Source: an uncultured delta proteobacterium (lineage in GTDB: Bacteria > Desulfobacterota > Syntrophia > Syntrophales > Smithellaceae). Taken from it: a DNA stretch of 64,000 bases. Numbering within the stretch: the stretch's first letter is position 1; the number at the start of each line of letters is the position of its first letter. The position numbers and the translations under genes are program-made. The notes under the pieces are model-generated. The model was not told the origin of the DNA. It saw only the letters and a list, made by a program, of their open reading frames with translations, and ran no database searches. This document shows positions 1 to 64,000 of the stretch, in pieces. The DNA lies in assembly GCA_963710995.1 (NCBI GenBank), contig CAVQCU010000056.1:432-64431 (forward strand), given 5' to 3'.

Positions 1-1
1 C

Positions 2-742
<741 letters not shown>

Positions 743-802
743 AAAATACTACTTGACGTGAAACACAGTTGCTACAAAGAAACAACTTTTAAAAGCATTG
801 AT

Positions 803-825
803 GTTGAGGATTACTGGTTGAAAGG
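803..825 (+). repeat. Cassette-boundary module, diverged box1 only (copy M0)
   Basis: GTTGAGGATTACTGGTTGAAAGG resembles box1 (..TTTATTACGGATTGAAAG) and is nearly identical to 20644-20666. It lies just 3' of the IS110 transposase. Confidence 0.35.
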
Positions 826-848
826 TACAACGAATTGATTTCTCCATC

Positions 849-1062
849 TTATTCAAACTGATACCCTTTCTCCAGAAATAATCTCAGACAGGCATCCGCG
901 ACAGTATTATCGTAATGGGTTCTTTTATTTTTCTCGATCTCTTCAAGAGCTGCCTCAATATCCAAGGTTGGCCGATAGGAACGGTGGGAAGCCATGGCCT
1001 CCACAACGTCAGCGGCAGCCATAATTCGCGCCTCCAAGATAATTTCATCTCCCTTTAGGTTT
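849..1062 (-). pseudogene. HD-GYP/HD-domain protein, C-terminal remnant
   Basis: Only the last ~70 aa of an HD-type phosphohydrolase are present (EARIMAAADVVEAMASHRSYRP..EEALEEI..). The N-terminus is missing and the ORF overlaps the 3' end of the neighbouring Fe-S gene. Confidence 0.55.
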
Positions 1063-1938
1063 CTTAGTTTTCGGAATTGGAGTTTCACTAATAAAAGGCA
1101 GTTCCGACACGGCACTGATCCTATCTTTGATCTGCCTGATGAATTCCTCCTCGCCGGGAAAGGTCATCTTCACCGCGTCTACCGGGCATACCTCATGACA
1201 CCGGCCGCAGGCCTTGCAGTCATCAGTGATAATGGCTTTGCCGCTTTTCATCTCGATAGCCGAGACGAAGCATTTCTCAACGCAGATTTCACATCCGTCG
1301 CATTTTGCCTTATCGACTTCGACCGTAATACCTGGAAGTTTCTTATATGCGCCGTCAAGCGCCGGCCCTCGGCTTTTCATGTGCGTTCTATATAGACAAT
1401 TCACGTCGTCGCAGAAACAAATGAACATTAGTGGCTTGAACCTGACCCAGAAGGCGGTCATATCGATCCAGACATGAGCGATGTTCGCGATGAGTCCGAG
1501 CTTCGCGGCGCGCCTCACGTGCGCCACCGCCTCTGCTGTCGTTGCACTCCGTCCGTGCGAAGGGTGCATCCTCCTGATTGCGGGGCCAAGCACCATGCAT
1601 CCCAAATCCGCCGGTGGGTTGACCGACTTCTCGTGACGCCTGCAGATGCACTCACTGATTATGAATTTCTCTTCGACCTCAGACACTAGCCTTTCTAAGG
1701 TTCGAAGGGGAAGCGGGACACTCTTATTCGCAGGTATGCTCACGCCGATCGGAATCGAGGTGACTTCGTTATAAGGCCTCATGAAAAAAGGATTTATCAG
1801 CCATTTCAGGACAGGAACAGCACTCAGCTTCTTGCCATACTTGATTATGGGCCATGAGAGCCATACCATGATTCTGACCATTTTTCTGTTCGGGCCGAAT
1901 TTAAAAATATTTGCCAATGTGTATATCCTATTTTTCAA
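1045..1938 (-). CDS. 4Fe-4S dicluster domain protein with Cys-rich middle region, paralogue of 2216-3040
   Basis: Two CxxCxxCxxxC motifs (CDGCEICVEKC, CKACGRCHEVCP). Collinear similarity to the 274-aa ORF downstream, with a hydrophobic N-terminus. Confidence 0.75.
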   Translation of the reverse strand: MKNRIYTLANIFKFGPNRKMVRIMVWLSWPIIKYGKKLSAVPVLKWLINPFFMRPYNEVTSIPIGVSIPANKSVPLPLRTLERLVSEVEEKFIISECICRRHEKSVNPPADLGCMVLGPAIRRMHPSHGRSATTAEAVAHVRRAAKLGLIANIAHVWIDMTAFWVRFKPLMFICFCDDVNCLYRTHMKSRGPALDGAYKKLPGITVEVDKAKCDGCEICVEKCFVSAIEMKSGKAIITDDCKACGRCHEVCPVDAVKMTFPGEEEFIRQIKDRISAVSELPFISETPIPKTKKPKGR

Positions 1939-2200
1939 TTATCCCTTTTTTCAAAGCCAGCCACCATGTAAAGCCGAAGAGGATCGTCTTGATGAAGGCG
2001 GTACGTCCTGAGATACCTTTTCCGTCTGCTATTTTTTTTGATATGAGGGGAAATTCCAGGACATGAAGCGCTGCAAGGGCAATAAAAACAATCCACGCGA
2101 TCATCGATATGGACGGAACTAAAATCGCGGCGAGAAGTACCGCGACCCACAAACCAACCGCGCCAGCCATCAGGAAATACCAGAAACATTTTGAGTTCAT
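1928..2200 (-). CDS. Small integral membrane protein (3 predicted TM segments)
   Basis: 90-aa hydrophobic ORF packed between the two Fe-S paralogues. Its 3' end overlaps the next start by 11 nt. Confidence 0.55.
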   Translation of the reverse strand: MNSKCFWYFLMAGAVGLWVAVLLAAILVPSISMIAWIVFIALAALHVLEFPLISKKIADGKGISGRTAFIKTILFGFTWWLALKKGIIEK

Positions 2201-2215
2201 ATAAATCCTCTTGAA

Positions 2216-3040
2216 TTATTCAAAATTTATAAATGTTTTTATCCTGCCGTATATTTCATTCACCGCGCTTTCAACGCTTGCGATCTCGACACTGATCGCT
2301 TTCTCTTTGCAAACTGACGCGCATATCCCACAACCTTTGCATTTTTCCTGATCGTGAACTATCCGGCCGCAAGTAAGTTTTATGGCATCCATGAAACATT
2401 CGTCAATACATTTTCCACACTGTACGCATTTATCTTCAATGACGTCTATGGTCAGGCCTTCAAGCTTCACTATCGAGTCTGCGGCTTTTTCAGGCCAGTA
2501 TTTACCTGACTTGAGTATTGTGCAGCAGCATGTACAACAGTGGCAGAGCGTCAGAAGCTTTCCTCTGTCTTTCACTCCCCAGATGAAGTTGTCTATCCTG
2601 ACGCGACCCGTCTGCGGGATAAGGCCGTCTTCGAGTGTCTTGTGGAAATGTTCAATCGCTTCGTCAACTGAAACGTGCCTGGCTATCCGTGGGTCGATCT
2701 CTTTCGTCCCCTCGCCGAGGAGCGTGCATCCATATTCGATCGGATGATTCTTGCATCCGCAGGCGTCGCGGCACGTGCAGCGGTTGATTATGACCCTGTG
2801 TGAAGACTGTCTTACCAATACCTCAACCACCTTCTCCGGCAGGAAAGAAGATTCGGCTCCTTTTACTTCTTTATTTATGGGGATATAGCTGATGTTAAGG
2901 TTATTTCCTGAAAATAGCGGTGTCGTGACGACCGCGAGAAGTTTTCCTAAAACCGGAATTTTAGTCATCCTGGCGCTGGTCCAAGTTATCGGCCAGACAA
3001 CAGCAAGGAATTTAAGCCACCATGCGGGCCTTCTCGACAT
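2216..3040 (-). CDS. 4Fe-4S dicluster domain protein, paralogue of 1045-1938
   Basis: CVQCGKCIDEC and CKGCGICASVC ferredoxin motifs plus a shared Cys-rich core (CTCRDACGCKNHP..HCCTCCC). Confidence 0.75.
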   Translation of the reverse strand: MSRRPAWWLKFLAVVWPITWTSARMTKIPVLGKLLAVVTTPLFSGNNLNISYIPINKEVKGAESSFLPEKVVEVLVRQSSHRVIINRCTCRDACGCKNHPIEYGCTLLGEGTKEIDPRIARHVSVDEAIEHFHKTLEDGLIPQTGRVRIDNFIWGVKDRGKLLTLCHCCTCCCTILKSGKYWPEKAADSIVKLEGLTIDVIEDKCVQCGKCIDECFMDAIKLTCGRIVHDQEKCKGCGICASVCKEKAISVEIASVESAVNEIYGRIKTFINFE

Positions 3041-3127
3041 TGATTGTTCTCCTGATGCTGCTTTTGTTTCTTATATATGTTGATGCGCTTTGCCTGGCGC
3101 ACTAAGACATTGCTTTTCCATGCTTGA

Positions 3128-3156
3128 ACTATACGAATTTTGGTTTTGTATGTCAA
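3128..3156 (-). promoter_or_regulatory. Sigma70-type promoter inside module A, reading into 2216-3040
   Basis: Minus strand reads TTGACA-17 nt-TATAGT. Confidence 0.6.
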
Positions 3157-3280
3157 CAAAATATAGGTCGCAAAAATATAAGGTGTAGTGTCGATGCTTG
3201 CCGTTAAGAATGAATTGTGTTTATTACAGATTGAAAGAAAGTATATACGTGAAAAATCCTTAATGCTCGCTTACAGGAAG
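3128..3280 (+). repeat. Cassette-boundary module, full copy A (promoter part + box1 + linker + box2)
   Basis: Contains TTGTATGTCAA, GTGTCGATGCTTGCCG, GAATTGTGTTTATTACAGATTGAAAG, a 33-nt linker and TTACAGGAAGGAAGAAAG. Confidence 0.8.
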
Positions 3281-3432
3281 GAAGAAAGAAATAAAAAATT
3301 GGAGCGTAGCGATCGGCTGGATTGATTTGTTAAGAGGTTTTATGGAACAGAACAACTTCATTAAATAAAAACATAATTAACAATCTGTCAGGCCTCCAGA
3401 TTATCAAGACTGCTGCATGGCGAAAAAGGCAC

Positions 3433-3750
3433 TTATGTGATCATAGAGAATCCTACCTGAGTGATCTGGTCTTCCAGCTTCTTGATCCAGGACACTTTGG
3501 CTTTCACTATGGGGAGCTTGCCACATTTGCAAAGTACTTCCTGCCCCTGTTTGAAGCTTACTCCACCCACAAAAACGCCACAGCACCCCTTAAAACTTTC
3601 ATTTTGGCAAAGACCCACGCGCTGTTCCGTCTTCTTAGTACTCTCATCCAGATAATAAATAGTGACAAGCTCGTTCGGCTCAGCAGAATACCTAGTGTGT
3701 TTTCTATCTTTGTAACCGCTCATTGAAAACTCCCTCTGGTCTATTTCCAA
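3433..3750 (-). CDS. PilZ-domain protein (putative c-di-GMP receptor)
   Basis: RKHTRY (RxxxR-like) and NESFKGCCG (D/NxSxxG-like) motifs in a ~100-aa single-domain ORF. The start may instead be the internal ATG at 3723. Confidence 0.55.
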   Translation of the reverse strand: MEIDQREFSMSGYKDRKHTRYSAEPNELVTIYYLDESTKKTEQRVGLCQNESFKGCCGVFVGGVSFKQGQEVLCKCGKLPIVKAKVSWIKKLEDQITQVGFSMIT

Positions 3751-3823
3751 TCGAAAAGGACTTTCAATAAAATTTAATCTTCATAGGAAAATATTTGATA
3801 AGAGCTTGCTTTCACTGGAAGTG

Positions 3824-3852
3824 AGTGTAGTGTAGCCACGCATGTATGTCAA
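3824..3852 (-). promoter_or_regulatory. Sigma70-type promoter inside module B, reading into the PilZ gene
   Basis: Minus strand reads TTGACA-17 nt-TACACT. Confidence 0.55.
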
Positions 3853-3970
3853 GGAAATCTTGGCCACAAAATGTTAAGTATTAACGTTTGTCGTCGGGCG
3901 TAAATTGTGTTTATTACGGATTGAAAGCTTGCATCTTTGTCGAGATTGGCGTTTTGTTGATTACAGGAAG
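3824..3970 (+). repeat. Cassette-boundary module, full copy B
   Basis: Contains GTATGTCAA, TAAATTGTGTTTATTACGGATTGAAAG, a 33-nt linker and GATTACAGGAAGAAATGC. Confidence 0.8.
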
Positions 3971-4198
3971 AAATGCTTGCTGAGTTCCTACAAATACTCA
4001 ACTTTAGTACATTAATAAATTTGAGCATTATTGATCGAAAAGATGTAACGATTAATCAGTAACACGTGCAACTATTTTTGCAAAATCAATAAGTCGCCTT
4101 AATTAAAGGAGTGCCGGTCGGCTGACTGTAATCTATGGAAGTTTATTTTTTCTATTTCTGTTGACGGCAGAAAGAGCAGGCACATTCGCAATAGTCCT

Positions 4199-5341
4199 CT
4201 ACTCGAAGCCCATGATCTCATAAAGGCATTCACCTTCCAAAGGGATAACTTTGCCATGCTCGATGATGTTACCATTATATCTTGCAATGACCCGGAAATA
4301 GGTAGGCCTCGCAATAAACGTGCGAGCGACCCACTGGGAAAAGGGGTTCAATTCTGCTGTCGTGAGAAGGTCAACATCTTCTACCAAGGAATTGAACTGG
4401 ATGTGCAGGTGAGCCTCCACCTCTCCCTCGGCAAAATCAATACTGATCTGTCTCGGATAATGGCGCTTCAATACAGGGTGAGTGACGAAATCCCACTGGC
4501 GAATTGTAGGACTGCCTGTGCCTACGATAATTTTATCTCCCTTGGCAATATAAAGCGGCCTCGCCTTATTCATGGAAGGATCGATATAGTCAACGTCTGC
4601 GTAGATGATGGTATACTCGTTCGCGAAGATCCTTCCCCACACCCAGTGCCGCGTTATCTCGTTGAGTGGTTTCCTGCCCCAGTTGTGGTCGGCATATCCC
4701 ACTCCTTTTACATGCCGGGTATGCCCGTCCTGGGTTATGGTGCCCTCTATGCGGTTACGTGCCTGATGCACGCTCCAGAAAAAATCAAGGGAGTCTTCGT
4801 TGACTCTATCTGTACCGGCGGGCATCCATCCCGGTGCTATCATGGTAAATTTTAAATCTGCCACGATGCCTTCCATGTTCCACTGCACATGGTAATTCTT
4901 ATCGTCCATTCTTCGGACAAAACCCAAGGGGCAGGTAACATCCACATCCTCTGTTGAGGATTGCATCTCTTCGGTTTGAAGTGATTTTAGAATGGACCTT
5001 TTCTTCCAGTCCGGGCTGTAGAGCGAAAATGTGACCCCGGGTTTTCCGTTCGTAAAACTCGGGTGAAGGAATGCCCCCACAAAGGTCTCTCCAGTATCTA
5101 AATGTCCATCAAAGTACCACCACTCGAAGGGACGTTTGCCTGTGATCGTATGGCGGGCCCTGTCCTGAGCATTGGGTTGGTTCTTGCCCCAATTCAGATA
5201 CGCGTTGCTTTTGCCAATGCTCTCGGTGGGTCTAGGCAAAGAGGTGCAGGAAAGGGTTGCCAAGACCAGCAGTACGGCGAAAAAAATTGCTGGAAACATA
5301 TCTGGCGCGTGGCATTTTTTGATAAGATATTGCTTCTGCAT
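4199..5341 (-). CDS. CrtC/AttH-like (hydroxyneurosporene-synthase family) lipoprotein
   Basis: Signal peptide ending in a lipobox-like LATLSC. WEWWYFDGHL motif and beta-rich 380-aa body are typical of the CrtC/AttH lipocalin-like family. Confidence 0.65.
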   Translation of the reverse strand: MQKQYLIKKCHAPDMFPAIFFAVLLVLATLSCTSLPRPTESIGKSNAYLNWGKNQPNAQDRARHTITGKRPFEWWYFDGHLDTGETFVGAFLHPSFTNGKPGVTFSLYSPDWKKRSILKSLQTEEMQSSTEDVDVTCPLGFVRRMDDKNYHVQWNMEGIVADLKFTMIAPGWMPAGTDRVNEDSLDFFWSVHQARNRIEGTITQDGHTRHVKGVGYADHNWGRKPLNEITRHWVWGRIFANEYTIIYADVDYIDPSMNKARPLYIAKGDKIIVGTGSPTIRQWDFVTHPVLKRHYPRQISIDFAEGEVEAHLHIQFNSLVEDVDLLTTAELNPFSQWVARTFIARPTYFRVIARYNGNIIEHGKVIPLEGECLYEIMGFE

Positions 5342-5347
5342 GGATAA

Positions 5348-5376
5348 ATTATAGGAAGGCCTGTCTTGTATGTCAA
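5348..5376 (-). promoter_or_regulatory. Consensus sigma70 promoter placed for a leaderless mRNA of 4199-5341
   Basis: Minus strand reads TTGACA-17 nt-TATAAT-TTATCC-ATG. The start codon begins 7 nt after the -10 box. Confidence 0.65.
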
Positions 5377-5461
5377 GAAAATCTTGTGGTGTGAATGATG
5401 TTTATTACGGGTTGAAATCTAGCATATTTATTGAGGTTGATGATTTGTGGATTACAGGAAG
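5348..5461 (+). repeat. Cassette-boundary module, copy C
   Basis: Contains TTGTATGTCAAG, GAATGATGTTTATTACGGGTTGAAAT, a 33-nt linker and GGATTACAGGAAG. Confidence 0.8.
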
Positions 5462-5552
5462 TTATCGATAGCATGGTGGTCACTGATGCGGATAAGCATG
5501 TTGAGTGGTTTGTGTGGGCCGGGGGAAGAACCCCCGGCACCTGGAATAGCTT

Positions 5553-6071
5553 TTATTTCAGCCTTTCTTCCGACAATTGCAAATGGTCTGTTTCGATTTC
5601 CACTAATGCTTCAAAAAGCTGCTTTATCCGTTGATGATCCGATTCCATAGCCGACTTTTTATAGAATGCGATCGCCCTTGCTTCCCTTTCGTGGGACTCT
5701 TTTAAGTTCTCAACATTCTCAATGTGGCATGTCTCGCTTCCCGGAGGAACGGATCCCAGCTTGAGTATTTTTCTCCATATGGACGCGTGCTCCGCCTCAA
5801 TCTTGCCCAGCGCTTTGAACAAAATTTTCCCTTCAGGATCATTTGTTTTATCCGCAGCGCACGCATAAAATGTCGAATTGCTTATTTCCACCTTGAGAGC
5901 GTGTTCGACATTAGTTTTATCCTGGGTGCTGAGAGGAATATCAAAGTTCACTATAACCGCTTTTACCTCCATAATGTAACTCATGTGGGCACCGCAGAAA
6001 GGGCAGTTTGACGGAGGATTGGCGCCGATATACGCATCGCCGCAAATAATACATCTGTACAATTTAACCAT
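5553..6071 (-). CDS. Rubrerythrin-family protein with N-terminal rubredoxin-like Cys4 site
   Basis: N-terminal CIICG..CPFCG followed by a ferritin-like four-helix region (..EHAL..EAEHA..HEREA..ETDHL). Confidence 0.75.
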   Translation of the reverse strand: MVKLYRCIICGDAYIGANPPSNCPFCGAHMSYIMEVKAVIVNFDIPLSTQDKTNVEHALKVEISNSTFYACAADKTNDPEGKILFKALGKIEAEHASIWRKILKLGSVPPGSETCHIENVENLKESHEREARAIAFYKKSAMESDHQRIKQLFEALVEIETDHLQLSEERLK

Positions 6072-6101
6072 TTTTTCTCCTTTCAGAATCCTTCAATTTT
6101 T

Positions 6102-6130
6102 ATATTACCAATTATTTTATCGTTTTACAA
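6102..6130 (-). promoter_or_regulatory. Sigma70-type promoter of the rubrerythrin gene
   Basis: Minus strand reads TTGTAA-17 nt-TAATAT, about 30 nt upstream of a GGAGAAAAAA RBS and the ATG. Confidence 0.45.
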
Positions 6131-6197
6131 TTTCCAGAGGCCATGGAGATTGCAGTATCCCCGCACCATAATATTCTCCGCCTTTTCAAAGCGTTAT

Positions 6198-6581
6198 TTA
6201 CTTGCCGTCGCCAATTAGAGGCAATATTTTGTCCACTTTAAAATAGATGAGAAATTTTGATTCCGTATTATCTTTACACCCGATTCCTTTATATTTCTTG
6301 CGGCGGATTTTTTCGATCAGAGAGCTGTCTTTTTCCTCGTGTGTCTTTGTAAGATAAAGCCTTCGTCCTTTATAAGAGCCATCCTCTTTGAATAGATATG
6401 TAGCGGAAGGATTCTTTTTCAAATTGGCGTGAGTCAATCTATCGGAGGCAATAAAGGCAACCGTATATTCATCCATAAAATGCGGCCGTCCATAGATAGC
6501 CGCATTTACCTTTCCCTTGTCATCGGCGGTAGAAAGAACGCCGACTCCATTAGTATTTTCAAAATAGTCGTCAAGCTTCAT
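6198..6581 (-). CDS. Pyridoxamine-5'-phosphate-oxidase-like (FMN-binding split-barrel) protein
   Basis: ~127 aa with a GVLSTADDKGKVNAAIYG..HFMDE pattern. I moved the start to the ATG preceded by AAGGAG. Confidence 0.6.
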   Translation of the reverse strand: MKLDDYFENTNGVGVLSTADDKGKVNAAIYGRPHFMDEYTVAFIASDRLTHANLKKNPSATYLFKEDGSYKGRRLYLTKTHEEKDSSLIEKIRRKKYKGIGCKDNTESKFLIYFKVDKILPLIGDGK

Positions 6582-6662
6582 ATTTTCTCCTTTTAAATCC
6601 AACTCTTTTCAGGTAAATTAAGGCATCTTTATCTGATTGTAAAGAGAAAGGGCAAATTTAAA

Positions 6663-7178
6663 ATGAAAAAAATAATCATTATCTTTGTTTTATTAGTAGC
6701 AGGTTGCGTCAATGTACCGGAAAATATAACACCTGTTGATAATTTCAATATCGAGCGGTATCTGGGAAAGTGGTACGAAATAGCTCGGCTTGATCATTCC
6801 TTTGAACGGGGGCTCACGTCGGTTAGTGCTGAGTATAGCCTGCGGTCCGATGGAGGTTTGCGGGTTGTGAATCGAGGTTATTCTCAAAAGGAAAATAAGT
6901 GGAAAGAGATTGAAGGCAAGGGGTATTTCGTTGATCGTAAAGATCAGGGCTTTCTGAAAGTTTCTTTTTTCGGCCCTTTTTATGGATCGTATGTTGTCTT
7001 TGATCTGGATCGTGAGAATTATTCATACGCACTGGTATGTGGTCCAGATAAATCTTATCTATGGCTTTTGGCCCGCAACCCGAAAATAGATGATAATTTG
7101 AAAAAACGTCTGGTTGATAAAGCCGCCTATCTGGGATTTGACACGGACAAATTAATCTACGTACAGCATGATGACTAA
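6663..7178 (+). CDS. blc: Bacterial lipocalin (outer-membrane lipoprotein Blc)
   Basis: Lipobox LVAGC, then the signature NFNIERYLGKWYEIARLDHSFERG and ..LWLLARNP.. of Blc-type lipocalins. Confidence 0.9.
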   Translation: MKKIIIIFVLLVAGCVNVPENITPVDNFNIERYLGKWYEIARLDHSFERGLTSVSAEYSLRSDGGLRVVNRGYSQKENKWKEIEGKGYFVDRKDQGFLKVSFFGPFYGSYVVFDLDRENYSYALVCGPDKSYLWLLARNPKIDDNLKKRLVDKAAYLGFDTDKLIYVQHDD

Positions 7179-7182
7179 ATCA

Positions 7183-7243
7183 TTTATTACGGATGGAAAT
7201 CTAGTATATTCGACAAAGATAACGATTTATTTATTTCAGGAAG
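7183..7243 (+). repeat. Cassette-boundary module, core-only copy D
   Basis: Contains TTTATTACGGATGGAAAT, a 33-nt linker and TTTCAGGAAGAAAAT. Confidence 0.7.
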
Positions 7244-7293
7244 AAAATAATTATTTAGCTAATATTAAGTTTGTTATGAAAGTTAATATTAGC

Positions 7294-9000
7294 CTAACCC
7301 ACGTTAACGCTGTCCCACTTTCCTTTTTCGCGCAACTCCTTAATGATTTCCTCCGCCAGTTCTTTCAGTGCCAGTTTATCCACTTTTGTGCTTCTGGTTA
7401 GCGGCAGTAGTTTATCAGCAGGCCATATTTCCACATGCTGTGGCCTCTTGTAGGCCGCTATTGATTTACAGTAGTCCATTACAGCTTCCGGTGTAAGGGA
7501 AATACCAGCTACTGGACGCACAAAGGCAAAAATTCCTTCGTCAAATACACGGTGAGGCATGCCGACAACTTCTGCAACATCGACGCCTTCCATACTGACA
7601 ATAAATGACTCGATCTCATCGGGAAATACATTGTAGCCTTTCTGTTTTATCACGAACTTTCGCCGTCCGGAAAGGTAGAGTGCACGATAGCTTCCCATCT
7701 CCTTGAAATATCCGAGGTCCCCCGTGTACAGGATTCCCTCTTTTGAAATCGCCTTGGAGGTTTCCTCAGGTTGATTAAAATAACCCAGAAAAACGATGGG
7801 AGGATGATAGCATATTTCCCCTACTTCACCAACTGGTAGCTCTTCTCCTGCTGAACCGTCCTCTTTCATCGGACTGCGGATAGTAACCGGAGCAAGGTCC
7901 GGATAGGCCTGCCCGACCTGACCAGCCATCTCTTCAAGGGATATACCCTCAGGTGTGAATGTGGCAAATCCCGCATTCTCTGTCATACCGATGCCAGTGC
8001 CAAAACGTGGCGCCATTTTGGACAGCTTTTTAAGAAATTCAACGTCGACTGCAGACCCGGCATAAGCAACAAATTTAAGGCTTCCCAAATTATATTTAGC
8101 ATAGTTTTTATGAGCCCATAGCATCCGAAACTGTGTTGGAATCTGGCCGAGAGCATTAATACTCCATTTCTCAATGGCCTCCAAGGTAAGTGCAACATCA
8201 AAGACGCGAAGAAAAACTGATGTGCCTCCGCGATAAGTTGTTGTCATGAAAAGCTCAGTCACACAACCCACATGGCTTGGCGGGAGATTGATCAATACAC
8301 GCATATCCGATGAAAGGTTTGTTCCACGGGAAAGGATCTCGTTTTGCACGAGAATATTTTCATGACACAATACTGCCGGTTTAGGTTCACCGGTGGTACC
8401 TGTGGTATAAATGATAAGAGCCGGTGTGCGGGGGCCTATCTCTGCATAGACCCTTTCAAGCTTTCGAGTAAAAACATTCTTTATTTTAAGCCATAAGAGA
8501 CGTCCTTTGTTCATCAATTCGGTAATTGATATTGCTCCAGGAATTATATCACCTGGCTTCGGATCAGGTGTAAACTGGACAAGATGTTCCACATATGGAC
8601 AACGGTCACATACAGCCTCACCTATTTTTGTAAAATCTATGACAGAGGTCTTGCCAAGAAAAAAGAATGCCTTTGGTTTTATCTTGCCAAGATCGCGCAC
8701 AACCTCATCTTCCTTAAGGCGAAGATCCAAGGGGGCAATAATGGCTCCTATTTTAAAGCAGGCATACATGAAAATGATATGTTCAGGGATGAGTACAAGC
8801 TGTGTGGCGACGCGGTCACCTTTGCCTATACCCATATCAAGTAGCTTCAAAGCAAAAAAGTCAATGAGCGTCTTAAATTTACCGTACGTCACAATCTTCC
8901 CGTCTTCGTGCTGGATCATGGCTTCTCTATCCGGTACCTTTTGTGCCCAGTACTCGACGTAGTTGTTCAAAAGCGGCAACTTGACCATAACATCCTTCAT
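7294..9000 (-). CDS. AMP-dependent acyl-CoA synthetase/ligase
   Basis: AMP-binding motifs IIYTTGTTGEPKP and YTGDLGY. I moved the start to the ATG at 9000 to avoid overlapping the upstream MaoC gene. Confidence 0.85.
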   Translation of the reverse strand: MKDVMVKLPLLNNYVEYWAQKVPDREAMIQHEDGKIVTYGKFKTLIDFFALKLLDMGIGKGDRVATQLVLIPEHIIFMYACFKIGAIIAPLDLRLKEDEVVRDLGKIKPKAFFFLGKTSVIDFTKIGEAVCDRCPYVEHLVQFTPDPKPGDIIPGAISITELMNKGRLLWLKIKNVFTRKLERVYAEIGPRTPALIIYTTGTTGEPKPAVLCHENILVQNEILSRGTNLSSDMRVLINLPPSHVGCVTELFMTTTYRGGTSVFLRVFDVALTLEAIEKWSINALGQIPTQFRMLWAHKNYAKYNLGSLKFVAYAGSAVDVEFLKKLSKMAPRFGTGIGMTENAGFATFTPEGISLEEMAGQVGQAYPDLAPVTIRSPMKEDGSAGEELPVGEVGEICYHPPIVFLGYFNQPEETSKAISKEGILYTGDLGYFKEMGSYRALYLSGRRKFVIKQKGYNVFPDEIESFIVSMEGVDVAEVVGMPHRVFDEGIFAFVRPVAGISLTPEAVMDYCKSIAAYKRPQHVEIWPADKLLPLTRSTKVDKLALKELAEEIIKELREKGKWDSVNVG

Positions 9001-9043
9001 ATATTTCTCCCTGAATTGTTCTGGTACTTTGTATCTTCTGGCC

Positions 9044-9928
9044 TTAATCAGCGGAGAGACAACCGCTGCTAATAACTCGTTTCCCATCGATGTTGCATAC
9101 ATCGAACAACAAGTCTGTTGCGGTATTGTTTTTCCTTTTTTCAATCATACGGACAGAAATATTCGAACCGGGTAAAACCATACCGGTGAAACGGCAGGAA
9201 ACTGATTTGACCCTTGTTGGTTCTCGGTTGAGTTCTCTATTAACAAGTTCCGTAACGGCAAGGGCAAGGGTTGCGGTACCCTGCAGGATAATACCCGGAA
9301 GGCCTACCATGCGGGCAAATTTAATTGAAGTGTGAATGGGGAAAACAATATCAGTACAGCCATCATAAACAAATGGCATAAGCTTGTCTATTGATAAAGT
9401 GCTCGTCCAGCAGGGATCAACTGCATCACTGATATTCTGGACAATGGGAAGAGATTCCTTACCGGAGCCGCCACCGATACATTCAACACCGCGTAGCATA
9501 GCCCCTATATGTTCAGTAAATACCGGGGCTCCTTCTTTTTCCCGGGCAACAAGGCGGATTATGACATGAGTGCCAGCGCGATGTGGCAGTATCGCAACAA
9601 TTTGACCTTTAATGACAAGCTCAAGGCCTGGTGATAACGGCTGATGAATTTCCAGATGCTCTGTATAATGCACTTGAGAAAGTAACAGCTCCGTAGGAAA
9701 TTTTTCTGAAACAATAAATTCCTGAATCCGGCCTATGATGTTCCAGCTGATAGCTACAGGATAAAGAGGGTGTGCGATAATTCCATTAGAACTTTCATCA
9801 TCAAAATATCGTGGATTAGCGTCGCCAATCGCTGCTGAATAATTCATGATATCCCGCCAGTTCACTGAAGTTTCGTAATCCCGTAGATGTGTTCCGTTCA
9901 GCTCCGAGTTAAGGGTAGGTTTGTTCAT
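9044..9928 (-). CDS. MaoC-like double hot-dog (enoyl-CoA hydratase/dehydratase family) protein
   Basis: ~295 aa with two hot-dog halves (..YSAAIGDANPRYFDD.. and ..IVFPIHTSIKFARMVGLPGIILQGTATLA..). Confidence 0.7.
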   Translation of the reverse strand: MNKPTLNSELNGTHLRDYETSVNWRDIMNYSAAIGDANPRYFDDESSNGIIAHPLYPVAISWNIIGRIQEFIVSEKFPTELLLSQVHYTEHLEIHQPLSPGLELVIKGQIVAILPHRAGTHVIIRLVAREKEGAPVFTEHIGAMLRGVECIGGGSGKESLPIVQNISDAVDPCWTSTLSIDKLMPFVYDGCTDIVFPIHTSIKFARMVGLPGIILQGTATLALAVTELVNRELNREPTRVKSVSCRFTGMVLPGSNISVRMIEKRKNNTATDLLFDVCNIDGKRVISSGCLSAD

Positions 9929-10070
9929 AATAATAAACCCCAATAATTATTTTGAGTCTAATAGACAGTTTTCTCCGGACAAGTCAGATCAATTTTTATT
10001 CTCACCTTTTATCGCCGAGAAACACACCAATCAGTGCTTACATATCATAGTTTCCATAGCAATAAAATTG

Positions 10071-10133
10071 GTGATTATTACGTGAAATAGTTTATTTTCG
10101 TAGAGGTTAACAATTTGTACAGTACATGAAGAA
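10071..10133 (+). repeat. Cassette-boundary module, degenerate copy E
   Basis: GTGATTATTACGTGAAAT..ACATGAAGAAACTG gives only partial matches to box1 and box2, at the expected inter-cassette position. Confidence 0.3.
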
Positions 10134-10262
10134 ACTGTCATACTTATGATGAAGAGTATTTTTAAGAAAACATTGCATCTAACACCTACAAAGTCACAAC
10201 GGTAGGCTGTTGCTAGAATTGAGAATTACAATTTGTAATCTGTTTTAGAGCCTCCCATAAGA

Positions 10263-10544
10263 TCAACGACAATACCCCCTGCTTTTAAACAAGTCTAACC
10301 CTTTGCAGAATTTCATTGAGCAGGCTTTTTGTAGGTCATTACAGCACAGCTTATTGTCACCATGTTTAAAATGAGCAATTCCACGATTGTTATAGGCAAT
10401 GGCATTATTAGGTTGCAGTTTTATTGACTCATTAAAATCTTTGATGGCAAGTTGGTATTTACCGAGTTTGTTGTAAGTAATTCCCCTCCTATTATACGTG
10501 ACGACTGCATCCGGTTTCAGGCGAATGGCTTCGGTCGTATCCAT
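10263..10544 (-). CDS. TPR-repeat protein, probably an N-terminally truncated fragment
   Basis: Two to three TPR units (..YNRRGITYNKLGKYQLAIKDFNESIKLQPNNAIAYNNRGIAH..). The ORF begins in mid-repeat. Confidence 0.5.
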   Translation of the reverse strand: MDTTEAIRLKPDAVVTYNRRGITYNKLGKYQLAIKDFNESIKLQPNNAIAYNNRGIAHFKHGDNKLCCNDLQKACSMKFCKGLDLFKSRGYCR

Positions 10545-10764
10545 AGGATAAGATGTCTTAAGTCCTTTCGAGTTCTGCGCTCAAAGATTGAATTTGTGCT
10601 GATGGTCTCCGCACATTCAATAGGCAGTAATATCATTTCCTAGTTGTCATGGAAAAATTAATTGTAACCACACACCTCAAAAGATTATTCATCTCATTAT
10701 CTACGTTAAATTATAACTAAGATTTATTATTACTACAAGATTCTAATGAGATTTTTTGATATAA

Positions 10765-12276
10765 TTAAGCGTGGTCTTTACAAGCTGGAAGAATGAATTG
10801 CTCCTTCAGTGCCCTTGTACGCCGTTTCTGATAGTAACACTGAACCTTTGCCATTGCTCGAATAGCCTGTTCCGGGGATGAATAAGCCATGATCCCCATC
10901 GAGTCCAGATGCTTGACGATATTGCCTTCACCAACCATGTCAAAACCGACAAGGTCAATGACAGGTAAGATGGGTTTATTGAAGTGCTTTATCTGTCGAA
11001 TGATGAGATTCAGCAGTTCCATCTCATCGGCAATCATCTTTCGGGCAGGCTGCTCCATCAACTCGATCGGGAGAACAGGTGACGACATCCAGTTTCTTGC
11101 GCGGCTGGTCATGTACCCCAGGCCAAGAAGAAGAATGGCATCCATATCAGCATATTTCAACAATATTTCGATAGAATCCGTTATCATCGAAACCCTTCCC
11201 GGTGCGACCAGATCGACCGGGTTCCGTCTGCTCCAGAATGCTGGCAGGAATGCATCGAGCATGCTAACCACACGCTCATCCAGCGGCGGGATCTCCAACC
11301 CAGACATCTCACACAGGTCAGCAGATATCACGCCCCATCCACCCCCTAGCGTGACAATACAGATGCGTTTTCCAGTGAACTGTGGCTGTGACAACATGAG
11401 CCCGGCGATATCCACCATCTCATCCATGGTATCCACCAGAATTACATTGGCCTGGTGGCACATGGACTGAAACACCGCGAAGCTTCCTGCCATTGCTCCG
11501 GTATGAGACATGGCCGCGTCAGCGCCGCAGGTCCCAGTGCCTCCCTTGAGAAGTATGACGGGCTTGGCCGATGATATGCGCCGGATCGTTTCGATGAACC
11601 GGCGGCCCTGGCGAACTCCTTCGATATAGAGGCATATAACCCGTGTCTTTTCGTCCGTTTCTAAATATTCCAGGTAATCTTCAATCGTGAGGTCTGCCTC
11701 GTTGCCAGAGCTGATCAGGCGGCTGATGCCAATCTCACGACGGAGAAAACGGTATGAGATGGCGGTTCCCAGATTGCCGCTCTGGGATACCACGGCAACG
11801 GGTCCCTGCTTGAATGTCGCAGCGGTCATGACCGCCTGCATGCGTGACGGATATGCGCTGTAAACTCCCATGGTGTTCGGACCTACTATACGAATGCCTC
11901 CGGCGTGCGCGATAGAAAGGACCTCCTGTTCCAAAGCCTTCCCCTCTGCGTCCGTTTCGCCGAATCCTGCTGTGATGATCACGACGGCATGTATGTCTGC
12001 GTCAATGCATTCACGAAGCGTATTCGGAACTCTTTCTTTAGGAACGACTATGATGGCCAAGTCAATCGGCCGAGGGGCTTCGGCCAGGCTTTTATACATT
12101 GGCCTGCCAAACCATATTCCGCCTTGGGGATTTATCGGATATATGTTTCCGGTGTACCCTCCCTTTATGAGGTGATGGAGAATGTTAAATCCCCATTTGG
12201 TGGGATTTGTTGACGCACCAATAAACGCAATCGCCCGCGGTTCAAAAAGGGATGTATAGAATGATCTGTGATCCAT
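10765..12276 (-). CDS. ADP-forming acetyl/acyl-CoA synthetase-like protein (CoA-binding + SCS-like domains, no ATP-grasp domain)
   Basis: N-terminal CoA-binding fold (IAFIGAS..KWG..YPINP) and the phosphohistidine-loop-like MSHTGAMAG. Confidence 0.75.
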   Translation of the reverse strand: MDHRSFYTSLFEPRAIAFIGASTNPTKWGFNILHHLIKGGYTGNIYPINPQGGIWFGRPMYKSLAEAPRPIDLAIIVVPKERVPNTLRECIDADIHAVVIITAGFGETDAEGKALEQEVLSIAHAGGIRIVGPNTMGVYSAYPSRMQAVMTAATFKQGPVAVVSQSGNLGTAISYRFLRREIGISRLISSGNEADLTIEDYLEYLETDEKTRVICLYIEGVRQGRRFIETIRRISSAKPVILLKGGTGTCGADAAMSHTGAMAGSFAVFQSMCHQANVILVDTMDEMVDIAGLMLSQPQFTGKRICIVTLGGGWGVISADLCEMSGLEIPPLDERVVSMLDAFLPAFWSRRNPVDLVAPGRVSMITDSIEILLKYADMDAILLLGLGYMTSRARNWMSSPVLPIELMEQPARKMIADEMELLNLIIRQIKHFNKPILPVIDLVGFDMVGEGNIVKHLDSMGIMAYSSPEQAIRAMAKVQCYYQKRRTRALKEQFILPACKDHA

Positions 12277-12320
12277 AGCAGCTCCTTGTAATTGGTGCGA
12301 ACTTACTTTTCCGAGAAGGG

Positions 12321-12349
12321 AGTATAAGGAAAACGCATTTGTATGTCAA
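12321..12349 (-). promoter_or_regulatory. Sigma70-type promoter inside module F, reading into 10765-12276
   Basis: Minus strand reads TTGACA-17 nt-TATACT, about 40 nt upstream of the AAGGAG RBS. Confidence 0.6.
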
Positions 12350-12420
12350 TGAAGAACGAGCCACAAAACGTGGAGTGAGGTGTCGACTACTGTCGAGCAT
12401 GTATAGTGTTTATTACGGAT

Positions 12421-13117
12421 GTATGCCGTGTAAAACGTATGACTAGTCGGTTAAAGTCCGACCATGGAGTTCGGTAGTTCGCCCATGTAGCTTGAGGGAG
12501 GTGTTAAGGGTAAACTGAAGCACTAAGTTCTCTGACAAAGGCTCCGTAAGAGAGTCGAGCAAACCTGCGGGTCGCAGCGTGAGCGAACCTAGATGTAGCC
12601 TCGAAACACACGATGGAGTTGTCGACCCCGTAATGGAAGGGGGAAGACCGGAGCATCTATCATAACGATAACTACCAGAACCGATAGATGGACTTCCGGG
12701 GTAACAGGGGTGACACGCAGGAGCAGCCATACGACAATGAACACGGGAGACCCTTGTCGATGCTGTGGAAGCGGCAACTGGTGGATATAAGGGAACGAAA
12801 TTTTACCGGGTCGATAAGGGAGTCGGAGTTGCTCATAGTACCGCTTGTATTCCAAGGACAACATAACCTTGGGAGAGGGAAGGGGCAATACCTTCATCAT
12901 GCTTCTAAAGGAGTGAAGGAAAGGAGATTGTGGTAACGCTATTAACTCTGAATATTTCGAGAACTCAGGTGGAAGCTATACTGGAAGGCCAAGTGAAAGC
13001 GAAAGCTTCTGGAAGAAGATGATTGGAAAGCCGTATTCGGGAAAACCGAACGTCCGGTTTGATGAGGGGGAGCTGGAGATAGAACCATTTGGCAACTACG
13101 CCAACTTTCTATTCTAC
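12421..13117 (+). mobile_element. ORF-less group II intron, copy 1 (~697 nt)
   Basis: Canonical domain V at 13028-13060 (AAGCCGTATTCGG-GAAA-ACCGAACGTCCGGTTT). A DVI-like region ends ..CTAC. Boundaries were inferred from uninterrupted modules. No reverse-transcriptase ORF is present. Confidence 0.75.
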
Positions 13118-13735
13118 TGTAAGAAAGCATACTTGACAATATTGATTTATTTGTTTCAGGAAGAAGTGCTTACTGAGTTTACGTACAAGTCCGCACATTT
13201 GCAATGAGATGGATATTAATGATTATGGAAAGAAAGGTTGAAAAACCAATTTGGAGTAAAGTATAGTTTAAGAGAATATAGTATTTCCACAACTGTCGCA
13301 CGTCTGTTCAAATCAACTTTTATCGTATCTAAAGGCATCCTCCAGAGAGCTTGTCATTTAATCGCCTCGCTAATTTGCAATAATGAACATCAATTGTCTG
13401 CCTGCTGTCAGGCACCGGAGGAAATATAGGAATAGCGAGATATTGCGGACGATGTCAATTAATTAGAAGTTTCTTACATTATTCTCATTCCATATAAAAC
13501 TGCCGCATGTACATCCCCAAGCAGTTTCCGTAAAGATGACCTTCCGCCATCAGACAAACACCGATGGCAATCCCGCCTTTTGCCTGAAGGCAGTTTCATC
13601 TTTTCCCCGACGAAAGAATCAGACGCAGACTGATTGTGGAAAAAAGCGATAGGGATTATATTACTCTCGAACAAGATGAAAAAAGAAATGGAGACAGTGC
13701 GTCTCCTATAATGACATGACATAAGGAGCAAGATT

Positions 13736-14116
13736 ATGAAAGAAGACAAGAAACAAATTTGTTCGGTTTGCGGAAAAGAGCAAGCGAAAACGGAATGTGA
13801 CAATTGTGGAACGGTAATATGCGGGGAATGCTGCAAACTGGAGATTTGGGGCACCGGCGCCGAAGACCTGAGCGCCCGCTATTTCTGTCCTGCCTGTAAA
13901 GATAATCCGGACGTTAATCCATGGGGAGCTTACAGCAACGTATCCGAAGGCGCGGAAAAACAGGAACAAGTCATCAGGAAGGCGGAAGGCAAAAATATCC
14001 GAGCTGCCGGGAGCAAACGCTTATCCGGTCAGAAAAAAAGGCAAGCGGGATACGGACATTATACAAACACGTATTTGCCTGCGGGAAATGGCATGCACGC
14101 ATCTGCCCACAAATAA
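13736..14116 (+). CDS. Small zinc-ribbon protein with a basic C-terminal tail
   Basis: CxxC pairs (CSVCG..CDNCG..CGECC..CPAC) and a good AAGGAG RBS. Confidence 0.5.
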   Translation: MKEDKKQICSVCGKEQAKTECDNCGTVICGECCKLEIWGTGAEDLSARYFCPACKDNPDVNPWGAYSNVSEGAEKQEQVIRKAEGKNIRAAGSKRLSGQKKRQAGYGHYTNTYLPAGNGMHASAHK

Positions 14117-14301
14117 TGGACAGATAGGCGCATACTTCCGCGCATCACGAAATACAGATTGCATAGGGACAAGGGAAACATATTGCCCCATCGACATCAG
14201 GTTGAAATCCGGCGCATCGTAAGTCCGGATGTAAACTCGGATGGAAGGGCCGAACATGGCAGTCCCTCATCGTTCCTCATGTGCAAAAGGAGTCAATACA
14301 A

Positions 14302-15252
14302 ATGGACGGAATCAAGAAAGTTGCGGTCATCGGTACCGGTGTCATCGGCTCAGCTTGGGTTTCTCTCTTTGCCCAGAAGGGGTACGAAGTGACCGGGTAT
14401 TCGAGACGACCCGAAACCAGAGATAAAGGATACCGGCAGGTCTGTTCCAATCTCGATTTTTTTGTCGGGAAAGGGATACTGACTATTCAAGACCGAGATC
14501 AGGCTCTAGAGCGGGTCAAATTCGTTCCAGAAGTCGCCGATGCAGTTAGCGATGCGGACTTCATTGAAGAGTGTTCCGGTGAAACCTACGCCATCAAAAA
14601 ACCCATCTTCCAAGAAATGGACCGCTTTGCGCCACCGACAGCCATCATTGGCAGCAGTTCCTCCGGTTTGAGCATGACGGAGATTCAGCAGGCCGTTGTG
14701 TACAAGGAGCGTTGCGTCATTACCCATCCTTGGAATCCACCCCATCTCATCCCTCTTATAGAAATTGTCCCCGGCAAGTTCACATCGCCAGCAACAGTCG
14801 AGACGAGCATCAAATTCATGGAGCATCTGGGAAAAATTCCGGTTCTTGTAAAAAAGGAAGTTCCCGGATTCATCGGCAACCGACTGGCTGTTGCCCTCTG
14901 GCGTGAGGCGATCGATTTGGTGGAAAATGGTGTTGCCAGCGTCGAAGACGTGGACAAGGCACTGTATGCCGGCCCCGGTCTGCGGTATGCTCTCATGGGA
15001 TCACACATGATTTATCATCTCGGCGGCGGTGAGGACGGTGGCGTAGGCCACTTCATCGACGGTATCGGCAATACGACCTTCAAGGCTATCTGGGAAGAGC
15101 TGACCACCTGGAATTACATCACGGAACCCATGAAGGAAAAACTCATCGATGGTATCGCGGAAGAGATGAAAGGCCGCAGTTTTCAGGATTGTGTAAAGTG
15201 GCGTGATGACAAGCTTTTTGAACTTATAAAACTCATCTATGGAGGAAAGTAG
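14302..15252 (+). CDS. 3-hydroxyacyl-CoA dehydrogenase family protein, L-carnitine-dehydrogenase (LcdH)-like
   Basis: Rossmann motif [19 protein letters not shown], and a C-terminal LcdH-type extension. The start is set at the ATG after AAGGAG. Confidence 0.7.
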
Positions 15253-15253
15253 T

Positions 15254-16834
15254 ATGTCCGGCAAGATTATGAGTGTTAAGGACGCATTAAGGCTTATCAG
15301 AGACGGCGACACGGTGGCTATCGGCGGTTTTGTGGGCAATGCCCATCCCGAAGAACTGACATCGGAACTGGAAAAGATTTTTCTTGATACCGGCCGTCCA
15401 AAAAATCTCACCATCGTCGGGGCTGCCGGACAGGGAGACGGTAAAGAGAAAGGCCTCAACCATCTGGCTCATGAAGGCCTGATCAAGCGGGTTATTGAGG
15501 GATACTGGAATCTGGCTCCCAAGCTCGGCCGCATGGCGTTGGAAAATAAAATTGAGGCTTACAACTTTCCCCAGGGCGCTATTTCCTGTCTGTTTCGGGA
15601 AATCGCGGGGGGCCGCCTCGGCTTTATTACCCATACGGGACTCAAGACGTTTGCCGATCCCCGTTTTAACGGCGGGAAGGTGAATGCGCGCACAACGGAA
15701 GATTTGGTGGAGCTCATCAAAATTAACGGCAAGGAAAGGCTTTTTTACAAAGCTTTCCCGATCAATGTTGCCCTGGTACGCGGTACAACGGCTGATTTAC
15801 AGGGAAACATTTGCATGGAAAAAGAGAGCGCTTCGCTGGAGATGTTGTCCATGGCGCAGGCCGCTAAGAATTCCGGTGGCATTGTTATCGCTCAGGTGGA
15901 AAGAATCTCCGAAAATGGCAGGTTCCGGCCCATGGACGTGAAAATTCCGGGCATCTTTGTTGACGCCGTCGTTATCGCCAAACCGGAAAACCACTGGCAG
16001 ACATTTCTTGAAACCTATAATCCCGCTTACTCCGGCGAGATGTACGTTCCCGTCTCGCAAATTGAACCTATGGCCTTAACGACGCGGAAAATCATCAGCC
16101 GCCGGGCGGCCATGGAGCTCGTTCCCCAGGCGATCATTAATCTGGGCATCGGTATGGCCGACGGCATCGCCGCCGTGGCCGCTGAGGAAAACATGCACGA
16201 TCTATTCACTCTCACGGTCGAATCTGGACCAATAGGCGGCATACCCGCCATGGGCCTCAGTTTCGGCGCATCGTCCAATCCCCAGGCCATTATCGACGGA
16301 CCGTACATGTTCGATTTCTACGATGGAGGTGGTCTGGATATGGCCTTTCTGGGCATGGCCCAAGCTGACCAAAAAGGCAATCTAAATGTCAGCCGTTTTG
16401 GCACGCGGCTGGCCGGATGTGGCGGATTCATCAATATTACCCAGAACGCCAAGATGGTGATCTTCATCGGCACACTTACTGTTGGAGCAGAGATTGTCGT
16501 GAAAAACGGACAAATGACTGTTGTCCGGGAAGGCCGAGACAAAAAACTCATCGAACACGTGGAGCAGATAACCTTCAGCGGGGATTATGCCCGCGAAATG
16601 GGTCAAAGGGTCATGTACATCACGGAACGTGCCGTTTTCGAACTACGTAAGGAAGGCATGACCCTTATTGAGACGGCACCAGGGATCGATCTGCAAAAAG
16701 ATATCCTTGACCAGATGGATTTTAAGCCCCATATTGCTCCTGATCTGCGGCCCATGGATCAGAGGATTTTCTTCGAAGGCCCAATGGGAATCCGGAATGA
16801 AATCGCAAGCAGGAAAAAACAAAGTCTTTCATAA
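15254..16834 (+). CDS. Family I acyl-CoA:acetate/3-ketoacid CoA-transferase (single-chain, YdiF-like)
   Basis: ~526 aa with fused alpha/beta halves. Motifs [10 protein letters not shown] and ..ESGPIGG.. fit the catalytic-Glu region. Confidence 0.75.
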
Positions 16835-16846
16835 GGAGATAGAAAA

Positions 16847-17857
16847 ATGATTGCGGATAAAGCAGTGCAAAGCCTGGGGCCGCTGTTTACGAATCCAGAC
16901 CCGGACGAGGCGCGAAAATACTTCCATTCGAAATCCCGGACGAAGGCGGGCAAGCTCATGAGCCTTAGGCAGGCCGTAGAGCGCTTCGTTCACGACGGAG
17001 ATTATCTGGCTCTCGGTGGATTTGGCACCAATCGCACTCCAGTTGCCGCCTGCCAGGAAATCGTGCGCCAGGAACGGAAAAATATGGGATTTGCAGGGCA
17101 TACTTCGACCCATGATTTCCAGATACTCGCGGCCGGAGAGGTTTTTGACCGAGTGGACATTGCCTATATCATCGGTTTGGAGACTCGAGGAATGAGCCCT
17201 TGCGCCCGGGCTTACATGGAAAGCGGGCGAGTAAAAATTTGTGAATGGTCCAACTTCAGTCTGGCGGCGCGCCTCAAGGCGGCAGCCATGGGGATACCTT
17301 TTCTCCCGACGCGAAACATGCTGGGTACAGATACATTTCGATATTCGGCGGGCAAAATTATGACATGTCCGTTCACGGAAAAGACGCTGGCTCTGCAGCC
17401 GGCGTTATATCCCGATGTGTCTGTCATTCACGTTCATGAGGCGGATATCCATGGAAACTGCCGGATACAGGGAATCCTGATTTCCGACGATGATCTGGCC
17501 CGGGCAAGCAAAAAACTGATTATCACAACAGAACGTCTCATCCATAACGATGAGATCAGGAACGATCCGGCTAAAACGGTGATTCCCTATTATCTCGTTG
17601 ATGCAGTCTGCGAGGTTCCCTACGGGGCTTATCCTACAGGGATGCCTTATGAGTATTATTCAGATGAAAAACACCTGAAGGAATGGCTGACGGTGCAGAA
17701 AGATTCAACCGCTTTCACGTCATTTATGAAGCATAACATCCATGATTGTCCCGATCATGCAGCCTACATCGAACGCAACGGCGGCATCGACAGAATCAAG
17801 GAGCTGAGAGCTAAAGAATTGATGCTTCATAAGGAGGAAAACCATGCAGAATTATAA
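16847..17857 (+). CDS. CoA-transferase subunit A (glutaconate/dehydrocarnitine CoA-transferase-like)
   Basis: GDYLALGGFGTNRTP motif. The 3' end overlaps the start of the subunit B gene, suggesting translational coupling. Confidence 0.7.
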   Translation: MIADKAVQSLGPLFTNPDPDEARKYFHSKSRTKAGKLMSLRQAVERFVHDGDYLALGGFGTNRTPVAACQEIVRQERKNMGFAGHTSTHDFQILAAGEVFDRVDIAYIIGLETRGMSPCARAYMESGRVKICEWSNFSLAARLKAAAMGIPFLPTRNMLGTDTFRYSAGKIMTCPFTEKTLALQPALYPDVSVIHVHEADIHGNCRIQGILISDDDLARASKKLIITTERLIHNDEIRNDPAKTVIPYYLVDAVCEVPYGAYPTGMPYEYYSDEKHLKEWLTVQKDSTAFTSFMKHNIHDCPDHAAYIERNGGIDRIKELRAKELMLHKEENHAEL

Positions 17858-18614
17858 TATCATAGAGCTGATGATATGCGTCGCGGCGCGCGAACTCGGC
17901 AATGGCCACACAGCTGGAATCGGTACGGGAGCGCCTTGCGCCGCCGCTCTGCTGGCTCAGAAAACACTCGCGCCACATCTGGTGATTATGTTCGAATCAG
18001 GCGGTGTCGATCCCATTCTTCCCGAACTGCCGATTTCCGTCGGTGATTCCCGCACCTTCCACCGGGCCGTCATGGCCGGCAGCATGTTCGAGATCATGCA
18101 GACATGTAGTCGGGGAATGGTTGATTACGCGATTCTGGGCGGCGCCCAGATCGATATGTATGGGAATATAAACTCCACCATGCTGGGGAAAGATTACCTC
18201 AAGCCAGCGGTTCGTCTGCCGGGCAGCGGTGGTTCAAACGACTTTGCTTCCCTGTGCTGGCGCACGATCATCATGTCCGTACAGGAAAAAAAACGGCTGG
18301 TCAGCAAACTGGATTTCATTACAGCACCGGGATGGTTGGAAGGGGGAGACTCACGGGCGCAATCGGGATTGCCACTGGACACCGGACCTTATCGGGTCAT
18401 CACCAATATGGCCGTCATGGATTTCGAACCGGAAAGCAAATGGATGAGGGTCATATCCATCAATCCGGGCTATACGTTCGACGACATTCAGAGCAACTGT
18501 GAATTCGAATTGCTCAAGGCTCCCAGGATCTTTACCACTAAGCCCCCAACGGCGATGGAATTGAGAATCCTGCGGGATGAAATCGATCCGAACCGTCAAA
18601 TCATCGGCCGTTGA
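17844..18614 (+). CDS. CoA-transferase subunit B
   Basis: The FESGGV motif fits the catalytic Glu of family I transferases. The start overlaps the end of subunit A. Confidence 0.7.
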   Translation: MQNYNIIELMICVAARELGNGHTAGIGTGAPCAAALLAQKTLAPHLVIMFESGGVDPILPELPISVGDSRTFHRAVMAGSMFEIMQTCSRGMVDYAILGGAQIDMYGNINSTMLGKDYLKPAVRLPGSGGSNDFASLCWRTIIMSVQEKKRLVSKLDFITAPGWLEGGDSRAQSGLPLDTGPYRVITNMAVMDFEPESKWMRVISINPGYTFDDIQSNCEFELLKAPRIFTTKPPTAMELRILRDEIDPNRQIIGR

Positions 18615-18622
18615 GTTGCCGA

Positions 18623-19267
18623 TCACTCCACAAGCTTGTTCTGGACTGCGTACAGGGTGATTTCAGCGTTGTTTTTCATCTTCATTTTTTCCAAAATGTG
18701 GGTACGGTAGGTGCTGATGGTCTTCACGCTCAGGTTTAGGCTCTCGGCAATTTCCGAAACGGTCTTACCCGACGCAATCAGCCGCATGACTTGATGTTCC
18801 CGATCGGACAGAGTTTCATGGGGAGATTTCGTCATGTCCACATTGAGATAGGTGGCCAGTTTTTCTGCCAGGGATGCGCTGATGTAGCGCCCGCCTGCGG
18901 AAATTTTCCTAATGGCCGAAATCAGTTCGTGAGGCGCGCTTTCTTTTGTCAGATAACCTGCGGCACCGGCCTTCAATGCCCTGATGGCGTACTGTTCTTC
19001 GGGATAAATGCTGAGAATGAGAACGGGAAGTTTGGGATAGTCCGTTTTCAACTCCTTGAGAATTTCCAGGCCGTTTTTCCCGGGCATGGATATATCCAGG
19101 AGCACGACATCGTATTTTTTCTTTTTGAGGTGCTCGAGTACTTCCTGTCCGTTTCCCGCTTCATCCGCGACAACCAGATCCGGTGTTTCCGAAAGAACCT
19201 GTTTGAATCCGGCGCGGACAATGGGATGGTCGTCAGCAATGAGAATTCTGATCTTTTTTTCTGTCAT
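18623..19267 (-). CDS. NarL/FixJ-family response regulator (REC + LuxR HTH)
   Basis: ILIADDHPIVR..VLLDISMPG receiver region and a C-terminal LSDREHQVMRLIASGKTVSEIAESLNLSVKTISTYR. Confidence 0.9.
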   Translation of the reverse strand: MTEKKIRILIADDHPIVRAGFKQVLSETPDLVVADEAGNGQEVLEHLKKKKYDVVLLDISMPGKNGLEILKELKTDYPKLPVLILSIYPEEQYAIRALKAGAAGYLTKESAPHELISAIRKISAGGRYISASLAEKLATYLNVDMTKSPHETLSDREHQVMRLIASGKTVSEIAESLNLSVKTISTYRTHILEKMKMKNNAEITLYAVQNKLVE

Positions 19268-20394
19268 AATGTTTCTCCTGTCTTCCGCAAAGGAATGTTG
19301 ATCGTTATGGTAGTGCCTTTACCGATTTTTCCGACGATGGCCTCCCGGCCGCCCCAATGATAGACTCGTTCCTGAATACCCAGCAGACCGAACGAATCTG
19401 GCTTTCTCAACTGATGGTCCGCTATGCCCTTTCCGTTATCCTTGACAATAAATTTGAGGTGGTCATCCGTTGCCTTCAGGCGAACAGTCACTTTCGTGGC
19501 TTTGGCGTGACGCTGCACGTTTGTAAGTGTTTCCTGGAAAATACGAAATATGGTCGTAGTCAGATCCGGATCGATAGCCATATCTTCCGGGTTGAAGGAT
19601 ACGTTGCACGTAATGCCTGTCCGCCTGGAAAACTCATCGGCCTGCCAGGCGATGGCCGCCGTCAGTCCGAGATGATCTAGCATGCCGGGCCGCAACCCCA
19701 TATAAATCCTTTTAACGGTCTGCATGGACAGATCGACGAGGGAAGACATACTCTCCACTCTGTCCGATAGGATCTTCTGTTCCGCGGGGATCTTGTTTTT
19801 CAGCAGGATGAGATCCGTATTCAACGCCGTCAGTAGCTGTCCCAACTCATCGTGAAGCTCACGGGCGATGCGGGTTCTTTCCTTTTCGCGGATTGATTGA
19901 AGATGCGCCGATAATTGGCGCAGTTGATGTCGAGACAGTTCCAGTTCGCATGCGGCCCGCTTCCTGTCAGTAATATTTTCATAGGTGATGACCACCCGCC
20001 TCTCTTTCAATTGCTTGCCGATTCGAGCGGCGCGGATCATGCATTCGATCTCCATACCGTCCTTGCGCAGGCAGGGAAACTCCATGCTGGCGATGGGTTG
20101 CTTCTCCAGAATGGAATAAAGCTGACCGGCTATTCTTATGTAGTCCTTTTCAGTTCGATACAGCAGACGGGTAGTCCGGCCGATCAGTTCATTGGACGTC
20201 CAGCCAAATACGGTCTTTACGCCATCGTTGACAAAGATAATCCGTCGATCCTGAAGACCGATGACGGCGTGGGGTATGGCCTCCAAGATCGATGCTTCCA
20301 GAGCTTCCATCTCGGCGACCTTGTTGCGTGCCTGAATCAACTCCTTATTATCCATGTATTTTTTTGATTTTTTGATAAGGGATTGCTTTTTCAC
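19264..20394 (-). CDS. PAS sensor histidine kinase (HisKA_3 type)
   Basis: PAS region, then the ARELHDELGQ H-box and HATPase motifs. The 3' end overlaps the start of the response-regulator gene by 4 nt. Confidence 0.85.
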   Translation of the reverse strand: MKKQSLIKKSKKYMDNKELIQARNKVAEMEALEASILEAIPHAVIGLQDRRIIFVNDGVKTVFGWTSNELIGRTTRLLYRTEKDYIRIAGQLYSILEKQPIASMEFPCLRKDGMEIECMIRAARIGKQLKERRVVITYENITDRKRAACELELSRHQLRQLSAHLQSIREKERTRIARELHDELGQLLTALNTDLILLKNKIPAEQKILSDRVESMSSLVDLSMQTVKRIYMGLRPGMLDHLGLTAAIAWQADEFSRRTGITCNVSFNPEDMAIDPDLTTTIFRIFQETLTNVQRHAKATKVTVRLKATDDHLKFIVKDNGKGIADHQLRKPDSFGLLGIQERVYHWGGREAIVGKIGKGTTITINIPLRKTGETL

Positions 20395-20400
20395 GATGGG

Positions 20401-20429
20401 AGTATACGAAGAATGATTTTGCGTGTCAA
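20401..20429 (-). promoter_or_regulatory. Sigma70-type promoter placed for a leaderless kinase mRNA
   Basis: Minus strand reads TTGACA-17 nt-TATACT-CCCATC-GTG, where GTG is the ORF start at 20394. Confidence 0.55.
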
Positions 20430-20552
20430 GATGATTGTGACTGCAAAATAAGGGATGTGGTGTCGATGCTTGTCGTAGGGCGTGAATTGTGTTTGCTACA
20501 GATTAAAAGAAAGCATGTCCATGAAAAATCCTAAATACTCACTTGCAGGAAG
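20401..20552 (+). repeat. Cassette-boundary module, full copy G
   Basis: Contains GCGTGTCAAG, GTGTCGATGCTTGTCG, GAATTGTGTTTGCTACAGATTAAAAG, a linker and CTTGCAGGAAGTAAGAAAT. The linker is close to those of copies A and K. Confidence 0.8.
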
Positions 20553-20643
20553 TAAGAAATAAAATTCGACTAAAAATATTTTATCCGAACTTTAAAAATT
20601 AAAGATTGTATCTACAAAGTTTCAGTAGAGAGCGGTTGTCAGA

Positions 20644-20666
20644 GTTGAGGATTACCATTTAAAAGG
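20644..20666 (+). repeat. Cassette-boundary module, diverged box1 only (copy G')
   Basis: GTTGAGGATTACCATTTAAAAGG is nearly identical to 803-825. Confidence 0.35.
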
Positions 20667-20792
20667 TGGCATCCGAAATCGATTATGAGCAAAGGAGAGA
20701 CCCCTTTGTCCTTCCTGTTGCTCATATTCCATTGAATAGTAATTAACGAGAATATTTAATTCTTTCAAAATCTGGATTTTCTCGATCCCTTA

Positions 20793-21134
20793 TTAGTTCT
20801 CTTGTTTCATGCATGATTTCAAGTTACCATCGATAAAGAAAAAAATCAGAGCATCTGCTTTGCATATACTCTTGGATATGGTAACCTCTGCATTAAGCAT
20901 ACAAGATTCTAATTTACCGTTGCTATAAAAACTTATAGGGCCACCATTTTTACATGTAATGTTATTCGCATCGTAATTATCTTTGAGTTGGCAAGCTTTT
21001 AGTGACCCGTCGTCATAAAGAACAACTTTTGAATCAGTACTACAAATTGATTGGTCAGCGGCGTATACATTGAAACTAATCAATACTGATGTTAATAGTA
21101 AACTCTGGAAAAACAAATTCTTTATAATTTTCAT
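20793..21134 (-). CDS. Small secreted Cys-rich repeat protein (MORN-variant/YwqK-like repeats)
   Basis: Signal peptide, then three repeats ending in Cys (YDDGSLKAC, YSNGKLESC, IDGNLKSC). The gene is AT-rich. Confidence 0.5.
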   Translation of the reverse strand: MKIIKNLFFQSLLLTSVLISFNVYAADQSICSTDSKVVLYDDGSLKACQLKDNYDANNITCKNGGPISFYSNGKLESCMLNAEVTISKSICKADALIFFFIDGNLKSCMKQEN

Positions 21135-21277
21135 AAAATATTGTCTCCTTTAGCTGTTGACCTTAATTCATCCTGACTCAATTGTTACGTTTTAAGTCGA
21201 TTGATAATTTTTCCTCTGGTTATTGACCTACCCCAAATAATTGTACCACATATTAAGTTAGAGTTCAGCCACTTTTT

Positions 21278-21339
21278 GTTGATTACAATTTGAAACGTTG
21301 TATGAATTGAGAAAATAAGAAAATCAATCTTACAGGAAG
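21278..21339 (+). repeat. Cassette-boundary module, core copy H (abuts the IS3 left inverted repeat)
   Basis: Contains GTTGATTACAATTTGAAAC, a 33-nt linker and CTTACAGGAAGAAAGAAAG. Confidence 0.65.
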
Positions 21340-21374
21340 AAAGAAAGATTTTTGCTAACGTAATTGAATTTTGT

Positions 21375-21740
21375 TTAAATCAACCATGAAGCCGGGGACA
21401 GGGAATCAAGACCAATGACCTTTCTCGCCTTATTGCACGTAGGATTGTGATGTCCGGTTTTCCATGAAGGCTCGAAATCCCGGCAGACGGATGGGCGATG
21501 GTCATAAATCGTGCATTGCACTTTCCGCCCCGGTTCTCCGCAAAGAGCAATGCATCTTCGCTCTTGAGGGCTTGTCCAACACATAGCTCTACGAAAATTA
21601 TCAACCTTCATAGTTTTACTGACAGGAACACCTCCTTCCAAAACATCATCCGCTTCTGCCCAATAAAAGGATACTCGAAAATTAATGCAACACGCTCCGC
21701 AATCAAGGCAATGATTGAATCCGGCTATTTTATCGTCCAT
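21375..21740 (-). CDS. YkgJ-family (UPF0153) cysteine-cluster protein
   Basis: CLDCGACCINFRVSFYW plus a downstream Cys cluster (CIALCGEPG..C) are characteristic of the YkgJ Zn/Fe-chelating family. Confidence 0.7.
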   Translation of the reverse strand: MDDKIAGFNHCLDCGACCINFRVSFYWAEADDVLEGGVPVSKTMKVDNFRRAMCWTSPQERRCIALCGEPGRKVQCTIYDHRPSVCRDFEPSWKTGHHNPTCNKARKVIGLDSLSPASWLI

Positions 21741-21785
21741 AGAGTCGATTCCTCAGTTTCTTCGGTTTTTGGAATTAAGGAATAC

Positions 21786-21850
21786 TGTTTGTAACCTAGC
21801 ATAAAATTAAAAATAAAAGAACTGTGGACTTCAGCTTACTATAAGGAAGA
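21786..21850 (+). repeat. Cassette-boundary module, variant copy I
   Basis: Contains CTGTTTGTAACCTAGCATAAAATT..CTTACTATAAGGAAGAAAT. Its first 26 nt are identical to copy J. Confidence 0.6.
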
Positions 21851-21882
21851 AATAAAATTTCAATTTCCAAACCAAGATCTTT

Positions 21883-21999
21883 TATACCTTGAAAGAAGCG
21901 AAGACGCTGATTGAAAAATGGCGCATGGAAAACAACACGTTCAAGCCGCACAGTTCTTTGAATTACCGCTCTCCAGCGCCAGAGGCGTACCTGAATTGA
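21883..21999 (+). pseudogene. IS3-family transposase, C-terminal remnant
   Basis: Translates to YTLKEAKTLIEKWRMENNTFKPHSSLNYRSPAPEAYLN*, the conserved tail of IS3 OrfB (rve) proteins. Confidence 0.75.
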
Positions 22000-22147
22000 G
22001 AAATAAAAAGTGGCTGAACTCTAACTTAATATGTGGTACAACTATTTGGTGCAGGTCAAATTATGTAGGGGGATACTAGCCCTAATGATTTTGATATGGG
22101 GAATGTCAGCTTAAACTCTTAAATCCGGGGACACCCTGAGGAGAACC

Positions 22148-23089
22148 ATGAAAAAACAAACTAAAGTAGCCGCAATTCAACTTGCCACAAAAGTAGGGGA
22201 TTCAACCGCGAATATCGCCAGCTGTCAGCGTTTATCATTACTGGTGGTCCATGAGGGCGCGCGCTGGATCGCGTTGCCGGAGTTCTTCACTACGGGAGTC
22301 AGTTGGAATCCGAGCATTGTCGAAGCCATTCAGACCACTGACGGCACGGCGGCAAGTTTCTTGCGTGACTTTTCCGCAAAGCATCAAGTGGTGTTGGGAG
22401 GCTCATTCTTATGCAGGCTTTCCGATGGCAGTGTACGCAACCGCTACTTGTGTTATGCGAACGGCACTCTTGTTGGCAAGCACGACAAAGACCTTCCTAC
22501 GATGTGGGAAAATTATTTCTATGAAGGCAGTGACCCGATCGACAGCGGTATGCTCGGGACCTACGACAACACGCGTATCGGCGCGGCCGTCTGTTGGGAG
22601 TTCATGCGCACGATGACCGCACGTCGGCTCCGCAATCAGGTGGATGTGATCATGGGCGGTTCGTGCTGGTGGAGCATACCCACCAATTACCCTGGCTGGC
22701 TCCAGAGACTCTGGGAGCCGGAAAACATTCGCAACGCCCTTGCCGCCATACAGGATAGTGCCCGTCTCATCGGTGCGCCGGTCATCCATGCCGCGCATTG
22801 CGGCGAGATTGAGTGCCCAATGCCGGGGTTGCCGATCATCAAATACCGGGGTTTTTTTGAGGGTAACGCGGCTATTGTGGATGCGAACGGCCATGTGCTG
22901 GCGCATCGTAGTGCCAAACAAGGCGAAGGAATCGTTTGTGCAGAGGTTTCGTTGGGCGCACAAGCGACTACCGAAGAAATCCCCAATCGTTACTGGCTAC
23001 GCAACAGAGGTCTTCTGCCCACTCTTGCATGGCATCATCACCGTTGGTTGGGGCGGCACTGGTATGCACGTAACGTGCGTCAGGCATAA
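22148..23089 (+). CDS. Carbon-nitrogen hydrolase (nitrilase superfamily) protein
   Basis: E-K-C triad context (WIALPEFF, GKHDKDLP, AAVCWEF). By eye it is markedly more GC-rich than its flanks. Confidence 0.8.
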   Translation: MKKQTKVAAIQLATKVGDSTANIASCQRLSLLVVHEGARWIALPEFFTTGVSWNPSIVEAIQTTDGTAASFLRDFSAKHQVVLGGSFLCRLSDGSVRNRYLCYANGTLVGKHDKDLPTMWENYFYEGSDPIDSGMLGTYDNTRIGAAVCWEFMRTMTARRLRNQVDVIMGGSCWWSIPTNYPGWLQRLWEPENIRNALAAIQDSARLIGAPVIHAAHCGEIECPMPGLPIIKYRGFFEGNAAIVDANGHVLAHRSAKQGEGIVCAEVSLGAQATTEEIPNRYWLRNRGLLPTLAWHHHRWLGRHWYARNVRQA

Positions 23090-23184
23090 AAACTTGCGTT
23101 ACACCATCTGAGCATCCCAATAGCGGATTTATGCAATGAAAGTTTATATGTATCCTTGCTAATAGACCCAATACCAACGATTAC

Positions 23185-23237
23185 TGTTTGTAACCTAGCA
23201 TAAAATTGCAGATTTGAAAAATAAGGATTTCAGGAAG
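23185..23237 (+). repeat. Cassette-boundary module, variant copy J
   Basis: Contains CTGTTTGTAACCTAGCATAAAATT..GATTTCAGGAAGTAAGAAAT. Confidence 0.6.
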
Positions 23238-23354
23238 TAAGAAATAGCTTTACATCTATTGTCAATTAAACTTTTTAAAAATTCATCCCTCCAAGGCGAA
23301 GAAAAGATAAACTGTATAAAATAATGAAATACGTCGGTTATGACTTAAATAAAA

Positions 23355-23400
23355 AACATTTTCTAAAGGGCGCAGACGCCCCTTCAAGTGGTTTTTTTTA
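23355..23400. terminator. Possible bidirectional intrinsic terminator
   Basis: GGGCG-CAGA-CGCCC hairpin with T-rich tracts on both strands, downstream of the radical-SAM gene. Confidence 0.4.
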
Positions 23401-23544
23401 AGACATTGCATAAATCGTTAACTTTAATTCTCTGCTTCTCCGCCGGATAAAGGCGTCATTGATGTCGGATGCCACAATTCAAATGGAAACCCTCAATTAA
23501 ATTTCAATCCAAAAAATATTGATAAGTAGACGCAGTCAAATGTT

Positions 23545-25092
23545 TTAATCATAATAGTATTGCTTGTTGTTAACAAAAAACGGTGCATGGTTGGAGGTGA
23601 AAAATTCTGGCGTGCGTTTGAGTATTGGAGCTACCGCCGGATGCTTTTTAAAAGTTTTCTCTAAAAAATTGCGCACGGCAGGCCTCTGCCAGCCTGCGGT
23701 GTGCTGAAAGTTTTTGTACAAAGACAAATCGCCTTCATAAAAGTCACGCGTCGCCAGGCTTTGCGCCTCAATGCTCCGGGCAGGTAAATTAAAAATCGCC
23801 AGATTTAAAAAGTCGATGCAGTCATGATGCTGACAAACGAAATCCAGTGTCTTTGCCGCCGATTCCTGTGTTTCCGGCGGTGTGCCGAAAAGAAAATAAC
23901 AATAAGTTGCAATGCCTGCTCTTTTCAGCGTTTTTAATACTGCTGAAGCTGTCGGCAAATCAATTCCTTTGTTTAATTGATCAAGCACTTCCTGATTGCC
24001 GGATTCAATTCCCAGTTTGAGCATGGCACAGCCGCTACGTTTTAAGGATAAACAAAAATCTTCATCAGATAAATGTTGAGTAATCCGGGTAAAACCATAC
24101 CAAGGCGCGCCCGGCGGCTTTTGTGCCAAAGCGCCGAGCAGTGACGGAGAAATAGAGCTATCCAGAATATGAATCAGTGAAGGATTCATCTGCCGGGTCA
24201 AAACTTGCAGTTCTTCCGTGACTTGAGAAACCCCCAGCGGCAAATAAGCATTGCCTTCCGCTTTTTCCGGGCAAAAAGCGCATTTGTGCCAGTAGCAGCC
24301 GTGCGCGCTGCTGTACGGCAGGATCGGACCGGGCGATAAATATTGATCAATCGGAAAACCATTGTAATCGGGTGGGCAGAAGGTCTTGCCGTCTTTAACT
24401 TCCAGAAGCTCTAATAATTTTTGTTCTCCGGCGCCTGCGACCATTTCATCTACAAATCCCTTGAAAATATCATTGTGCACGCCGAGTTTAACCCATGAAG
24501 TAATAAGTGATCCGCCTAAAATAATTTTTTGCCGCGGCTGAATTTGTTTGATAAAGCCGATCATGGCAAAAGTACAGAGCGCCTGACTGAGATAGTTTAA
24601 AGAAAAACCGATAAAATCCGGGTCGTCTTCCAGCGCGTTCATCAGGCGATATTGAAAATAAGGATAGAAAGGATTGGCTTGCGGTTTTCCGGCCGCGGAT
24701 ATTAAGTCGGCGCTTTTTACCGGAGATAGGCATTGATCGTGATAATCGGCAAGCGATAGATCAACACGCCGTGATTTTCCCGCCACATTTAAAAGATGGT
24801 TAATATCCATAACTACCCGCTGGTAGCGGCTTGGGCTTTGGTAGGTAGCGATGTCCTGCAGAGCAACAAGATTGTGTTTCAGATTTTTTACGGCGCGCGT
24901 TGTCCATCTATCAGTTGTTGTATTGTTATTTGAAGGATGTTGCAGAAGGTAGAGGATGCCTTCCAGATTGGCATCAATAATTTCGTAGTGAATGCCATTT
25001 GCGTTTAGACAGGCGTATAATTTGGCGATGCCCGCAGGCGGTTCTGAACATTTGACAATCGGCGGATGAATTAAAATTATTTTTAAGGGCAT
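23545..25092 (-). CDS. B12-binding-domain radical SAM protein
   Basis: N-terminal cobalamin-binding-like fold (ILIHPP..), a radical-SAM Cys cluster region (CYWHKCAFCPE) and an elongated C-terminal domain. I chose the ATG at 25092. Confidence 0.75.
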   Translation of the reverse strand: MPLKIILIHPPIVKCSEPPAGIAKLYACLNANGIHYEIIDANLEGILYLLQHPSNNNTTTDRWTTRAVKNLKHNLVALQDIATYQSPSRYQRVVMDINHLLNVAGKSRRVDLSLADYHDQCLSPVKSADLISAAGKPQANPFYPYFQYRLMNALEDDPDFIGFSLNYLSQALCTFAMIGFIKQIQPRQKIILGGSLITSWVKLGVHNDIFKGFVDEMVAGAGEQKLLELLEVKDGKTFCPPDYNGFPIDQYLSPGPILPYSSAHGCYWHKCAFCPEKAEGNAYLPLGVSQVTEELQVLTRQMNPSLIHILDSSISPSLLGALAQKPPGAPWYGFTRITQHLSDEDFCLSLKRSGCAMLKLGIESGNQEVLDQLNKGIDLPTASAVLKTLKRAGIATYCYFLFGTPPETQESAAKTLDFVCQHHDCIDFLNLAIFNLPARSIEAQSLATRDFYEGDLSLYKNFQHTAGWQRPAVRNFLEKTFKKHPAVAPILKRTPEFFTSNHAPFFVNNKQYYYD

Positions 25093-25098
25093 AAGTTT

Positions 25099-25240
25099 TA
25101 CCAATTCTAAATCAAAACGCTATTTTTGTTGGCGTCGTTGTCGGCTTCCTCAACGCATAACCTGAAGGTCACACGTATAAAATACGCCTCATTGCCTCCG
25201 CTTAGCCGCCTCAATATCATCTTTGATTTAAAAATGGTAT
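25099..25240 (+). repeat. R3 repeat, copy a (~140 bp with ~17-nt imperfect terminal inverted repeats)
   Basis: TACCAATTCTAAATCAAA..TTTGATTTAAAAATGGTA flanks TTGTTGGCGTCGTTGTCGGCTTCCTCAACG..AAAATACGCCTCATTGCCTCC. Homologous to 35058-35180. Confidence 0.6.
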
Positions 25241-25512
25241 TGCTTAAAAAGGTTTCGATATTTCTTTAATATCTATTTTTTGCTTAAGCAAGGCCAATTT
25301 TACAGTTCATATTTGCCGCTTGACAGTTGGTAATCTTTACGCGATAGTCCCTACAATATTAATCGTTGCAGGCACTATTTTATTCTGCGCAAAAAAAGCT
25401 GTTTTGTATCTTGCTAAATTCGGAATGATGCTTATGTTCGACGGTAGCGATCTGGGTTGGTTTGTGATGACACTTTTTAGGCAAAATCATATCTTTCATA
25501 TAATGGTATTTT

Positions 25513-26298
25513 GTGAAAAATAATTCTTTTAGCAATAGAGTTAAAATAATACTGGTTCTGGCTATCGCGCTATTAGTGGCGCAGATAGCCAATACCATAT
25601 TTGCAGCCGAGAAGTATCCTTCGCCGCGCGGCGCAGTCAATGATTTTGCCAATGTCATTGATCAGGATAACGCCGTTAAAATAGAAGCTTTGTCGCGTGA
25701 AGTTTTACAAAAAACAGGCACGGCGGTTGTTGTGGTAACTGTCCCTACTATCGGAGAAGGAGAAGAAACCAGTCTCTATGCTAATGGACTTTATAAAGCG
25801 TGGGGTATCGGGAAAAAGGGCGAGGACAAAGGTCTTTTAATTTTTTTAACTGTTAAAGAAAAAAAATATTGGATTGAAACCGGTTACGGTGTAGAGGGTA
25901 TATTGCCGGATGGTTTGGTCGGTGAAATCAGAGACAAGTATCTAAAGCCGCAACTCCAAGCAGGTAATTATGGTGATGCTTTTTATGACACAGTGTCCGC
26001 ATTTAGTTCTATTATTGCCAAAGATGCCGGTGTTCAGCTGAGCGGATCGCCCGCACCATACCGGACAAATGCCCGCGCCCAGCAAAAAGGCATTAACGTT
26101 TTTGGATTAATATTTTTCTTCATTGCGGCTGCCTTGCTTTTAGGCACAAGAACAGGAAGATCAATGCTTCCCTGGATATTGCTTTTGTTCTTGAGTGGCG
26201 GCCGTGGTGGTGGCGGTGGCGGCGGTGGTTTCGGCGGCGGCTTTGGCGGTTTTGGCGGCGGTGGTAGCGGCGGCGGCGGGGCCGGTGGAGATTACTAA
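25513..26298 (+). CDS. TPM-domain (YgcG-like) protein with a TM segment and Gly-rich tail
   Basis: Signal/anchor, TPM region (VNDFANVI..LLIFL..ETGYGVEGILPD), a TM helix and a GGGGGGFGGGFGG tail. Confidence 0.8.
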   Translation: MKNNSFSNRVKIILVLAIALLVAQIANTIFAAEKYPSPRGAVNDFANVIDQDNAVKIEALSREVLQKTGTAVVVVTVPTIGEGEETSLYANGLYKAWGIGKKGEDKGLLIFLTVKEKKYWIETGYGVEGILPDGLVGEIRDKYLKPQLQAGNYGDAFYDTVSAFSSIIAKDAGVQLSGSPAPYRTNARAQQKGINVFGLIFFFIAAALLLGTRTGRSMLPWILLLFLSGGRGGGGGGGGFGGGFGGFGGGGSGGGGAGGDY

Positions 26299-26372
26299 TC
26301 ACGGGTATGAACCACAAAGCAAGCTGCTGGGTATTATATATAGTCCCACTTAGCTTCGCACGTGGGATAATT
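26298..26372 (+). repeat. 75-nt repeat, left arm of a long-range inverted pair (partner 30322-30395)
   Basis: ATCACGGGTATGAACCACAAAGCAAGCTGCTGGGTATTATATATAGTCCCACTTAGCTTCGCACGTGGGATAATT is roughly 85% identical by eye to the reverse complement of 30322-30395. Confidence 0.7.
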
Positions 26373-26394
26373 TCCAATAGCCTTTGGCTATTGG
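26372..26394. repeat. Perfect mini-palindrome inserted between two copies of GATAATT
   Basis: CCAATAGCC-TTT-GGCTATTGG is flanked on both sides by GATAATT, which looks like a 7-bp target duplication. Confidence 0.5.
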
Positions 26395-26540
26395 ATAATT
26401 CGACTAACAAACTTTAATGCGCCTATAGTGACCTTTAGGTTATTCGCTTTTAAAGTTTGAGTCTCATTACGACCAGCAAGTTTCAGTCGAAGATGACCTT
26501 CAGGTTACGTGCTTCGCTTCTGAAACTTGGGACTCATTAC
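26393..26540 (-). repeat. Two nested/tandem hairpin repeats of the TAATGAGAC..GAATTATCC (R2) family
   Basis: Read on the minus strand: TAATGAGTCCCAAGTTTCAG..CTGAAACTTGCTGGTCG, then TAATGAGACTCAAACTTTAA..TTAAAGTTTGTTAGTCGAATTATCC. Confidence 0.65.
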
Positions 26541-26563
26541 AATAAATTAATCGGGTGTGTAAA

Positions 26564-27289
26564 ATGGCAAAAATACCAGATAAACCAGAAGATGTTTTTG
26601 TTCCTTTAACTCAAGACTATCAGAAAGTATTCGGCAAGGAGCTGATCTCTCTTATTCTTTACGGGAGCGCTGCTGGTGGCTCTTATGTAAAAGGCAAATC
26701 GGACATTAACCTGCTCGTTGTCTTGACCCCGGAGGCGATCAACAGGCTGGAAGATTCTTTGGCCACGGTTAAACATTGGAAAAAGTGCCGTGTGGCCGTA
26801 CCTCTGGTTATGACAAAGGCATTTATTGAGTCTTCTCTGGATTGTTATCCGATAGAGTTTTTGAATATGAAAAACCGCCACATTTTAATTTATGGCGAAA
26901 ATGTTTTGGAACAATTGAATTTTAAGCCGGAAGATTTACGTCTGCAAATTGAAAAGGAACTGAAAGGGAAACTGATTTTGCTTCGCCAGGGTTATCTGGA
27001 AACGGAAGGGAACCCGCGGCAATTGAAACAACTGATCAGCCGGTCATTTACGGCTTTTATTTCCATATTCAATGCTCTGCTTTATTTAAAGCAGGAATCG
27101 GCGCCGCATAAGAGACGCGATACAATAAAAGAAGTGGCCAAGCTTTTTGCGGTTGACGCGGAAGTATTCTTCTCTTGTGCCGACATTAAAGAAGGCGTGG
27201 ATAAACTCTCCGGCGAAGAAGTAGCGGGTGTCTTCAAAAAATATTTGCGCGAAGTCGAAAAGCTTTGCAACATAGTTGATGCTTTATAA
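26564..27289 (+). CDS. Nucleotidyltransferase (Pol-beta superfamily) domain protein
   Basis: LYGSAAGGSYVKGKSDINLLVV is the G[SG]-x9-13-DxD-type NTase signature. A helical C-terminal domain follows. Confidence 0.7.
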   Translation: MAKIPDKPEDVFVPLTQDYQKVFGKELISLILYGSAAGGSYVKGKSDINLLVVLTPEAINRLEDSLATVKHWKKCRVAVPLVMTKAFIESSLDCYPIEFLNMKNRHILIYGENVLEQLNFKPEDLRLQIEKELKGKLILLRQGYLETEGNPRQLKQLISRSFTAFISIFNALLYLKQESAPHKRRDTIKEVAKLFAVDAEVFFSCADIKEGVDKLSGEEVAGVFKKYLREVEKLCNIVDAL

Positions 27290-27382
27290 ATTATCCCGAC
27301 ACACTTTGGTATAGGGATAATTCGACTAAGAATTTTTACTTCTTCCGCAGTTATGCGGGATTGTAAAAATTAAGTCTCATTA
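27290..27382 (-). repeat. R2 hairpin repeat copy
   Basis: Contains AATTATCCC..GGGATAATTCGACTAAG, a stem (AATTTTTAC/GTAAAAATT) and AAGTCTCATTA. Confidence 0.6.
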
Positions 27383-27409
27383 TAAATTTAAAATATGCAG
27401 GAGGAAAAA

Positions 27410-27985
27410 ATGGATTCAAAAAAGAAAACTTTAATCATTGTGCTGGCAGTAATTGTTTTTCTGGCTATCGCCGCTTATTCTTTTTTCGTGGGCAACAAAA
27501 ATAAATTTGTCAATTTGGATCAGGCAGTTAAAACTTCGTGGGCGCAGGTGGAAAATCAATTGCAGCGGCGTTTCGATTTGATTCCCAATCTGGTGGAAAC
27601 GGTAAAAGGTTACGCCAAGCAGGAAAAAGATGTCATGGTGGAAGTGACCAACGCCCGCGCTAAAGTCGGCGGTGCCGGAAATGTTCCTGATAAGATCGCG
27701 GCTAATAACCAATTGTCCGGCGCTTTGAGCAGATTGATGGTGGTTGTAGAAAAGTATCCTGATCTGAAATCCAATCAGAATTTTATGCACCTGCAGGATG
27801 AGCTGGCAGGGACGGAAAACAGAATCGCTGTGGAGAGAATGAGATACAACGAAGCGGTAAAAGATTATAATCAGGCGATAAAATCATTCCCGGCCAATTT
27901 GCTTGCCGGAATGTATGGTTATGAAGAGGCTTCATTTTTTAAAGTCGAGGAAGCAGCGAAGGTAGCGCCAAAAGTAAAATTTTAA
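27410..27985 (+). CDS. lemA: LemA-family membrane protein
   Basis: N-terminal TM segment, then the LemA pattern (..LDQAVKTSWAQVENQLQRRFDLIPNLVETVKGYA..YPDLKSNQNF..). Confidence 0.9.
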   Translation: MDSKKKTLIIVLAVIVFLAIAAYSFFVGNKNKFVNLDQAVKTSWAQVENQLQRRFDLIPNLVETVKGYAKQEKDVMVEVTNARAKVGGAGNVPDKIAANNQLSGALSRLMVVVEKYPDLKSNQNFMHLQDELAGTENRIAVERMRYNEAVKDYNQAIKSFPANLLAGMYGYEEASFFKVEEAAKVAPKVKF

Positions 27986-28046
27986 TGGGGACCTTCTTGT
28001 GAAAGTAATCAGCCCCGGACTTTAGATAATAAGGTTCGGGGCTTGT

Positions 28047-28114
28047 TAATGAGACTCAAATTTCAAAAACGTAGTGAATTGAAATTTGTTAGCCGAATTA
28101 TCCCGGTTGAGTCT
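28047..28114 (+). repeat. R2 hairpin repeat copy
   Basis: Contains TAATGAGACTC, a stem CAAATTTCAA/TTGAAATTTG and TTAGCCGAATTATCCC. Confidence 0.6.
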
Positions 28115-28171
28115 CTTTTGGATTACTGTAAATATACCGATCCCTAGGCGCAACAAAATAATGAGTTAATA

Positions 28172-29074
28172 CTATGACTCATAACGGGGATTGTAGAAAG
28201 CTGTTTTCCACACGCCGTTTTCAACTAATATCCGGGAAGGCTCGCTTAAATTAACCGGCCTTTTATAAGCATCAATACTGTATTCGGGATCATGCGGTAA
28301 CTTGAGACTATTGCCTGTTAATTGCGGCAGAATGGGATAGATTATTTTTGTTTTAGCCGCGGAGAAAAGATCGTCAATATTTCTAAAGGCGGACAACTCT
28401 TCTATAGTTTTTAAAGTGGGAGGCATTAAGATAATTTCTTTCTGACGATGCATTTCCAACGCCTTTTGCGGCGTTACCCAGAGAGATTCCGTGAGTTCCA
28501 TTGCATCGGCTAAAGGCGTTTGGCCGGGCGGCAACTTGGCCAGAAAAAAGCGGGTGTTAAATCTCTTTTGTTCAAAATCCGGCGTAATCCAGTGGGAGTA
28601 AGGGATAAGAATGTCGGGGAATAAAAAAATATTTTCTTTTCGGGCAATTTCCTCCAGTGTAATTTGGGAAGAATTAAGCTCACGCCGGTAGTCATTGAAT
28701 CTTTTAAGAACTTTTTCGTCATGGAACGAAACAAAGTTTCCGGTAGTTTTGCCACCTAAAAGAATACCCGCCTCTTCGAAAGTTTCCCTGATGGCGGCGA
28801 TAAAAAATCCCAGCGCTTTTTCTCTGGGCAAGCTCCTATCCTGCAGTAACCGGCATGGATCAATGACATCCGCGGTCTTGATATAATTTTCGAGTTGTGG
28901 ATCGTTGTCGGTCTCTTCCAATTGACCGCCGGGAAACACATATGCCCCGGCCATGAAGGCCTGCTTTTGATGACGCCGCGCTAAAAATATTTCCCAGTCC
29001 CCCGATTTTGATGGCCGGATTAAAATCACGGTTGCCGCGTCTTTAAACATAATTTTATTTGCCGTTAAATTCAT
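28172..29074 (-). CDS. Nudix-family hydrolase
   Basis: Nudix box remnant GGQLE..x..IRETFEEAGILL in a 300-aa protein. Confidence 0.65.
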   Translation of the reverse strand: MNLTANKIMFKDAATVILIRPSKSGDWEIFLARRHQKQAFMAGAYVFPGGQLEETDNDPQLENYIKTADVIDPCRLLQDRSLPREKALGFFIAAIRETFEEAGILLGGKTTGNFVSFHDEKVLKRFNDYRRELNSSQITLEEIARKENIFLFPDILIPYSHWITPDFEQKRFNTRFFLAKLPPGQTPLADAMELTESLWVTPQKALEMHRQKEIILMPPTLKTIEELSAFRNIDDLFSAAKTKIIYPILPQLTGNSLKLPHDPEYSIDAYKRPVNLSEPSRILVENGVWKTAFYNPRYES

Positions 29075-29289
29075 AAGGTTTCAAAAGAAGTTTATATTCT
29101 TCTTTTGCTGCAGTTTCAACTTTTATATATGCAAAGAGGTTCAAGGCTTTTCTTAAAAATTCAAAAATTTATAACTATTGTTTGTAGATAAGAAAAATTT
29201 ATGTTACGCAAAAAGTCATGAGTACCTAACAATTCAAAAACATTATCGAAGCGATTTAACTACAGGAGTAAGTAAGTGGAGGTATTTCA

Positions 29290-29904
29290 ATGAGTGAAGT
29301 GAAAATTGTCAACGCCACAGGGCTGGCCTGTCCGCAGCCGGTTGTCTTGGCTAAACAGGCTTTGGAATCTCATGAACAGGTCAGAGTGATCGTCGATAAC
29401 GATACCGCCCTGGAAAATGTAAAACGCCTGGGAATGAAATCAGGATGCGATGTTAAAACTGAAAAGAAAAGCGACAGCACTTATGAAATCAATCTGACAC
29501 GGAAGGCGGGTGCAGTTAAGGTAAAAGAGGAGCTCAACCCATCGTGTGGCGCGACGTCTGCGCAGTCCGGTCCTTTCGTGATTGTCATTTCCGCGGACAA
29601 AATGGGCAGCGGTAATGATGAATTGGGTTATGTTCTGATCAGGTCATTTCTTCACACAATCGCCTTGCAGGCCGAAAAACCGGATATCATGATTTTCTAT
29701 AACACCGGCGTCAAGCTCGCTATACAGGAATCCGAAGTTCTGGATGATTTGAAAGAACTGGCCTCTGCCGGTGTGGAAATGCTCGTTTGCGGCACTTGCC
29801 TGAATTATTTTGAAGCAAAAGAAAAATTAAGCGTCGGTGTTGTTTCCAATATGTATGACATCGCGGGAATCATGAGCCGCGCGGGACGGTTACTTGTGCC
29901 ATGA
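29290..29904 (+). CDS. yedF: Sulfurtransferase-like selenium-metabolism protein YedF (TusA-like + DsrE-like domains)
   Basis: N-terminal TusA/SirA CP motif (ATGLACPQPVV) fused to a DsrE-like C-terminal half ending in ..CGTCLNYF.. This is the ~200-aa YedF architecture. Confidence 0.75.
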   Translation: MSEVKIVNATGLACPQPVVLAKQALESHEQVRVIVDNDTALENVKRLGMKSGCDVKTEKKSDSTYEINLTRKAGAVKVKEELNPSCGATSAQSGPFVIVISADKMGSGNDELGYVLIRSFLHTIALQAEKPDIMIFYNTGVKLAIQESEVLDDLKELASAGVEMLVCGTCLNYFEAKEKLSVGVVSNMYDIAGIMSRAGRLLVP

Positions 29905-30134
29905 AAGAACAGCCCCGATATTTTGTAATGCTGTTTAAAGCGGTGAGTTATGTTCTGAAGGCGGAAAAAATTCTCAAAAAGAAAGGCCTGCCGCATAAAC
30001 TGATTCCCGTGCCTAAACACATCAGTGCGGATTGCGGGATATGCCTGCGCTTTGAACCGCCAATCCAAAGTAAAATTGAAGCCGCTATTTTGAATAAAGT
30101 GGAAATAGAAGAAATCAGGGAGTTAGCAGATTAA
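29901..30134 (+). CDS. DUF3343-family small protein (usual YedF partner)
   Basis: 77-aa ORF whose start overlaps the yedF stop codon by 4 nt. The pattern ..F..A..AEK.LKK.G...LIP.P..IS.DCG.. is typical of DUF3343. Confidence 0.65.
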   Translation: MKEQPRYFVMLFKAVSYVLKAEKILKKKGLPHKLIPVPKHISADCGICLRFEPPIQSKIEAAILNKVEIEEIRELAD

Positions 30135-30158
30135 TTTAGTTTATAAATATAAAGGTTT

Positions 30159-30253
30159 GACCGGGCGAGTCGGCTGGCGCCGGCCGCGGGCCTCAACCCC
30201 GTCGGGCCAACAATAAAATGTTGTGCTGATCAGTTCGATTCTGAGCCCGGCCT
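30159..30253 (+). tRNA. selC: tRNA-Sec-like gene (selC candidate), anticodon UCA
   Basis: Hand-folded. 8-bp acceptor (GACCGGGC/GCCCGGCC, one A-C mismatch). 6-bp D-stem GTCGGC/GCCGGC with 4-nt loop. Anticodon arm GCGGG-CCTCAAC-CCCGT. ~26-nt variable arm with CAACA/TGTTG stem. T-loop TTCGATT. Atypical C at position 33. Confidence 0.5.
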
Positions 30254-30282
30254 TATTGTGAAACTCCAATTTAATGAGACTC

Positions 30283-30395
30283 GCTGAAAACGAATGAAGT
30301 GAAGTTTGAAGCGTTAGCCGAATTATCCCACGTGCGAAGCTAAGTGAGACTATATATGATACGCAACCGCTTGCTTTGGAGTTCATCCACGTGAT
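30283..30395 (+). repeat. R2 hairpin repeat plus the right arm of the 75-nt inverted pair
   Basis: TAATGAGACTCGCTGAAAAC..GTTTGAAGCGTTAGCCGAATTATCC is followed by CACGTGCGAAGCTAAGTGAGACTATATATGATACGCAACCGCTTGCTTTGGAGTTCATCCACGTGAT. Confidence 0.7.
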
Positions 30396-30451
30396 TTTTA
30401 ACTCAATTGGTTTTCTTCTCTGTACCGGAAGGATAAGAGAGCTTTGAACAA

Positions 30452-31863
30452 CGAGACACTTTGGTAGAGGTAATATTTTTGATCAATTTATTAATTCTTT
30501 TTGTATTCACAGCACCATTTTCATCGATTAAGTGCTGTCACTTATGTTTATGAAGAGTTCATTTTACCCCCATATGCAACCTCATTCGTCCCGGATTACT
30601 GGTTTTCCCGTGTATTGGATGTACGCCTTCCTATGTTACGCCGTTTTTAATATTCTGGAAGCCCGGGAAAGATTGAACGCCATCTGCCGGAAGAGAGCAT
30701 CAAGCGCATTTTTAATCAACTTCGGGAACCTTGCCCGATATGCCTTGTTGTATAAATGGCTTAATCCGAAATACTGTTCAACGATATACCGTACTTTAGA
30801 AATAGCTTTGTTACGCTCTTTTTCATATTCCGTAAGTTCGGCGCCTGTTGTCGCTTTACGCATAATGCCGTCTTCAATACTGTTCATGGAGAGAAACTCT
30901 CGATTCGGCTTTCCAAAATACCCTTTATCCGCATAAACTTTTTTAATAGGTTCTTTCGTGTGACAACTACCGGCAACGCAAAGAGGAAGATAAGGACTAT
31001 CATGATGAGAAGCAGGAGTCATCTCCGTGGACAGAACAAAACCATGTTTAACATCCACGGAAGCATGTTCCTTAATTCCGTAATGGGCGACATCATTTTT
31101 GACTGTCCAGTCCGATTCCAGATCGCGGGAGAATTTAAGCGCGTTGCCGTTCTTATCAACTTTTCCTTGAGGCGTTTTACTCTTTGCTTTTTCTTTTTGA
31201 AGTATTTCATTGCTGAGTGGATGGGAAGCAGATTGCACCAGACGGGCATCAATGGCTATGCCCTCGTTGATTGTCAAGCCCTTGGCGGCAAATTGTAAAA
31301 GGAGTTCATGGTTGATCATGCGCATAGTATCTATAGAAAATCGGCCCCTGAACCTGGAGAATGTAGAATGATCGGGAGATGTATCGTCAAGGGAAAGTCC
31401 CAGGAACGTTTTGAAAGAAGTCCTGTCGTTGATTTGAGTTTCCAGTTCCGGGTCGGAATCGATCTTGAACCATTGCTGAAGAAGAAGGCACTTCATAAGG
31501 ATAAGAGGTGGATAGGCGTCGTTTCCTTCAAAGCTTTTACCGACGGGATATTTTCTCATGAGGAGGCTTTCAATTCTGGACCAGTCGACAGTGGCGTTGA
31601 TCTGTTCCATTCTTTTAATAGCCCGGTTCTTTTCCATGGAAGCAAAGAGCGATATATCGGTGAAGGTGAAGTTGGTTTTCATTTTTTTGAAGCTCATAGT
31701 TCCTCCAAGAAGTTTTATTTGAAGGAATTATGCCTGAAACGCAACTGTTTGTCAAGATATTTATACAATAATATCAATATATTAGCTTTGAATAACTGCT
31801 TTTTAACCGGAGAATTATTAGGAGAATATAATTGAAAACTATCGCTAGTTGTGCAAAGGTCTC
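30452..31863 (-). mobile_element. IS5-family insertion sequence (boundaries approximate)
   Basis: Single DDE transposase ORF. Imperfect terminal similarity between CGAGACACTTTGG..ATATTTTTGATCAATT (left) and the reverse complement of ..AATTGAAAACTATCG..CAAAGGTCTCG (right). Confidence 0.5.
30636..31697 (-). CDS. IS5-family DDE transposase
   Basis: N-terminal DUF772-like region (..RMEQINATVDWSRIESLL..PPLILMKCLLLQQWF..SD) and a DDE_Tnp_1 C-terminal part (..YADKGY..). Confidence 0.85.
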   Translation of the reverse strand: MSFKKMKTNFTFTDISLFASMEKNRAIKRMEQINATVDWSRIESLLMRKYPVGKSFEGNDAYPPLILMKCLLLQQWFKIDSDPELETQINDRTSFKTFLGLSLDDTSPDHSTFSRFRGRFSIDTMRMINHELLLQFAAKGLTINEGIAIDARLVQSASHPLSNEILQKEKAKSKTPQGKVDKNGNALKFSRDLESDWTVKNDVAHYGIKEHASVDVKHGFVLSTEMTPASHHDSPYLPLCVAGSCHTKEPIKKVYADKGYFGKPNREFLSMNSIEDGIMRKATTGAELTEYEKERNKAISKVRYIVEQYFGLSHLYNKAYRARFPKLIKNALDALFRQMAFNLSRASRILKTA

Positions 31864-31900
31864 GATAATCTGATGGGCGCACGAGTCAAGTATTTGCTTC

Positions 31901-32001
31901 TTCCTGTAAGAGAGCGTCTCTGTTTTTTTCATTTATGCGATATTTCAACAGGCAATGATTACTTAAAAACAATTGACATACAAACGGAACTTTTCTATAT
32001 T
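31901..32001 (-). repeat. Cassette-boundary module, inverted degenerate copy L with intact promoter part
   Basis: Plus strand reads CTTCCTGTAAG..TTTCAACAGGCAATGATTAC..TTGACATACAA..TATATT, immediately next to the IS5 end. Confidence 0.5.
31973..32001 (+). promoter_or_regulatory. Module-type sigma70 promoter reading toward the pilT-like gene
   Basis: TTGACA-17 nt-TATATT with the family-specific TTGACATACAA extension. Confidence 0.5.
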
Positions 32002-32258
32002 TTCCCTGCAAGAAAACAATGCCTTATCAAATACGGCAAAATGATCTCCACACTGACATTGTAGGCAAAATTTGCGCAATGTTTTTATAGAGAAACGTCC
32101 GTCCAAGCGAAAAGGGGAAAATGACATGACCACGCTTCCTTTCAGCATAATGTCCAATTATTTGCGATGATGCTAATATTTGTTGCTTTTTTCAGGCTGG
32201 AAGTATATTTTTTCCTTCCAGGGAGTTCCCTCCGGAAGGAGCCGGAGGCTCCCTGCAA

Positions 32259-32400
32259 TAATGAGACCCAAGCTTCAGAAACAAAGTGCATAAACTGAAG
32301 ATCACACGCTGAAGCTTGAAGGTCGAATTATCCAGCGAAGCAGAGGATAACACGACCTTCCGCGAGTTACGGAACATTCCCAAGCCGCGGGATTAATAAT
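32259..32400 (+). repeat. R2 hairpin repeat copy (extended)
   Basis: Contains TAATGAGACCCAAGCTTCAG..CTGAAGCTTGAAGGTCGAATTATCC plus a further ~70 nt related to other copies. Confidence 0.6.
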
Positions 32401-32416
32401 CGAATAAAGGGGGGGT

Positions 32417-33636
32417 ATGGGGGGTATGAAACGGTTTGAAAGTATTATCGATACCGCAATCAAAGAGAGTATATCGGATATCCATATCACCGGCGAACAT
32501 CTCGTTGTGTCAAGGAAACAGGGTGATATTCAATTTCACGGTTCCCTGAAGTGGACCCATCAGGAAGTCGATGATCTGACCAAAAAGCTTCTGACACCCC
32601 TGCAACTGGAAATACTGCGGCAAAAAAAATCTGTTGATGTTTCCATTTCCACCAGCAATGCCCGTCTCCGGGTCAACGTTTTCACCACGGTTCGTGGAAT
32701 AAGTATAGCGGTTCGGATTCTTCCTGGTCATATACCGACAATCGAGGAGCTCAATCTTCACCCCTCACTCCATGATATTTCCAAGATCAAGTTTGGCCTG
32801 GTTCTCATCTGCGGCGGCACAGGGGAAGGTAAGACAACGACATCAACAAATCTCGTCAGGCACATATTGTCACGATTGAAGACCCAGTCGAGTACCGCTT
32901 TCAATCGAGAAAATCATTCATCGAGCAGCGTGAACTCGGCCCCCATACGCCTTCTTTTAAACAGGGGCTCATCGATGTGCTGCGCGAAGATGCCGATGTT
33001 ATCGTTGTAGGCGAACTGCGCGAAGGAGAAACTATGCAGCTCGCTCTCAATGCCGCGGAGTCGGGACACTTGGTCATTGCCACGATGAATGCATCTAATC
33101 CGGAAGAGGCCATCTACCGCATGTGCAATGCCGTTCCCATAGAGGCCCAAAACGAAGTGCGCAACCAGATAGCGTCCACGCTGGCCTGGATCACTGTTCA
33201 GCAACTGGTGCACCTGGAAAAAGCCGGACAACGCGTCCCCATTCTGACCATTGTTCACGGCACCCAAGCCATCAAGAACATTATTCGCGAAAACAAAATT
33301 AACCAGATCAACAACGCTATAGATACTTCTAAAAACGAGGGTATGTTCCTGTCCGAACGTTATTTGACACACTATCTGAATACCCGCTCCGACTTCACCC
33401 CCTATGGCAAAATCTTTCGCCCATCGGCAGAATTGTCGCCGGATAATTTTTATCAGTCGCAGTTGACTGACGAACCACAGGTGAAGCATGAGGCACAACG
33501 CGAAAGGAGAAAGGCATCATGGCCAATCGTCAGCTTATCCGAACCCAGCGACGAAAATGTCAATAACATACTGGATATCAATGATAATATATCGCTACAT
33601 AAAATTGTCGAAAAGTTGAATAAGAATAGCGAGTAA
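32417..33636 (+). pseudogene. PilT/PilU-like type IV pilus retraction ATPase, disrupted just after the Walker A motif
   Basis: Frame 1 gives ..GGTGEGKTTT. The homologous continuation INKSRQAHIVTIEDPVEYRF..LREDADVIVVGELRE..GHLVIATMNAS is in another frame, open from 32833. About 6-8 residues normally between these motifs are missing. Confidence 0.7.
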
Positions 33637-33790
33637 AATCTTCCGTCGCTTTTTTTCCTAAAGCTATCAAATGTTTCTGCCCTTATTACTCAAATTGCTA
33701 CTGAGGGTGGTCTGCAAACAAGGTGTAAGCAGGATTTGCTTCTTACTGTAAACAGCAAATTTGAGCAGTACGAATAATAAATTTCAATCA

Positions 33791-34969
33791 ATGAGAAAAA
33801 ACAAAAAAAGGAACAGAAACATTCTCTATTTCGACAATGCTGCCACATCGTGGCCGAAGCCGGAAGCAACAGTCCGCGCAGTTGATTCATGCCTGCGGGA
33901 AACGGGCGGCAGCCCCGGGCGTTCGGGACACAGCCTGTCTATCGATGCAGGCCGCGTCATCTTCAACGCCCGTGAGGCTTTGGCCGGACTCTTGGGCATT
34001 GATGACCCTCTGCGGATCGTCCTGACGAAGAATGCCACGGAGGCCTTGAACATTGCCGTCTTTGGTCTTTTGAAATCCGGCGACCATGTGATCACCTCGT
34101 CCATGGAGCACAACTCCGTCATGCGGCCACTGCGGGCTATGGAGGCAAGCGGCGTTGAACTGACGGTTATTCCCTGTTCTGCCACGGGAGAACTCGATCC
34201 AGGCGCTGTTGTACCGGCCATCAAGAAAAATACGAAGGCCATTTTCCTAATCCACGCCTCCAATGTCACGGGGACGATCATTTCCGTGGCCGATATTGGC
34301 AGAATCGCCCGAGAGCACGGCCTTGTCTTCTGTGTAGATGCTGCCCAAACGGCGGGGGCGCTTCCTATTGATATCGGAGCAATGGATATCGACCTGCTGG
34401 CCTTTACAGGACACAAATCCTTATTCGGTCCTCAAGGGACGGGAGGACTGTATATCCGCAAGGATCTTGAGCAGGTTATCTCTTCCCTGATGAGAGGCGG
34501 CACGGGCAGCCGTTCGGAGTACGAGGAACAGCCCAATTTCATGCCGGATAAATTTGAATCGGGAACACCGAATACGTCCGGTTATGCCGGGTTGACGGCT
34601 GGCATCGACTTTATCCTGTCCCAGGGATTAAACACTATCAGAGCTCATGAAAAAAATCTGACAGGACTTTTTTTACAGGGTATCGGAGTTGTTGACGGCG
34701 TCACGATTTACGGCCTTAAGGACGCATCCAGGCGGATAGCTGTTGTCTCCTTCAACATCCGGGGCATAGATCCGGCAAAAGCAGCGCTGGAACTGGATGA
34801 ACGGTTCGGCATTATGTCCCGGTCCGGCATCCACTGTGCACCGTCCGCTCATAAAACCATCGGCACATTCCCGGTAGGTACCGTGCGCTTCAGTTTCAGT
34901 TACTTCAATACGGTCGAGGAAATCAATCAGGCCGTGGACGCTGTCTGGTCTCTGGCAAATCAAAAATGA
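33791..34969 (+). CDS. Class V aminotransferase-fold cysteine desulfurase / selenocysteine lyase family protein
   Basis: YFDNAATSWPKP start region, and FTGHKSLFGPQGTGGL, which fits the PLP-Lys motif. ~392 aa. Confidence 0.8.
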   Translation: MRKNKKRNRNILYFDNAATSWPKPEATVRAVDSCLRETGGSPGRSGHSLSIDAGRVIFNAREALAGLLGIDDPLRIVLTKNATEALNIAVFGLLKSGDHVITSSMEHNSVMRPLRAMEASGVELTVIPCSATGELDPGAVVPAIKKNTKAIFLIHASNVTGTIISVADIGRIAREHGLVFCVDAAQTAGALPIDIGAMDIDLLAFTGHKSLFGPQGTGGLYIRKDLEQVISSLMRGGTGSRSEYEEQPNFMPDKFESGTPNTSGYAGLTAGIDFILSQGLNTIRAHEKNLTGLFLQGIGVVDGVTIYGLKDASRRIAVVSFNIRGIDPAKAALELDERFGIMSRSGIHCAPSAHKTIGTFPVGTVRFSFSYFNTVEEINQAVDAVWSLANQK

Positions 34970-35021
34970 TATGCCGGAGGTAAACCACATGTAGATAGCA
35001 TCTGGTGGCGCCAATATTTCC

Positions 35022-35051
35022 TTGACATACGAGCGCTTTCTTCAATATAGT
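35022..35051 (+). promoter_or_regulatory. Sigma70-type promoter with the TTGACATAC extension, upstream of the kinase/NtrC operon
   Basis: TTGACA-18 nt-TATAGT. The predicted start site falls at the first base of the R3 repeat. Confidence 0.5.
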
Positions 35052-35057
35052 TAACTC

Positions 35058-35180
35058 ATACCATTTCGCTTTCTTTGGCTAACTTTGTTGGCTGCGTCGT
35101 CGGCTTCCTCAACGTATGTAAAATACGCCTCGTCGCCTCCTTCTTGCCGCTGCGTTATCCTTTGAAATCGAAATGGTATA
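35058..35180 (+). repeat. R3 repeat, copy b
   Basis: ATACCATTTCG..CGAAATGGTAT inverted ends flank TTGTTGGCTGCGTCGTCGGCTTCCTCAACG..AAAATACGCCTCGTCGCCTCC. Confidence 0.6.
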
Positions 35181-35296
35181 AAAAAATTTCTTATGTAAGA
35201 TTATTTTCCCCGCAGGAACCGGCTCTTTCGGAGTTACAGGTTTTTTTATAAAATTGTCCAGGCAAGATTACATTTAACTCTTTCGGGTAAAAGAAT

Positions 35297-37441
35297 ATGA
35301 AAGATAAAAATATCCAACACAAAGATAAAAAGAAAAAACCCAAGTACAGCGAAAATATATGGGTGCGGGAAGTTTTCAGTAACGGCCAGCAATCCCTGCA
35401 AAGCATTATTGGAAGCTCTCCCATTCCCGCGTTTATAATAGGGAAGGACCATCTGATTATCTACTGGAATAAAGCTCTGGAAGAACTCAGCGGAATCAAG
35501 TCCGAAGAGGTGGTAGGCACCGGACAGCAATGGCGGGCATTTTATAAAAGCGAAAGGCCCTCCATTGCCGATTTGCTTGTCGATGGATTTCAAAAAGAGA
35601 TACCCCATTGGTATGCCGGTAAATTCATTAAATCAAAATTGATTGCCGGCGCCTATGAGGCTACCGATTTCTTTCCTGAACTTGGGAAAAAGGGACGATG
35701 GCTGCGCTTTACCGCCGCCGTTATCCGAAACTCCAAAGGGGCCGTTGTTGGAGCAGTAGAAACACTTGAAGATATAACTCAGGCAAAAAGGGCGGAAGAG
35801 GCGTTATTGAAAGCTCATGAAGAGCTGGAAATTAAAGTAAGAGAACGCACGCATAAATTGGCGAAAACCAACAAAGCCCTGAAAGAAACTACAGATCATT
35901 TGTCCCTTATCCTCGAGTTCCTTCCCATTGTTTCCTATACCTGTAACGCCGATGAAAATTTAACAATCACTTTTGTCAGCAACCGCATCAAAGAAATTAC
36001 CGGATACACCCCCGCCCAATTCACGGAAGATCCGGCCTTTTGGCAGGAGCACATCCATCCTGACGAACAAAAAGAGATACTCAAAGAGTTGAAATCGGCC
36101 ACGCACAAAGGAACTTACCAGTTCGAGTATCGTTTTCAGGCGGCCGACGGTTCTTATCGCTGGTTTTCCGATCATCGCCACCTGATCAGGCCGGGCAATC
36201 GTTCCCGAAGATATATGGTCGGCGCCTGGCAGGATATAACTGAAGACAGGAGAGTTCGTCAGGAGGGGGAATTCCGTATGCAGCAGATGATCCAATCCCA
36301 CAAATTAAAAGCACTGGGTGAAGTTGTCACGGGAGTCGCCCACGAAATAAACAATCCGGTTAGTTTTATTGCCAACAACATTCCTCTTTTGGAGGAAATG
36401 TGGACTGCCGTAGAACCGATTCTGGCCAGCGACGGAGCGTCTCATCCGGATTGGGGTGATAAGGGTATCGGTTATGTGGAAGTCTGCACAAATATGAAAG
36501 AAATTATTGAAGAGTTCAAAATAGCTTCCCAACGCATCAAACGAGTCATTACGGGACTAAAAGAATTTGCCCGGGTTGATGAAACAGTACAAAAGAAACC
36601 GATTCAAATTGAGGAAGTCATTCAGGGAGTTTTAATTATTGTAGGCGCTCAGGTTCGCAAAACTGTCTCCCGCATCGACCTTTATATAGACAGCTGTTTG
36701 CCCACCATTCAGGGACATTTTCAAAAAATCGAGCAGGTAATTGCCAATCTGCTGATTAACGCGCATCAATCCATTACGCCCGATAGAAAAGGAAGAATAA
36801 TCATCACCGCCAGAAATATTGAAAGATTGAACTCCCTTCTGATCGAAATTGAAGATAACGGCATCGGTATGAAAAAAGAAGTGCTGGATCATATTTTTGA
36901 GCCTTTCTTTACGACTCGCCGGGATCGGGAAGGAACGGGCTTGGGGCTTTCCATCTCTTATGGATTAATCAAAGAGCATCGGGGAATAATAGGAGTTACT
37001 TCCCGTCCCGATATTGGCAGTCGGTTTTCCATCTACCTTCCTTTAGACGCTAAAAAACAAATAAGTATTCATCCAGCCATACTTTGCTGTGATAGCGATG
37101 CCTCTTATCTCAATGAAATTAAAATGAGTTTTGTTGATGTTATTGATTGGTGCTGCGGTTCTAATGATACCTCCGAAGATGTCACTGCCTATCTTGAGGC
37201 GCATCCGGAGGTGGATATTTTTATTTCGGAAATCAAACTGCCGGCAATGAACGGATGGGAACTCACGAAGAAAATCAAAGAACGTTTTCCTCTTCTGCCC
37301 GTAATTCTTTACTCATCCGACCCCATGTCCGGGAAACAAGAAGGAAGGATGGCCGGCAAATCGGATTATCTTCTAAAAAAACCTTTTAGTATGTTACAAT
37401 TGCAAAACATAATTAGTGAAATAGGAAGACAGAGATTATGA
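35297..37441 (+). CDS. Hybrid sensor histidine kinase (2 PAS + HisKA + HATPase + receiver)
   Basis: The first PAS is the same subtype as in 48628-50022. H-box VTGVAHEINNP, G-boxes DNGIGM/GTGLGLS, and a C-terminal REC-like domain. Confidence 0.85.
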   Translation: MKDKNIQHKDKKKKPKYSENIWVREVFSNGQQSLQSIIGSSPIPAFIIGKDHLIIYWNKALEELSGIKSEEVVGTGQQWRAFYKSERPSIADLLVDGFQKEIPHWYAGKFIKSKLIAGAYEATDFFPELGKKGRWLRFTAAVIRNSKGAVVGAVETLEDITQAKRAEEALLKAHEELEIKVRERTHKLAKTNKALKETTDHLSLILEFLPIVSYTCNADENLTITFVSNRIKEITGYTPAQFTEDPAFWQEHIHPDEQKEILKELKSATHKGTYQFEYRFQAADGSYRWFSDHRHLIRPGNRSRRYMVGAWQDITEDRRVRQEGEFRMQQMIQSHKLKALGEVVTGVAHEINNPVSFIANNIPLLEEMWTAVEPILASDGASHPDWGDKGIGYVEVCTNMKEIIEEFKIASQRIKRVITGLKEFARVDETVQKKPIQIEEVIQGVLIIVGAQVRKTVSRIDLYIDSCLPTIQGHFQKIEQVIANLLINAHQSITPDRKGRIIITARNIERLNSLLIEIEDNGIGMKKEVLDHIFEPFFTTRRDREGTGLGLSISYGLIKEHRGIIGVTSRPDIGSRFSIYLPLDAKKQISIHPAILCCDSDASYLNEIKMSFVDVIDWCCGSNDTSEDVTAYLEAHPEVDIFISEIKLPAMNGWELTKKIKERFPLLPVILYSSDPMSGKQEGRMAGKSDYLLKKPFSMLQLQNIISEIGRQRL

Positions 37442-38805
37442 GAATCCTGATTGTTGATGATGAAGAAGTAGCCCTGAATTCGGTGAAGCGTCTGCTAAAA
37501 TGGCGGGGCATCAGGAGCGTGGATATCTGTAATAACGGCAGGGATGCCATTTCCAAAATTAAAGAAACGGATTTTGATATTGTGCTTCTTGATCTGCTTA
37601 TGCCGGAAGTCGATGGCTTGCAGGTTCTGGAATCCGCAAGACCTTACCGCCCTCATACCGAATTCATCATTCTTACGGCTATTGATGACATTCCCACCAC
37701 GGTTAAAGCGATTCGTCTGGGCGCTTATGATTATCTTGTCAAGCCGGTAGAGAACGATCTCCTTTTTCTAGCCATTAAAAGAGCCTATGAACACAGGGGT
37801 CTGCTCATCGGCTTATCGGCAACAGCAGGGGATAATAAAAAGAAAATTCCGAATGCCTTTTCTGAGATTATCACCCAATGTCCGCAGATGTGTTCCACTC
37901 TATCCTATGCCCAGGTTATGGCCGGAGGCGGTAATCCCATCATGATTACCGGAGAATCGGGAACCGGCAAGGAACTTGTAGCCAAAGGCATTCATCAGGC
38001 GGGACCAATGTCTCAGGGTCCATTCATCGCCGTTAATGTCAGCGCTATTCCGGCCACGATGTTTGAAAGCCAGTTTTTTGGTCACGCTAAAGGAGCGTTT
38101 ACCGGCGCGGAGACGCCTCATCGGGGCTATTTTGAACAGGCGGACGGCGGAACTCTTTTCCTTGACGAGATCGGGGAAATGCCGATCGGCCTGCAAACAA
38201 AACTGCTTCGTGTGCTGGAAGAAAAATCTTTCTATCCTCTCGGCGCGTCAAAACCAGTCTGGGTGGATGTAAGAGTTATATCAGCTTCCAACAGTAATAT
38301 TGAAAAGGCCTGTCAGGAGGGAAATTTCAGGCTGGATTTGTTCTACCGGCTGAAATCAGTCCATATCCACCTGCCTCCTTTGAGGGAAAGACTGGGAGAT
38401 ATTCCCTTACTCGCGTCCCATTTTCTGCGCAAGGCATGCAGTAATTATAATAAAGATGTTCTCGGTTTCAGCCCGGAAGCTATGGATTTATTAAACAGCA
38501 GAGTTTACCTCGGCAACATACGAGAATTGGCCCAAATTATTGAAAACGCCGTTCTAATAACCGACTCCAATCTTATTCTGCCTGGTCATCTGGGGATGAT
38601 GTCAACTGCCCCATCTCCTTTAGCGCGCCAATTATGCACATTGAAAGAAAACGATGAAGCGCATCTGGTCTATGTTTTGACCAATGCCAATGGCGATCGC
38701 GGCAAGGTCGCGCAAATTCTTGGAATAACCGTCAGACAGCTTCAGCGCAAAATTGCCGCCATGAAAATAAATCCCCAGTGGGAATCAAGTCTACGCGACA
38801 TTTAA
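37438..38805 (+). CDS. Sigma54-dependent response regulator (NtrC family: REC + AAA+ + Fis HTH)
   Basis: Receiver (ILIVDDEE..LLDLLMPEVDG), Walker A GESGTGKE, the sigma54-contact GAFTGA motif and a C-terminal HTH. The start overlaps the kinase stop codon by 4 nt. Confidence 0.9.
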   Translation: MRILIVDDEEVALNSVKRLLKWRGIRSVDICNNGRDAISKIKETDFDIVLLDLLMPEVDGLQVLESARPYRPHTEFIILTAIDDIPTTVKAIRLGAYDYLVKPVENDLLFLAIKRAYEHRGLLIGLSATAGDNKKKIPNAFSEIITQCPQMCSTLSYAQVMAGGGNPIMITGESGTGKELVAKGIHQAGPMSQGPFIAVNVSAIPATMFESQFFGHAKGAFTGAETPHRGYFEQADGGTLFLDEIGEMPIGLQTKLLRVLEEKSFYPLGASKPVWVDVRVISASNSNIEKACQEGNFRLDLFYRLKSVHIHLPPLRERLGDIPLLASHFLRKACSNYNKDVLGFSPEAMDLLNSRVYLGNIRELAQIIENAVLITDSNLILPGHLGMMSTAPSPLARQLCTLKENDEAHLVYVLTNANGDRGKVAQILGITVRQLQRKIAAMKINPQWESSLRDI

Positions 38806-39131
38806 GTCATTCGAGGTGACATAAAGGTCTGAATTGGTAAGTTCCTATATCTAAAAAGTATTGTTATTTTCAAATGTCCGCAATTTTCTCCAGGCGACTT
38901 TCCCAGTGACGTTTATTTCGTATTTCCTTTCTTGATAATTCATGAATATCCGGCAAAAGACTATAAATTTATTTTATTATCAATTGCGCTATTCCATATG
39001 AACGCGAATCCATAACTATTCAACAATACTGTATTACCCCGGCATGTCCAAGCATTCGCCGGGGTTCCCTGCCGGGCGTTGCTGCCCGCGCGGAGAAGAG
39101 AAGCGAAAACTAAAATGCAAAATTTTTTTTA

Positions 39132-39147
39132 TGGCATAGCCATTGCT
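39132..39147 (+). promoter_or_regulatory. Sigma54 (-24/-12) promoter
   Basis: TGGCAT-AGCCA-TTGCT matches TGGCAC-N5-TTGCW with correct GG/GC spacing, 31 nt upstream of the ATG at 39178. Confidence 0.7.
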
Positions 39148-39177
39148 CTTTCTGATTATTCAGAAGAAAGGGTTTCG

Positions 39178-39648
39178 ATGAAAGCTTTTACTACAAAACT
39201 TGTCGATTTGACTCAAAAAAACGCGGAAACAATTGCCAAACAATGGGCAAATGATGTGAAAACTAACGCAAAAACTTATACCTATCATGAGGCCTCTGAG
39301 GACAAAATTATTCTTCAAGCCAAAGATTTTTACAGTAACTTTCAAATGATGTTTTTTCATGAATCACCGTATGAACAGGCGGAAGAGATTTTCGAAAAGT
39401 ATGCGGAGGAAAGATACAGAGAGGGAATTCCCCTGCATGAAGCGTTGTATGCCCTGATTCTGATGAGAAGGCATATGTGGTTATACGCGGAATTTCAAGC
39501 CATGTTTAATGCAGAGGTAGAACACCGGCAAGCCATAGGAAGTCTCAGCCGGACAATTCTTATGTTCGACTACATTATTTATGTTGTTGCCAAAAAATTC
39601 TGGAAATTAATGAAACTGGAATTGTTGGCGATAAAAAATACGCAGTGA
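39178..39648 (+). CDS. Small helical sensor-like protein (tentatively RsbR-N/globin-like), paralogue 1
   Basis: Start chosen by alignment with the paralogues at 39717 and 50092 (..AKQWA.DV.....Y.....IPLHEALYALILMRRHMWLYAEFQ..). Confidence 0.55.
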   Translation: MKAFTTKLVDLTQKNAETIAKQWANDVKTNAKTYTYHEASEDKIILQAKDFYSNFQMMFFHESPYEQAEEIFEKYAEERYREGIPLHEALYALILMRRHMWLYAEFQAMFNAEVEHRQAIGSLSRTILMFDYIIYVVAKKFWKLMKLELLAIKNTQ

Positions 39649-39716
39649 GTGACGGGACGGATTCACTTAAGTGAGGTTTTTAATCATGGTAGCTCTATGG
39701 AAAAAGGGATGAAAGA

Positions 39717-40544
39717 ATGCCAGCTTATGCCGCAAAACTTATTGAACTTATAGAAAGCAAGGCTGAAGGTATTGCCAAACAATGGGCTGCAGATGTGATG
39801 AAGCATGACAGAACGCCCTCGTATCACTCTCTGCCGAAAGACATGGTGATTGAGCAGGGAATCGATTTTTACAAGCTTTTTCGTCGAATGTCTCTGGCTG
39901 AAAACTCCTATGAGGAGGCCAAAACTTTTTCCTGGAAGTACGCCGAGGATTTCTACAGGAAAAAGATACCCCTGCATGAGGCTATTTACGCGCTGATTTT
40001 AATGAGACGACATCTCTGGCTTTACGCGGAATTTCAGGGGACTTTCGTTACTGCTCTGGAAAAACAGCAGGCGGTGGAAAGTCTGAACCGAACAATTCTC
40101 CTGTTCGATTATGTATCCTACCAGGTCATAGAAAAATATCAGGAATTGATCATTGGTAGTGTGGAGAGAAGGCTTGGTGCTATTAAAACACTGATGATAA
40201 AGGGACAAATAGGTGGTAAAGGTAGCACCTATAAAGTCGGGTTGATGACGGTCTTCCTTCTTGTCGCCTGTATACTCACCTATCATTATCATGCAACCCT
40301 TAAAACAGAAGAGCTTTTCACTCATCTTTTCTATATCCCGGTCATTTTAGCCGCGATCTGGTGGGGTAAAAAAGGCATCTTTGCAGCCATTTTTCTTGGA
40401 GTTATGATTATAACCAGTCATGCACTTTTCTTGACGGGGATGCCCATCTTAGGCGATGTTGTCCGAGCGCTTATGTTTGTTGTAATTGGCTGTGTTGTAG
40501 GCTGGTTAATGGAAGGTATAAAAAAAGTGGAAGAACTGTATTAA
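39717..40544 (+). CDS. Paralogue 2 of the same domain, fused to a C-terminal ~4-TM membrane domain
   Basis: The first ~150 aa are collinear with 39178-39648. The C-terminus is hydrophobic (..LMTVFLLVACILTY..IPVILAAIWWG..). Confidence 0.55.
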   Translation: MPAYAAKLIELIESKAEGIAKQWAADVMKHDRTPSYHSLPKDMVIEQGIDFYKLFRRMSLAENSYEEAKTFSWKYAEDFYRKKIPLHEAIYALILMRRHLWLYAEFQGTFVTALEKQQAVESLNRTILLFDYVSYQVIEKYQELIIGSVERRLGAIKTLMIKGQIGGKGSTYKVGLMTVFLLVACILTYHYHATLKTEELFTHLFYIPVILAAIWWGKKGIFAAIFLGVMIITSHALFLTGMPILGDVVRALMFVVIGCVVGWLMEGIKKVEELY

Positions 40545-40568
40545 TATTTTACAGCATAAATTCGATAG

Positions 40569-42342
<1,774 letters not shown>

Positions 42343-42354
42343 GGAGTATAAAAC

Positions 42355-42708
42355 ATGGTTGAAATAAGACGAACGCCCAGTAAGCGCCGCCGGCAAATGG
42401 CGGATCATTTTACCGAACAGGTAGCCAGAAAAGAGGCACTGCGCCAGAGGGGGCTGCGTCATAAAGGTGAGACTGTCTGGTTCGGCCTGGGCATGATGGG
42501 TATTGTCGGATGGGCAGTGGCAATTCCAACGCTGGTATTTATTGCAATTGGTCTGTGGATTGACCGCGCCTGGCCTAGTCAGTATTCATGGGCATTGATG
42601 TTTTTAATTGTGGGTGTGCTTGTCGGTTGCCTGAATGCCGCCTACTGGGTGAGAAAAGTACGCAGTAAAATTATTGAGGAAGATGAAGATGATGAACAAA
42701 AGTCTTGA
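42355..42708 (+). CDS. atpQ: N-ATPase AtpQ (AtpI/AtpZ-like small membrane protein)
   Basis: 117 aa with two TM helices after a basic N-terminus. Third position in the operon. Confidence 0.7.
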   Translation: MVEIRRTPSKRRRQMADHFTEQVARKEALRQRGLRHKGETVWFGLGMMGIVGWAVAIPTLVFIAIGLWIDRAWPSQYSWALMFLIVGVLVGCLNAAYWVRKVRSKIIEEDEDDEQKS

Positions 42709-43003
42709 CACAACAATGTTACTTACCCTGATCGCGGCTTTTACCGCCGGTCTGGCCCTTGGAGCAGTTTATTTTACCGCGCTATTGCATACGTTGCAGC
42801 AGTTGCCGTCCGCGAAAAGTCCCGCGCGCCTGCTGCTCGGAAGTTTAATTTTACGGATGGCGGTAGTGATGGTGGGATTTTATTTGATTATGGACACTGG
42901 TCACTGGGAGCGTTTGGCCGCGGCCATGCTGGGATTTATTATTATAAGAAAGATTTTGACATATCGATTAGGGCCGCAAAACGCGGTGGAAACGGTTAAC
43001 TAA
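42692..43003 (+). CDS. atpR: N-ATPase AtpR membrane protein
   Basis: ~103 aa with three TM helices and conserved Arg residues (..PARLLLGSLILRM..). Fourth position in the operon. Confidence 0.7.
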   Translation: MNKSLDTTMLLTLIAAFTAGLALGAVYFTALLHTLQQLPSAKSPARLLLGSLILRMAVVMVGFYLIMDTGHWERLAAAMLGFIIIRKILTYRLGPQNAVETVN

Positions 43004-43046
43004 ATAACCTCGAGCGGATATAAAGTCTGCCGCATGGAGATTCAAT

Positions 43047-43773
43047 ATGGAAGTTGTATCTCTCAATCAGATCAGTCCGGACCAGGTCATCATCTGGAGT
43101 TGGGGTTTTATTACCCTCAATGTGACGATTCTTTATACATGGCTGGTGATGGCAATCCTGGTGGTCGGTTCCTGGCTGGTAACGCGCAATCTTTCCTCGG
43201 AGATGAACGTATCCCGTTGGCAGCATTTTCTGGAAGTTGTTATTTCCATCATCCGGGGTGAAATAAGGGAGATGACGAAAAGAGGTGCGGATAGCTATAT
43301 CCCTTTGATCGGGACGCTTTTTCTTTTCATTTGCGTCTCCAATGTTCTTGTGATTGTGCCCGGGATTCGTCGCTCCTACTTCCTCTATTACTACGACAGC
43401 GGCACTGGCCACCTGCGTTTTTATCGCCGTTCCCTTCTATGGCATATCACGCAACGGCGTTGGCCATTATCTCAAGGAATATTTTCAACCCACTTTCATC
43501 TTTTTCCCGTTCCATGTCATGGGGGAACTCTCCAGGACGCTTGCTCTGACAGTACGACTTTTCGGCAACATTATGAGTCATGAAAAGGTGATCGGGATTC
43601 TGCTGGCCGTTACGCCCCTGTTGTTCCCCGTCATTATGCAGATACTGGGGCTTTTGATAGGCGTGATTCAGGCCTATATTTTTGCTATTCTTTCCATGGT
43701 TTATATAGCTTCAGCGCTCAGCGCTGAGGATGATTATCCAAAAGAAGTAAAAGAAGAAGGCTTTCCAGCCTGA
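43047..43773 (+). pseudogene. atpB: N-ATPase a subunit, interrupted by a +1 frameshift (or a sequencing indel)
   Basis: The reading ..SNVLVIVPG switches frame within the CCCGGG run at 43359-43364 and continues FVAPTSSITTTAALA..RLFGNIMSHE (a-subunit Arg motif). 727 nt is 3n+1. Confidence 0.8.
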
Positions 43774-43799
43774 AAAATTTGACTAAAGGAGGAGTATTT

Positions 43800-44064
43800 A
43801 TGGACAGTGTAAGTTTGGTCGCGATGGCCTCTATTATCGGTGCGGGTTTGGCTATGGGTATAGGTTCAATTGGTACCTGGCTTGGGTATGGGACAGGCCA
43901 TTGCCCAGGCTCTGTCTGCCATTGCTCAGCAACCGGATGAAAGGAATTCTCTAACCCGAACATTATTTGTCGGATTGGCCATGATTGAATCCATTGCCAT
44001 TTATTGCTTTGTTATTTCGATGATTCTTGATATTTCGCCAATCCTTTCTGGGGTACGTTATTAA
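43800..44064 (+). pseudogene. atpE: N-ATPase c subunit, interrupted by a +1 frameshift (or a sequencing indel)
   Basis: MDSVSLVAMASIIGAGLAMGIGSIG, then a shift near 43875, then PGLGMGQAIAQALSAIAQQPD..AMIESIAIYCF. The Q..ES..Y Na+-ligand pattern is present. 265 nt is 3n+1. Confidence 0.8.
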
Positions 44065-44080
44065 GTGAGGGAGATAATCC

Positions 44081-44851
44081 ATGCATATCGACTGGTTTGT
44101 TTTGTTTTGCCAAATCTTTAATTTCCTGTTGCTCATGTACTTGCTGAAACGTTTTCTTTACGGGCGGATTATCAAGGCGATGGATGACAGGGAAGCAAAG
44201 ATTGCCGCGCGGTTTGCCGAAGCCGAGGAGTTGAAAGTCAAAGCCAACGAGGCCGCTGAGCTTTACGAAAAGCGCAATCAAATGCTCAGCGAAACCAAAG
44301 AGCAGATGCTCAACGAGGCGACGATGGCGGCTGACGCTAAGCGTAAGGAACTGATGGAGAAAGTCCGTGTAGAAGTCGATGCGGTCAAAACACGTTGGCA
44401 GGATATGCTGGTACGCGAAAAAGACGCCTTTTTCTATGATCTGCGCCAACGCGCGGCCCAGCAATTATACGCCACGGCGCGCAAGGCACTCAGAGATCTG
44501 GCGGATGCCGATCTGGAGGAGAGAATTGTCGATGAATTTCTCCGGCGCGTCCAGGCGCTCGATGAGGAAAAAAGCGTTCAGATGCGCAAAGCAATCAGCG
44601 GGGGTGGCAATCGGGTGACTATTCAGAGCGCTTTCGGTATTTCCACCCCGAGGCAGACGCAAATTGAGGAAGTCCTGAAAAAGCAGATCACCAATGGTTT
44701 TACGATCCGTTATCTGGAACAACCGGATATTGTGTCGGGCATTGAAATGCGGGTGAATGGGCATAAGATCGCTTGGAGTCTCAATGAGTATCTAGAGACG
44801 CTGGTGGAAAGTTTGACTGAGACGCTCCAGAAAGAGGCGCACGCGGCATGA
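44081..44851 (+). CDS. atpF: N-ATPase long b subunit (b/delta-like; no separate atpH)
   Basis: N-terminal TM helix, a long coiled-coil and a globular C-terminus. At 256 aa it is longer than a canonical b subunit. Confidence 0.8.
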   Translation: MHIDWFVLFCQIFNFLLLMYLLKRFLYGRIIKAMDDREAKIAARFAEAEELKVKANEAAELYEKRNQMLSETKEQMLNEATMAADAKRKELMEKVRVEVDAVKTRWQDMLVREKDAFFYDLRQRAAQQLYATARKALRDLADADLEERIVDEFLRRVQALDEEKSVQMRKAISGGGNRVTIQSAFGISTPRQTQIEEVLKKQITNGFTIRYLEQPDIVSGIEMRVNGHKIAWSLNEYLETLVESLTETLQKEAHAA

Positions 44852-44870
44852 TGATAATGACACTCGCTGA

Positions 44871-44985
44871 TAATGAGACCCAAGCTTCAGAAACAGAGTG
44901 CACTGAAGCTTGCTGGACGAATTATACCAGGCGCGTAGCGCCGTGGTAAAACGAATGGAATGAAGCGACGTGGGATAATAATATC
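44871..44985 (+). repeat. R2 hairpin repeat inserted in the atpF-atpA spacer
   Basis: Contains TAATGAGACCCAAGCTTCAG..CTGAAGCTTGCTGGACGAATTATACC..GCGACGTGGGATAAT. Confidence 0.65.
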
Positions 44986-44997
44986 AGGAGGCAAAGA

Positions 44998-46587
44998 ATG
45001 AATCAAGAATCCAGCCAACTGGAAAATAAGGAATTAAAGACTTTCCTGGACGATACGTTTGATACTATGGAAAAAGTTCTGGACGAGCAGAATCCTGAAC
45101 TGCGACAATACGAAATAGGTACGGTCAATTTTGTGGGAAGGGATATTGCCAGGGTCGGAGGCCTGCCGCATATCCGCGCGGAGGAGCTGGTTCGTTTTAC
45201 GGGAAACTATATGGGGCTGGTGTTTAATATTGATCCGACGGAAATCGGAGTGATTCTTCTGGACCCCAGTGAAAATCTGCAGGTGGGGTCAGAAGTGCAC
45301 CGCACTAAGCGCGTGCTGGATGTGCCGGTGGGGGATGGGCTTTTAGGACGGGTGGTCGATCCCCTCGGGCGTCCGCTGGACGGTTTGGGCGAAGTCAATA
45401 CTGTAATGCGCCTTCCGGTGGAAAGACCAGCGCCGGCGGTTATGGATCGCGCTCCGGTAGTAGTGCCCCTGCAGACCGGCATTAAGGTGATTGACGCACT
45501 CATTCCCGTAGGGCGCGGTCAGCGCGAACTCATTTTAGGCGACAGGATGACCGGTAAAACAGCCATTGCCGTTGATACAATCATCAATCAGAAAGAAACG
45601 GGGATTATCTCCATTTATTGCGCCGTCGGCAAGAAAAGCGCCGACGTGGCCAGGGTGATTGCCGAACTCCGGGATCATGGCGTTATGGGATCGTGTATTG
45701 TCGTCGTGGCCACGGGAGAAGACACGCCGGGCCTGCAGTTTATCGCGCCTTACGCTGCTACGAGCATGGGAGAATATTTTGTTGAGCAAGGACGTGATGT
45801 GCTGATTATCTATGATGATCTGACATCGCATGCCCGTGCTTACAGGGAAGTGTCGTTGCTTTTGCGGCGGCCACCGGGACGCGAAGCTTTCCCCGGCGAT
45901 ATATTTTATATTCACTCGCGTCTGTTGGAGCGTTCCACGCATATGCGGCCGGAATTGGGCGGCGGATCGTTGACGTCCCTGCCCATTACCGAAACGGAAG
46001 CGCAGGACATGTCGTCTTACATTCCGACCAATCTGATTTCCATAACAGACGGGCAGATTTATCTTTCGCCGGTTCTTTTCAGCAAAGGTATTCTGCCGGC
46101 GGTTGATGTTGGAAAATCAGTTTCCCGCGTTGGCGGCAAAACGCAATTGCCCGCTTATCGTTCCGTGGCAGGCGATCTGCGCTTGTCCTATTCGCAATTT
46201 GAAGAGCTGGAATCCTTCTCCCGTTTCGGCACGAGGCTTGATGAAAGCACGAAGCGGATATTGGAGAGAGGCTGGCGCGTGCGCGAAATTCTCAAACAGG
46301 GACAGTACAAGCCTTTGCGCGCCTCAGAGCAGATTGCCAGCCTGCTTTCCGTAACAGGCGGCGCTCTGGATAATGTTCCGATCGATAAGATACGCGAAGT
46401 GGAAGAGCACCTTCTGCAAACCGTCAACGAACAATTGCCGGAATTATGCGGGCGTATTGAAGAGGGCAAAAAACTGGAAATGTCGGATCGTGACAGCATT
46501 ATAAATAAAATCAAACCGGCCATTGCGCCGTTTGAAGAGGCTGAGGAAGCAAATGCAGACAACGGAGTCCCTGAAAAGAAGAATTAA
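44998..46587 (+). CDS. atpA: N-ATPase alpha subunit
   Basis: Walker A GDRMTGKT, ..IYDDLTSHA.., 529 aa. Confidence 0.95.
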
Positions 46588-47431
46588 GAGCGCTGGCGAT
46601 TTGTTATCGGTGGTCAAAACGATGAAGGCCCTGGCCGCCGTGAGCATCCGTCAATATCAAAAGGCCGTGGAATCTCTCGAAGATTACAACCGGACTGTAG
46701 AGATGGGACTGCAAATTGTGCTTAAGGAACGCATGGGCGCGATGACGAGGAGTAAAAACATGGCCGTTAAGCGAATGGGAGCGATAATTTTCGGTTCCGA
46801 TCAGGGCCTATGCGGACAGCTCAATGAGCAGATTTCAGTTTATGCGCTGGATTATATCAAAGCAGCCGGCGTGAAAAAAGAAAACCGTAAGGTGCTTGCC
46901 GTTGGCGCGCGGGTAGCGGATTATGTGGAAGATGCAGGACAGCCTGTAGATGAATTAATGGCCACGCCCAGTTCTACAGCGGGTATAACGCCGCTGGTTC
47001 AAGAAATCATCATGGTTATTGAAGAGTGGCATTTCCGTCAAAATGTTGATCATTTTATGCTGTTCTATAACGATTATATTAGCGGCGCCAACTATCATCC
47101 TTACCATGTTCAACTTTTGCCTGTGAACCGTGATTGGCTTAAGGAAATCGCCCGAAAGAAATGGGATTCCAAGTCACTGCCCATTTACCGGATGGACGGC
47201 GACAAGATTTTTTCCTCGCTTATCAGGGAATATCTTTTCGTGTCGCTTTACCGCGCATTTGCCGAATCGCTGGCCAGTGAAAATGCCAGCCGTCTGGCCT
47301 CCATGCAGAACGCGGAAAAGAATATTGAAGAGCAAATGCAGGATTTGAACGTGCAGTTTCACCGCACACGTCAGATGACTATAACCGAAGAGCTGCTGGA
47401 TATTGTTGCCGGTTTTGAGGCATTAAGTTAA
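46553..47431 (+). CDS. atpG: N-ATPase gamma subunit
   Basis: [17 protein letters not shown].. N-terminus and ..[12 protein letters not shown]-terminus typical of gamma. The start overlaps the atpA 3' end. Confidence 0.85.
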
Positions 47432-47473
47432 TAAAAGAACATCTATTGTCGACAAAAAAGGAAGGTGATAATT

Positions 47474-47782
47474 ATGGCAGTAGAAATGCACATTTGCGGT
47501 ATATGCGCCTGGCGCAGGGAATGTCAAAAAAAGTTTAAATTGTCAAAAGACTCCCCGATCGGAAGTCATTGTCCGGATTACACAAGGGATTTGTCCATCA
47601 AAACAAAAGTTGTTGATGACGAGACAGATGAAAAAGTAATAATGGACCGGATGGTCCAGCAGCAAATGGCTAAATGGCGTAAATTGCTGGATCAAGCTTT
47701 CACACAGGGACTCAAGATAGAAAATTTTCAAGGGAGGACCGATAATCACACTTTCGAGAGAACCTGGAGCCGGAGGAAGTGA
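47474..47782 (+). CDS. Small Cys-containing protein; possibly the N-terminal part of the decayed downstream gene
   Basis: CGICAW..C..HCPDY motif. The ORF runs into the out-of-frame P-loop region of the cytidylate-kinase-like gene. Confidence 0.35.
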   Translation: MAVEMHICGICAWRRECQKKFKLSKDSPIGSHCPDYTRDLSIKTKVVDDETDEKVIMDRMVQQQMAKWRKLLDQAFTQGLKIENFQGRTDNHTFERTWSRRK

Positions 47783-48346
47783 AATTGCAAGAAAGCTGTC
47801 TAAAGCGTTAGGTATGGATCTGATAGGCGGCCAGATTATTCAACACGTTGCCGACAGCGCCAAGATGAGCAGAAAAGTCATCGAATCTCTTGATGAAAAA
47901 GAAGTAAAGTTTCGGGACACCCTTCTTTTATCTATGTTTGGGGAAAATCGTCCATGGCCGGGAGAATTTTTGCAGCATCTTATCAAAGTGATAGGGTCTA
48001 TTGGAGTTTTTGGTAATGTAATTCTTGTGGGCAGGGGAGCAAATTTTCTTCTGCCGCAGAGAAAAGACATTCAAGGTCAGAATAATTGCTCCTATGGAAT
48101 TAAGAATTAAATATTTTATGGATGACAGAGATATACTAGAGCTGAAGCGGAACAATATGTGGTCAAAACAGAAAATAACCGCAAAGCATTCGTACGGAAA
48201 TATTATAATGCCGATATTGCTGATCCCAAATACTATGATATATAATAAACACGGAGAAAATATCAATGGCAGCAGCGATTGAGTCAATTATTTCGGCAGT
48301 TCACCCAAAGAAGGAATCGAAAGCGAAGCGAATCCTGATTTGTTGA
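47740..48346 (+). pseudogene. Cytidylate-kinase-like family protein, multiple frameshifts and no canonical start
   Basis: Homologous segments lie in three frames: IITLSREPGAGGSEIARKLSKALGMDLIGGQ..VILVGRGANFLLP / FKVRIIAPMELRIKY / NRKAFVRKYYNADIADPKYYD / IINTEKISMAAAIESI.. Confidence 0.7.
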
Positions 48347-48627
48347 GACCAAACTTTGAGAAATAAAGTGTGTAACCTGAATAACCTGAAGGTCACTGTA
48401 GGGTCATCTGCGACTGAAGTTTGCTGGTTGAATGCAGACAATGAAAATGTGTAGGCAGTATCATGACAGTATACAAAACTTAAAAAAGCCTGAACTGTTG
48501 GATATCTTACAAAACAAGGCGTCTGATAGACGTTCCACCATACGGGCGCTAGTCAGAATCTCAGAATATCCTGGTCGAAACCGGGGGTGCAAATGATCAA
48601 GCGGGCGTTTCATGAAAGGAGGGTTTT

Positions 48628-50022
48628 ATGAAAAGAAAAACGGTTGAAAAAAATGACGCTGTCGGAAGCGTCAAGGCCTCAAAAGGAAAACGCGGGATCT
48701 CGGATACATCCAAGGAATCAGCCCATTTGCTTCACAGCATCGTCCAGGGCTTTTCCATCCCCGCCTTTGTCATCGGAGCAAATCATAAGATCCTCTACTG
48801 GAACCGCGCCCTTGAGCGTCTGACGAATATTCCCATGAGCGAGGTGATCGATACCAACCAGCACTGGCGCGCTTTCTACGCCAGTGAGAGGCCCTGCATG
48901 GCAGACCTTCTCATCGATGGTGCAGAGAACCGGATTCCCAAATGGTATGCCGGTAAATACCGCAAATCAGATCTTCTGGAAGAGGCTTACGAAGCAACAG
49001 ATTTTTTCCCTGATCTCGGCGAAAAGGGGCGCTGGCTGCGCTTCACGGCCGCGCTGATTCGGCAAGCTGACGGTAATATTGTCGGTGCGATTGAAACCCT
49101 GGAGGACATTACCGAACGCATGACCGCAGAACTTACGCGGCACGAAAGCGAGCAGCAGGTCTTCAGCATCATCGAAGGGTTGCCTATTCCGACCTTCGTT
49201 ATCGGTCTTGATCACAACGTGATTTACTGGAATCGCGCTCTGGAAAAATTGAGCAATATTCGTACTAAAGATATAATCGGTACAAACCAGCACTGGCGCG
49301 CTTTCTACGCCAGTGAGAGGCCCTGCATGTCTGATCTGGTTGTCGATCAGACCATGGAAACCATGCCGGAATGGTATGGGGGCGTTGCCAAATCGAAACT
49401 GTTAGAAGACACCTACGAGGCGGAAGGATTTTTCCCCGACCTAGGAGACAAAGGGCGCTGGCTACGGTTCACAGTGTCGCCCCTCCGTAGTTCCCGTGGC
49501 GCCCTCGTCGGTTGTATCGAGACACTGGAAGATATTACGGAACGAGAAATGACGGAACGGATCATCTTCGACAGCGAAAGGATTCTGCACAGCATCCTTG
49601 AGGGATTTTCAATTGCCGCTTTCGTCATCGACAAAAACCATAAAATTCTTTATTGGAACCGGGCATTGGAAAAACTGACTAGAGTAAAGGCCGCCGATGT
49701 TAGAGGTACCGATCAACAATGGCGGGCCTTTTATAAAAAGGCAAGGCCCTGCATTGCCGACCTGCTCGTTGATAGTGCCGTGGAAAAGGTTCCCAAATGG
49801 TATTCCGGAAAATATCAAAAATCAGATCTCATCGAAGATGCCTACGAGGCAACGGATTTCTTTCCCGATCTGGGAGATAGTGGGCGCTGGCTCCGGTTTA
49901 CAGCCGCCCTCATTCGGGATTTTCAGGGAGAGCTCATTGGGGCTGTTGAAACGCTGGAAGACATCACAGAACGGAGGTTGGCTGAAGACGCTCTGAAACG
50001 AAAGGGCAAGAGCGCATCATAG
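48628..50022 (+). CDS. Stand-alone protein of three tandem PAS-like modules (no output domain)
   Basis: Three ~135-aa repeats (..YWNRALE.L......G.NQHWRAFY..ERPCM.DL....WY.G...S.L.E..YEA..FFPDLG.KGRWLRFT......G..VG.IETLEDITER). Confidence 0.8.
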   Translation: MKRKTVEKNDAVGSVKASKGKRGISDTSKESAHLLHSIVQGFSIPAFVIGANHKILYWNRALERLTNIPMSEVIDTNQHWRAFYASERPCMADLLIDGAENRIPKWYAGKYRKSDLLEEAYEATDFFPDLGEKGRWLRFTAALIRQADGNIVGAIETLEDITERMTAELTRHESEQQVFSIIEGLPIPTFVIGLDHNVIYWNRALEKLSNIRTKDIIGTNQHWRAFYASERPCMSDLVVDQTMETMPEWYGGVAKSKLLEDTYEAEGFFPDLGDKGRWLRFTVSPLRSSRGALVGCIETLEDITEREMTERIIFDSERILHSILEGFSIAAFVIDKNHKILYWNRALEKLTRVKAADVRGTDQQWRAFYKKARPCIADLLVDSAVEKVPKWYSGKYQKSDLIEDAYEATDFFPDLGDSGRWLRFTAALIRDFQGELIGAVETLEDITERRLAEDALKRKGKSAS

Positions 50023-50091
50023 CCGACACTGCGGCAAACCGGTGGATCCGTGTGTCCCCCTCCATTATAGCTGAAAGGAAGGAGTTAGGTC

Positions 50092-50610
50092 ATGACAACA
50101 ACACAGATAACAAAGATGATTGAGACTATCGAGTATAAAGCCCAAGACATTGCCGAACAATGGTATAAGAATGTGAAGATCAACCCTAAAACGCCCATTT
50201 TTCATAACATGCCCCAGAACGAGGCCATAGATCTGGCCCTGAATTTCCTCAGCAACTACAGGAAACTCTTCAATACAGATAAACCATTTGAGGAGGCCAA
50301 TGTCCTTTTTTCCAAGTATGCCGCGAATTTCTACAATAAACATATCCCGCTTCCCCAGGCTATCTACTCTCTCATACTGATGAGACGCCATATGTGGCTG
50401 TTTGCCGAGTACCAGGCGGTGTTCGAAACAGCCGTCGAGCAGCGTCACGCCCTGGAAAGCCAGAGCCGTATGATTCTCATGTTCGATTACGCAGAGTATG
50501 TTGTCATTCTGACCTATGACGACCTGATCAGAAATGAAATCGAAGACAAGTTTAAAGGGTTGAAAGTCAAAAGTCCGTTTTTTGTTCTCTGGCCTGGTGG
50601 CGGACTGTAG
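50092..50610 (+). CDS. Paralogue 3 of the RsbR-N-like sensor-domain protein
   Basis: Collinear with 39178-39648 (..AEQWYKNV..IPLPQAIYSLILMRRHMWLFAEYQAVF..). Confidence 0.55.
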   Translation: MTTTQITKMIETIEYKAQDIAEQWYKNVKINPKTPIFHNMPQNEAIDLALNFLSNYRKLFNTDKPFEEANVLFSKYAANFYNKHIPLPQAIYSLILMRRHMWLFAEYQAVFETAVEQRHALESQSRMILMFDYAEYVVILTYDDLIRNEIEDKFKGLKVKSPFFVLWPGGGL

Positions 50611-50822
50611 GAATAGGCAAATTAGCTGGAGCGCTGGCAAAGGCGATGATTGTGCTGCAAGGCAAAGGCATCATGTCTGCCTTTTTTATTGCATATTTCA
50701 ATCAGAAATCGTTAATTTTCAGGGCAACCTTAGTGTGATGACTCGTAAAACCTTACATGGAAGAATAACTATAAGATGTGAGTGTTTAAAATGATTTAAA
50801 GTGAAAGGTAAAGATTAAAATC

Positions 50823-51368
50823 ATGTCCCAGGATGACCAAAAACGACTCCCGACAACATGGTCACTTGAAATGTTGAAGGAGTTTCATAAACTTATAAAC
50901 GCTCCTTTACCAATTAATTTTGTTATTTTAGAAAAACATAAATCAACAACGTTTTTGGAAAAACATAAATCAACATCATTTAGGTCAAATAGAATAAGTC
51001 ATGTTTCTTATAGAGGGGTCATTCCAGTTTCAGAATTTGAAAATATTAGTATTATTTTAAATCCAGTAGCGAGTTTAGACGTAGAAAAATATAAAAACTA
51101 CATTGGTTATATTGAAATAGTGAATAGTCCTACAGAAGATAGTCCCGTTCCAGAGATAAGAGGGTTTATTAAAGAAGCTTTAGGAATTTGTGAATCTTTT
51201 AATGAAATGTTGATTGAATCAAAAATATTCAATTCAAAAATGTCCCCGGTCTTTATTTATTTGGAACAATCTTATTGTTTAAAAGACAAGTCTCCTGAAG
51301 AATTGTTAAATAAAAAAATCCCTATAAGAGAAATATCAACATTTCATAAAATTTCTTGTTTTGAATAG
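50823..51368 (+). CDS. Hypothetical protein in an AT-rich islet
   Basis: 181-aa ORF with a tandem LEKHKSTTF/LEKHKSTSF duplication. I recognise no other motif. Confidence 0.35.
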   Translation: MSQDDQKRLPTTWSLEMLKEFHKLINAPLPINFVILEKHKSTTFLEKHKSTSFRSNRISHVSYRGVIPVSEFENISIILNPVASLDVEKYKNYIGYIEIVNSPTEDSPVPEIRGFIKEALGICESFNEMLIESKIFNSKMSPVFIYLEQSYCLKDKSPEELLNKKIPIREISTFHKISCFE

Positions 51369-51563
51369 TTTGATGACATGAAAAAGATTAATTCAGTTAT
51401 TTCTTTATTCTAAAAGAAGTCTGTAAATAACCAGTAACAACATGAAAGGTATAGATATAAAAAAACCAATTCAGTATAAGTAATTCATCGGAAAAAGCGA
51501 AGTTCGGATTTATGGCCGGTTACAAGGAACTGGAGCTGCGGAGAAGGTTGCGAATTTGTGCCT

Positions 51564-52568
51564 TCACTTCATGGGCTGTTCAAGCGCATCCTTGACTACC
51601 TGCCTTCTGCGGAAAGCTTCCGCCTCGCTTCCGAACATCTGGTCCTGCAGATCGCGTATCTTTTGCGCCTTCCCGCCGGCATCGAGATTGTTGTTATTTT
51701 TGATCTCGTTTTCCTGGGCGAAGTAGTCTTCCTCGTTCTTCTTTTCGTCGGCCGTAGACCTGTCGACCTCGTCGAGACGGCGCGCCTGCTCCGGCGTGAA
51801 AAGCTCTTCCCGGAACTGCCGAATCTTCGCCTGTCGTTCCTCATCCGACGTCATTTCGGCCATGTCCTTCTGGTATATCTTGAACTTTTCATGGTAGCGG
51901 TCCAGCGGTTCGGTGTCATTATCTATGGTATCGGCTTCGTCACCCCACATGTCTTTTTTCAGATCGGCGAGTTTTTTCTCCTTTTCCGCGCCGTATAAGT
52001 TCTGATCTCCGGTAATCATTCCGCGCCTGATTGGATATTCCCTCAACATCACGCTGGGCCCGAAAAGGACATCGGCATTCTCGTCGCCGAACACCTTCCG
52101 CCGGTAGTCCTGCAGCTTGTGGAGATAGTCGATCGCCTCATCTGGTGTGGAAGGCCTACCCCATGTCGTCATCTTGTCATGGACATCACGCTGGTAATAG
52201 ACATAGGTCTTGTACACCGCGAAAAGCTTATCGGCTTCGTCTGAGGGCATGATTGTGTCAAGATACTCCCGCACCGACTGGAGGAGCTCTTCAGTATTTC
52301 TCGAATCTTTGAATTTATCATCCAGGAAAAAGAAATACTTCAGCGTATAGGGATTGATGGCGTCCTTTTTGAAATAATCCTTCGCATCATCTGCTTTAAA
52401 CTCGCTCTGGCCAAGATAGATCCTGACGTCCTTCATCCTGATTTTTGAGTTCCGGTCAAAAACGTACCCCTCTTGCTTTTTTCCCCTCGTCATAATGCCT
52501 GCAATGGTGACTGTGATGATGACAGCTAGTACTATCCCTGCTACAGCAATTATCTTATTTCTCTTCAT
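51564..52568 (-). CDS. Lipase-specific foldase (Lif/lipase chaperone)
   Basis: N-terminal TM anchor, then a long helical, acidic and Arg-rich body (..FGPSVMLREYPIRR..LADLKKDMWG..ARRLDEVDR..). Lies immediately downstream of the lipase gene. Confidence 0.7.
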   Translation of the reverse strand: MKRNKIIAVAGIVLAVIITVTIAGIMTRGKKQEGYVFDRNSKIRMKDVRIYLGQSEFKADDAKDYFKKDAINPYTLKYFFFLDDKFKDSRNTEELLQSVREYLDTIMPSDEADKLFAVYKTYVYYQRDVHDKMTTWGRPSTPDEAIDYLHKLQDYRRKVFGDENADVLFGPSVMLREYPIRRGMITGDQNLYGAEKEKKLADLKKDMWGDEADTIDNDTEPLDRYHEKFKIYQKDMAEMTSDEERQAKIRQFREELFTPEQARRLDEVDRSTADEKKNEEDYFAQENEIKNNNNLDAGGKAQKIRDLQDQMFGSEAEAFRRRQVVKDALEQPMK

Positions 52569-52677
52569 GAAACAAACACCTTCTCTCACGCCGAAAGCAC
52601 AAATAAAGAAGAGCGGCATCTCCTCGTACCGCTCTTCATATTATAATGCTATATAAATCGTGCAAATACTTTCCCGC

Positions 52678-53562
52678 TTAATACCCCTTACCTTTCAGAT
52701 CTGATACAACACTCACATAAAAACCTTTAGCATCGAAGCCCGGCGTATAATCTAGGAACTGGTCGCACATATTCACATGTGATACGCCGCCGCCATACCA
52801 CGTTCCTCCCTGGTTGCCTCTATAGGTTCCCCAAGGGGCCGACCATGTGGAAACAAGACCGTCATTGGAGCCCTCATACCACTCTAAAAGCGCCCAAGTC
52901 ACGCTGAAGAGTACTTTGTCCAGTATGGGGGGAAAATTCATGGTCGCTGACCAGCTCTGATAGTAGACACCCGACATATTGGGTGTTTCAGGATTGAACG
53001 TGTTGGTCATAAAGTTCACGCTCAGCCATTGCGCGCCCGCCTTGGCGTTCTCTTCTCCGCCGAACATCCAGTCATATATTTCAGTTACCAGACCGCTTAT
53101 CCATCCGCCCACGTCAGCATCAAGTCCCAAAAGTACGTCAGCTATCGAGCTGCCTCGGTTCGGCGAGGAAACGGTGGTCAACGACGCCACATAGGGCGCC
53201 ATGCCAAGGTTGGATATCATCCACCGCGCGTCAAGTCCTCCCTGGGAATGGCCGATGATGTTGACCTTTGCCGCTCCCGTAGTGGCGAGGACTTGCTGCA
53301 CATAGGTCTTCAACTGGGCCGCCCGGTCTGCGGTGGATGCCATCGCCGTTTGGTTAGATTGAAACACATTGGCCCCGTGGCCCGTCAGCGTTGATGGTAT
53401 GTTATACCAGTATCCGATGCCGAGCTTTCCAGTGTCGGTGTAACCCATGCCATGAGATAATACGATTGGATATTTTGTCGCGCAGGTAGTGTTAGCAGAT
53501 GCAACGAAGGGAAATACGCCTATTAAAAAAATAAAGCAAAGAAAAATGATTAACTTTTTCAT
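52678..53562 (-). CDS. Secreted triacylglycerol lipase, family I.1/I.2-like
   Basis: Signal peptide, YPIVLSHGM oxyanion region, the nucleophile elbow IIGHSQGG, and a C-terminal ..SHVNMCDQ.. region. Confidence 0.85.
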   Translation of the reverse strand: MKKLIIFLCFIFLIGVFPFVASANTTCATKYPIVLSHGMGYTDTGKLGIGYWYNIPSTLTGHGANVFQSNQTAMASTADRAAQLKTYVQQVLATTGAAKVNIIGHSQGGLDARWMISNLGMAPYVASLTTVSSPNRGSSIADVLLGLDADVGGWISGLVTEIYDWMFGGEENAKAGAQWLSVNFMTNTFNPETPNMSGVYYQSWSATMNFPPILDKVLFSVTWALLEWYEGSNDGLVSTWSAPWGTYRGNQGGTWYGGGVSHVNMCDQFLDYTPGFDAKGFYVSVVSDLKGKGY

Positions 53563-53696
53563 ACATTTCCTCCTTAGAAGGTTAGGTGAAAGTTAGTAAA
53601 AAGTTAAAAAGTTACGCGGTGGATTTGGGGCCGGTAAACCGATTGATGAATTTTCTATAGTAATTTAAGATATTCCATATGCCTCCTTAAATCACT

Positions 53697-53742
53697 GACT
53701 TACAAGCGACTTACAAGCGACTTACAAGCGACTTACAAGCGA
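53697..53742 (+). repeat. Tandem repeat, 4 x 11 bp (GACTTACAAGC)
   Basis: Four perfect head-to-tail units plus a partial fifth. Confidence 0.9.
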
Positions 53743-53814
53743 TGCTAACTCCAAAGGAATATATGTAAGATCAATAATATATTTTGTTTTGTTTTAAATA
53801 TTATTTATTTATAT

Positions 53815-54081
53815 TTGTCAATAAAATTTATCCGATTTCATGATCTGTACCATACTTTTGCTACAAGGTTGGTTCAGAATGGCGTGGATCTCTATAGAGT
53901 CCAGAAATTGGGTCGCTGGAAGAAGGTGACAATGGTTCAGAGATATGCACATCATTATCCGGAAAGTCTTAGAGCTGCTATTGAAATGATTGATGGTGTC
54001 AAAAAACCAATTATTACAATTTTATCACAGTCACAAAAAAATAGGATTAGCATGTCCCTTTTGAGACTTGCAAACCCTTGA
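53815..54081 (+). pseudogene. Tyrosine recombinase (phage-type integrase), C-terminal remnant
   Basis: Only the box II region is present (FHDLYHTFATRLVQNGVDLYRVQKLGRWKKVTMVQRYAH). The conserved R of HxLRH is Y and the conserved H of LGH is R. The N-terminal two thirds are absent. Confidence 0.7.
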
Positions 54082-54087
54082 TTATTT

Positions 54088-54144
54088 TGGTGCCGGAGCT
54101 CGGAATCGAACTGAGATGTCCTTGCGAACGGGGGATTTTGAGTC
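54088..54144 (-). tRNA. tRNA-Leu(CAA) 3' fragment (att-site-like relic, not a complete gene)
   Basis: Minus strand reads GACTCAAAATCCCC-GTTCGCAAGGACATC-TCAGTTCGATTCCGAGCTCCGGCACCA: anticodon loop, long variable arm, T-arm, acceptor and CCA. No D-arm or 5' acceptor lies upstream. Confidence 0.65.
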
Positions 54145-54513
54145 GTAATTAACAAAAAGGCGATTTCCCATCAATTTTAACGCCTTAAATATTTATAGGT
54201 TACACAGGGCAAGTTGGTTTATCTTAGGTTAAGACGGTTACAATTTAGTTACATCTTCCTCAACTGATCGCAGGTAAAAAGAATGCTTTGCCGGAGACCG
54301 TGGGGAGACCCTTTTTTGAAAATATGGGTGGGGGAGTATCTATATACCCCACACGCGTGCGCATTAGGCCCTTTGAAAATTTTCCCTAGCGGCACCTCGG
54401 TCGTTCAAAAGTTTCATTGTTATATCAAATTCGACCCCCGAAAAATTTCAAAAAAAATAGTTCATTCCCATGTTGGAAGTTGCATATGATAGTAGGATTG
54501 CCATTATTGATAA

Positions 54514-55285
54514 CTTCCTGTAAGTGAGCAATTAGGTTTTTTCAAAGACATACTTCCTTTCAGTAGAGTAGAGAACTGGCGTAGTAGTTGCGTGCTCTAT
54601 CTCCAGTTTTCCCCCCCTCATCAAACCGGACGTTCGGTTTTCCCGAATACGGATTTCCAATCATCTTCTTCCAGAGGCTTTCGCTTTCACTTGGCCTTCC
54701 AGTATAGCTTCCACCTGAGTTCTCGAAATATTCAGAGTTAATAGCGTTACCACAATCTCCTTTCCTTCACTCCTTTAGAAGCATGATGAAGGTATTGCCC
54801 CTTCCCTCTCCCAAGGTTATGTTGTCCTTGGAATACAAGCGATACTATGGGCAACTCCGACTCCCTTATCGACCCGGTAAATTTTCGTTTCCTTATATTT
54901 ACTGGTTGCCCTCCTTAGAGCATCGACAAGGGTCTCCCGTGTTCATTGTCGTATGGCTGCCCCTGCGTGTCACCCCTGTTACCCCGGAAGTCCATCTATC
55001 GGTTCTGGTAGTTATCGTTATGATAGATGCTCCGGTCTTCCCCCTTCCATTACGGGGTCGACAACTCCATCGTGTGTTTCGAGGCTACATCTAGGTTCGC
55101 TTACGCTGCGACCCGCAGGTTTGCTCGACTCTCTTACGGAGCCTTTGTCAGAGAACTTAGTGCTTCAGGTTGCTCTTAACACCTCCCTCTAGCTACATGG
55201 GCGAACTACCGAACTCCATGGTCGGACTTTAACCGACTAGTCATACGTTTTACACGGCATACATCCGTAATAAACACAATTTACA
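54514..55285 (-). repeat. Cassette-boundary module, inverted copy K, split by group II intron copy 2
   Basis: Minus strand reads AAATTGTGTTTATTACGGAT, then the intron, then TGAAAGGAAGTATGTC..CTCACTTACAGGAAGTTATC. Confidence 0.8.
54563..55262 (-). mobile_element. ORF-less group II intron, copy 2 (~700 nt), domain V triad mutated
   Basis: Same 5' end (GTATGCCGTGTAAAACG) and the same insertion point as copy 1. Domain V reads AATCCGTATTCGG (AGC changed to ATC). The 3' ~60 nt diverge from copy 1. Confidence 0.75.
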
Positions 55286-55310
55286 TCTTACAATAAACAG
55301 CGGCAACACA

Positions 55311-55414
55311 CAGTTCTTTAAATTACCGCCGTCAAGCAACAAAGGTGTATCTGAATTGACAATTGAAAAAATGGCTGAACCCTAACATGTGGTACAAGTA
55401 TCTATGTTAGACCA
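55311..55414 (+). mobile_element. IS3-family right-end remnant (diverged relative of 21883-22058)
   Basis: Translates to ..SSLNYRRQATKVYLN*, followed by AAAAATGGCTGAACCCTAACATGTGGTACA..GTTAGACCA. Confidence 0.55.
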
Positions 55415-55458
55415 TATTCGTCATAAATACAAGTACATATATGATGATCAAATTTTTC

Positions 55459-55504
55459 TTGACATGACAACAAACATCGCATATTATAAAATCCGACTGG
55501 TCGG
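55459..55504 (+). promoter_or_regulatory. Sigma70-type promoter plus a palindromic candidate TetR operator
   Basis: TTGACA-17 nt-TATTAT, followed by the inverted repeat CCGAC-TG-GTCGG at 55493-55504, 30 nt upstream of the tetR-family gene. Confidence 0.5.
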
Positions 55505-55536
55505 TTTCTTTTCCTTAGAAGAGGAAGGGGGTTTTT

Positions 55537-56148
55537 ATGTCATTAAATGTGGAACGAGAAGTCATTAGACGAGGTCAGATTATTGACGCAACTTTGCGGG
55601 AAATTTCGGCCAAAGGAATGAGCAAGATCACGGTCGAGTCCATTGCCAAAGCAGCAGGACTTTCGAAGGGAGGCGTTACCTACTACTTCAAATCCAAGGA
55701 TGATATCTGCGAAGCTGTTTTTAAAGAATTCTTTGACATCATTTTTCAGAGAAGTAAAGATATAATTGATCTATGTTCCGATCCTCCCTCCAAATTGCTC
55801 TCCTTTGGCTGGCTCTATAATTGGAAAGATCCAGACGTTTCGAACGGCTACCCGCTCCTCTTCGACTTTATGGCTGAAGCATGCCACAAGGAAAGCTACA
55901 GGGCATTATTCCATGAATGGGTAAATAATTGGGTAGAACTCCTAAAGAATGCCATTATTGAAGGCAATAATGCGGGAACTTTCAATTGTTCGGATCCCGA
56001 TGCAACAGCAAAGGCCATCTCAGCAGTATACCATGGCTTGGCCGTTCGCTGGTATATTGACCGGGATAGTCATTCAACGCAATGGGCAATTACATCATTC
56101 ACGGACGCAATTAACGGTTTATTAACCGGGAGTCGGAACAAAATATAA
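55537..56148 (+). CDS. TetR/AcrR-family transcriptional regulator
   Basis: N-terminal HTH (..KITVESIAKAAGLSKGGVTYYFKSKDDI..). Confidence 0.9.
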   Translation: MSLNVEREVIRRGQIIDATLREISAKGMSKITVESIAKAAGLSKGGVTYYFKSKDDICEAVFKEFFDIIFQRSKDIIDLCSDPPSKLLSFGWLYNWKDPDVSNGYPLLFDFMAEACHKESYRALFHEWVNNWVELLKNAIIEGNNAGTFNCSDPDATAKAISAVYHGLAVRWYIDRDSHSTQWAITSFTDAINGLLTGSRNKI

Positions 56149-56558
56149 CTAAACGGATCAATGTTAACATAATATTTGCTAGGGAGAATATCGTGATTCC
56201 ATACGCCACAAATAGTTACTGTCCGCTATTTGTCATATTATATTCCTGTGACTTCAAGTCTTCTTTTCCCCATGGCCTAAGAAAGATGACATCTTTCTTT
56301 TCCAACTCTCAGCATAAATCCCTCCCTCACGCGACACTACCTATAAATCTTCTCAGCAAGTTAATAACCAGTGCACAGGAATTTCAGTTCCATCTTTTTT
56401 TAGCAACAAGATACTGCATAACAAAATAACAGATCAAGGACGATGCATCTATAACTTAAAAATAAAGGAAGGAGGGATAGTGTTTTAAAAAGCGGAAGAA
56501 GCGAACGGATTGTATTAACTAAACCATCAATAAGACACAGATGAAGGAGGAAAGTATT

Positions 56559-56948
56559 ATGGCAATATTCGCAAATACCGAAAAAATGTATGAAGTCTTG
56601 GGCACACTTTTTAACACACTTATGAACCACCCTTCCGTAGGACCTAAATTCGTCGAGTCCAACATTACCATCAAGTTTACAATCAACGATCCCAGCGGAT
56701 TCATCTGGTTGACGCCCGATAAAGGTGTCATCTGCGGTGATGCCGATTGTAAGCCGACTATTGAAATGACCTTGAGTGGCGATACCTGCCATCAATTCTG
56801 GTTACAGGAAGTATCAATGCCCGTTGCCTTGGCCAAGGGTTTGATCAAGGCCAAGGGGCCCCTTCCAAAGGTGTTGAAGCTGCTTCCGCTCTTGAAGCCG
56901 GCCTACGAGGCCTATCCGGAAATCTCCCATAAGTATGGCCTATCATAA
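56559..56948 (+). CDS. SCP2 sterol/lipid-carrier domain protein
   Basis: ~129 aa. The ..ALAKGLIKAKGPLPKVLKLLPLLKP.. C-terminal pattern is typical of SCP2. The start is set after the AAGGAGG RBS. Confidence 0.7.
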   Translation: MAIFANTEKMYEVLGTLFNTLMNHPSVGPKFVESNITIKFTINDPSGFIWLTPDKGVICGDADCKPTIEMTLSGDTCHQFWLQEVSMPVALAKGLIKAKGPLPKVLKLLPLLKPAYEAYPEISHKYGLS

Positions 56949-56974
56949 TATTTTACTAAAAAAGGGAGGATTTT

Positions 56975-57652
56975 ATGAGCATAGAAAAGAGCATGAAACA
57001 ATTCGAGCAAGACAGGCTGGAAGCGGTAAGAATCGCCTCGCGGTTGCTGCTTGCTTCCGGAACGACTACACCCCGTGTGGGAGGCGTCGGTGAATGTACG
57101 ATCCATATCATCGATGATCCGTGTGCAATAGAGGATCTTTGTCAGGGTATGGAAAGTATGTCCTGTGAAAACAAGGCCTGGGATTTCTTTAAAAGAGATG
57201 CCGCCATGCTACGCGACACCGATGCGGTACTGGTGGTTACATCCCTTCGTTGTGTTACCGATCCGGCCGATATCAACTGCAATATGTGCGGTAAGATGAC
57301 CTGTGAATCTCTGAGAGAAACGGAAAAACTCCCAGGTGACACTGGCATCGCCTTCAAAGGCCCCCTTTGTGTCTTTCGGGCCAACAACATCTCCTATGCC
57401 GTCGATGGCATTATTTCCCAGGCACGAAATCTGGGGATCGACTATGGAGTTTTTTGGTCCGTCGGGGCCACGGCCATGAGGATGAATATCTTGCCTCATG
57501 TCACCGGCTTCGCTTTGGCTGTGGCTATCTCCATTACGGAAAAGAGCCCCTTCCGAGATATTCCGCTGAAGTACGGCGAGATCAACGAACGCAGTATGAA
57601 TGACCGGATCATCAAAAGGTTATGGCCACAGTTCAGATCCATCTATAGCTAA
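56975..57652 (+). CDS. DUF2148-like (ferredoxin-domain, COG4739-like) protein, paralogue 1
   Basis: CNMCGKMTCE Cys motif in the middle of a ~225-aa protein. Collinear with the next ORF. Confidence 0.5.
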   Translation: MSIEKSMKQFEQDRLEAVRIASRLLLASGTTTPRVGGVGECTIHIIDDPCAIEDLCQGMESMSCENKAWDFFKRDAAMLRDTDAVLVVTSLRCVTDPADINCNMCGKMTCESLRETEKLPGDTGIAFKGPLCVFRANNISYAVDGIISQARNLGIDYGVFWSVGATAMRMNILPHVTGFALAVAISITEKSPFRDIPLKYGEINERSMNDRIIKRLWPQFRSIYS

Positions 57653-57681
57653 ATAGATTAACAAACATCAGGAGGCAAAAA

Positions 57682-58350
57682 ATGGCAATTCGAGATATGA
57701 ATGATCTGGTGCAAAGCGGCTTGGACAGGGCCATAGAATTGATGACTGTCGCCGCTCACAACAGCTTCAGATTTAATAACAGAAATACGGTAAAGATAGT
57801 ATCCTTGGGAAAGGAGGAGATGGCCGCAATCGGCGAGTTTTCTTACTCTCTGGCCGATATGTCGCCCCTAGCCGCTCGTGACGGTCGTTTTGTCATGGAG
57901 CTGATCAAGGAGCCCTGTGGACTCCTTCTCTTGGGGGATAAAAGAAAATCTGACTTCAACTACAACTGTGGCGCCTGCGGTTATAAAACTTGCGCCGAAA
58001 TGAACAAGGCCGAAGTAGTGGAATCGCTGACTGCGTGGGGCCCCAGTTGCCAGTTTAAAAACATCAATATCAACATCGCCACAAACGCGGCAGCTTCCAT
58101 GGCCTGGAAACTGGGACTTCACTGCCGCGTATTCAGCACCTTGGGGATGGGCGCCTTCGCCCTGAAGATGATTGAAGACGTTGATTTGGTTGTCAGCGTG
58201 TCGGTAAGCGCCGCCAAGAATGATCCTTATTTCGACCGACACAAGTATTGGACAAAAGAACACTGGGATGAAACCTTCAAGAAAGAATTTCCTACCTTCA
58301 CTAGGGGATTCATCGGCGCCGTGGAAGATGAAGGCACATTCAAAATTTAA
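57682..58350 (+). CDS. DUF2148-like protein, paralogue 2
   Basis: CGACGYKTCAEM motif and ..GPSCQFKNININIA.. The same architecture as 56975-57652. Confidence 0.5.
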   Translation: MAIRDMNDLVQSGLDRAIELMTVAAHNSFRFNNRNTVKIVSLGKEEMAAIGEFSYSLADMSPLAARDGRFVMELIKEPCGLLLLGDKRKSDFNYNCGACGYKTCAEMNKAEVVESLTAWGPSCQFKNININIATNAAASMAWKLGLHCRVFSTLGMGAFALKMIEDVDLVVSVSVSAAKNDPYFDRHKYWTKEHWDETFKKEFPTFTRGFIGAVEDEGTFKI

Positions 58351-58368
58351 GAGGGAGGAAATTAAATC

Positions 58369-59982
58369 ATGGCATCAAAAGCTCATCTTAATCAGGTAAT
58401 CGCCTCCCATTTGATCGAAATTCGGGCAGACGAAACGCCGGACAAGGAGATCTACATTTTTGAAAACGGCGAGTACGGTGATGACATCCTCACCTATCGC
58501 ATCATCCATGAGCGTTCCAACAAAATCGCCCGGCTTTTTGTTGACAAAGGGATAGGCAAAGGCGATACGTTCGCCATCTATATGAGAAATCATCCGGAGT
58601 TCGTCTGCGGTATGATGGCGGGGATAACCATAGGCGCCATCGCCGTCCCCGTGGATCCCCGCAACAAGGGGGAGCGTCTTAAGTTCCTCCTCAACAACTG
58701 CAAAGCTAGGGCAGTCATTGTTTCCGGCGAATGCCTGGAAGACTTGGAGGCGGTAATTGCCGATGTGCCGACCCTACGGTTCGTTACCGTTGCCTACCAA
58801 CCGGGGCAGAATATAACCGTTTCCACCAAATATCATGCCTTGAACGAGGTGATGGAAAAGGACACCTGGAAACCGGTTGAACAGCAGATCATGGATGTGC
58901 GCCACCCCATGCAGATCATTTACACCTCCGGCACCACCGGAGATCCCAAGGGGGTCATGATCAGGAACAATCGCACGGGGCTGTTTAACATCCTGAATAG
59001 TATCGTCTGGAAATACAAATCCGACGATATCCTTTACAACGGTCTTTCCCTCACCCACGGAAACGCCCAGGCTGTAACCCTTTTCCCCGCCCTCAGTCTG
59101 GGGATCAAGGCCGTTTTCAGTCCGAGATTTACAAAAAGCAGGATCTGGGACATCTGCCGCAAGTATGGATGCACATCCTTCTCACTTCTGGGCGGCATGG
59201 CAGCCGGCATCTACAACGAGCCGGAGAAACCCAATGACGGAGACAATCCCGTCAAGGTCGTCATCAGTGCCGGAACGCCGCTGGCCATTTGGGAAGGCTT
59301 CGAAAAGCGTTTTAACGTCCAGATCCTCGAGTGGTACGCCGCGGTAGAGGGAGGGTTTGCCTATAAACCCCTCGGCCAGGGTCCTGTGGGATCATTCGGC
59401 AAACCGATCCCCGGCGTTATGGAGTTCAAGATCGTCGATGAAAATGACAATCTTGTTCCGGTTGGGCAGACAGGTGAACTCATTTCCCGCATGATCCGTG
59501 GAGATACAAAAGTGGATTACCTGGGACTGCCCGATGAGTCCCAGGACAAGACCAAGGGCGGCTGGCTGAGATCGGGCGATATGGTCCACAAGGACGAAAA
59601 CGGCTGGTACTTCTTTGACTTCAGGATGGGCACGGAGTTGCGTCGCTTCGGCGATTTCATCCAGCCCGAGTTCGTGGAGTCCATCATTGGACAGCACCCC
59701 GATGTAAGCGAAGCCTGCGTTTATGGTATACCGGCCGCTTCCGGCGCCCCGGGTGAAAGCGACCTAGTGGCAGCAGTCGCTTCTTTTGAAGGGAAAGTTA
59801 TCGATCCCGCCTCCGTCTACCAGAAATGCAAAAACGATCTGCAGGGCAATTTCATCCCTTCGTACCTGCACGTGGTGAAGGAGATACCGAAGACAATCAC
59901 CGAAAAGGCGCTGACAAGGGTTTTGAAGGAGATGTTCGATAAGAAGGAAGGAGACATCTACAAATACGAGGATTTCAGATAG
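58369..59982 (+). CDS. AMP-dependent acyl-CoA synthetase (fatty-acid-CoA ligase-like)
   Basis: IIYTSGTTGDPKG and ..WLRSGDMV.. AMP-binding motifs. Confidence 0.85.
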   Translation: MASKAHLNQVIASHLIEIRADETPDKEIYIFENGEYGDDILTYRIIHERSNKIARLFVDKGIGKGDTFAIYMRNHPEFVCGMMAGITIGAIAVPVDPRNKGERLKFLLNNCKARAVIVSGECLEDLEAVIADVPTLRFVTVAYQPGQNITVSTKYHALNEVMEKDTWKPVEQQIMDVRHPMQIIYTSGTTGDPKGVMIRNNRTGLFNILNSIVWKYKSDDILYNGLSLTHGNAQAVTLFPALSLGIKAVFSPRFTKSRIWDICRKYGCTSFSLLGGMAAGIYNEPEKPNDGDNPVKVVISAGTPLAIWEGFEKRFNVQILEWYAAVEGGFAYKPLGQGPVGSFGKPIPGVMEFKIVDENDNLVPVGQTGELISRMIRGDTKVDYLGLPDESQDKTKGGWLRSGDMVHKDENGWYFFDFRMGTELRRFGDFIQPEFVESIIGQHPDVSEACVYGIPAASGAPGESDLVAAVASFEGKVIDPASVYQKCKNDLQGNFIPSYLHVVKEIPKTITEKALTRVLKEMFDKKEGDIYKYEDFR

Positions 59983-60055
59983 CCGCAATATCACGCCAAT
60001 GAAATTGCGGACGCAATGAACCAATGAAGCTTTACAATTATAAAAGGAGGAAACA

Positions 60056-61301
60056 ATGGCTTATAGAGATCTAGATCTGGACTTAACAGACGAGCATATT
60101 GCCCTGAAAGAATCCGTACACAAGTTTTCCGTCGAGGTGTTGCGGCCGGCGTCCATCGAGCTTGACAAATTATCGCCGGAGGAAGTGATAAAAAAAGATT
60201 CTCTTTACTGGAAGTGCATGAAACAGATGTATAAGAACAAGTACCATACCGCACTGATTTCCGATGCGTACGGTGGCATGGGTCTCGATCCCCTGTCCGT
60301 GCATATCTTTTTTGAAGAACTGGCCTATGGAAGCGCCGGTTTCACCGTTTCTCTGGGAGTCAGCATTTTTGCGGCCTTTTACGCCTGCATGGTGCCCAAT
60401 GATCATCTGATAGATAAATTCATCACCCCCTTTGTGGAATGCGAAGACGCCAGCATCATGAGCTGCTGGGCGATTACTGAACCGGAACACGGTTCCGATA
60501 TCCTCATGCCGGGCACGCCTTTCTTCCATGATCCCAAGATCACTCAGCAGGTCAAAGCCAAAAAGAAAAACGGCGACTGGATCATCAATGGACAGAAAGC
60601 GGCCTGGGTCTCCAATGGTCCCATTGCTACCAATGCCGCCCTCTTCGTCAACATAGACAGCGCCCAGGGCATGAACGGCGGCGGTATCTGCCTCATAGAC
60701 CTGACACAGCCGGGAGTTTCCAGAGGAAAGCCCCTGGACAAGATGGGGCAGAGAGAACTTCCCCAGGGAGAGATATTCTTCGATGACGCCATCTGTCCCG
60801 GCGAAGACATGATTATAGATCCCGAAAGCTACGAGATGATGACGGACATCACGTTGGCAACGGCCAATGCCTGCATGGGCGCCTTCTTTCACCGGCGTCG
60901 CCCAGGCCGCCTACGATTTAGCCGTGCAGTACTGCAAAGAAAGGGTACAGGGCGGTAAAACCATCTCTAATCACCAGTGGGTGCAAAAGAAGATCTTCGA
61001 CATGTTTTCGAAGGTTCAAGCTGCCAGACAATTATCAAGGGCGGCGATGATTTACAATATGAACACCACCCCGCCCGCCGTTCCCTACTCCGTCGCTGCA
61101 AAGGTTTTCTGCACGAATGCCGCTTTTGAGGTAGCTAACGACGCCGTGCAGTTATTCGGCGGTAACGGCGTCAGCAAGGAATATCCGATCGAAAAACTCT
61201 TCCGCGATGCCAGGGCCTCCATGATCGAGGATGGCTCCAACGATTCTCTGGCCATCGGCATCGGCACCGCTCTGCTCAAGGAGGAATATGCTAATGGATA
61301 A
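60056..61301 (+). pseudogene. Acyl-CoA dehydrogenase with a single +1 frameshift (or a sequencing indel)
   Basis: ..ITLATANACMGAF in frame 1 continues as FTGVAQAAYDLAVQYCKERVQGGKTI.. in frame 2. The shift is in the TTCTTTC run at 60884-60890. 1246 nt is 3n+1. Confidence 0.8.
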
Positions 61302-62532
61302 TGTGTATATCATCGGCGTAGGGATGATAAGATTCAATAAGTATCCGGACAGAACCGTCAGGGATATGGCGCACGAGGCCATTGATCTGGTTTTAAAGGA
61401 TGCGCAAATTCAGAAGGAAAATATTCAGTCCGCCTTCTTCGCCAATACCTTCTGGGGCATGTTTTCCAATCAGCATTCCATCCGGGGTGAAGTAGTCTTA
61501 AGGAGTTACGGCATTGGCAGTATTCCAATAACAAATGTGGAAAACGCCTGCGCCGGCGGCTCCACGGCGCTCCATATGGCCTACACGGGAATCCGCGCCG
61601 GTATGTATGACGTCGCCCTGGCGTTGGGTTCGGAAAAGATCACCCATCCCAACAAGGCATTGTCTCTGGGTGCCTACGCCACCTGTATGGACGTGGATAA
61701 TTTTGAAAATCAACTGAAGATGTTTGAAGAAGTCAGCAAAAAGATAAAGGTGTCTATCCCAGCGGGACAGACACCACCCGGAGAAGGCAGAAGCGTTTTC
61801 ATGGACGCCTATGCCATGGGCGCCCGCTGGCACATGGACCGTTTCGGCTCCAATCAACATCAGTTGGCCGTCATCTGCTCCAAGAATCACTGGCATGCAT
61901 CCCTTAATCCCCATGCCCAATACCAGCAGTTGATGTCTGTGGAAGAAGTTTTGGCCGACAAACCGGTGGCCTATCCATTAACCAGGGCAATGTGTGCTCC
62001 CGTGGGTGACGGTGCTGCGGCGGTGATCGTTTGCTCCGAAAGCTACCTGAAAAAGATGAAGAACAAAAGACCGGTAAAGATCCTGGCATCCATTCTGGGA
62101 ACAGGTAGCGACCGTGACATCGACGCTCCAGATATCGGCGAACGGCTTGCCAAAAAGGCATATAACGCAGCAAGTCTTGGACCCAAAAACATCGATCTTG
62201 CTGAGTTGCATGATGCCACGGCCTGGGGTGAGCTTCACCAGACAGAGTCCATGGGCTTCTGTCCCATGGGCGAGGGTGGGTCCTTTGCTGAATCGGGCGC
62301 CACTAAACTGGGCGGCAAGAAACCAATCAACACCAGCGGCGGTCTGGAATGCAAGGGACATCCCATCGGGGCTTCAGGTTTATCGCAGATACAGGAGATA
62401 GTGACCCAACTTCGCGACGAGGCTGGGAAAAGACAAGTTGAAGGAGCAAGGATAGGTTTGGCGGAAAACGGCGGCGGAAACATCGGCGTCGAAGAAGCGG
62501 CTATGTGCATCCACATCCTGGAAAAGGTGTAA
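61294..62532 (+). CDS. Thiolase-family protein (SCP-x/DitF-type, non-condensing-like)
   Basis: VYIIGVGMIRFNKY.. start, ..VENACAGGSTAL.. (active-site Cys), and C-terminal ..GHPIGASG.. and ..NGGGN.. Confidence 0.8.
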   Translation: MDNVYIIGVGMIRFNKYPDRTVRDMAHEAIDLVLKDAQIQKENIQSAFFANTFWGMFSNQHSIRGEVVLRSYGIGSIPITNVENACAGGSTALHMAYTGIRAGMYDVALALGSEKITHPNKALSLGAYATCMDVDNFENQLKMFEEVSKKIKVSIPAGQTPPGEGRSVFMDAYAMGARWHMDRFGSNQHQLAVICSKNHWHASLNPHAQYQQLMSVEEVLADKPVAYPLTRAMCAPVGDGAAAVIVCSESYLKKMKNKRPVKILASILGTGSDRDIDAPDIGERLAKKAYNAASLGPKNIDLAELHDATAWGELHQTESMGFCPMGEGGSFAESGATKLGGKKPINTSGGLECKGHPIGASGLSQIQEIVTQLRDEAGKRQVEGARIGLAENGGGNIGVEEAAMCIHILEKV

Positions 62533-62687
62533 GCCCCCGACAAGATTGCATACGCTGTTTCCCTTTGAGCAGGCGCGGGGTTATTATCTTGAAAACTAGT
62601 CTACTCCCCTTACAGGATGAGTCGACGGCATTAAGCCGGGAGTCGCCGGGCGATGGACAGACCGGGGGGGGCGAACAATCCAGATAA

Positions 62688-63509
62688 ATGAAAGGGTTAA
62701 ATATGCTGATACTAAAAGGTAAAAACATCCTAATTACCGGCGCCGCCTCTGGCATCGGAAAAGCTCTCGCAGAGTGTTTTGCCCGTGAAGGATCCAATCT
62801 CTTTCTCGGTTCTCATCCCCGTGAAGATGATCAGCTCAGTCGTTGGGCCGACTATCTAGAACATCAATATCATATCAAAACAAAGAAATTCCCCGTTGAC
62901 CTCGCTCTGGATTCAGGACCGGAGTTACTTCATAAACAGGTCGTACAAACCGGCGAGGGCATCGATATCCTTGTCAATAACGCTGGGGTCATGCTTTATG
63001 GAGGCTTTGCCGAGCTGCCTCTGGACGGGCAGATCGAAATGATTTCAGTAAATGTCATTGCCTACGCAAAACTTATGAGGTTATTTTTACCTGATTTAAT
63101 GAAAAGAAAATCCGGTAGAGTCCTTAACGTCGTTTCCGCCTCGGCTTTTCAGCCCAGTGCACACCATGCTGTTTATGGCGCCACCAAGGCATTCGTGCAG
63201 AGCCTCAGTGAGGCGGTAGGCCAAGAGATCAAATCTTCCGGTATTAAAATCTGCACCCTTAACCCCTCCTATACGGATACGCCGATGCTTCATGGAAAAG
63301 GATTTCCCAAAAAACTCTGGTGGTTTTTTATTAGCGGCCTCAGTTCCCCGGAAGATATCGCCCGCAAGGGAGTAAATGCTTTCAAAAGGGGAAAACTAAT
63401 CTTCATTCCCGGCTTTCAAAACTGGTTTGCCCATGCTGTTTTGACCAGAGTAATGCCACGTTGCCTGATGGGGTACATATCTTATTGGGTTTTAAAAGAA
63501 AAAAGGTGA
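62688..63509 (+). CDS. Short-chain dehydrogenase/reductase (SDR)
   Basis: TGAASGIG cofactor motif, NNAG, and the YGATK catalytic motif. An alternative start is at 62703. Confidence 0.85.
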   Translation: MKGLNMLILKGKNILITGAASGIGKALAECFAREGSNLFLGSHPREDDQLSRWADYLEHQYHIKTKKFPVDLALDSGPELLHKQVVQTGEGIDILVNNAGVMLYGGFAELPLDGQIEMISVNVIAYAKLMRLFLPDLMKRKSGRVLNVVSASAFQPSAHHAVYGATKAFVQSLSEAVGQEIKSSGIKICTLNPSYTDTPMLHGKGFPKKLWWFFISGLSSPEDIARKGVNAFKRGKLIFIPGFQNWFAHAVLTRVMPRCLMGYISYWVLKEKR

Positions 63510-63695
63510 CAGAAAGCGTCAAAAGCTACGACTAAGTGAATTGGGAGTGCTCCGTCAAGTATAGATCAGATGGTGCCATTCCGGACATGTTTGTGAAAGG
63601 GAAACTTCATGGATAGGGAATGCGATTTAAGATTGTGTTGCTGAAGGAAACTAATGCGCTTGAATAACCAGTAATCAATGATAGGAGTGAAGTAT

Positions 63696-64000
63696 ATGCG
63701 CAATGTTTGTATTACAGGAGCAAGTGGTTATATCGGCAACAAAATAGCACTGTTCCTGTCTCAAAAGGATGAGATTGAAAATATCGTTGGTCTTGACATC
63801 AAACCTCCGAAAAAATCCATTCCCAAATTCCGCTTTTACAAACGCGATGTACGTGACAATATAGACGATATACTCACGGATAATAGTATAGACACCATGA
63901 TCCATACAGCCTATATCCTGCCACCCATCCACAATAAAGAGCTTATGGAAGATATCAATGTGGGCGGCACACGTAACGTCCTGAGAGCCTGTGTGCGCGC
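63696..64000 (+). CDS. NAD-dependent epimerase/dehydratase (extended SDR), 5' part; continues beyond the window
   Basis: MRNVCITGASGYIGNKIA.. after a GGAGTGA RBS. The frame is open to the window end and so is absent from the ORF track. Confidence 0.7.
   Translation, partial: MRNVCITGASGYIGNKIALFLSQKDEIENIVGLDIKPPKKSIPKFRFYKRDVRDNIDDILTDNSIDTMIHTAYILPPIHNKELMEDINVGGTRNVLRACVR

Follow-up and report, generated by a model that had tools for sequence, protein, structure and literature searches.

A ~76-nt Intergenic Repeat of Smithella-Type Genomes and Its Possible Role as a Joint between Promoter-Carrying Gene Units

Related Systems of Repeats and Gene Units

An integron is one contiguous array with an integrase gene (intI), an attI site and a promoter (Pc) at its end; its cassettes are mostly promoterless and expressed from Pc, and its attC sites are imperfect inverted repeats (R''-L''...L'-R') that are recombined as hairpins. 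The DNA described here, a window of 64,000 nt (the whole stretch that was analysed) from an uncultured member of the Smithellaceae, resembles such arrays in that unrelated gene units are set apart by short repeats of one orientation, the units are reshuffled among related genomes with joints that fall within the repeat, and the repeat is targeted by a group II intron. However, the region has neither IntI nor attI, the repeat, hereafter the module, is made of direct and unfolded boxes, the units carry their own promoters, and the copies are genome-wide. Thus, of the sedentary-integron-like system proposed in the initial annotation, the cassette-like behaviour stood (joints in the module, reshuffled units), whereas membership of the integron family did not (no IntI, no attC fold).

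Mosaic intergenic repeats include BIME/REP of E. coli, NIME/dRS3 of Neisseria and the pneumococcal BOX. Like these, the module is confined to gene gaps, has short conserved motifs around variable units, is tied to rearrangement joints and is targeted by IS110-family elements; unlike them, it is strictly oriented against flanking genes, contains two direct ATTAC-centred sites and belongs to the Syntrophales. REP/BIME likewise occur in many copies outside genes, but they are imperfect palindromes of ~35 nt with a stable stem-loop, whereas the module has neither palindrome nor hairpin; Pfam scans of the window ORFs found no RAYT (TnpA_REP) gene. MITEs have terminal inverted repeats and target-site duplications, whereas module alignments show no inverted ends, and no target-site duplication was found in the flanks of near-identical copies. 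PATEs of the IS200/IS605 type, which insert 3' of TTAC, carry subterminal hairpins at both ends and are read as ssDNA, unlike the module, which does not fold stably.

Acinetobacter plasmids carry pdif modules, bounded by 28-bp XerC/XerD sites that alternate in orientation, are two-fold symmetric about a 6-bp spacer and are presumed to be acted on by host Xer proteins with genes elsewhere. The pdif modules, too, are discrete gene modules between short conserved sites, found in changing contexts and with no dedicated recombinase gene adjacent; the ATTAC sites, however, lack two-fold symmetry and all point in one direction. Finally, promoters can be reused, or 'mobile', in prokaryotes (PMC3575422), and here likewise one promoter sequence (P1) stands before unrelated genes. 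Unlike in that case, the module is separable: between genomes the promoter stays with its gene and the module changes. The 'mobile promoter-bearing repeat' considered at first is only partly right: the promoter moves along with its gene and not with the module.

Architecture of the Module

The ~76-nt intergenic repeat of Smithella-type genomes is real and previously undescribed, and represents a highly abundant new repeat family. In it, a short asymmetric site occurs twice as a direct repeat, as box1 (ATTAC-nGnTTGAAAG) and box2 (ATTAC-AGGAAGWAAG), on either side of a 33-nt linker; the distance from ATTAC to ATTAC is 47 nt, not the ~54 bp estimated earlier. The linker is exchangeable and falls into a few interchangeable subfamilies (a-, b- and c-type). 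The boxes recur much more often than chance would allow (neither had a match in 100 shuffles), and the shuffles, a repeat finder (families D3, D6, D7, D8 and D12) and an nhmmer profile built from module copies of other genomes agree that the same composite sequence recurs across the region, as had been noticed by eye. The profile recovers 10 copies in the window, on the plus strand at 3213-3287, 3903-3977, 5395-5471, 7179-7248, 20493-20561, 21272-21346, 23172-23247 and 13121-13172 (a 3' half only), and on the minus strand at 31891-31949 and 54504-54562. There are additionally three partial hybrid copies and two degenerate ones, the latter below the profile threshold and seen by eye or as repeat family D15. 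The copies are as follows:

3207..3291, plus strand: module with b-type linker (box1 3210-3237, box2 3271-3288; repeat finder, profile)
3897..3977, plus strand: module with c-type linker (repeat finder, profile)
5388..5471, plus strand: module with c-type linker (repeat finder, profile)
7170..7250, plus strand: module with no promoter attached, in the convergent gap between lipocalin (6663-7178, plus) and AMP-ligase (7294-9144, minus)
10071..10133, plus strand: degenerate module, below profile threshold
12392..12420, plus strand: module, 5' half (box1 as far as ATTACGGAT), with a group II intron between it and the 3' half
13118..13172, plus strand: remaining 3' half of that module, comprising TGtAAG, linker and box2 (profile)
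20479..20563, plus strand: module with b-type linker (D7, profile), 80% identical to 3173-3291
21272..21350, plus strand: module with a-type linker (repeat finder, profile), preceded by an F2 element at 21223-21280
21786..21850, plus strand: degenerate module with an insertion in box2 (D15)
23172..23247, plus strand: module in the convergent gap between C-N hydrolase (plus) and radical SAM (minus) (profile)
31891..31960, minus strand: inverted module upstream of the plus-strand promoter 31973-32001 (profile)
54504..54562, minus strand: 3' half of an inverted module (linker, box2; I4, profile)
55263..55298, minus strand: 5' half of the same inverted module (box1; I7)

Modules lie between transcription units, with box1 toward the promoter of the next unit and box2 toward the 3' end of the previous one, and the core is found both with and without the TTGACATACAA promoter. 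The promoters of the region are:

3128..3156, minus strand: P1 promoter TTGACA-17-TATAGT (sigma-70 match), part of the gene unit and not of the module
3824-3852, minus strand: P1-like promoter flanking a module (sigma-70 match)
5348-5376, minus strand: P1-like promoter flanking a module (sigma-70 match)
12321-12349, minus strand: P1-like promoter flanking a module (sigma-70 match)
20401-20429, minus strand: P1-like promoter flanking a module (sigma-70 match)
31973-32001, plus strand: P1-like promoter flanking a module (sigma-70 match)
35022-35051, plus strand: P1 promoter without a module (sigma-70 match)

P1 reads TTGACATACAA-N17-TATAnT followed by the first codons, and the same sequence heads unrelated genes. 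The six module-flanking promoters rank highest among the sigma-70 matches of the region, with 10-12 of 12 positions, which agrees with the proposal that cassettes bring their own promoter; the gene content of the window ORFs likewise agrees with inter-module segments of unrelated function. Six copies had been described as extended by GTGTCGATGCTTGCCG and a promoter; the promoter is present at all six, but GTGTCGATGCTTGCCG at only about three (3128, 12321 and 20401). Core and promoter are independent, the core standing alone between the convergent genes at 7170-7250 and the promoter alone at 35022-35051. Three promoter families adjoin box1 in 66 of 164 copies, at distances of 10, 27, 40 or 62 nt, and the same gene with its promoter occurs without the module in loci L116 and L117.

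Second Repeat Family and Inserted Elements

The following features belong to a second repeat family or to elements inserted at the repeats:

780..830, plus strand: second repeat, with the hybrid box GTTGAGG-ATTAC-TGGTTGAAAG at its end, and directly adjoined, between cac and ctac, by the right end of the IS110-family element
20620..20680, plus strand: second repeat (CTACAAAGTTTCAGTAGAGAGCGGTTGTCAGAGTTGAGGATTACCATTTAAAAGG), with an inverted copy at 23458-23499 (I6)
12421..13117, plus strand: ORF-less group II intron inside box1 (Rfam RF02003 and RF00029; repeat finder)
54563..55262, minus strand: second ORF-less group II intron at the same point of box1 (I1), 96% identical to the first
47-742: IS110-family transposase (protein family scan)

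The sequences at 803 and 20644, initially read as truncated modules, carry instead a related hybrid box, GAATTGAGG-ATTAC-nnnTTGAAAG, of this second family. Hybrid boxes, in which box2 supplies the left arm and box1 the right, occur in 69 copies and count in favour of joints inside the module. Both introns are inserted between TTTATTACGGAT and TGAAAG in the module's own orientation. Independent introns at one point and in one orientation of the repeat (n = 2, both between ATTACGGAT and TGAAAG) are what a homing site would show, and the module is indeed a group II intron target, as was the adjoining IS110-family element correctly recognised.

Distribution, Orientation and Lack of Structure

The module is present in at least 114 stretches from a genome scan, and among the matches listed nearly all are Syntrophales MAGs (Smithella, Smithellaceae and other Syntrophales), with many copies on many contigs. 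Across ~0.85 Mb of loci that had been chosen for containing modules, the profile counts 213 copies, and as many as 7 fall within 8 kb. Copies occur on many contigs of the SPRUCE 522 MAG, one contig of 2.78 Mb carries them at 0.18, 0.68 and 1.84 Mb, and a local array, as first perceived, gives way to a genome-wide spread. The expectation that copies sit at gene or cassette boundaries is borne out, since modules stand at the boundaries of transcription units and ORFs contain only 4 of 174 copies. In gaps between genes of the same direction, 87 copies are oriented against the genes and 6 with them; a further 23 module-bearing gaps are divergent and 17 convergent. The median identity of copies within a genome is only ~60%, and both boxes are nonetheless conserved across related genomes.

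The module does not fold. Over 164 copies and both strands, the mean folding z is -0.25; DNA folds of six copies give z from -0.1 to +1.5 on both strands and no hairpin, so that neither strand shows the attC-like ssDNA folding that had been sought. Its conserved ends around a variable middle, and the 6-bp stem TGTTGT/ACAACA that the a-type linker, and no other linker type, can form, might suggest that it specifies a structured RNA, either small or cis-regulatory. However, Rfam holds no match for the module even at E up to 5, RNAalifold finds 0 consensus pairs in 45 copies, and mutual information in the alignment tracks linker subfamilies and not Watson-Crick partners, which, together with the folding scores, makes such an RNA very improbable.

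These properties also bear on whether the module is an expression boundary or insulator, in which an unstructured stretch with more C than G on the gene strand would load Rho or bind a specific protein and block read-through before the next promoter; joints would then coincide with modules because all non-coding joints fall between units. The strict orientation relative to genes, z-scores about zero or positive on both strands, and a gene strand with 22% C and 12% G, variable linker included, fit this idea, as do modules directly upstream of three different promoter families and the tightly packed operons of the window at 13.7-18.6 kb, where modules are never inside and occur only between transcription units. 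A terminator scan places no intrinsic terminator (G+C-rich hairpin and U run) on modules. On the other hand, Rho-loading sites do not require 10-15-mers conserved at 90%, the same gene and promoter do without the module in L116 and L117, the distance from module to promoter is not fixed, and in the 23 divergent gaps there is nothing upstream to terminate. ATTAC joints with either arm exchanged (see below) would also be left unexplained. A role as boundary is, on balance, unlikely.

Gene Order and Joints between Related Genomes

Gene order is lost only in module-carrying lineages. Module-bearing genomes of 92-98% identity share blocks of only 1.2-2.1 kb, each comprising a promoter and its gene(s), whereas module-free relatives of 87-91% identity, used as a control, retain more than 10 kb of gene order. 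Block ends lie within box1 or box2, and the ATTAC of box2 is the commonest position. Unique block ends lie within 3 nt of a site's ATTAC in 7 of 27 cases against 0.33 expected at random positions, a baseline that ignores the general preference of block ends for intergenic DNA; moreover, the apparent precision of joints 'at ATTAC' is inflated because alignments necessarily extend to the edge of any conserved box.

Individual joints illustrate this. Between the window and Smithella SPRUCE 522, 92-94% homology spans gene, promoter and box1, after which the linker subfamily switches and the neighbouring gene differs. The CrtC-like unit (1.22 kb) has equal ends within a few bases in four genomes and four different contexts, its upstream ends differing by up to ~60 nt. 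In L027, L081 and L055, joints fall exactly at ATTAC, with either arm exchanged. Other joints lie before CACCTAC, after AGGAAGAAA, after TTGAA or just beyond stop codons, and do not form one single point. An empty A-arm/Y-arm junction was sought among the compared loci and none was found, except for one doubtful case. The idea of cassettes survives because gene order does break at modules, with joints inside them, whereas the initial annotation had named perfect synteny and a lack of breakpoints inside the module as arguments against it.

Some of these comparisons would also suit a selfish small repeat like MITE, REP or BOX that spreads as a ~76-nt whole with no host function, the reshuffling being a by-product of ordinary or illegitimate recombination among copies. 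The pair L077 +539 and L018 +314 is 97% identical in unrelated flanks, the copied segment being the whole module; a 141-nt composite, with the short repeat A(A/T)TGAA on either side, occurs in one genome but is missing from another; copy number is high, flanks are mosaic, and IS110-family elements and group II introns target these repeats, as they do REP and attC. However, terminal inverted repeats, target duplications and a hairpin are lacking, and the conservation of the boxes despite ~60% identity of the copies points to selection or protein recognition and not to neutral decay. Furthermore, the stretch shared at the L027/L081 joint (~12-14 nt) is short for RecA-dependent exchange. A purely selfish repeat therefore appears unlikely.

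Proposed Mechanism and Its Implications

The reading that we tentatively prefer, at just short of an even chance, is that the module is a joint where gene units, each with its promoter, are removed, traded and joined again. Two modules of the same orientation would recombine, and whole units would be exchanged or excised with their polarity kept, which would give the integron-like look. The boxes may be read by a protein encoded elsewhere in the genome, given that they stay conserved while linker and flanks turn over, and the exchange might be made by that protein or by crossing-over within the 15-28-nt boxes. Against this reading weighs that no recombinase beyond a fragment (see below) turned up among the scanned window ORFs and that none is enriched around modules. 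Candidate mechanisms are a site-specific enzyme, crossovers within the short conserved boxes, or a boundary of the protein-binding or Rho type. The more specific proposal is that an undescribed site-specific recombination system, with genes away from its sites, uses the ATTAC sites for crossover and moves whole promoter-carrying transcription units within and between Syntrophales genomes; such a genome-wide counterpart of the integron, working on unstructured double-stranded sites, is unlikely, if conceivable.

In peat, sediments and digesters, Smithella and its relatives have a key part in the syntrophic degradation of alkanes and fatty acids. Should the module be a recombination joint, Smithella-type genomes would be built from portable single-operon units, which would account for the near absence of shared gene order among MAGs whose genes are 92-98% identical and would have consequences for binning, for pangenome analysis and for the inference of metabolism. 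The module may also indicate a mechanism of cassette exchange that works without an integron integrase and without a folded site. On a plain reading, too, the new repeat family is a ready lineage marker and a target of IS110-family elements and group II introns.

Recombinase Search and the Integron Question

Within the window, same-orientation modules between unrelated genes over 23 kb, together with a group II intron within the repeat and in the repeat's own orientation, could be taken for a sedentary integron, or for an attC cluster with divergent attC that has lost its integrase. However, Pfam scans of ~60 window ORFs found no intI, as the initial annotation had stated, no integrase lies at the array ends, where one had been looked for, and no recombinase family is enriched in 739 ORFs neighbouring modules. 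Boxes that are direct and unfolded, strong promoters of the units' own and genome-wide copies on many contigs argue in the same direction, making this origin extremely improbable. Integron membership was rejected on the lack of IntI, of an attC hairpin and of a single array, and on units with their own promoters. The sole recombinase trace is an 88-aa C-terminal tyrosine recombinase fragment (PF00589) at 53815-54081, 30 kb away. An apparent tRNA fragment, read from the sequence, follows it.

Anatomy of the module

Both boxes of the module, a ~76-nt intergenic repeat, genuinely recur in the window, each giving 0 matches in 100 shuffles, and families D3, D6, D7, D8 and D12 returned by the repeat finder represent the same repeats. 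Ten window copies were detected in a search with a profile made from copies of other genomes. The copies initially placed at 10071 and 21786 are present but degenerate, and those described as partial at 803 and 20644 instead represent a hybrid box that is related.

Module copies in the window found by the profile search (coordinates, strand, feature)
3213-3287, +, intact module
3903-3977, +, intact module
5395-5471, +, intact module
7179-7248, +, intact module
12392-12420 and 13118-13172, +, module split by an intron
20493-20561, +, intact module
21272-21346, +, intact module
23172-23247, +, intact module
31891-31949, -, module
54504-54562 and 55263-55298, -, split module

The conserved parts are, in order, ATTAC-nG-a-TTGAAA, G.AT where the linker begins, and TTaCAGGAAG, and they hold in 70 copies chosen independently of the search pattern. 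Box1 and box2 each represent the same asymmetric site, i.e., ATTAC followed by a right arm, either nGnTTGAAAG or AGGAAGWAAG; their ATTACs are spaced 47 nt apart, and the 33-nt linker comes in a few subfamilies. That the boxes stay conserved as linker and flanks change argues for protein recognition. The hybrid box, found in 69 copies, combines the left arm of box2 with the right arm of box1 (GAATTGAGG-ATTAC-nnnTTGAAAG), and a second repeat, CACCTAC...GTCAGAATTGAGGATTAC..., ends in it. One pair of modules is 97% identical and has unrelated flanks, which shows that the entire 76-nt module can itself be copied.

DNA folding of six window copies, a check proposed initially for single-stranded DNA, yielded z from -0.1 to +1.5 on both strands and no hairpin, and the mean folding z of 164 copies was about -0.25 on both strands. 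RNAalifold returned zero pairs for 45 copies, and an Rfam search of the modules with E up to 5 gave no match. Taken together, the absence of folding, consensus pairs and Rfam matches excludes an attC-like hairpin, a REP palindrome, an intrinsic terminator and a structured RNA. A hairpin spanning the linker was also rejected, as it occurs in the a-type linker only, overall z is near 0, and mutual information tracks linker subfamilies rather than base-pairing partners.

Several other identities were considered. The end of box1, GATTGAAAG, resembles a repeat handle and prompted comparison with a CRISPR-like mini-array, but the linkers recur as subfamilies, the direct repeat spans just ~15 nt, and cas genes are absent. 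No consistent second element was seen by eye for a module-strand promoter (with TTGAAA as -35), a sigma-54 or sigma-32 promoter, or an IHF site, and an open frame for a small peptide is limited to one linker type. The idea that a 47-nt unit had inserted into an empty site (GTGTTTATTAC followed by AGGAAG) was rejected, as no empty sites turned up among the loci, which were selected for modules, one doubtful case aside.

Joints between genomes

Comparison of related genomes demonstrates the cassette-like behaviour proposed in the initial annotation: units are reassorted, joints lie inside modules, and the CrtC-like unit occupies four different contexts. This 1.22-kb unit (window 5386-4167) recurs at 92-93% identity in three other assemblies, with ends that mostly agree to a few bases, the upstream ends varying by up to ~60 nt. 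Between the window and Smithella sp. SPRUCE 522, homology of 92-94% spans the gene, the promoter and box1 as far as ATTGAAA, past which the linker belongs to a different subfamily. The match resumes in box2, as everywhere else, and is lost beyond it, where the sequence differs and so does the neighbouring gene. Common blocks in different genomes at 92-98% identity measure only 1.2-2.1 kb, and successive segments of one contig (L027, a module-bearing locus fetched from a related genome) map to three separate SPRUCE 522 contigs. In the control, orthologous regions of module-free relatives keep gene order over more than 10 kb at 87-91% identity.

In L027 and two further fetched loci (L081 and L055), the joint falls exactly at ATTAC in the alignment, which is to be read as within the box, as any alignment runs on until the conserved box ends. 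At one such joint, two genomes with an identical left side differ in the right arm, which reads AGGAAG... in one and CATTTGTAAG... in the other; a second shows the reverse pattern of arm exchange. Of 27 unique between-genome block ends, 7 lie no more than 3 nt from the ATTAC of a site (0.33 expected for random positions) and 11 no more than 25 nt (2.4 expected), in loci chosen for containing modules and against a baseline that ignores the general bias of block ends toward intergenic DNA. Joints elsewhere lie just before CACCTAC and just after AGGAAGAAA, both in a duplicated segment of a single genome, and at a 141-nt indel following TTGAA; some ends fall just past stop codons.

The best-supported candidate reading is that the module would be an element of double-stranded DNA with two sites, recognised by a protein and located where transcription units meet, and that it would be the joint at which promoter-carrying units undergo reassortment. 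The data fit either crossing-over within the 15-28-nt boxes or a dedicated enzyme that acts at ATTAC; searches of the window and of the surroundings of modules revealed no dedicated recombinase. Four tested features lead to the rejection of integron-family membership. In behaviour, the module is nearest to integron arrays and pdif modules, and its nearest known analogues are the mosaic intergenic repeats BIME, NIME/dRS3 and BOX. Literature searches, including those on Smithella or Syntrophus repeats, yielded no description of it.

Position, orientation and promoters

Only 4 of 174 modules lie inside ORFs. In gaps between same-direction genes, 87 modules point against gene direction and 6 along it, and modules also occupy 23 divergent and 17 convergent gaps; the module is thus not simply part of a promoter or a terminator. 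A serious rival to the joint role is an expression boundary, based on Rho loading or a bound insulator protein. The gene strand of the module (22% C, 12% G) is unstructured, which suits Rho loading, and such a boundary could coexist with reassortment at the module.

Gene-strand promoters stand on the box1 side of modules. P1 (TTGACATACAA-N17-TATAnT) flanks 33 of 164 copies, 10, 27, 40 or 62 nt from ATTAC, and the six such sites initially noted beside modules are indeed the region's best sigma-70 matches. F2 flanks 23 of 164 copies at a fixed 10-12 nt and reads as an extended -10 promoter on the gene strand (TGGTACAAT in a window copy); its conserved element, TTGTACCACATGTTAAGTTAGAGTTCAGCC, is found at three places in the window:
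21223-21280, F2 element
22002-22059, F2 element, inverted
55383-55410, F2 element

F3, which likewise reads as an extended -10 promoter (TGCTATTAT), flanks 10 of 164 copies, and the flanks are unique in about half of the copies. At 35022-35051, P1 stands without a module, and at 7170-7250 a module stands without a promoter. At three P1 copies (3103-3162, 5323-5382 and 20376-20435), ATG or GTG stands 6 nt past the -10 element, so leaderless mRNAs are predicted; the first codons after P1 have M-x-K-Q-x-L in common, and at 3121-3071 the P1-linked start belongs to a 16-codon upstream ORF, not to the gene start.

The genes between modules are unrelated, as first described (Fe-S proteins, CrtC-like, rubrerythrin, lipocalin, acyl-CoA enzymes, CoA transferases, two-component system and C-N hydrolase). 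A link to one gene family was rejected: the most numerous family around modules, PAS/histidine-kinase genes, is common anyway, and only 11 of these 23 genes are preceded by a module within 400 nt. An N-type ATPase operon (AtpR, ATPase gene 1, a, b, alpha, beta and epsilon subunits; 39079-46587) is without modules.

Distribution across genomes

Scanned in one genome per species, the pattern ATTACNGNTKGAAAN{30,40}TTWCAGGAAG matched at least 114 stretches, and nearly all of the matches listed belong to Smithella, Smithellaceae, Syntrophaceae and other Syntrophales MAGs. The few matches in unrelated taxa are apparently due to chance or to misbinned contigs, and three single ones in Syntrophorhabdales are indistinguishable from chance matches. 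Segments of SPRUCE 522 and a fen Syntrophaceae MAG are 92-96% identical to the window. The profile search found 213 copies in ~0.85 Mb of fetched DNA, with at most 7 per 8 kb. The initial view of a local array does not hold, as modules extend beyond the window to other Syntrophales MAGs; one MAG carries them on many contigs, and one 2.78-Mb contig has them at 0.18, 0.68 and 1.84 Mb.

Introns, IS elements and other repeats

The initially proposed insertion of group II introns into the module is borne out by two ORF-less introns, 96% alike, which share the module's orientation and the same point in box1, between ATTACGGAT and TGAAAG:
12421-13117, +, group II intron
54563-55262, -, group II intron

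An 87% relative in another Smithella-type MAG (locus L096, 6783-7362) is inserted in a different repeat, beside CCTAC of the second repeat family, and runs on into an apparent reverse-transcriptase frame. The right end of the IS110-family element (window 1-779) abuts the second repeat between cac and ctac, and two loci of another MAG (L024 and L088) carry a different inserted element, possibly an IS, at the same point, which makes CACCTAC look like a hot spot for insertion. The second repeat, CACCTAC-(about 25 nt)-GTCAGAATTGAGGATTACnnnTTGAAAGGTGCA, has 69 copies in the loci, usually ~100 nt past box2 and often beside a terminator-like hairpin. A third family, AATGAGACCCAAGCTTCAGAAAC...GAATTATCCC, dominates the module-poor part of the window, with one copy within the N-ATPase operon, and takes the module's place upstream of the CrtC-like unit in one fetched locus (L116, 200-350).

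Second and third repeat families in the window
780-830, second repeat
20620-20680, second repeat
23458-23499, -, second repeat
26445-26469, third repeat, inverted
27314-27342, third repeat, inverted
28046-28104, third repeat
30293-30329, third repeat
32258-32290, third repeat
44870-44928, third repeat
48340-48372, third repeat

Other features of the window

An 88-aa C-terminal tyrosine recombinase fragment followed by an apparent 3' part of a tRNA gene (53815-54140) is probably a scar left by an integrated element; four repeats of an 11-nt unit, GACTTACAAGC, lie just upstream of the fragment (~53695-53745). Two overlapping ORFs of the type II/IV secretion ATPase family (T2SSE; 32417-33636) probably represent a frameshifted gene or a sequencing error. 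A tRNA-Sec gene (30163-30253) adjoins a TusA/DsrE-like gene and an IS4-type (DDE) transposase (30636-31697). Three ~429-nt tandem repeats with 65-72% identity (48735-49986) encode the PAS domains of one protein, and a fourth related copy (35506-35797) lies in a histidine kinase (35297-37441).

Follow-up and report, generated by a model that had tools for sequence, protein, structure and literature searches.

Two group II introns were found at positions 12421-13117 and 54563-55262 of a 64-kb window (by which we mean the whole stretch of DNA that was analysed), confirming what a first-pass annotation had observed from the letters alone. Both copies are ORF-less through the internal deletion of an IEP gene in domain IV. 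Taken as a whole, the data are best explained by a non-autonomous bacterial group II intron that is present twice, a reading to which we assign a probability of about 0.8; Rfam matches, covariation in the fold and relatives that carry an IEP all agree with the group II identity originally proposed. Although this kind of element is already known, the copies belong to a large, previously unexamined family of passenger introns from anaerobic sediment and peat bacteria.

Copy 1 (12421-13117, plus strand, 697 nt) starts with GTATGCCGTG and ends with CTATTCTAC, giving a 5′ GUAUG and a 3′ CUAC. It lies between a 5′ exon target at 12406-12420 (plus strand, GTGTTTATTACGGAT, with GUGUUU as IBS2 and ACGGAU as the IBS1 region) and a 3′ exon that begins at 13118 with a T. 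Copy 2 (54563-55262, 700 nt) was correctly placed in the first-pass annotation with regard to coordinates and site, but its strand, which is the minus one, had been left unstated. Its 5′ exon target (55263-55277, minus strand) has the same sequence as that of copy 1 and its 3′ exon, TGAAAG, runs from 54562 on the minus strand, so that TTATTACGGAT stands before the insertion and TGAAAG after it, at the same nucleotide as in copy 1. Sequences matching TTATTACGGAT with at most one mismatch occur seven times in the window, against 1.3 expected by chance (0/100 shuffles); five of them run on into TGAAAG-like sequence and two are interrupted by the insert. Comparison with the uninterrupted module, TTATTACGGAT/TGAAAG (here and below, a slash within a target marks the insertion point), bore out the exact bounds of the 697-nt insertion that had been proposed on the same grounds, and the ligated exons of copy 1 are predicted to read TTACGGAT-TGTAAG on the plus strand. 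The two copies are 94.3% identical, with 40 aligned positions different. What their flanks have in common is the module consensus only, namely ~15 nt upstream and scattered boxes downstream, and the two intron-bearing modules diverge as much as any other pair of modules. The inserts are therefore far more alike than the modules that host them. Both copies are antisense to the flanking genes, the orientation already described with respect to the genes called cassettes.

Ribozyme fold and the deleted domain IV gene

An Rfam scan of the window, as suggested in the first-pass annotation, matched model RF02003 (group-II-D1D4-4) to both copies, with 81.8 bits for copy 1 and 80.0 bits for copy 2 (cutoff 49). 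Model RF00029 (DV/DVI) matched copy 1 at 13026-13117 with 42.2 bits (cutoff 40), and copy 2 fell below the threshold of this model in the same scan. An alignment of 20 complete ~700-nt deleted copies was then used for covariation analysis and yielded a fold with the six canonical domains. The consensus contains 203 predicted pairs, and 98.3% of the alignment cells in them form a standard pair. Compensatory double changes were present in 38 pairs, compared with 16.3±2.5 in column shuffles (0/500 reached 38) and with 4-8 in controls in which the pairing partner was slid. In copy 1, on the plus strand, the consensus fold delimits D1 (12426-12746, 321 nt, holding the RF02003 match at 12444-12582), D2 (12747-12824), D3 (12825-12892), a remnant of D4 from which the IEP ORF is deleted (12894-13022, 129 nt), DV (13025-13063, with the AGC triad at 13029-13031, a 2-nt bulge and a GAAAA loop) and DVI (13064-13114). 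The bulged branch-point A is at 13111 (alignment column 715), 7 nt from the 3′ splice site at which the intron ends ..CUAC. DV, initially described as textbook with its AGC triad and 2-nt bulge, is near-textbook in copy 1, with one U.C mismatch that is common to part of the family. Without the D4 remnant, the ribozyme measures ~640 nt. The 5′ GUAUG had been flagged as a deviation from the usual GUGYG and can now be traced to the lineage: it is found throughout the family, with GUACG in L042, and recurs in distant relatives from the Opitutales, with a protein identity of only 43%. It is thus a lineage trait and not damage.

Two relatives, L008 and L039, are ~85% identical to the window copies in the ribozyme and carry a domain IV insertion of ~1250 nt encoding a protein of 440-468 aa, with the Pfam domains RVT_1 (6e-40) and GIIM (1e-13). 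No HNH or endonuclease domain was found in this protein by Pfam search, and the nearest solved proteins are the group II intron RTs 7uim and 6ar1. An RT-maturase ORF of 440-468 aa is also present in domain IV of L069 and others, and the full-length members of the family are ~1940 nt long. The window copies align with these relatives up to ...CTATACYGGAAGGCCAAG, inside the first ~20 codons of the ORF, and the alignment resumes in its last few codons; in copy 1 the deletion junction lies at 12987-13007 (GGCCAAG/TGAAAGCGAAAGC). Most of the ~700-nt copies have this same junction, and a subgroup formed by L050, L073 and L087 has a slightly different one. A tblastn search with the IEP of the relatives found no RT in the 64-kb window, neither in the copies nor elsewhere (best E=1.7), in agreement with the earlier report that no RT or maturase ORF is present. 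IEP-bearing relatives, for which a search of the genome had been proposed at that stage, were found as full-length members in metagenomes; for the IEP presumed to be supplied in trans there are therefore relatives that could supply it, one of which (L069) sits at the same module site. Other rearrangements of domain IV were seen in the family: in L029 (4010-4680) another 26 nt are deleted between direct repeats of CTGGAAG, and L042 (1037-1682, a Thiohalophilus MAG) is differently truncated and keeps only the C-terminal, maturase part of the ORF.

The family was collected by a DV-pattern scan of a species-representative genome collection and by a 5′-end-pattern scan of metagenome contigs. Because the DV pattern used ACGTCCGG and most of the family has ACGTACGG, the scan of the genome collection under-samples it. 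At least 120 loci were found in metagenomes, and members of the family abound in Syntrophales-like bacteria from peat, wetlands and sediments. Of the matches listed whose length allows them to be classified, 32 are of the deleted and 20 of the full-length form. In a neighbour-joining tree of the matches listed, the window copies belong to a clade of 14 that consists of deleted forms only; elsewhere in the tree deleted and full-length copies interleave. This interleaving, together with the second junction variant, weakens the idea that the deleted form had a single origin, which we therefore do not claim. A BLASTN search of PLSDB plasmids with the intron returned no close relatives, only ~70 nt of similarity in DV.

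Target recognition and the intergenic module

The EBS1 loop (GUAAUGGAA, 12630-12638, plus strand, core AAUGGA) is carried by a hairpin at 12626-12642 (GACCCC-GUAAUGGAAG-GGGG). Across the family, positions 3-8 of the loop covary with exon positions -1 to -6: EBS1 CCUACA is found with IBS1 UGUAGG, CCGACA with UGUCGG, CACAGA with UCUGUG, CCAAGA with UCUUGG, CCUCCA with UGGAGG, AAUACA with UGUAUU and AUCCGA with (A)CGGAU. Over these seven different combinations, 5-6 of the 6 pairs are formed in 58/65 copies compared. The window copies score lowest among the family copies compared, as their EBS1 AAUGGA forms 3/6 pairs with the exon sequence ACGGAU (two Watson-Crick and one wobble), so that canonical retrohoming does not straightforwardly account for these exact copies at this site. 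A shifted EBS1 register, with GUAAUGGA pairing with UUUAUUAC at -12 to -5, was rejected, because all relatives pair loop position 3 with exon -1. The cognate of AAUGG is ..ATTACCATT/ (IBS1 ACCAUU), which is the target of metagenome locus L160; sites of the ACGGAU and ACCAUU types are identical at -9 to -5, at -1 and at +1.

The EBS2 loop (AAACACACGAU, 12604-12614, plus strand) fits the occupied site better, as its AAACAC(A) pairs with (U)GUGUUU at exon positions -15 to -10. Of the EBS/IBS pairing that the first-pass annotation had suggested looking for, the window copies hence show 6-7 bp between EBS2 and IBS2 and a weak EBS1/IBS1 match. In the family, the best run complementary to EBS2 within exon positions -20 to -7 has a mean length of 4.42 nt, compared with 4.07±0.10 for loops permuted among copies (0/2000); among the clear cases, L069 and L146 reach 9 bp and L074 reaches 8 bp. 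No EBS3 column covarying with the first base of the 3′ exon was found in the family alignment, a search that failed because +1 is a T in nearly all copies.

The same site is used by full-length members of the family. In L069, L145 and L146, full-length introns follow GTGTTTATTACGGAT/TGAA and have the EBS1 AUCCG and the EBS2 AAACACAAU, both of which match the site; L110 and L143 lie at the same kind of site as L069. Upstream of its intron, L069 matches window positions 3423-3921 with 94.8% identity, and the orthologous module of this sister strain holds an IEP-bearing intron, with the window site at 3921/3922 empty (module m3843, GTGTTTATTACGGAT/TGAAAG, 3907-3921, plus strand). The presence of a full-length intron with a matching EBS1 at the same site in a sister strain indicates that the module is a genuine homing site. 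Site-specific retrohoming into the module, as first put forward, thus holds for the site, which is a target of the family, and is weakened for the window copies by the mismatch of their own EBS1. With that of module m3843, the window contains five empty sites of the module type, the others being GTGTTTATTACAGAT/TGAAAG (3217-3231), ATGTTTATTACGGGT/TGAAAT (5398-5412), TCATTTATTACGGAT/GGAAAT (7180-7194) and the diverged GTGTTTGCTACAGAT/TAAAAG (20489-20503), all on the plus strand. Synteny between L069 and the window stops exactly at the intron insertion point, and the L069 sequence beyond the intron is unrelated, a break that fits either a rearrangement in which intron copies at dispersed positions recombined or a shuffling of segments at the module.

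The preferred targets of the family, yTGAGGAyTTGTAGG/TG, ..ATTACGGAT/TG and ..ATTACCATT/T, are variants of a repeated intergenic sequence. The first of them is the commonest and lies ~25-35 nt downstream of an inverted partner, AAATGGTAATCCTCAA, often after a terminator. Since the ATTACCATT/ site is the opposite strand of this partner, the family colonises both arms of a palindromic intergenic repeat. One such target element lies unoccupied in the window at 20600-20665, where the plus strand reads TTGAGGATTACCATT/TAAAAGG, an empty AAUGG-cognate site (20645-20659, plus strand, IBS1 ACCAUU), and the minus strand AAATGGTAATCCTCAA...CTGAAACTTTGTAGAT/. GTAGG-like sites are also found near modules, on the minus strand at 3987-4000 and 13182-13195.

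The module itself is an intergenic repeat of ~130-190 bp that occurs at 3100-3320, 3796-4010, 5320-5500, 7100-7290 and 20420-20552 and, with introns inside, at 12293-12420 plus 13118-13205 and at 54470-54562 plus 55263-55400; it is also present in the related metagenome contigs L069, L123 and L146. Its three parts are a sigma-70-like promoter on the gene strand (TTGACATACA-N17-TATAnT), a core box (GTGTTTATTACGGATTGAAAG..AGCATAT) and TTACAGGAAG. On the gene strand each module ends in the promoter, which is a strong one (TTGACA-17-TATACT at 12349-12321 and TTGACA-17-TATTAT at 55459-55487 for the two occupied modules), and the module may be a shared upstream regulatory region. The introns lie on the opposite strand, 55-90 bp upstream of the -35 box of the neighbouring gene, and split the conserved boxes CTTCCTGTAA...CTTTCA/ATCCGTAATAAACAC. 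For the sense strand of the introns, no convincing promoter was found upstream. A structured RNA or known RNA family was rejected as an identity for the module, which gave no Rfam match at E<=1 and no consensus fold on either strand, and so was a sigma-54 promoter in the core, where the spacing from GG to GC, judged by eye, is 11 and not 10.

The neighbouring genes are ordinary metabolic and regulatory ones (ferredoxins, rubrerythrin, acyl-CoA enzymes, a TetR regulator), and neither an integron integrase nor an attC-like fold was found in the window. An 88-aa C-terminal fragment of a tyrosine recombinase (53815-54081, plus strand, Phage_integrase, 9e-12) lies ~480 nt from copy 2, and an ORF at 47-742 (plus strand) encodes a transposase of the IS110 family (Transposase_20 and partial DEDD_Tnp_IS110); both point to a neighbourhood rich in mobile DNA. 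Other repeats are present as well. A conserved intergenic repeat of ~125 nt (AATCACGGGTATGAACC..TATTATATATAGTCCCACTTAGCTTCGCACGTGGGATAATT) occurs in the window at 26296-26419 and, in reverse, at 30255-30402, and elsewhere in L017 (5897-6038), L145 (1782-1908) and L146 (557-641); one of its copies adjoins a tRNA-SeC gene at 30163-30253, with no obvious relation to the intron. Window positions 35044-35181 (138 nt) are 93% identical to positions 4040-4176 of L017, a Syntrophaceae MAG contig, and are a further shared repeat or conserved non-coding element. Finally, the Logan contig L001 (ERR11523660), which comes from public short-read data for the same organism, is 100% identical to window positions 10559-12435 and ends 15 nt into the intron; the intron family acts as an assembly breakpoint.

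Present state of the copies and competing explanations

In the helices of D1, the two copies share a C.A mismatch and a 1-nt deletion. Four changes are private to copy 1: three convert G-C into G-U pairs, and a C to A substitution at alignment column 96 breaks a pair of a small D1 hairpin. Copy 1 keeps every catalytic motif. Judged from these features, it appears to be a competent ribozyme whose 5′ exon matches poorly, and it should splice poorly from its present exons. Copy 2 has 12 private substitutions or indels. Its DVI contains a 4-nt insertion and its triad reads AUC (54654-54652) instead of AGC, a G to U change unique among the 20 aligned copies; with the catalytic triad mutated, copy 2 is probably dead and decaying. 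A compensated pair in D2 also differs between the copies (GCUG/CGGC versus GCUC/GGGC).

In the mechanism that we propose, the ~1940-nt members encode the RT-maturase, and the ~700-nt form, which keeps the six ribozyme domains without the protein gene, would splice and move only with protein provided in trans by a full-length relative. Movement would take place by reverse splicing into DNA followed by reverse transcription, and the target is chosen through pairing of the EBS1 and EBS2 loops with the 15 nt upstream of the insertion point. Both copies entered the ..GTGTTTATTACGGAT/ variant. Because EBS2 matches this occupied site and EBS1 AAUGGA is cognate to ..ATTACCATT/ instead, the most likely course of events is either an off-target insertion into a look-alike site, helped by EBS2, or a later replacement of EBS1 by recombination between intron copies.

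There is a real, if minor, chance that both copies are inert fossils, having ceased to splice and to move, and that the second one arose at the DNA level and not by way of an RNA intermediate, whether through gene conversion or through homologous recombination involving either modules or intron copies. The EBS1 mismatch to the exon and the mildly damaging D1 changes are common to both copies, copy 2 has a mutated triad and an altered DVI, the window lacks an RT, and the synteny with L069 ends precisely at the intron, which is what recombination between intron copies would predict. However, the ~15 nt upstream and few nt downstream that the flanks share are too little for ordinary homologous recombination, and the 40 differences between the copies, the compensated D2 pair among them, suggest separate sources or continued structural constraint; moreover, copy 1 retains all its catalytic motifs and the site occupied twice is a proven target of the family. 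The EBS1 mismatch itself might also have been created by assembly, if intron bodies from ..ACCATT/ copies had been joined to these module flanks. The intron is indeed a repeat that is hard to assemble, as seen from the break of the short-read contig L001, and all copies begin with ~200 nt that hardly differ from one copy to another. We nevertheless consider such an artefact quite improbable, given that copies differing at 40 positions have not collapsed into one consensus, that the junctions at both intron ends are clean and in the same register, and that both copies lie within a single 64-kb sequence.

The parallel with the group IIC-attC introns of integrons drawn in the first-pass annotation is an analogy of orientation only. 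If it were taken literally, the copies would be introns of the group IIC or IIC-attC type that exploit an array of integron-like cassettes, in which the module would serve for recombination in the manner of attC. Group IIC introns measure ~400-450 nt, lack EBS2, have a short IBS1 and typically a CGC triad; B.h.I1, S.ma.I2 and the O. iheyensis intron are examples of the IIC and IIC-attC types. As in these systems, insertion is intergenic and beside hairpin-forming DNA or terminators in several members of the family (L008 and L154 lie directly after a terminator hairpin, and the target used most often forms one arm of a palindromic repeat), introns may run antisense to the genes beside them, and the IEP lacks an endonuclease and has IIC RTs as its closest solved structures; the tyrosine-recombinase fragment near copy 2 could be added to this list. 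In contrast, the window RNA is much larger, with a 321-nt domain I in a ribozyme of ~640 nt, an EBS2 loop with a covariation signal, an EBS1 of 6-7 nt and an AGC triad, for which reasons we class it as IIB-like and not IIC. The module has a promoter of its own, and neither of its strands shows a conserved fold; the window contains no intact integrase, and the supposed cassettes are ordinary metabolic genes. All in all, the chances of an IIC-attC intron in a cassette array appear very slim.

Known relatives in behaviour and biological meaning

To our knowledge, ORF-less group II introns are regarded in surveys as rare in bacteria; the survey of Simon et al. 2008 is said to have catalogued a handful of them, and Mohr, Ghanem and Lambowitz 2010 reportedly described ORF-less introns of Thermosynechococcus elongatus that are mobilised in trans. 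The window intron resembles the T. elongatus type in having a full ribozyme with a domain IV devoid of an RT gene, full-length members with the protein gene among its close relatives, more than one copy at sites set by EBS/IBS pairing and, presumably, the need for an IEP acting in trans. It differs from it in lineage (Rfam D1D4-4 type, 5′ GUAUG, an IEP without endonuclease domain), in the deleted form outnumbering the full-length one among the metagenome matches listed, with one clade entirely deleted, in targets that are variants of a repeated intergenic element, and in the mismatch between the EBS1 of the window copies and their own site. RmInt1 of Sinorhizobium meliloti, an endonuclease-less IIB-like intron of class D, is a second point of comparison, a likeness that is drawn apart from any class assignment. 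It too has an IEP with RT and maturase domains only, recognises its target by EBS1, EBS2 and probably EBS3, and inserts into multi-copy, non-essential DNA. Unlike RmInt1, the window family has a 5′ GUAUG and not GUGYG, and its usual target is a palindromic intergenic repeat and not an insertion sequence.

A bolder view, which we regard as rather unlikely, is that the ~700-nt form is a long-lived, MITE-like lineage, a pure RNA parasite of the RT of its family, that has radiated through Syntrophales-like genomes by retargeting between the two arms and the variants of one palindromic intergenic repeat. If this were true, the window copies would show entry into one type of site twice with a non-cognate EBS1, and recognition would depend mainly on EBS2, DNA structure or the protein, and not on the canonical EBS1-IBS1 helix.

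With regard to this genome, the two copies of the non-autonomous intron mean that the 700-nt inserts are not genes, that they split a conserved element upstream of two promoters, and that dispersed intron repeats are likely break points in assembly and rearrangement. Further interest comes from how abundant the deleted lineage is, from its targeting directed by a repeat and from the non-cognate EBS1 of the window copies. Among the matches listed, from many environmental assemblies, the deleted form is commoner than its full-length parents, and still its ribozyme evolves by compensatory changes. The family is therefore a good natural system in which to study how non-autonomous introns persist, how EBS sequences are retargeted and where the limits of relaxed pairing lie.

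Follow-up and report, generated by a model that had tools for sequence, protein, structure and literature searches.

A passenger gene framed by two right ends of an IS3-family insertion sequence in an uncultured Syntrophales bacterium

The window, the whole 64,000-nt stretch of DNA analysed here, contains a YkgJ-type gene enclosed by two opposed ends of an IS3-type insertion sequence (IS). How did a gene come to lie between IS ends that have no transposase between them? The original prediction proposed that short intergenic repeats ("modules"), or cassettes bounded by them, had inserted into a complete IS and had then recombined, deleting its interior in place. Answering the question depends on which part of the IS each end represents, on where else the same parts occur, and on where the homology with related loci breaks off.

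Anatomy of the 835-bp structure

Near-perfect repeats of about 54 bp had been predicted 835 bp apart, and this is borne out: the two inverted repeats (21223-21280 and 22002-22059) are 58 nt each, 93% complementary and 721 nt apart, and the window contains exactly two copies of their 31-mer core, where 100 shuffles give an expectation of 0. The tip-to-tip span (TGACCT...AGGTCA, 21224-22058) is 835 bp. Both termini of this shell are complete (5'-TGACCT...AGGTCA-3'). At the window shell no target-site duplication (TSD) is found: the flanks read TTAT before TGACC and AATT after GGTCA.

The order of the parts is also as foreseen: the repeats enclose module H, then the ykgJ-type gene and module I, and finally the 39 C-terminal codons of a transposase of the IS3 family, as the PF03692, HMM and rve_3 matches show. 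The left arm, termed IR58 (21223-21280, minus strand), comprises the 58 nt at the very tip of the IS right end, inverted, with TGACCT facing outward. Module H (21275-21349, plus strand; box1 TGATTACAATTTGAAAC, box2 TTACAGGAAGAAA) follows it directly, with a module HMM match at 21258-21349 (E 2.7e-13) and homology to solo modules from about 21275. The ykgJ-type gene (21375-21740, minus strand) encodes 121 aa with a PF03692 CxxCxxCC match (E 2.2e-9), a putative Zn/Fe-chelating domain; its reading frame is whole and has a GAGGAA ribosome-binding site, and it is the sole intact gene within the shell. Module I (about 21777-21860, plus strand; weaker HMM match at 21783-21854, E 8.7e-4) is a hybrid module. 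The right arm, or tail unit (21873-22059, plus strand), comprises the last 187 nt of the IS and matches positions 9-195 (E 2.9e-62) of a right-end profile that was built from many IS right ends and was also used to scan the window and the solo modules. It contains 39 orfB codons and a stop (21880-21999), matching the C-terminus of PF13683 rve_3 (E 8e-8), and then the right inverted repeat (22002-22059).

A second right-end remnant (55307-55414, plus strand; profile positions 83-194, E 1.4e-19) covers 108 nt, beginning at codon ~HSSL of the tail and finishing in a degenerate tip; the inner end faces module K. This module (54504-55291, minus strand; box1 55263-55278, box2 54511-54523, HMM match 54504-54562) is split by an ORF-less group II intron at 54563-55262, to which Rfam RF02003 matches at 55101-55239 on the minus strand with 80 bits. 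The remnant had been described as fused to module K; it is real and adjoins the module, lying about 15-28 nt from box1. The junction is not that seen at module H, as the remnant keeps 108 nt of IS against 58 and meets a different module position. Nor do the breakpoints coincide with 55300 and the intron point, as had been suggested for checking: at H, the IS meets the module some 12 nt upstream of the intron-equivalent site.

Both arms are right ends of the insertion sequence

Intact relatives of the IS (L248, L266, L291, L306, L032, L043) are located in related Syntrophales MAGs and peat metagenomes, four of them being complete at 1,236-1,243 bp; the window holds no intact copy, and the exact 31-nt repeat has no match among the contigs of representative genomes. 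In the intact relatives, orfA encodes an HTH_Tnp_1 protein, and orfB matches the IS3-family model NF033516 with 239.6 bits (cutoff 160) as well as rve and rve_3. Two copies, L248 and L291, carry 4-bp TSDs (GTAG, TATT). Because the complete relatives are of this length, the IS interior missing from the window amounts to about 1.0 kb rather than the 1.2 kb first estimated. Five intact copies show a natural left end distinct from their right end; it leads through a leader of about 75 nt directly into orfA, without a module. The segment between the arms of the shell is thus not native IS sequence, in agreement with the original prediction.

The identity of the left arm follows from the same copies. 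It agrees with its own right inverted repeat (IRR) at 53/57 positions and with the IRRs of intact copies at 44-49/57, against 35-37/57 for the natural left repeats (IRLs). On the right-end profile it aligns from 21280 to 21223 (minus strand) over model positions 138-195 (E 1.1e-11). Being closer to IRRs than to natural IRLs, the left arm is a right end; both arms of the shell are therefore right ends, and neither corresponds to the left end of the IS. Because the left repeat is an inverted right-end copy, the structure is not one emptied IS. No trace of IRL, leader or orfA is left in the window structure.

Dispersed arms, sister frames and breakpoints at modules

Each arm belongs to a family of dispersed units. 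IR58 and an H-type module form a unit of about 125 nt that occurs in at least 12 other contexts. The inner boundary of IR58 is constant across about 17 contexts, 12 of which have an H-type module next to it, and in these units the module stops just past box2 (CAGGAAG), the DNA beyond being unrelated. The 187-nt tail unit occurs in at least 81 unique non-native contexts versus 6 native ones, and its inner boundary, S, is sharp and fixed, falling between ..GGAGAA and ATATTC at the near-palindrome AGAAATATTCT. The module-linker-tail junction of the window is also present in L018, L036, L286, L229/L277 and L330. Both inner boundaries recur in many loci and genomes and hence were not made in place; shared as they are by unrelated loci and species, they are older than the window locus. 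Near 43 tail units or shells, no TSDs rise above shuffled controls at any offset, and none is found at the sister shells L277 and L026. An IS91-type or IS200/IS605-type origin of the TSD-less tail units was considered and dismissed, neither flank having a conserved target tetranucleotide. Selection on the tail peptide (36-40 aa) was likewise rejected: 20% of singleton substitutions are synonymous, with 20.3% expected, so that the tail unit evolves neutrally. In a check for contiguous coding sequence, open frames spanning both tail-unit flanks are no commoner than with shuffled partners.

Pairs of IR58 and tail with their tips outward and within 1 kb of each other are found at no fewer than 7 distinct loci, and their contents differ. 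The frame encloses a gene for a 129-aa secreted protein in L212/L309, about 550 nt including a tRNA fragment in L279, and a LuxR-type (response) regulator gene in L277/L229, where both arms are present and the right junction is that of the window. Short frames without a gene occur in L018 (about 330 nt), L034 and L026, and further framed loci are L263, L014, the L034 group and the L026 group. Only a minority of tail units are framed in this way: of the 59 whose flank is 1 kb or longer, 9 have an inverted partner within 1 kb, and 85% have none. The whole 835-bp unit is found in the same species only (L001/L002).

Two relatives each share one half of the window structure. L206 carries IR58-H-ykgJ-I without a tail and between genes that differ from those of the window on both sides; its homology to the window (21242-21810, 90.7%, BLAST) stops at about the IR58 tip. 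L286 has the order PilZ gene, module, linker, tail, IRR and CN_hydrolase, without ykgJ or IR58; it is homologous to the window at 21835-22537 (96.4%, BLAST) and keeps the identical junction between IRR and flank, with the left arm absent. The end of the one homology and the start of the other both fall within module I, placing a crossover zone, or synteny break, at 21810-21835, in line with the predicted involvement of modules in rearrangement. An alignment of module I (A1) agrees: the left part is L206-like and the right part L286/L036-like, and box2 is disrupted or duplicated (ACTTCAG CTTACTATA AGGAAG). In L204, ykgJ lies between modules without any IS end. The block of ykgJ and modules has three different gene neighbourhoods, and the ykgJ homologues, 92%, 88% and 77% identical, stand in other contexts. 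The region is a general patchwork, with another synteny break versus L229 at 22107. An empty site was sought through ykgJ homologues in GTDB representative genomes, the best being 61% identical with no modules or inverted repeats nearby, and through CN_hydrolase orthologues (85-88% identity), which gave none and whose neighbourhoods are unrelated. A PilZ gene apparently common to the latter neighbourhoods was discarded as not orthologous.

The modules are intergenic repeats of about 95 nt, 65-85% alike, that coincide with rearrangement breakpoints. They lie at synteny breaks and serve as targets for mobile elements of three kinds; one and the same module position is occupied by two ORF-less group II introns, and in L021 an IS110-family element abuts box2. 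Solo modules align in nhmmer only from the TTTGTTGATTAC position onward, at the module start, and never within the inverted repeat, which rules against their being decayed units of repeat plus module. A derivation from decayed IS tails, raised by the common motif TTCTATACCTTGAAAGAAGC / TTATTACGGATTGAAAGAAAGC, was also abandoned, as the tail profile matches no solo module on either strand. Six module strands show no more hairpin folding than their shuffles (z +0.13 to +1.78), and no Rfam family matches the modules at E<=1. An outward sigma-70-like promoter is predicted beside box1; a sigma-54 or a rightward sigma-70 promoter inside the module has unfit spacing by eye, leaving the outward one as the only convincing candidate.

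Origin of the frame and comparison with known systems

We consider the structure to be most probably (about 0.6) a mosaic, non-autonomous, cargo-holding derivative of the 1.24-kb Syntrophales (Smithella-like) IS3-family element, similar to a mobile insertion cassette and with its content reshuffled at modules. A 58-nt terminal piece would have fused long ago with an H-type module, giving the IR58-H unit of about 125 nt, and recombination at modules would exchange content between or beside the arms. The simplest route would be homologous recombination of dispersed module copies, with the breakpoint at or near box2. The window copy would then be a join inside module I of "IR58-H-ykgJ-I", as in L206, and "module-linker-tail-IRR-CN_hydrolase", as in L286. 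The direction may also have been the opposite, with L206 and L286 as recombinants and the window ancestral. Because the modules are so short and diverged, they are a poor RecA-dependent substrate, and a site-specific process is possible. The OrfAB transposase of the intact IS could in principle bind and cut both ends in trans.

The account from which the analysis started, in which one complete IS3 received modules or cassettes and lost about 1.2 kb in place by recombination, is scarcely credible any longer, being already contradicted by the intact reference copies. What it said of the interior stands: this is foreign, and modules abut both IS-derived arms. The breakpoints with relatives in module I also speak for it, as does the targeting of modules by other elements (the two introns and the IS110-family element). 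The emptying of a single copy does not stand, given a left arm of right-end sequence in place of the natural IRL and the absence of any trace of IRL, leader and orfA; moreover, the inner boundaries predate the locus, and in close relatives each arm occurs without the other. It is rather unlikely that the frame is instead a working cassette, inserted as a whole 835-bp unit in one step through mobilisation by the IS3 transposase in trans, L286, L206 and L277 being later derivatives by module recombination. Two complete termini that are 93% alike would suit such an element, as would the end of the L206 homology at about the IR58 tip and the framing of other cargo by the same arms (9/59, with less than 1 expected from the IR58 density in the fetched loci). 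However, intact IS copies make 4-bp TSDs and the window has none, the tail and repeat sequences are neutral, with no sign of maintained function, and L286 (right junction only) and L206 (left arm only) demand two more rearrangements in the same 25-nt zone. The window shell, the other shells and the tail units give no TSD that would mark transposition of the frame as a unit.

Absent TSDs would be natural if two unrelated right-end relics had come to lie inverted beside a resident ykgJ by coincidence, with no mechanistic link and no mobility. This agrees with the mostly solitary occurrence of both arm families, with the neutral evolution of the relics and with a patchwork region that is broken again at 22107. 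The recurrence of tips-outward pairs within 1 kb around differing content in at least 7 loci speaks against it, as do the three neighbourhoods of ykgJ, which is not resident at a fixed place; coincidence is quite improbable. Also improbable, finally, is a reading in which the arm families are more than decaying debris and form the ends of a platform for gene shuffling, so far undescribed and made of IS3 right ends. The S boundary and the boundary after box2 (CAGGAAG) could then serve as defined joining sites for gene exchange, which would explain more than 80 TSD-less S junctions as well as sister shells that share one chromosomal junction yet carry different cargo. Such a platform might have begun when the IS right end was duplicated by snap-back (template switching) at the S palindrome; this would have yielded a two-right-end element, with breakage or recombination at its centre to follow.

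Under the favoured reading of a mosaic derivative, the closest known parallel is the mobile insertion cassette (MIC), such as MIC231 of Bacillus cereus (Chen et al., 1999, as cited in PMC6542083). MICs, also called transporter IS or cargo-bearing non-autonomous IS derivatives, share with the window IS-type repeats that frame a passenger gene with no transposase inside, and movement would likewise require a related autonomous IS to provide its transposase in trans. In contrast to MICs, both arms here are right-end sequences, one of 58 and the other of 187 nt, and each is a dispersed repeat itself; the target duplication of the parent IS is absent, and the cargo varies even at one shared chromosomal junction. 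Terminal inverted repeats without a transposase, and the gene-free short frames of L018, L034 and L026, recall MITEs. Whereas those are small elements, well below 1 kb, that encode nothing and occur in numerous nearly identical copies, the window unit is 835 bp long with an intact gene, has no TSDs and is multi-copy only in its arms; it is not a simple internal deletion either, its left end not being an IS left end. As for IS3 elements themselves, the termini are of the 5'-TG...CA-3' form and the right arm consists of 187 nt from an IS of this kind. The relatives have orfA and orfB with a G_GGA_AAC slippery heptamer at the orfA end, and 4-bp TSDs. The window lacks orfA, about 85% of orfB (roughly 230/270 codons), the natural left end, the orfA/orfB -1 frameshift organisation and a 3-4-bp target-site duplication; it is not an IS. 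Nor is it a composite transposon with two complete flanking IS, as neither arm is complete.

Miniature right-end fragments of IS801 were reportedly mobilised in Pseudomonas syringae (PMC3189936), and such short one-end-only IS pieces, dispersed in a genome, resemble the arms described here. IS801, however, is a rolling-circle element of the IS91 family acting from a single end, whereas the parent of the window arms is a DDE element of the IS3 family, which normally needs two ends and produces TSDs. For the modules, REP/BIME sequences, targeted by the IS3-family element IS1397, and the NIME/dRS3 repeats of Neisseria are intergenic repeats that draw in mobile elements and stand at points of rearrangement. 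The window modules are likewise intergenic, targeted by mobile elements and located at synteny breaks, but they differ in their lack of hairpin potential and in the predicted sigma-70-like promoter pointing outward on the box1 side. They also lack the imperfect hairpins of integron attC sites, showing neither folds above shuffles nor an Rfam match, and a Pfam scan of about 30 larger ORFs of the window found no integrase.

IS-derived frames give passenger genes that lack their own transposase one route of movement. Particular to this case are a frame of two right ends, the separate dispersal of its pieces, and a different gene at the same chromosomal junction in close relatives. The locus is a concrete and testable case of short intergenic repeats and IS relics jointly reshuffling genes in uncultured syntrophic Smithella/Syntrophales; the lineage is set in peat and digester communities. 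The usual copy-out-paste-in mode of IS3 transposition does not account for the sharply bounded 187-nt right-end unit, neutral and TSD-less in its more than 80 contexts, which is of interest to the field of transposition mechanisms. The search with the transposase tail also returned "InsO family transposase" proteins of 42-70 aa, which are such relics fused to unrelated DNA; short entries of this name in annotations may thus be IS relics of this kind.

Two right ends of an IS3 element around a ykgJ-type gene

The 835-bp frame (21224-22058) is bounded by two 58-nt inverted arms recovered by repeat search (21223-21280 and 22002-22059), which lie 721 nt apart, the left being 93% complementary to the right. 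Within the 64-kb window their 31-nt core, TGTACCACATATTAAGTTAGAGTTCAGCCAC, is present exactly two times, and in 100 shuffles not once. From the left arm inward, the parts are module H, directly inside the arm (module HMM, E 2.7e-13), an intact ykgJ-type gene on the minus strand (21375..21740, 121 aa, PF03692 CxxCxxCC domain), module I (21783-21854), which scores more weakly than H (E 8.7e-4), and a transposase tail of 39 codons ending in ..KPHSSLNYRSPAPEAYLN and a stop, which matches the rve_3 C-terminus (E 8e-8). Each part of the sequence as first described was recovered. The flanks of the frame show no target-site duplication (GGTTAT before the left tip TGACCT, AATTAT after the right tip AGGTCA).

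Several copies of the reference IS are found in relatives. One is nearly complete (L032) and another (L043) is interrupted by a second IS, which made a 4-bp duplication, AAAT. The interrupting element is of IS3 type (3313-~4510 of L043) and entered the reference IS at its right end, where it separates the orfB stop codon from the right inverted repeat (IRR). Complete copies came from a scan of metagenomes: L248 (1,236 bp, duplication GTAG), L291 (1,237 bp, duplication TATT), L266 (1,243 bp) and L306 (1,239 bp). The orfA product is HTH_Tnp_1, and the sequence at its end, read directly, has the slippery heptamer G_GGA_AAC; for orfB, the NCBIfam model NF033516 'IS3 family transposase' gives 239.6 bits (cutoff 160), with further matches to rve, rve_3 and HTH_21. 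The natural left end is TGACCTGCCCCCCGAAAACCGATCCAaTATTTAAGTTAGGATTGGGGTATAATA in 5 copies, leads to the orfA start codon within ~75 nt and contains no module-like sequence in these copies; because of this, 21278-21880 is not native IS sequence, as the original prediction had held.

The identity of the left arm is a different matter. The two ends of intact copies have only 38-41 of 57 positions in common and differ in the central block, CGATCCAaTAT (left) vs TTGTACCACATG (right). The left arm of the window bears the right-end type of block. Of 57 positions, it shares 53 with the right arm of the frame and 44-49 with right ends from intact copies, against only 35-37 with their natural left ends. 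The frame therefore comprises two right ends, tips outward, and not the two ends of one IS3 shell, as had been proposed. The natural left end, the leader and orfA have left no trace in it. L014 has a natural left end whose tip is directly adjoined by a 50-nt right-end piece in inverted orientation. The best description of the frame is a non-autonomous IS3 derivative of the same kind as mobile insertion cassettes, holding cargo, formed from two right ends and with content that has been reshuffled at the modules. In the window, this is probably an inert mosaic and not a unit that transposed recently.

Dispersed tail units and frames with other contents

The 187-nt unit of orfB C-terminal codons plus IRR (window 21873-22059) is a repeat dispersed in high copy number, both in the metagenome contigs retrieved and in MAGs of the Syntrophales and related ones (L013-L042, L212-L331). 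A 21-nt word of the tail is present in MAGs assigned to Smithella, Smithellaceae, Syntrophaceae, Syntrophales and 'uncultured delta proteobacterium', and in many JGI metagenome contigs. As a protein query, the 40-aa tail retrieves 20 matches, all of them proteins of only 42-70 aa with 78-95% identity; their sources annotate these ORFs as 'transposase InsO family protein'. Most diverge upstream of one shared point, (G)EIFYTLKEAK, the exceptions being P0007, P0009 and P0011, which retain the native NG, and P0012, which retains 29 native residues. At the DNA level, 81 unique upstream contexts are non-native vs 6 native. The units all start within ~4 nt of one inner boundary, S, which falls between GGAGAA and ATATTC at a near-palindrome. 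GAA is nearly invariant at -3..-1, A occurs at -4 in 67%, G at -5 in 44% and G at -6 in 32%, and the sequence is random farther upstream. The tail in the window is of a rarer class, whose homology with the native gene may extend ~12 nt farther upstream. Among 43 tail units with both flanks, no target duplication was found at any offset, and the sharp S boundary is therefore not explained by ordinary IS3 transposition. We know of no IS3 mechanism that accounts for the fixed inner end. Singleton substitutions are synonymous in 20% of cases vs a neutral expectation of 20.3%, and by this measure the units evolve neutrally.

Frames, taken here as a tail unit plus an inverted 58-nt arm (IR58) that lies on the S side with the tips outward, recur with various contents: no gene in L018 (~330 nt) and in the L034 and L026 groups, a 129-aa secreted-protein gene in L212/L309, ~550 nt including a tRNA fragment in L279, and other content in L263, L014 and L030. 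Of the 59 tail units whose flank is 1 kb or longer, 9 have an inverted IR58 partner within 1 kb, which is far above independent placement, yet still a minority. Most informative is L277/L229, where the order is IR58, H-type module (with a 21-nt deletion), LuxR/GerE response-regulator gene, module variant, linker, tail and IRR. The linker is as in the window and the right flank is shared for 48 nt (22060-22107); arms and right junction being common to both, one frame thus holds a different gene there. Similarity to L229/L277 ends at 22107, ~40 nt before the CN_hydrolase start codon, a further synteny break at which there is no recognisable repeat.

The modules and the mobile elements that adjoin them

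The modules are ~95-nt intergenic repeats with box1 (TTATTACGGATTGAAAG..GCAT) and, ~26 nt on, box2 (TTACAGGAAG). At least 10 copies occur in the window and others in further Syntrophales loci; they show no significant fold and no Rfam match. Solo modules have a good sigma-70-type promoter just outside box1, facing outward to the adjacent gene. Sigma-70-like promoters lie at ~5340-5375 (TTGACATACAAGACAG-N7-TATAAT), 20429-20401 (TTGACA-17-TATACT) and ~31974-32002 (TTGACA-17-TATATT). The pattern TTGACATACAAgACAG..TATAAT/TATAGT/TATATT is conserved at solo modules, also in L036 (~1320-1365) and L286 (~960-985), and in IR58-H units an IS end stands in place of the promoter part. In profile searches, solo modules align neither to the IR nor to the tail; by these searches, IR, tail and module are separate entities.

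Three kinds of mobile element touch modules: group II introns, an IS110-family element and IS3 right-end pieces. Two ORF-less introns, at 12421-13117 (plus strand, 697 nt; RF02003 D1-D4, ~80 bits; RF00029 D5-D6) and 54563-55262 (minus strand, 700 nt; RF02003 D1-D4, ~80 bits), occupy the same module point, ..TTATTACGGAT^TGAAAG... An IS110-family transposase gene cut by the window start (47-742, plus strand, DEDD_Tnp_IS110 and Transposase_20) is followed by a box1-like sequence at 802-835. A frameshifted gene of the IS110 family in L021 (4916-6102, minus strand) stops 4 nt short of a module that is cut at box2 (TTACAG^), an arrangement that suggests box2 as an IS110-type target. An IS5-type transposase gene (30636-31697, minus strand, DUF772 and DDE_Tnp_1) adjoins a minus-strand module at 31889-31967.

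The inner boundary of IR58 is constant across ~17 contexts, 12 of which continue with an H-type module that stops just past box2 (CAGGAAG) and gives way to unrelated DNA. A second right-end remnant (55307-55414, right-end profile E 1.4e-19) adjoins module K, itself split by an ORF-less group II intron. This remnant is real and lies beside K as first described, with ~15 unassigned nt left between them. The IS piece kept there is 108 nt, not 58, and joins the module at least 10 nt farther out. In H, the IS-module junction (~21277-21280) is ~12 nt upstream of the intron-site equivalent, GGAT^TGAAAG, between 21290 and 21291. The breakpoints at H and at 55.3 kb were compared with each other and with the intron site, as had been suggested: the exact points differ and none is at the intron site. 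In L237/L293, a complete tail unit has its S end joined to the same module edge, TGTTTATTAC, and right-end pieces of 190, 108 and 58 nt all lie in the same orientation against the module left edge.

A synteny break within module I

The 835-bp frame is also found at 98.7-99.9% identity in two ENA metagenome contigs, L001 and L002. L001 ends exactly at a group II intron edge; L002 (ena:ERZ25039535:contig_33393) has two matches to the window, one in each orientation (1-5928, 5924-12453), is probably a palindromic assembly artefact and bears a diverged IR58-H copy on one arm. Other relatives split the frame. L206, with a YkgJ 92% identical, aligns with 21242-21810 at 90.7% and has the layout IR58-H-ykgJ-I (left part), without the tail and with other genes on either side. 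L286 aligns with 21835-22537 at 96.4% (box2, linker, tail, IRR, flank and CN_hydrolase); its upstream part carries a PilZ gene and a module of another subtype, without ykgJ or IR58. In L204/L205 (Smithella sp.), a YkgJ 77% identical lies between modules with other neighbours and without any IS end.

When module I is aligned with L206, L286 and L036, it proves to be a hybrid, its left part like L206 and its right part like L286/L036, which places the synteny break inside the module, at 21810-21835. Its box2 (21827-21849) is disrupted or duplicated (ACTTCAG-CTTACTATA-AGGAAG) exactly where the L206-like sequence switches to the L286-like one, and may be a recombination scar. The break directly supports the modules as places of recombination; the further claim that modules invaded an IS finds no support in the hybrid. 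The alignment fits either order of the arrangements: the window may be the recombinant, in a single event, or L206 and L286 may be the recombinants, which takes two events in one zone.

Neighbouring genes have their best named homologues in Smithella. Together with the distribution of the tail word and the near-identical contigs L001 and L002, this assigns the window to a Smithella-like bacterium of the Syntrophales. In the TPM_phosphatase-domain gene (25513-26298), a Gly-rich run of GGC/GGT triplet repeats (26197-26289) lies at the 3' end.
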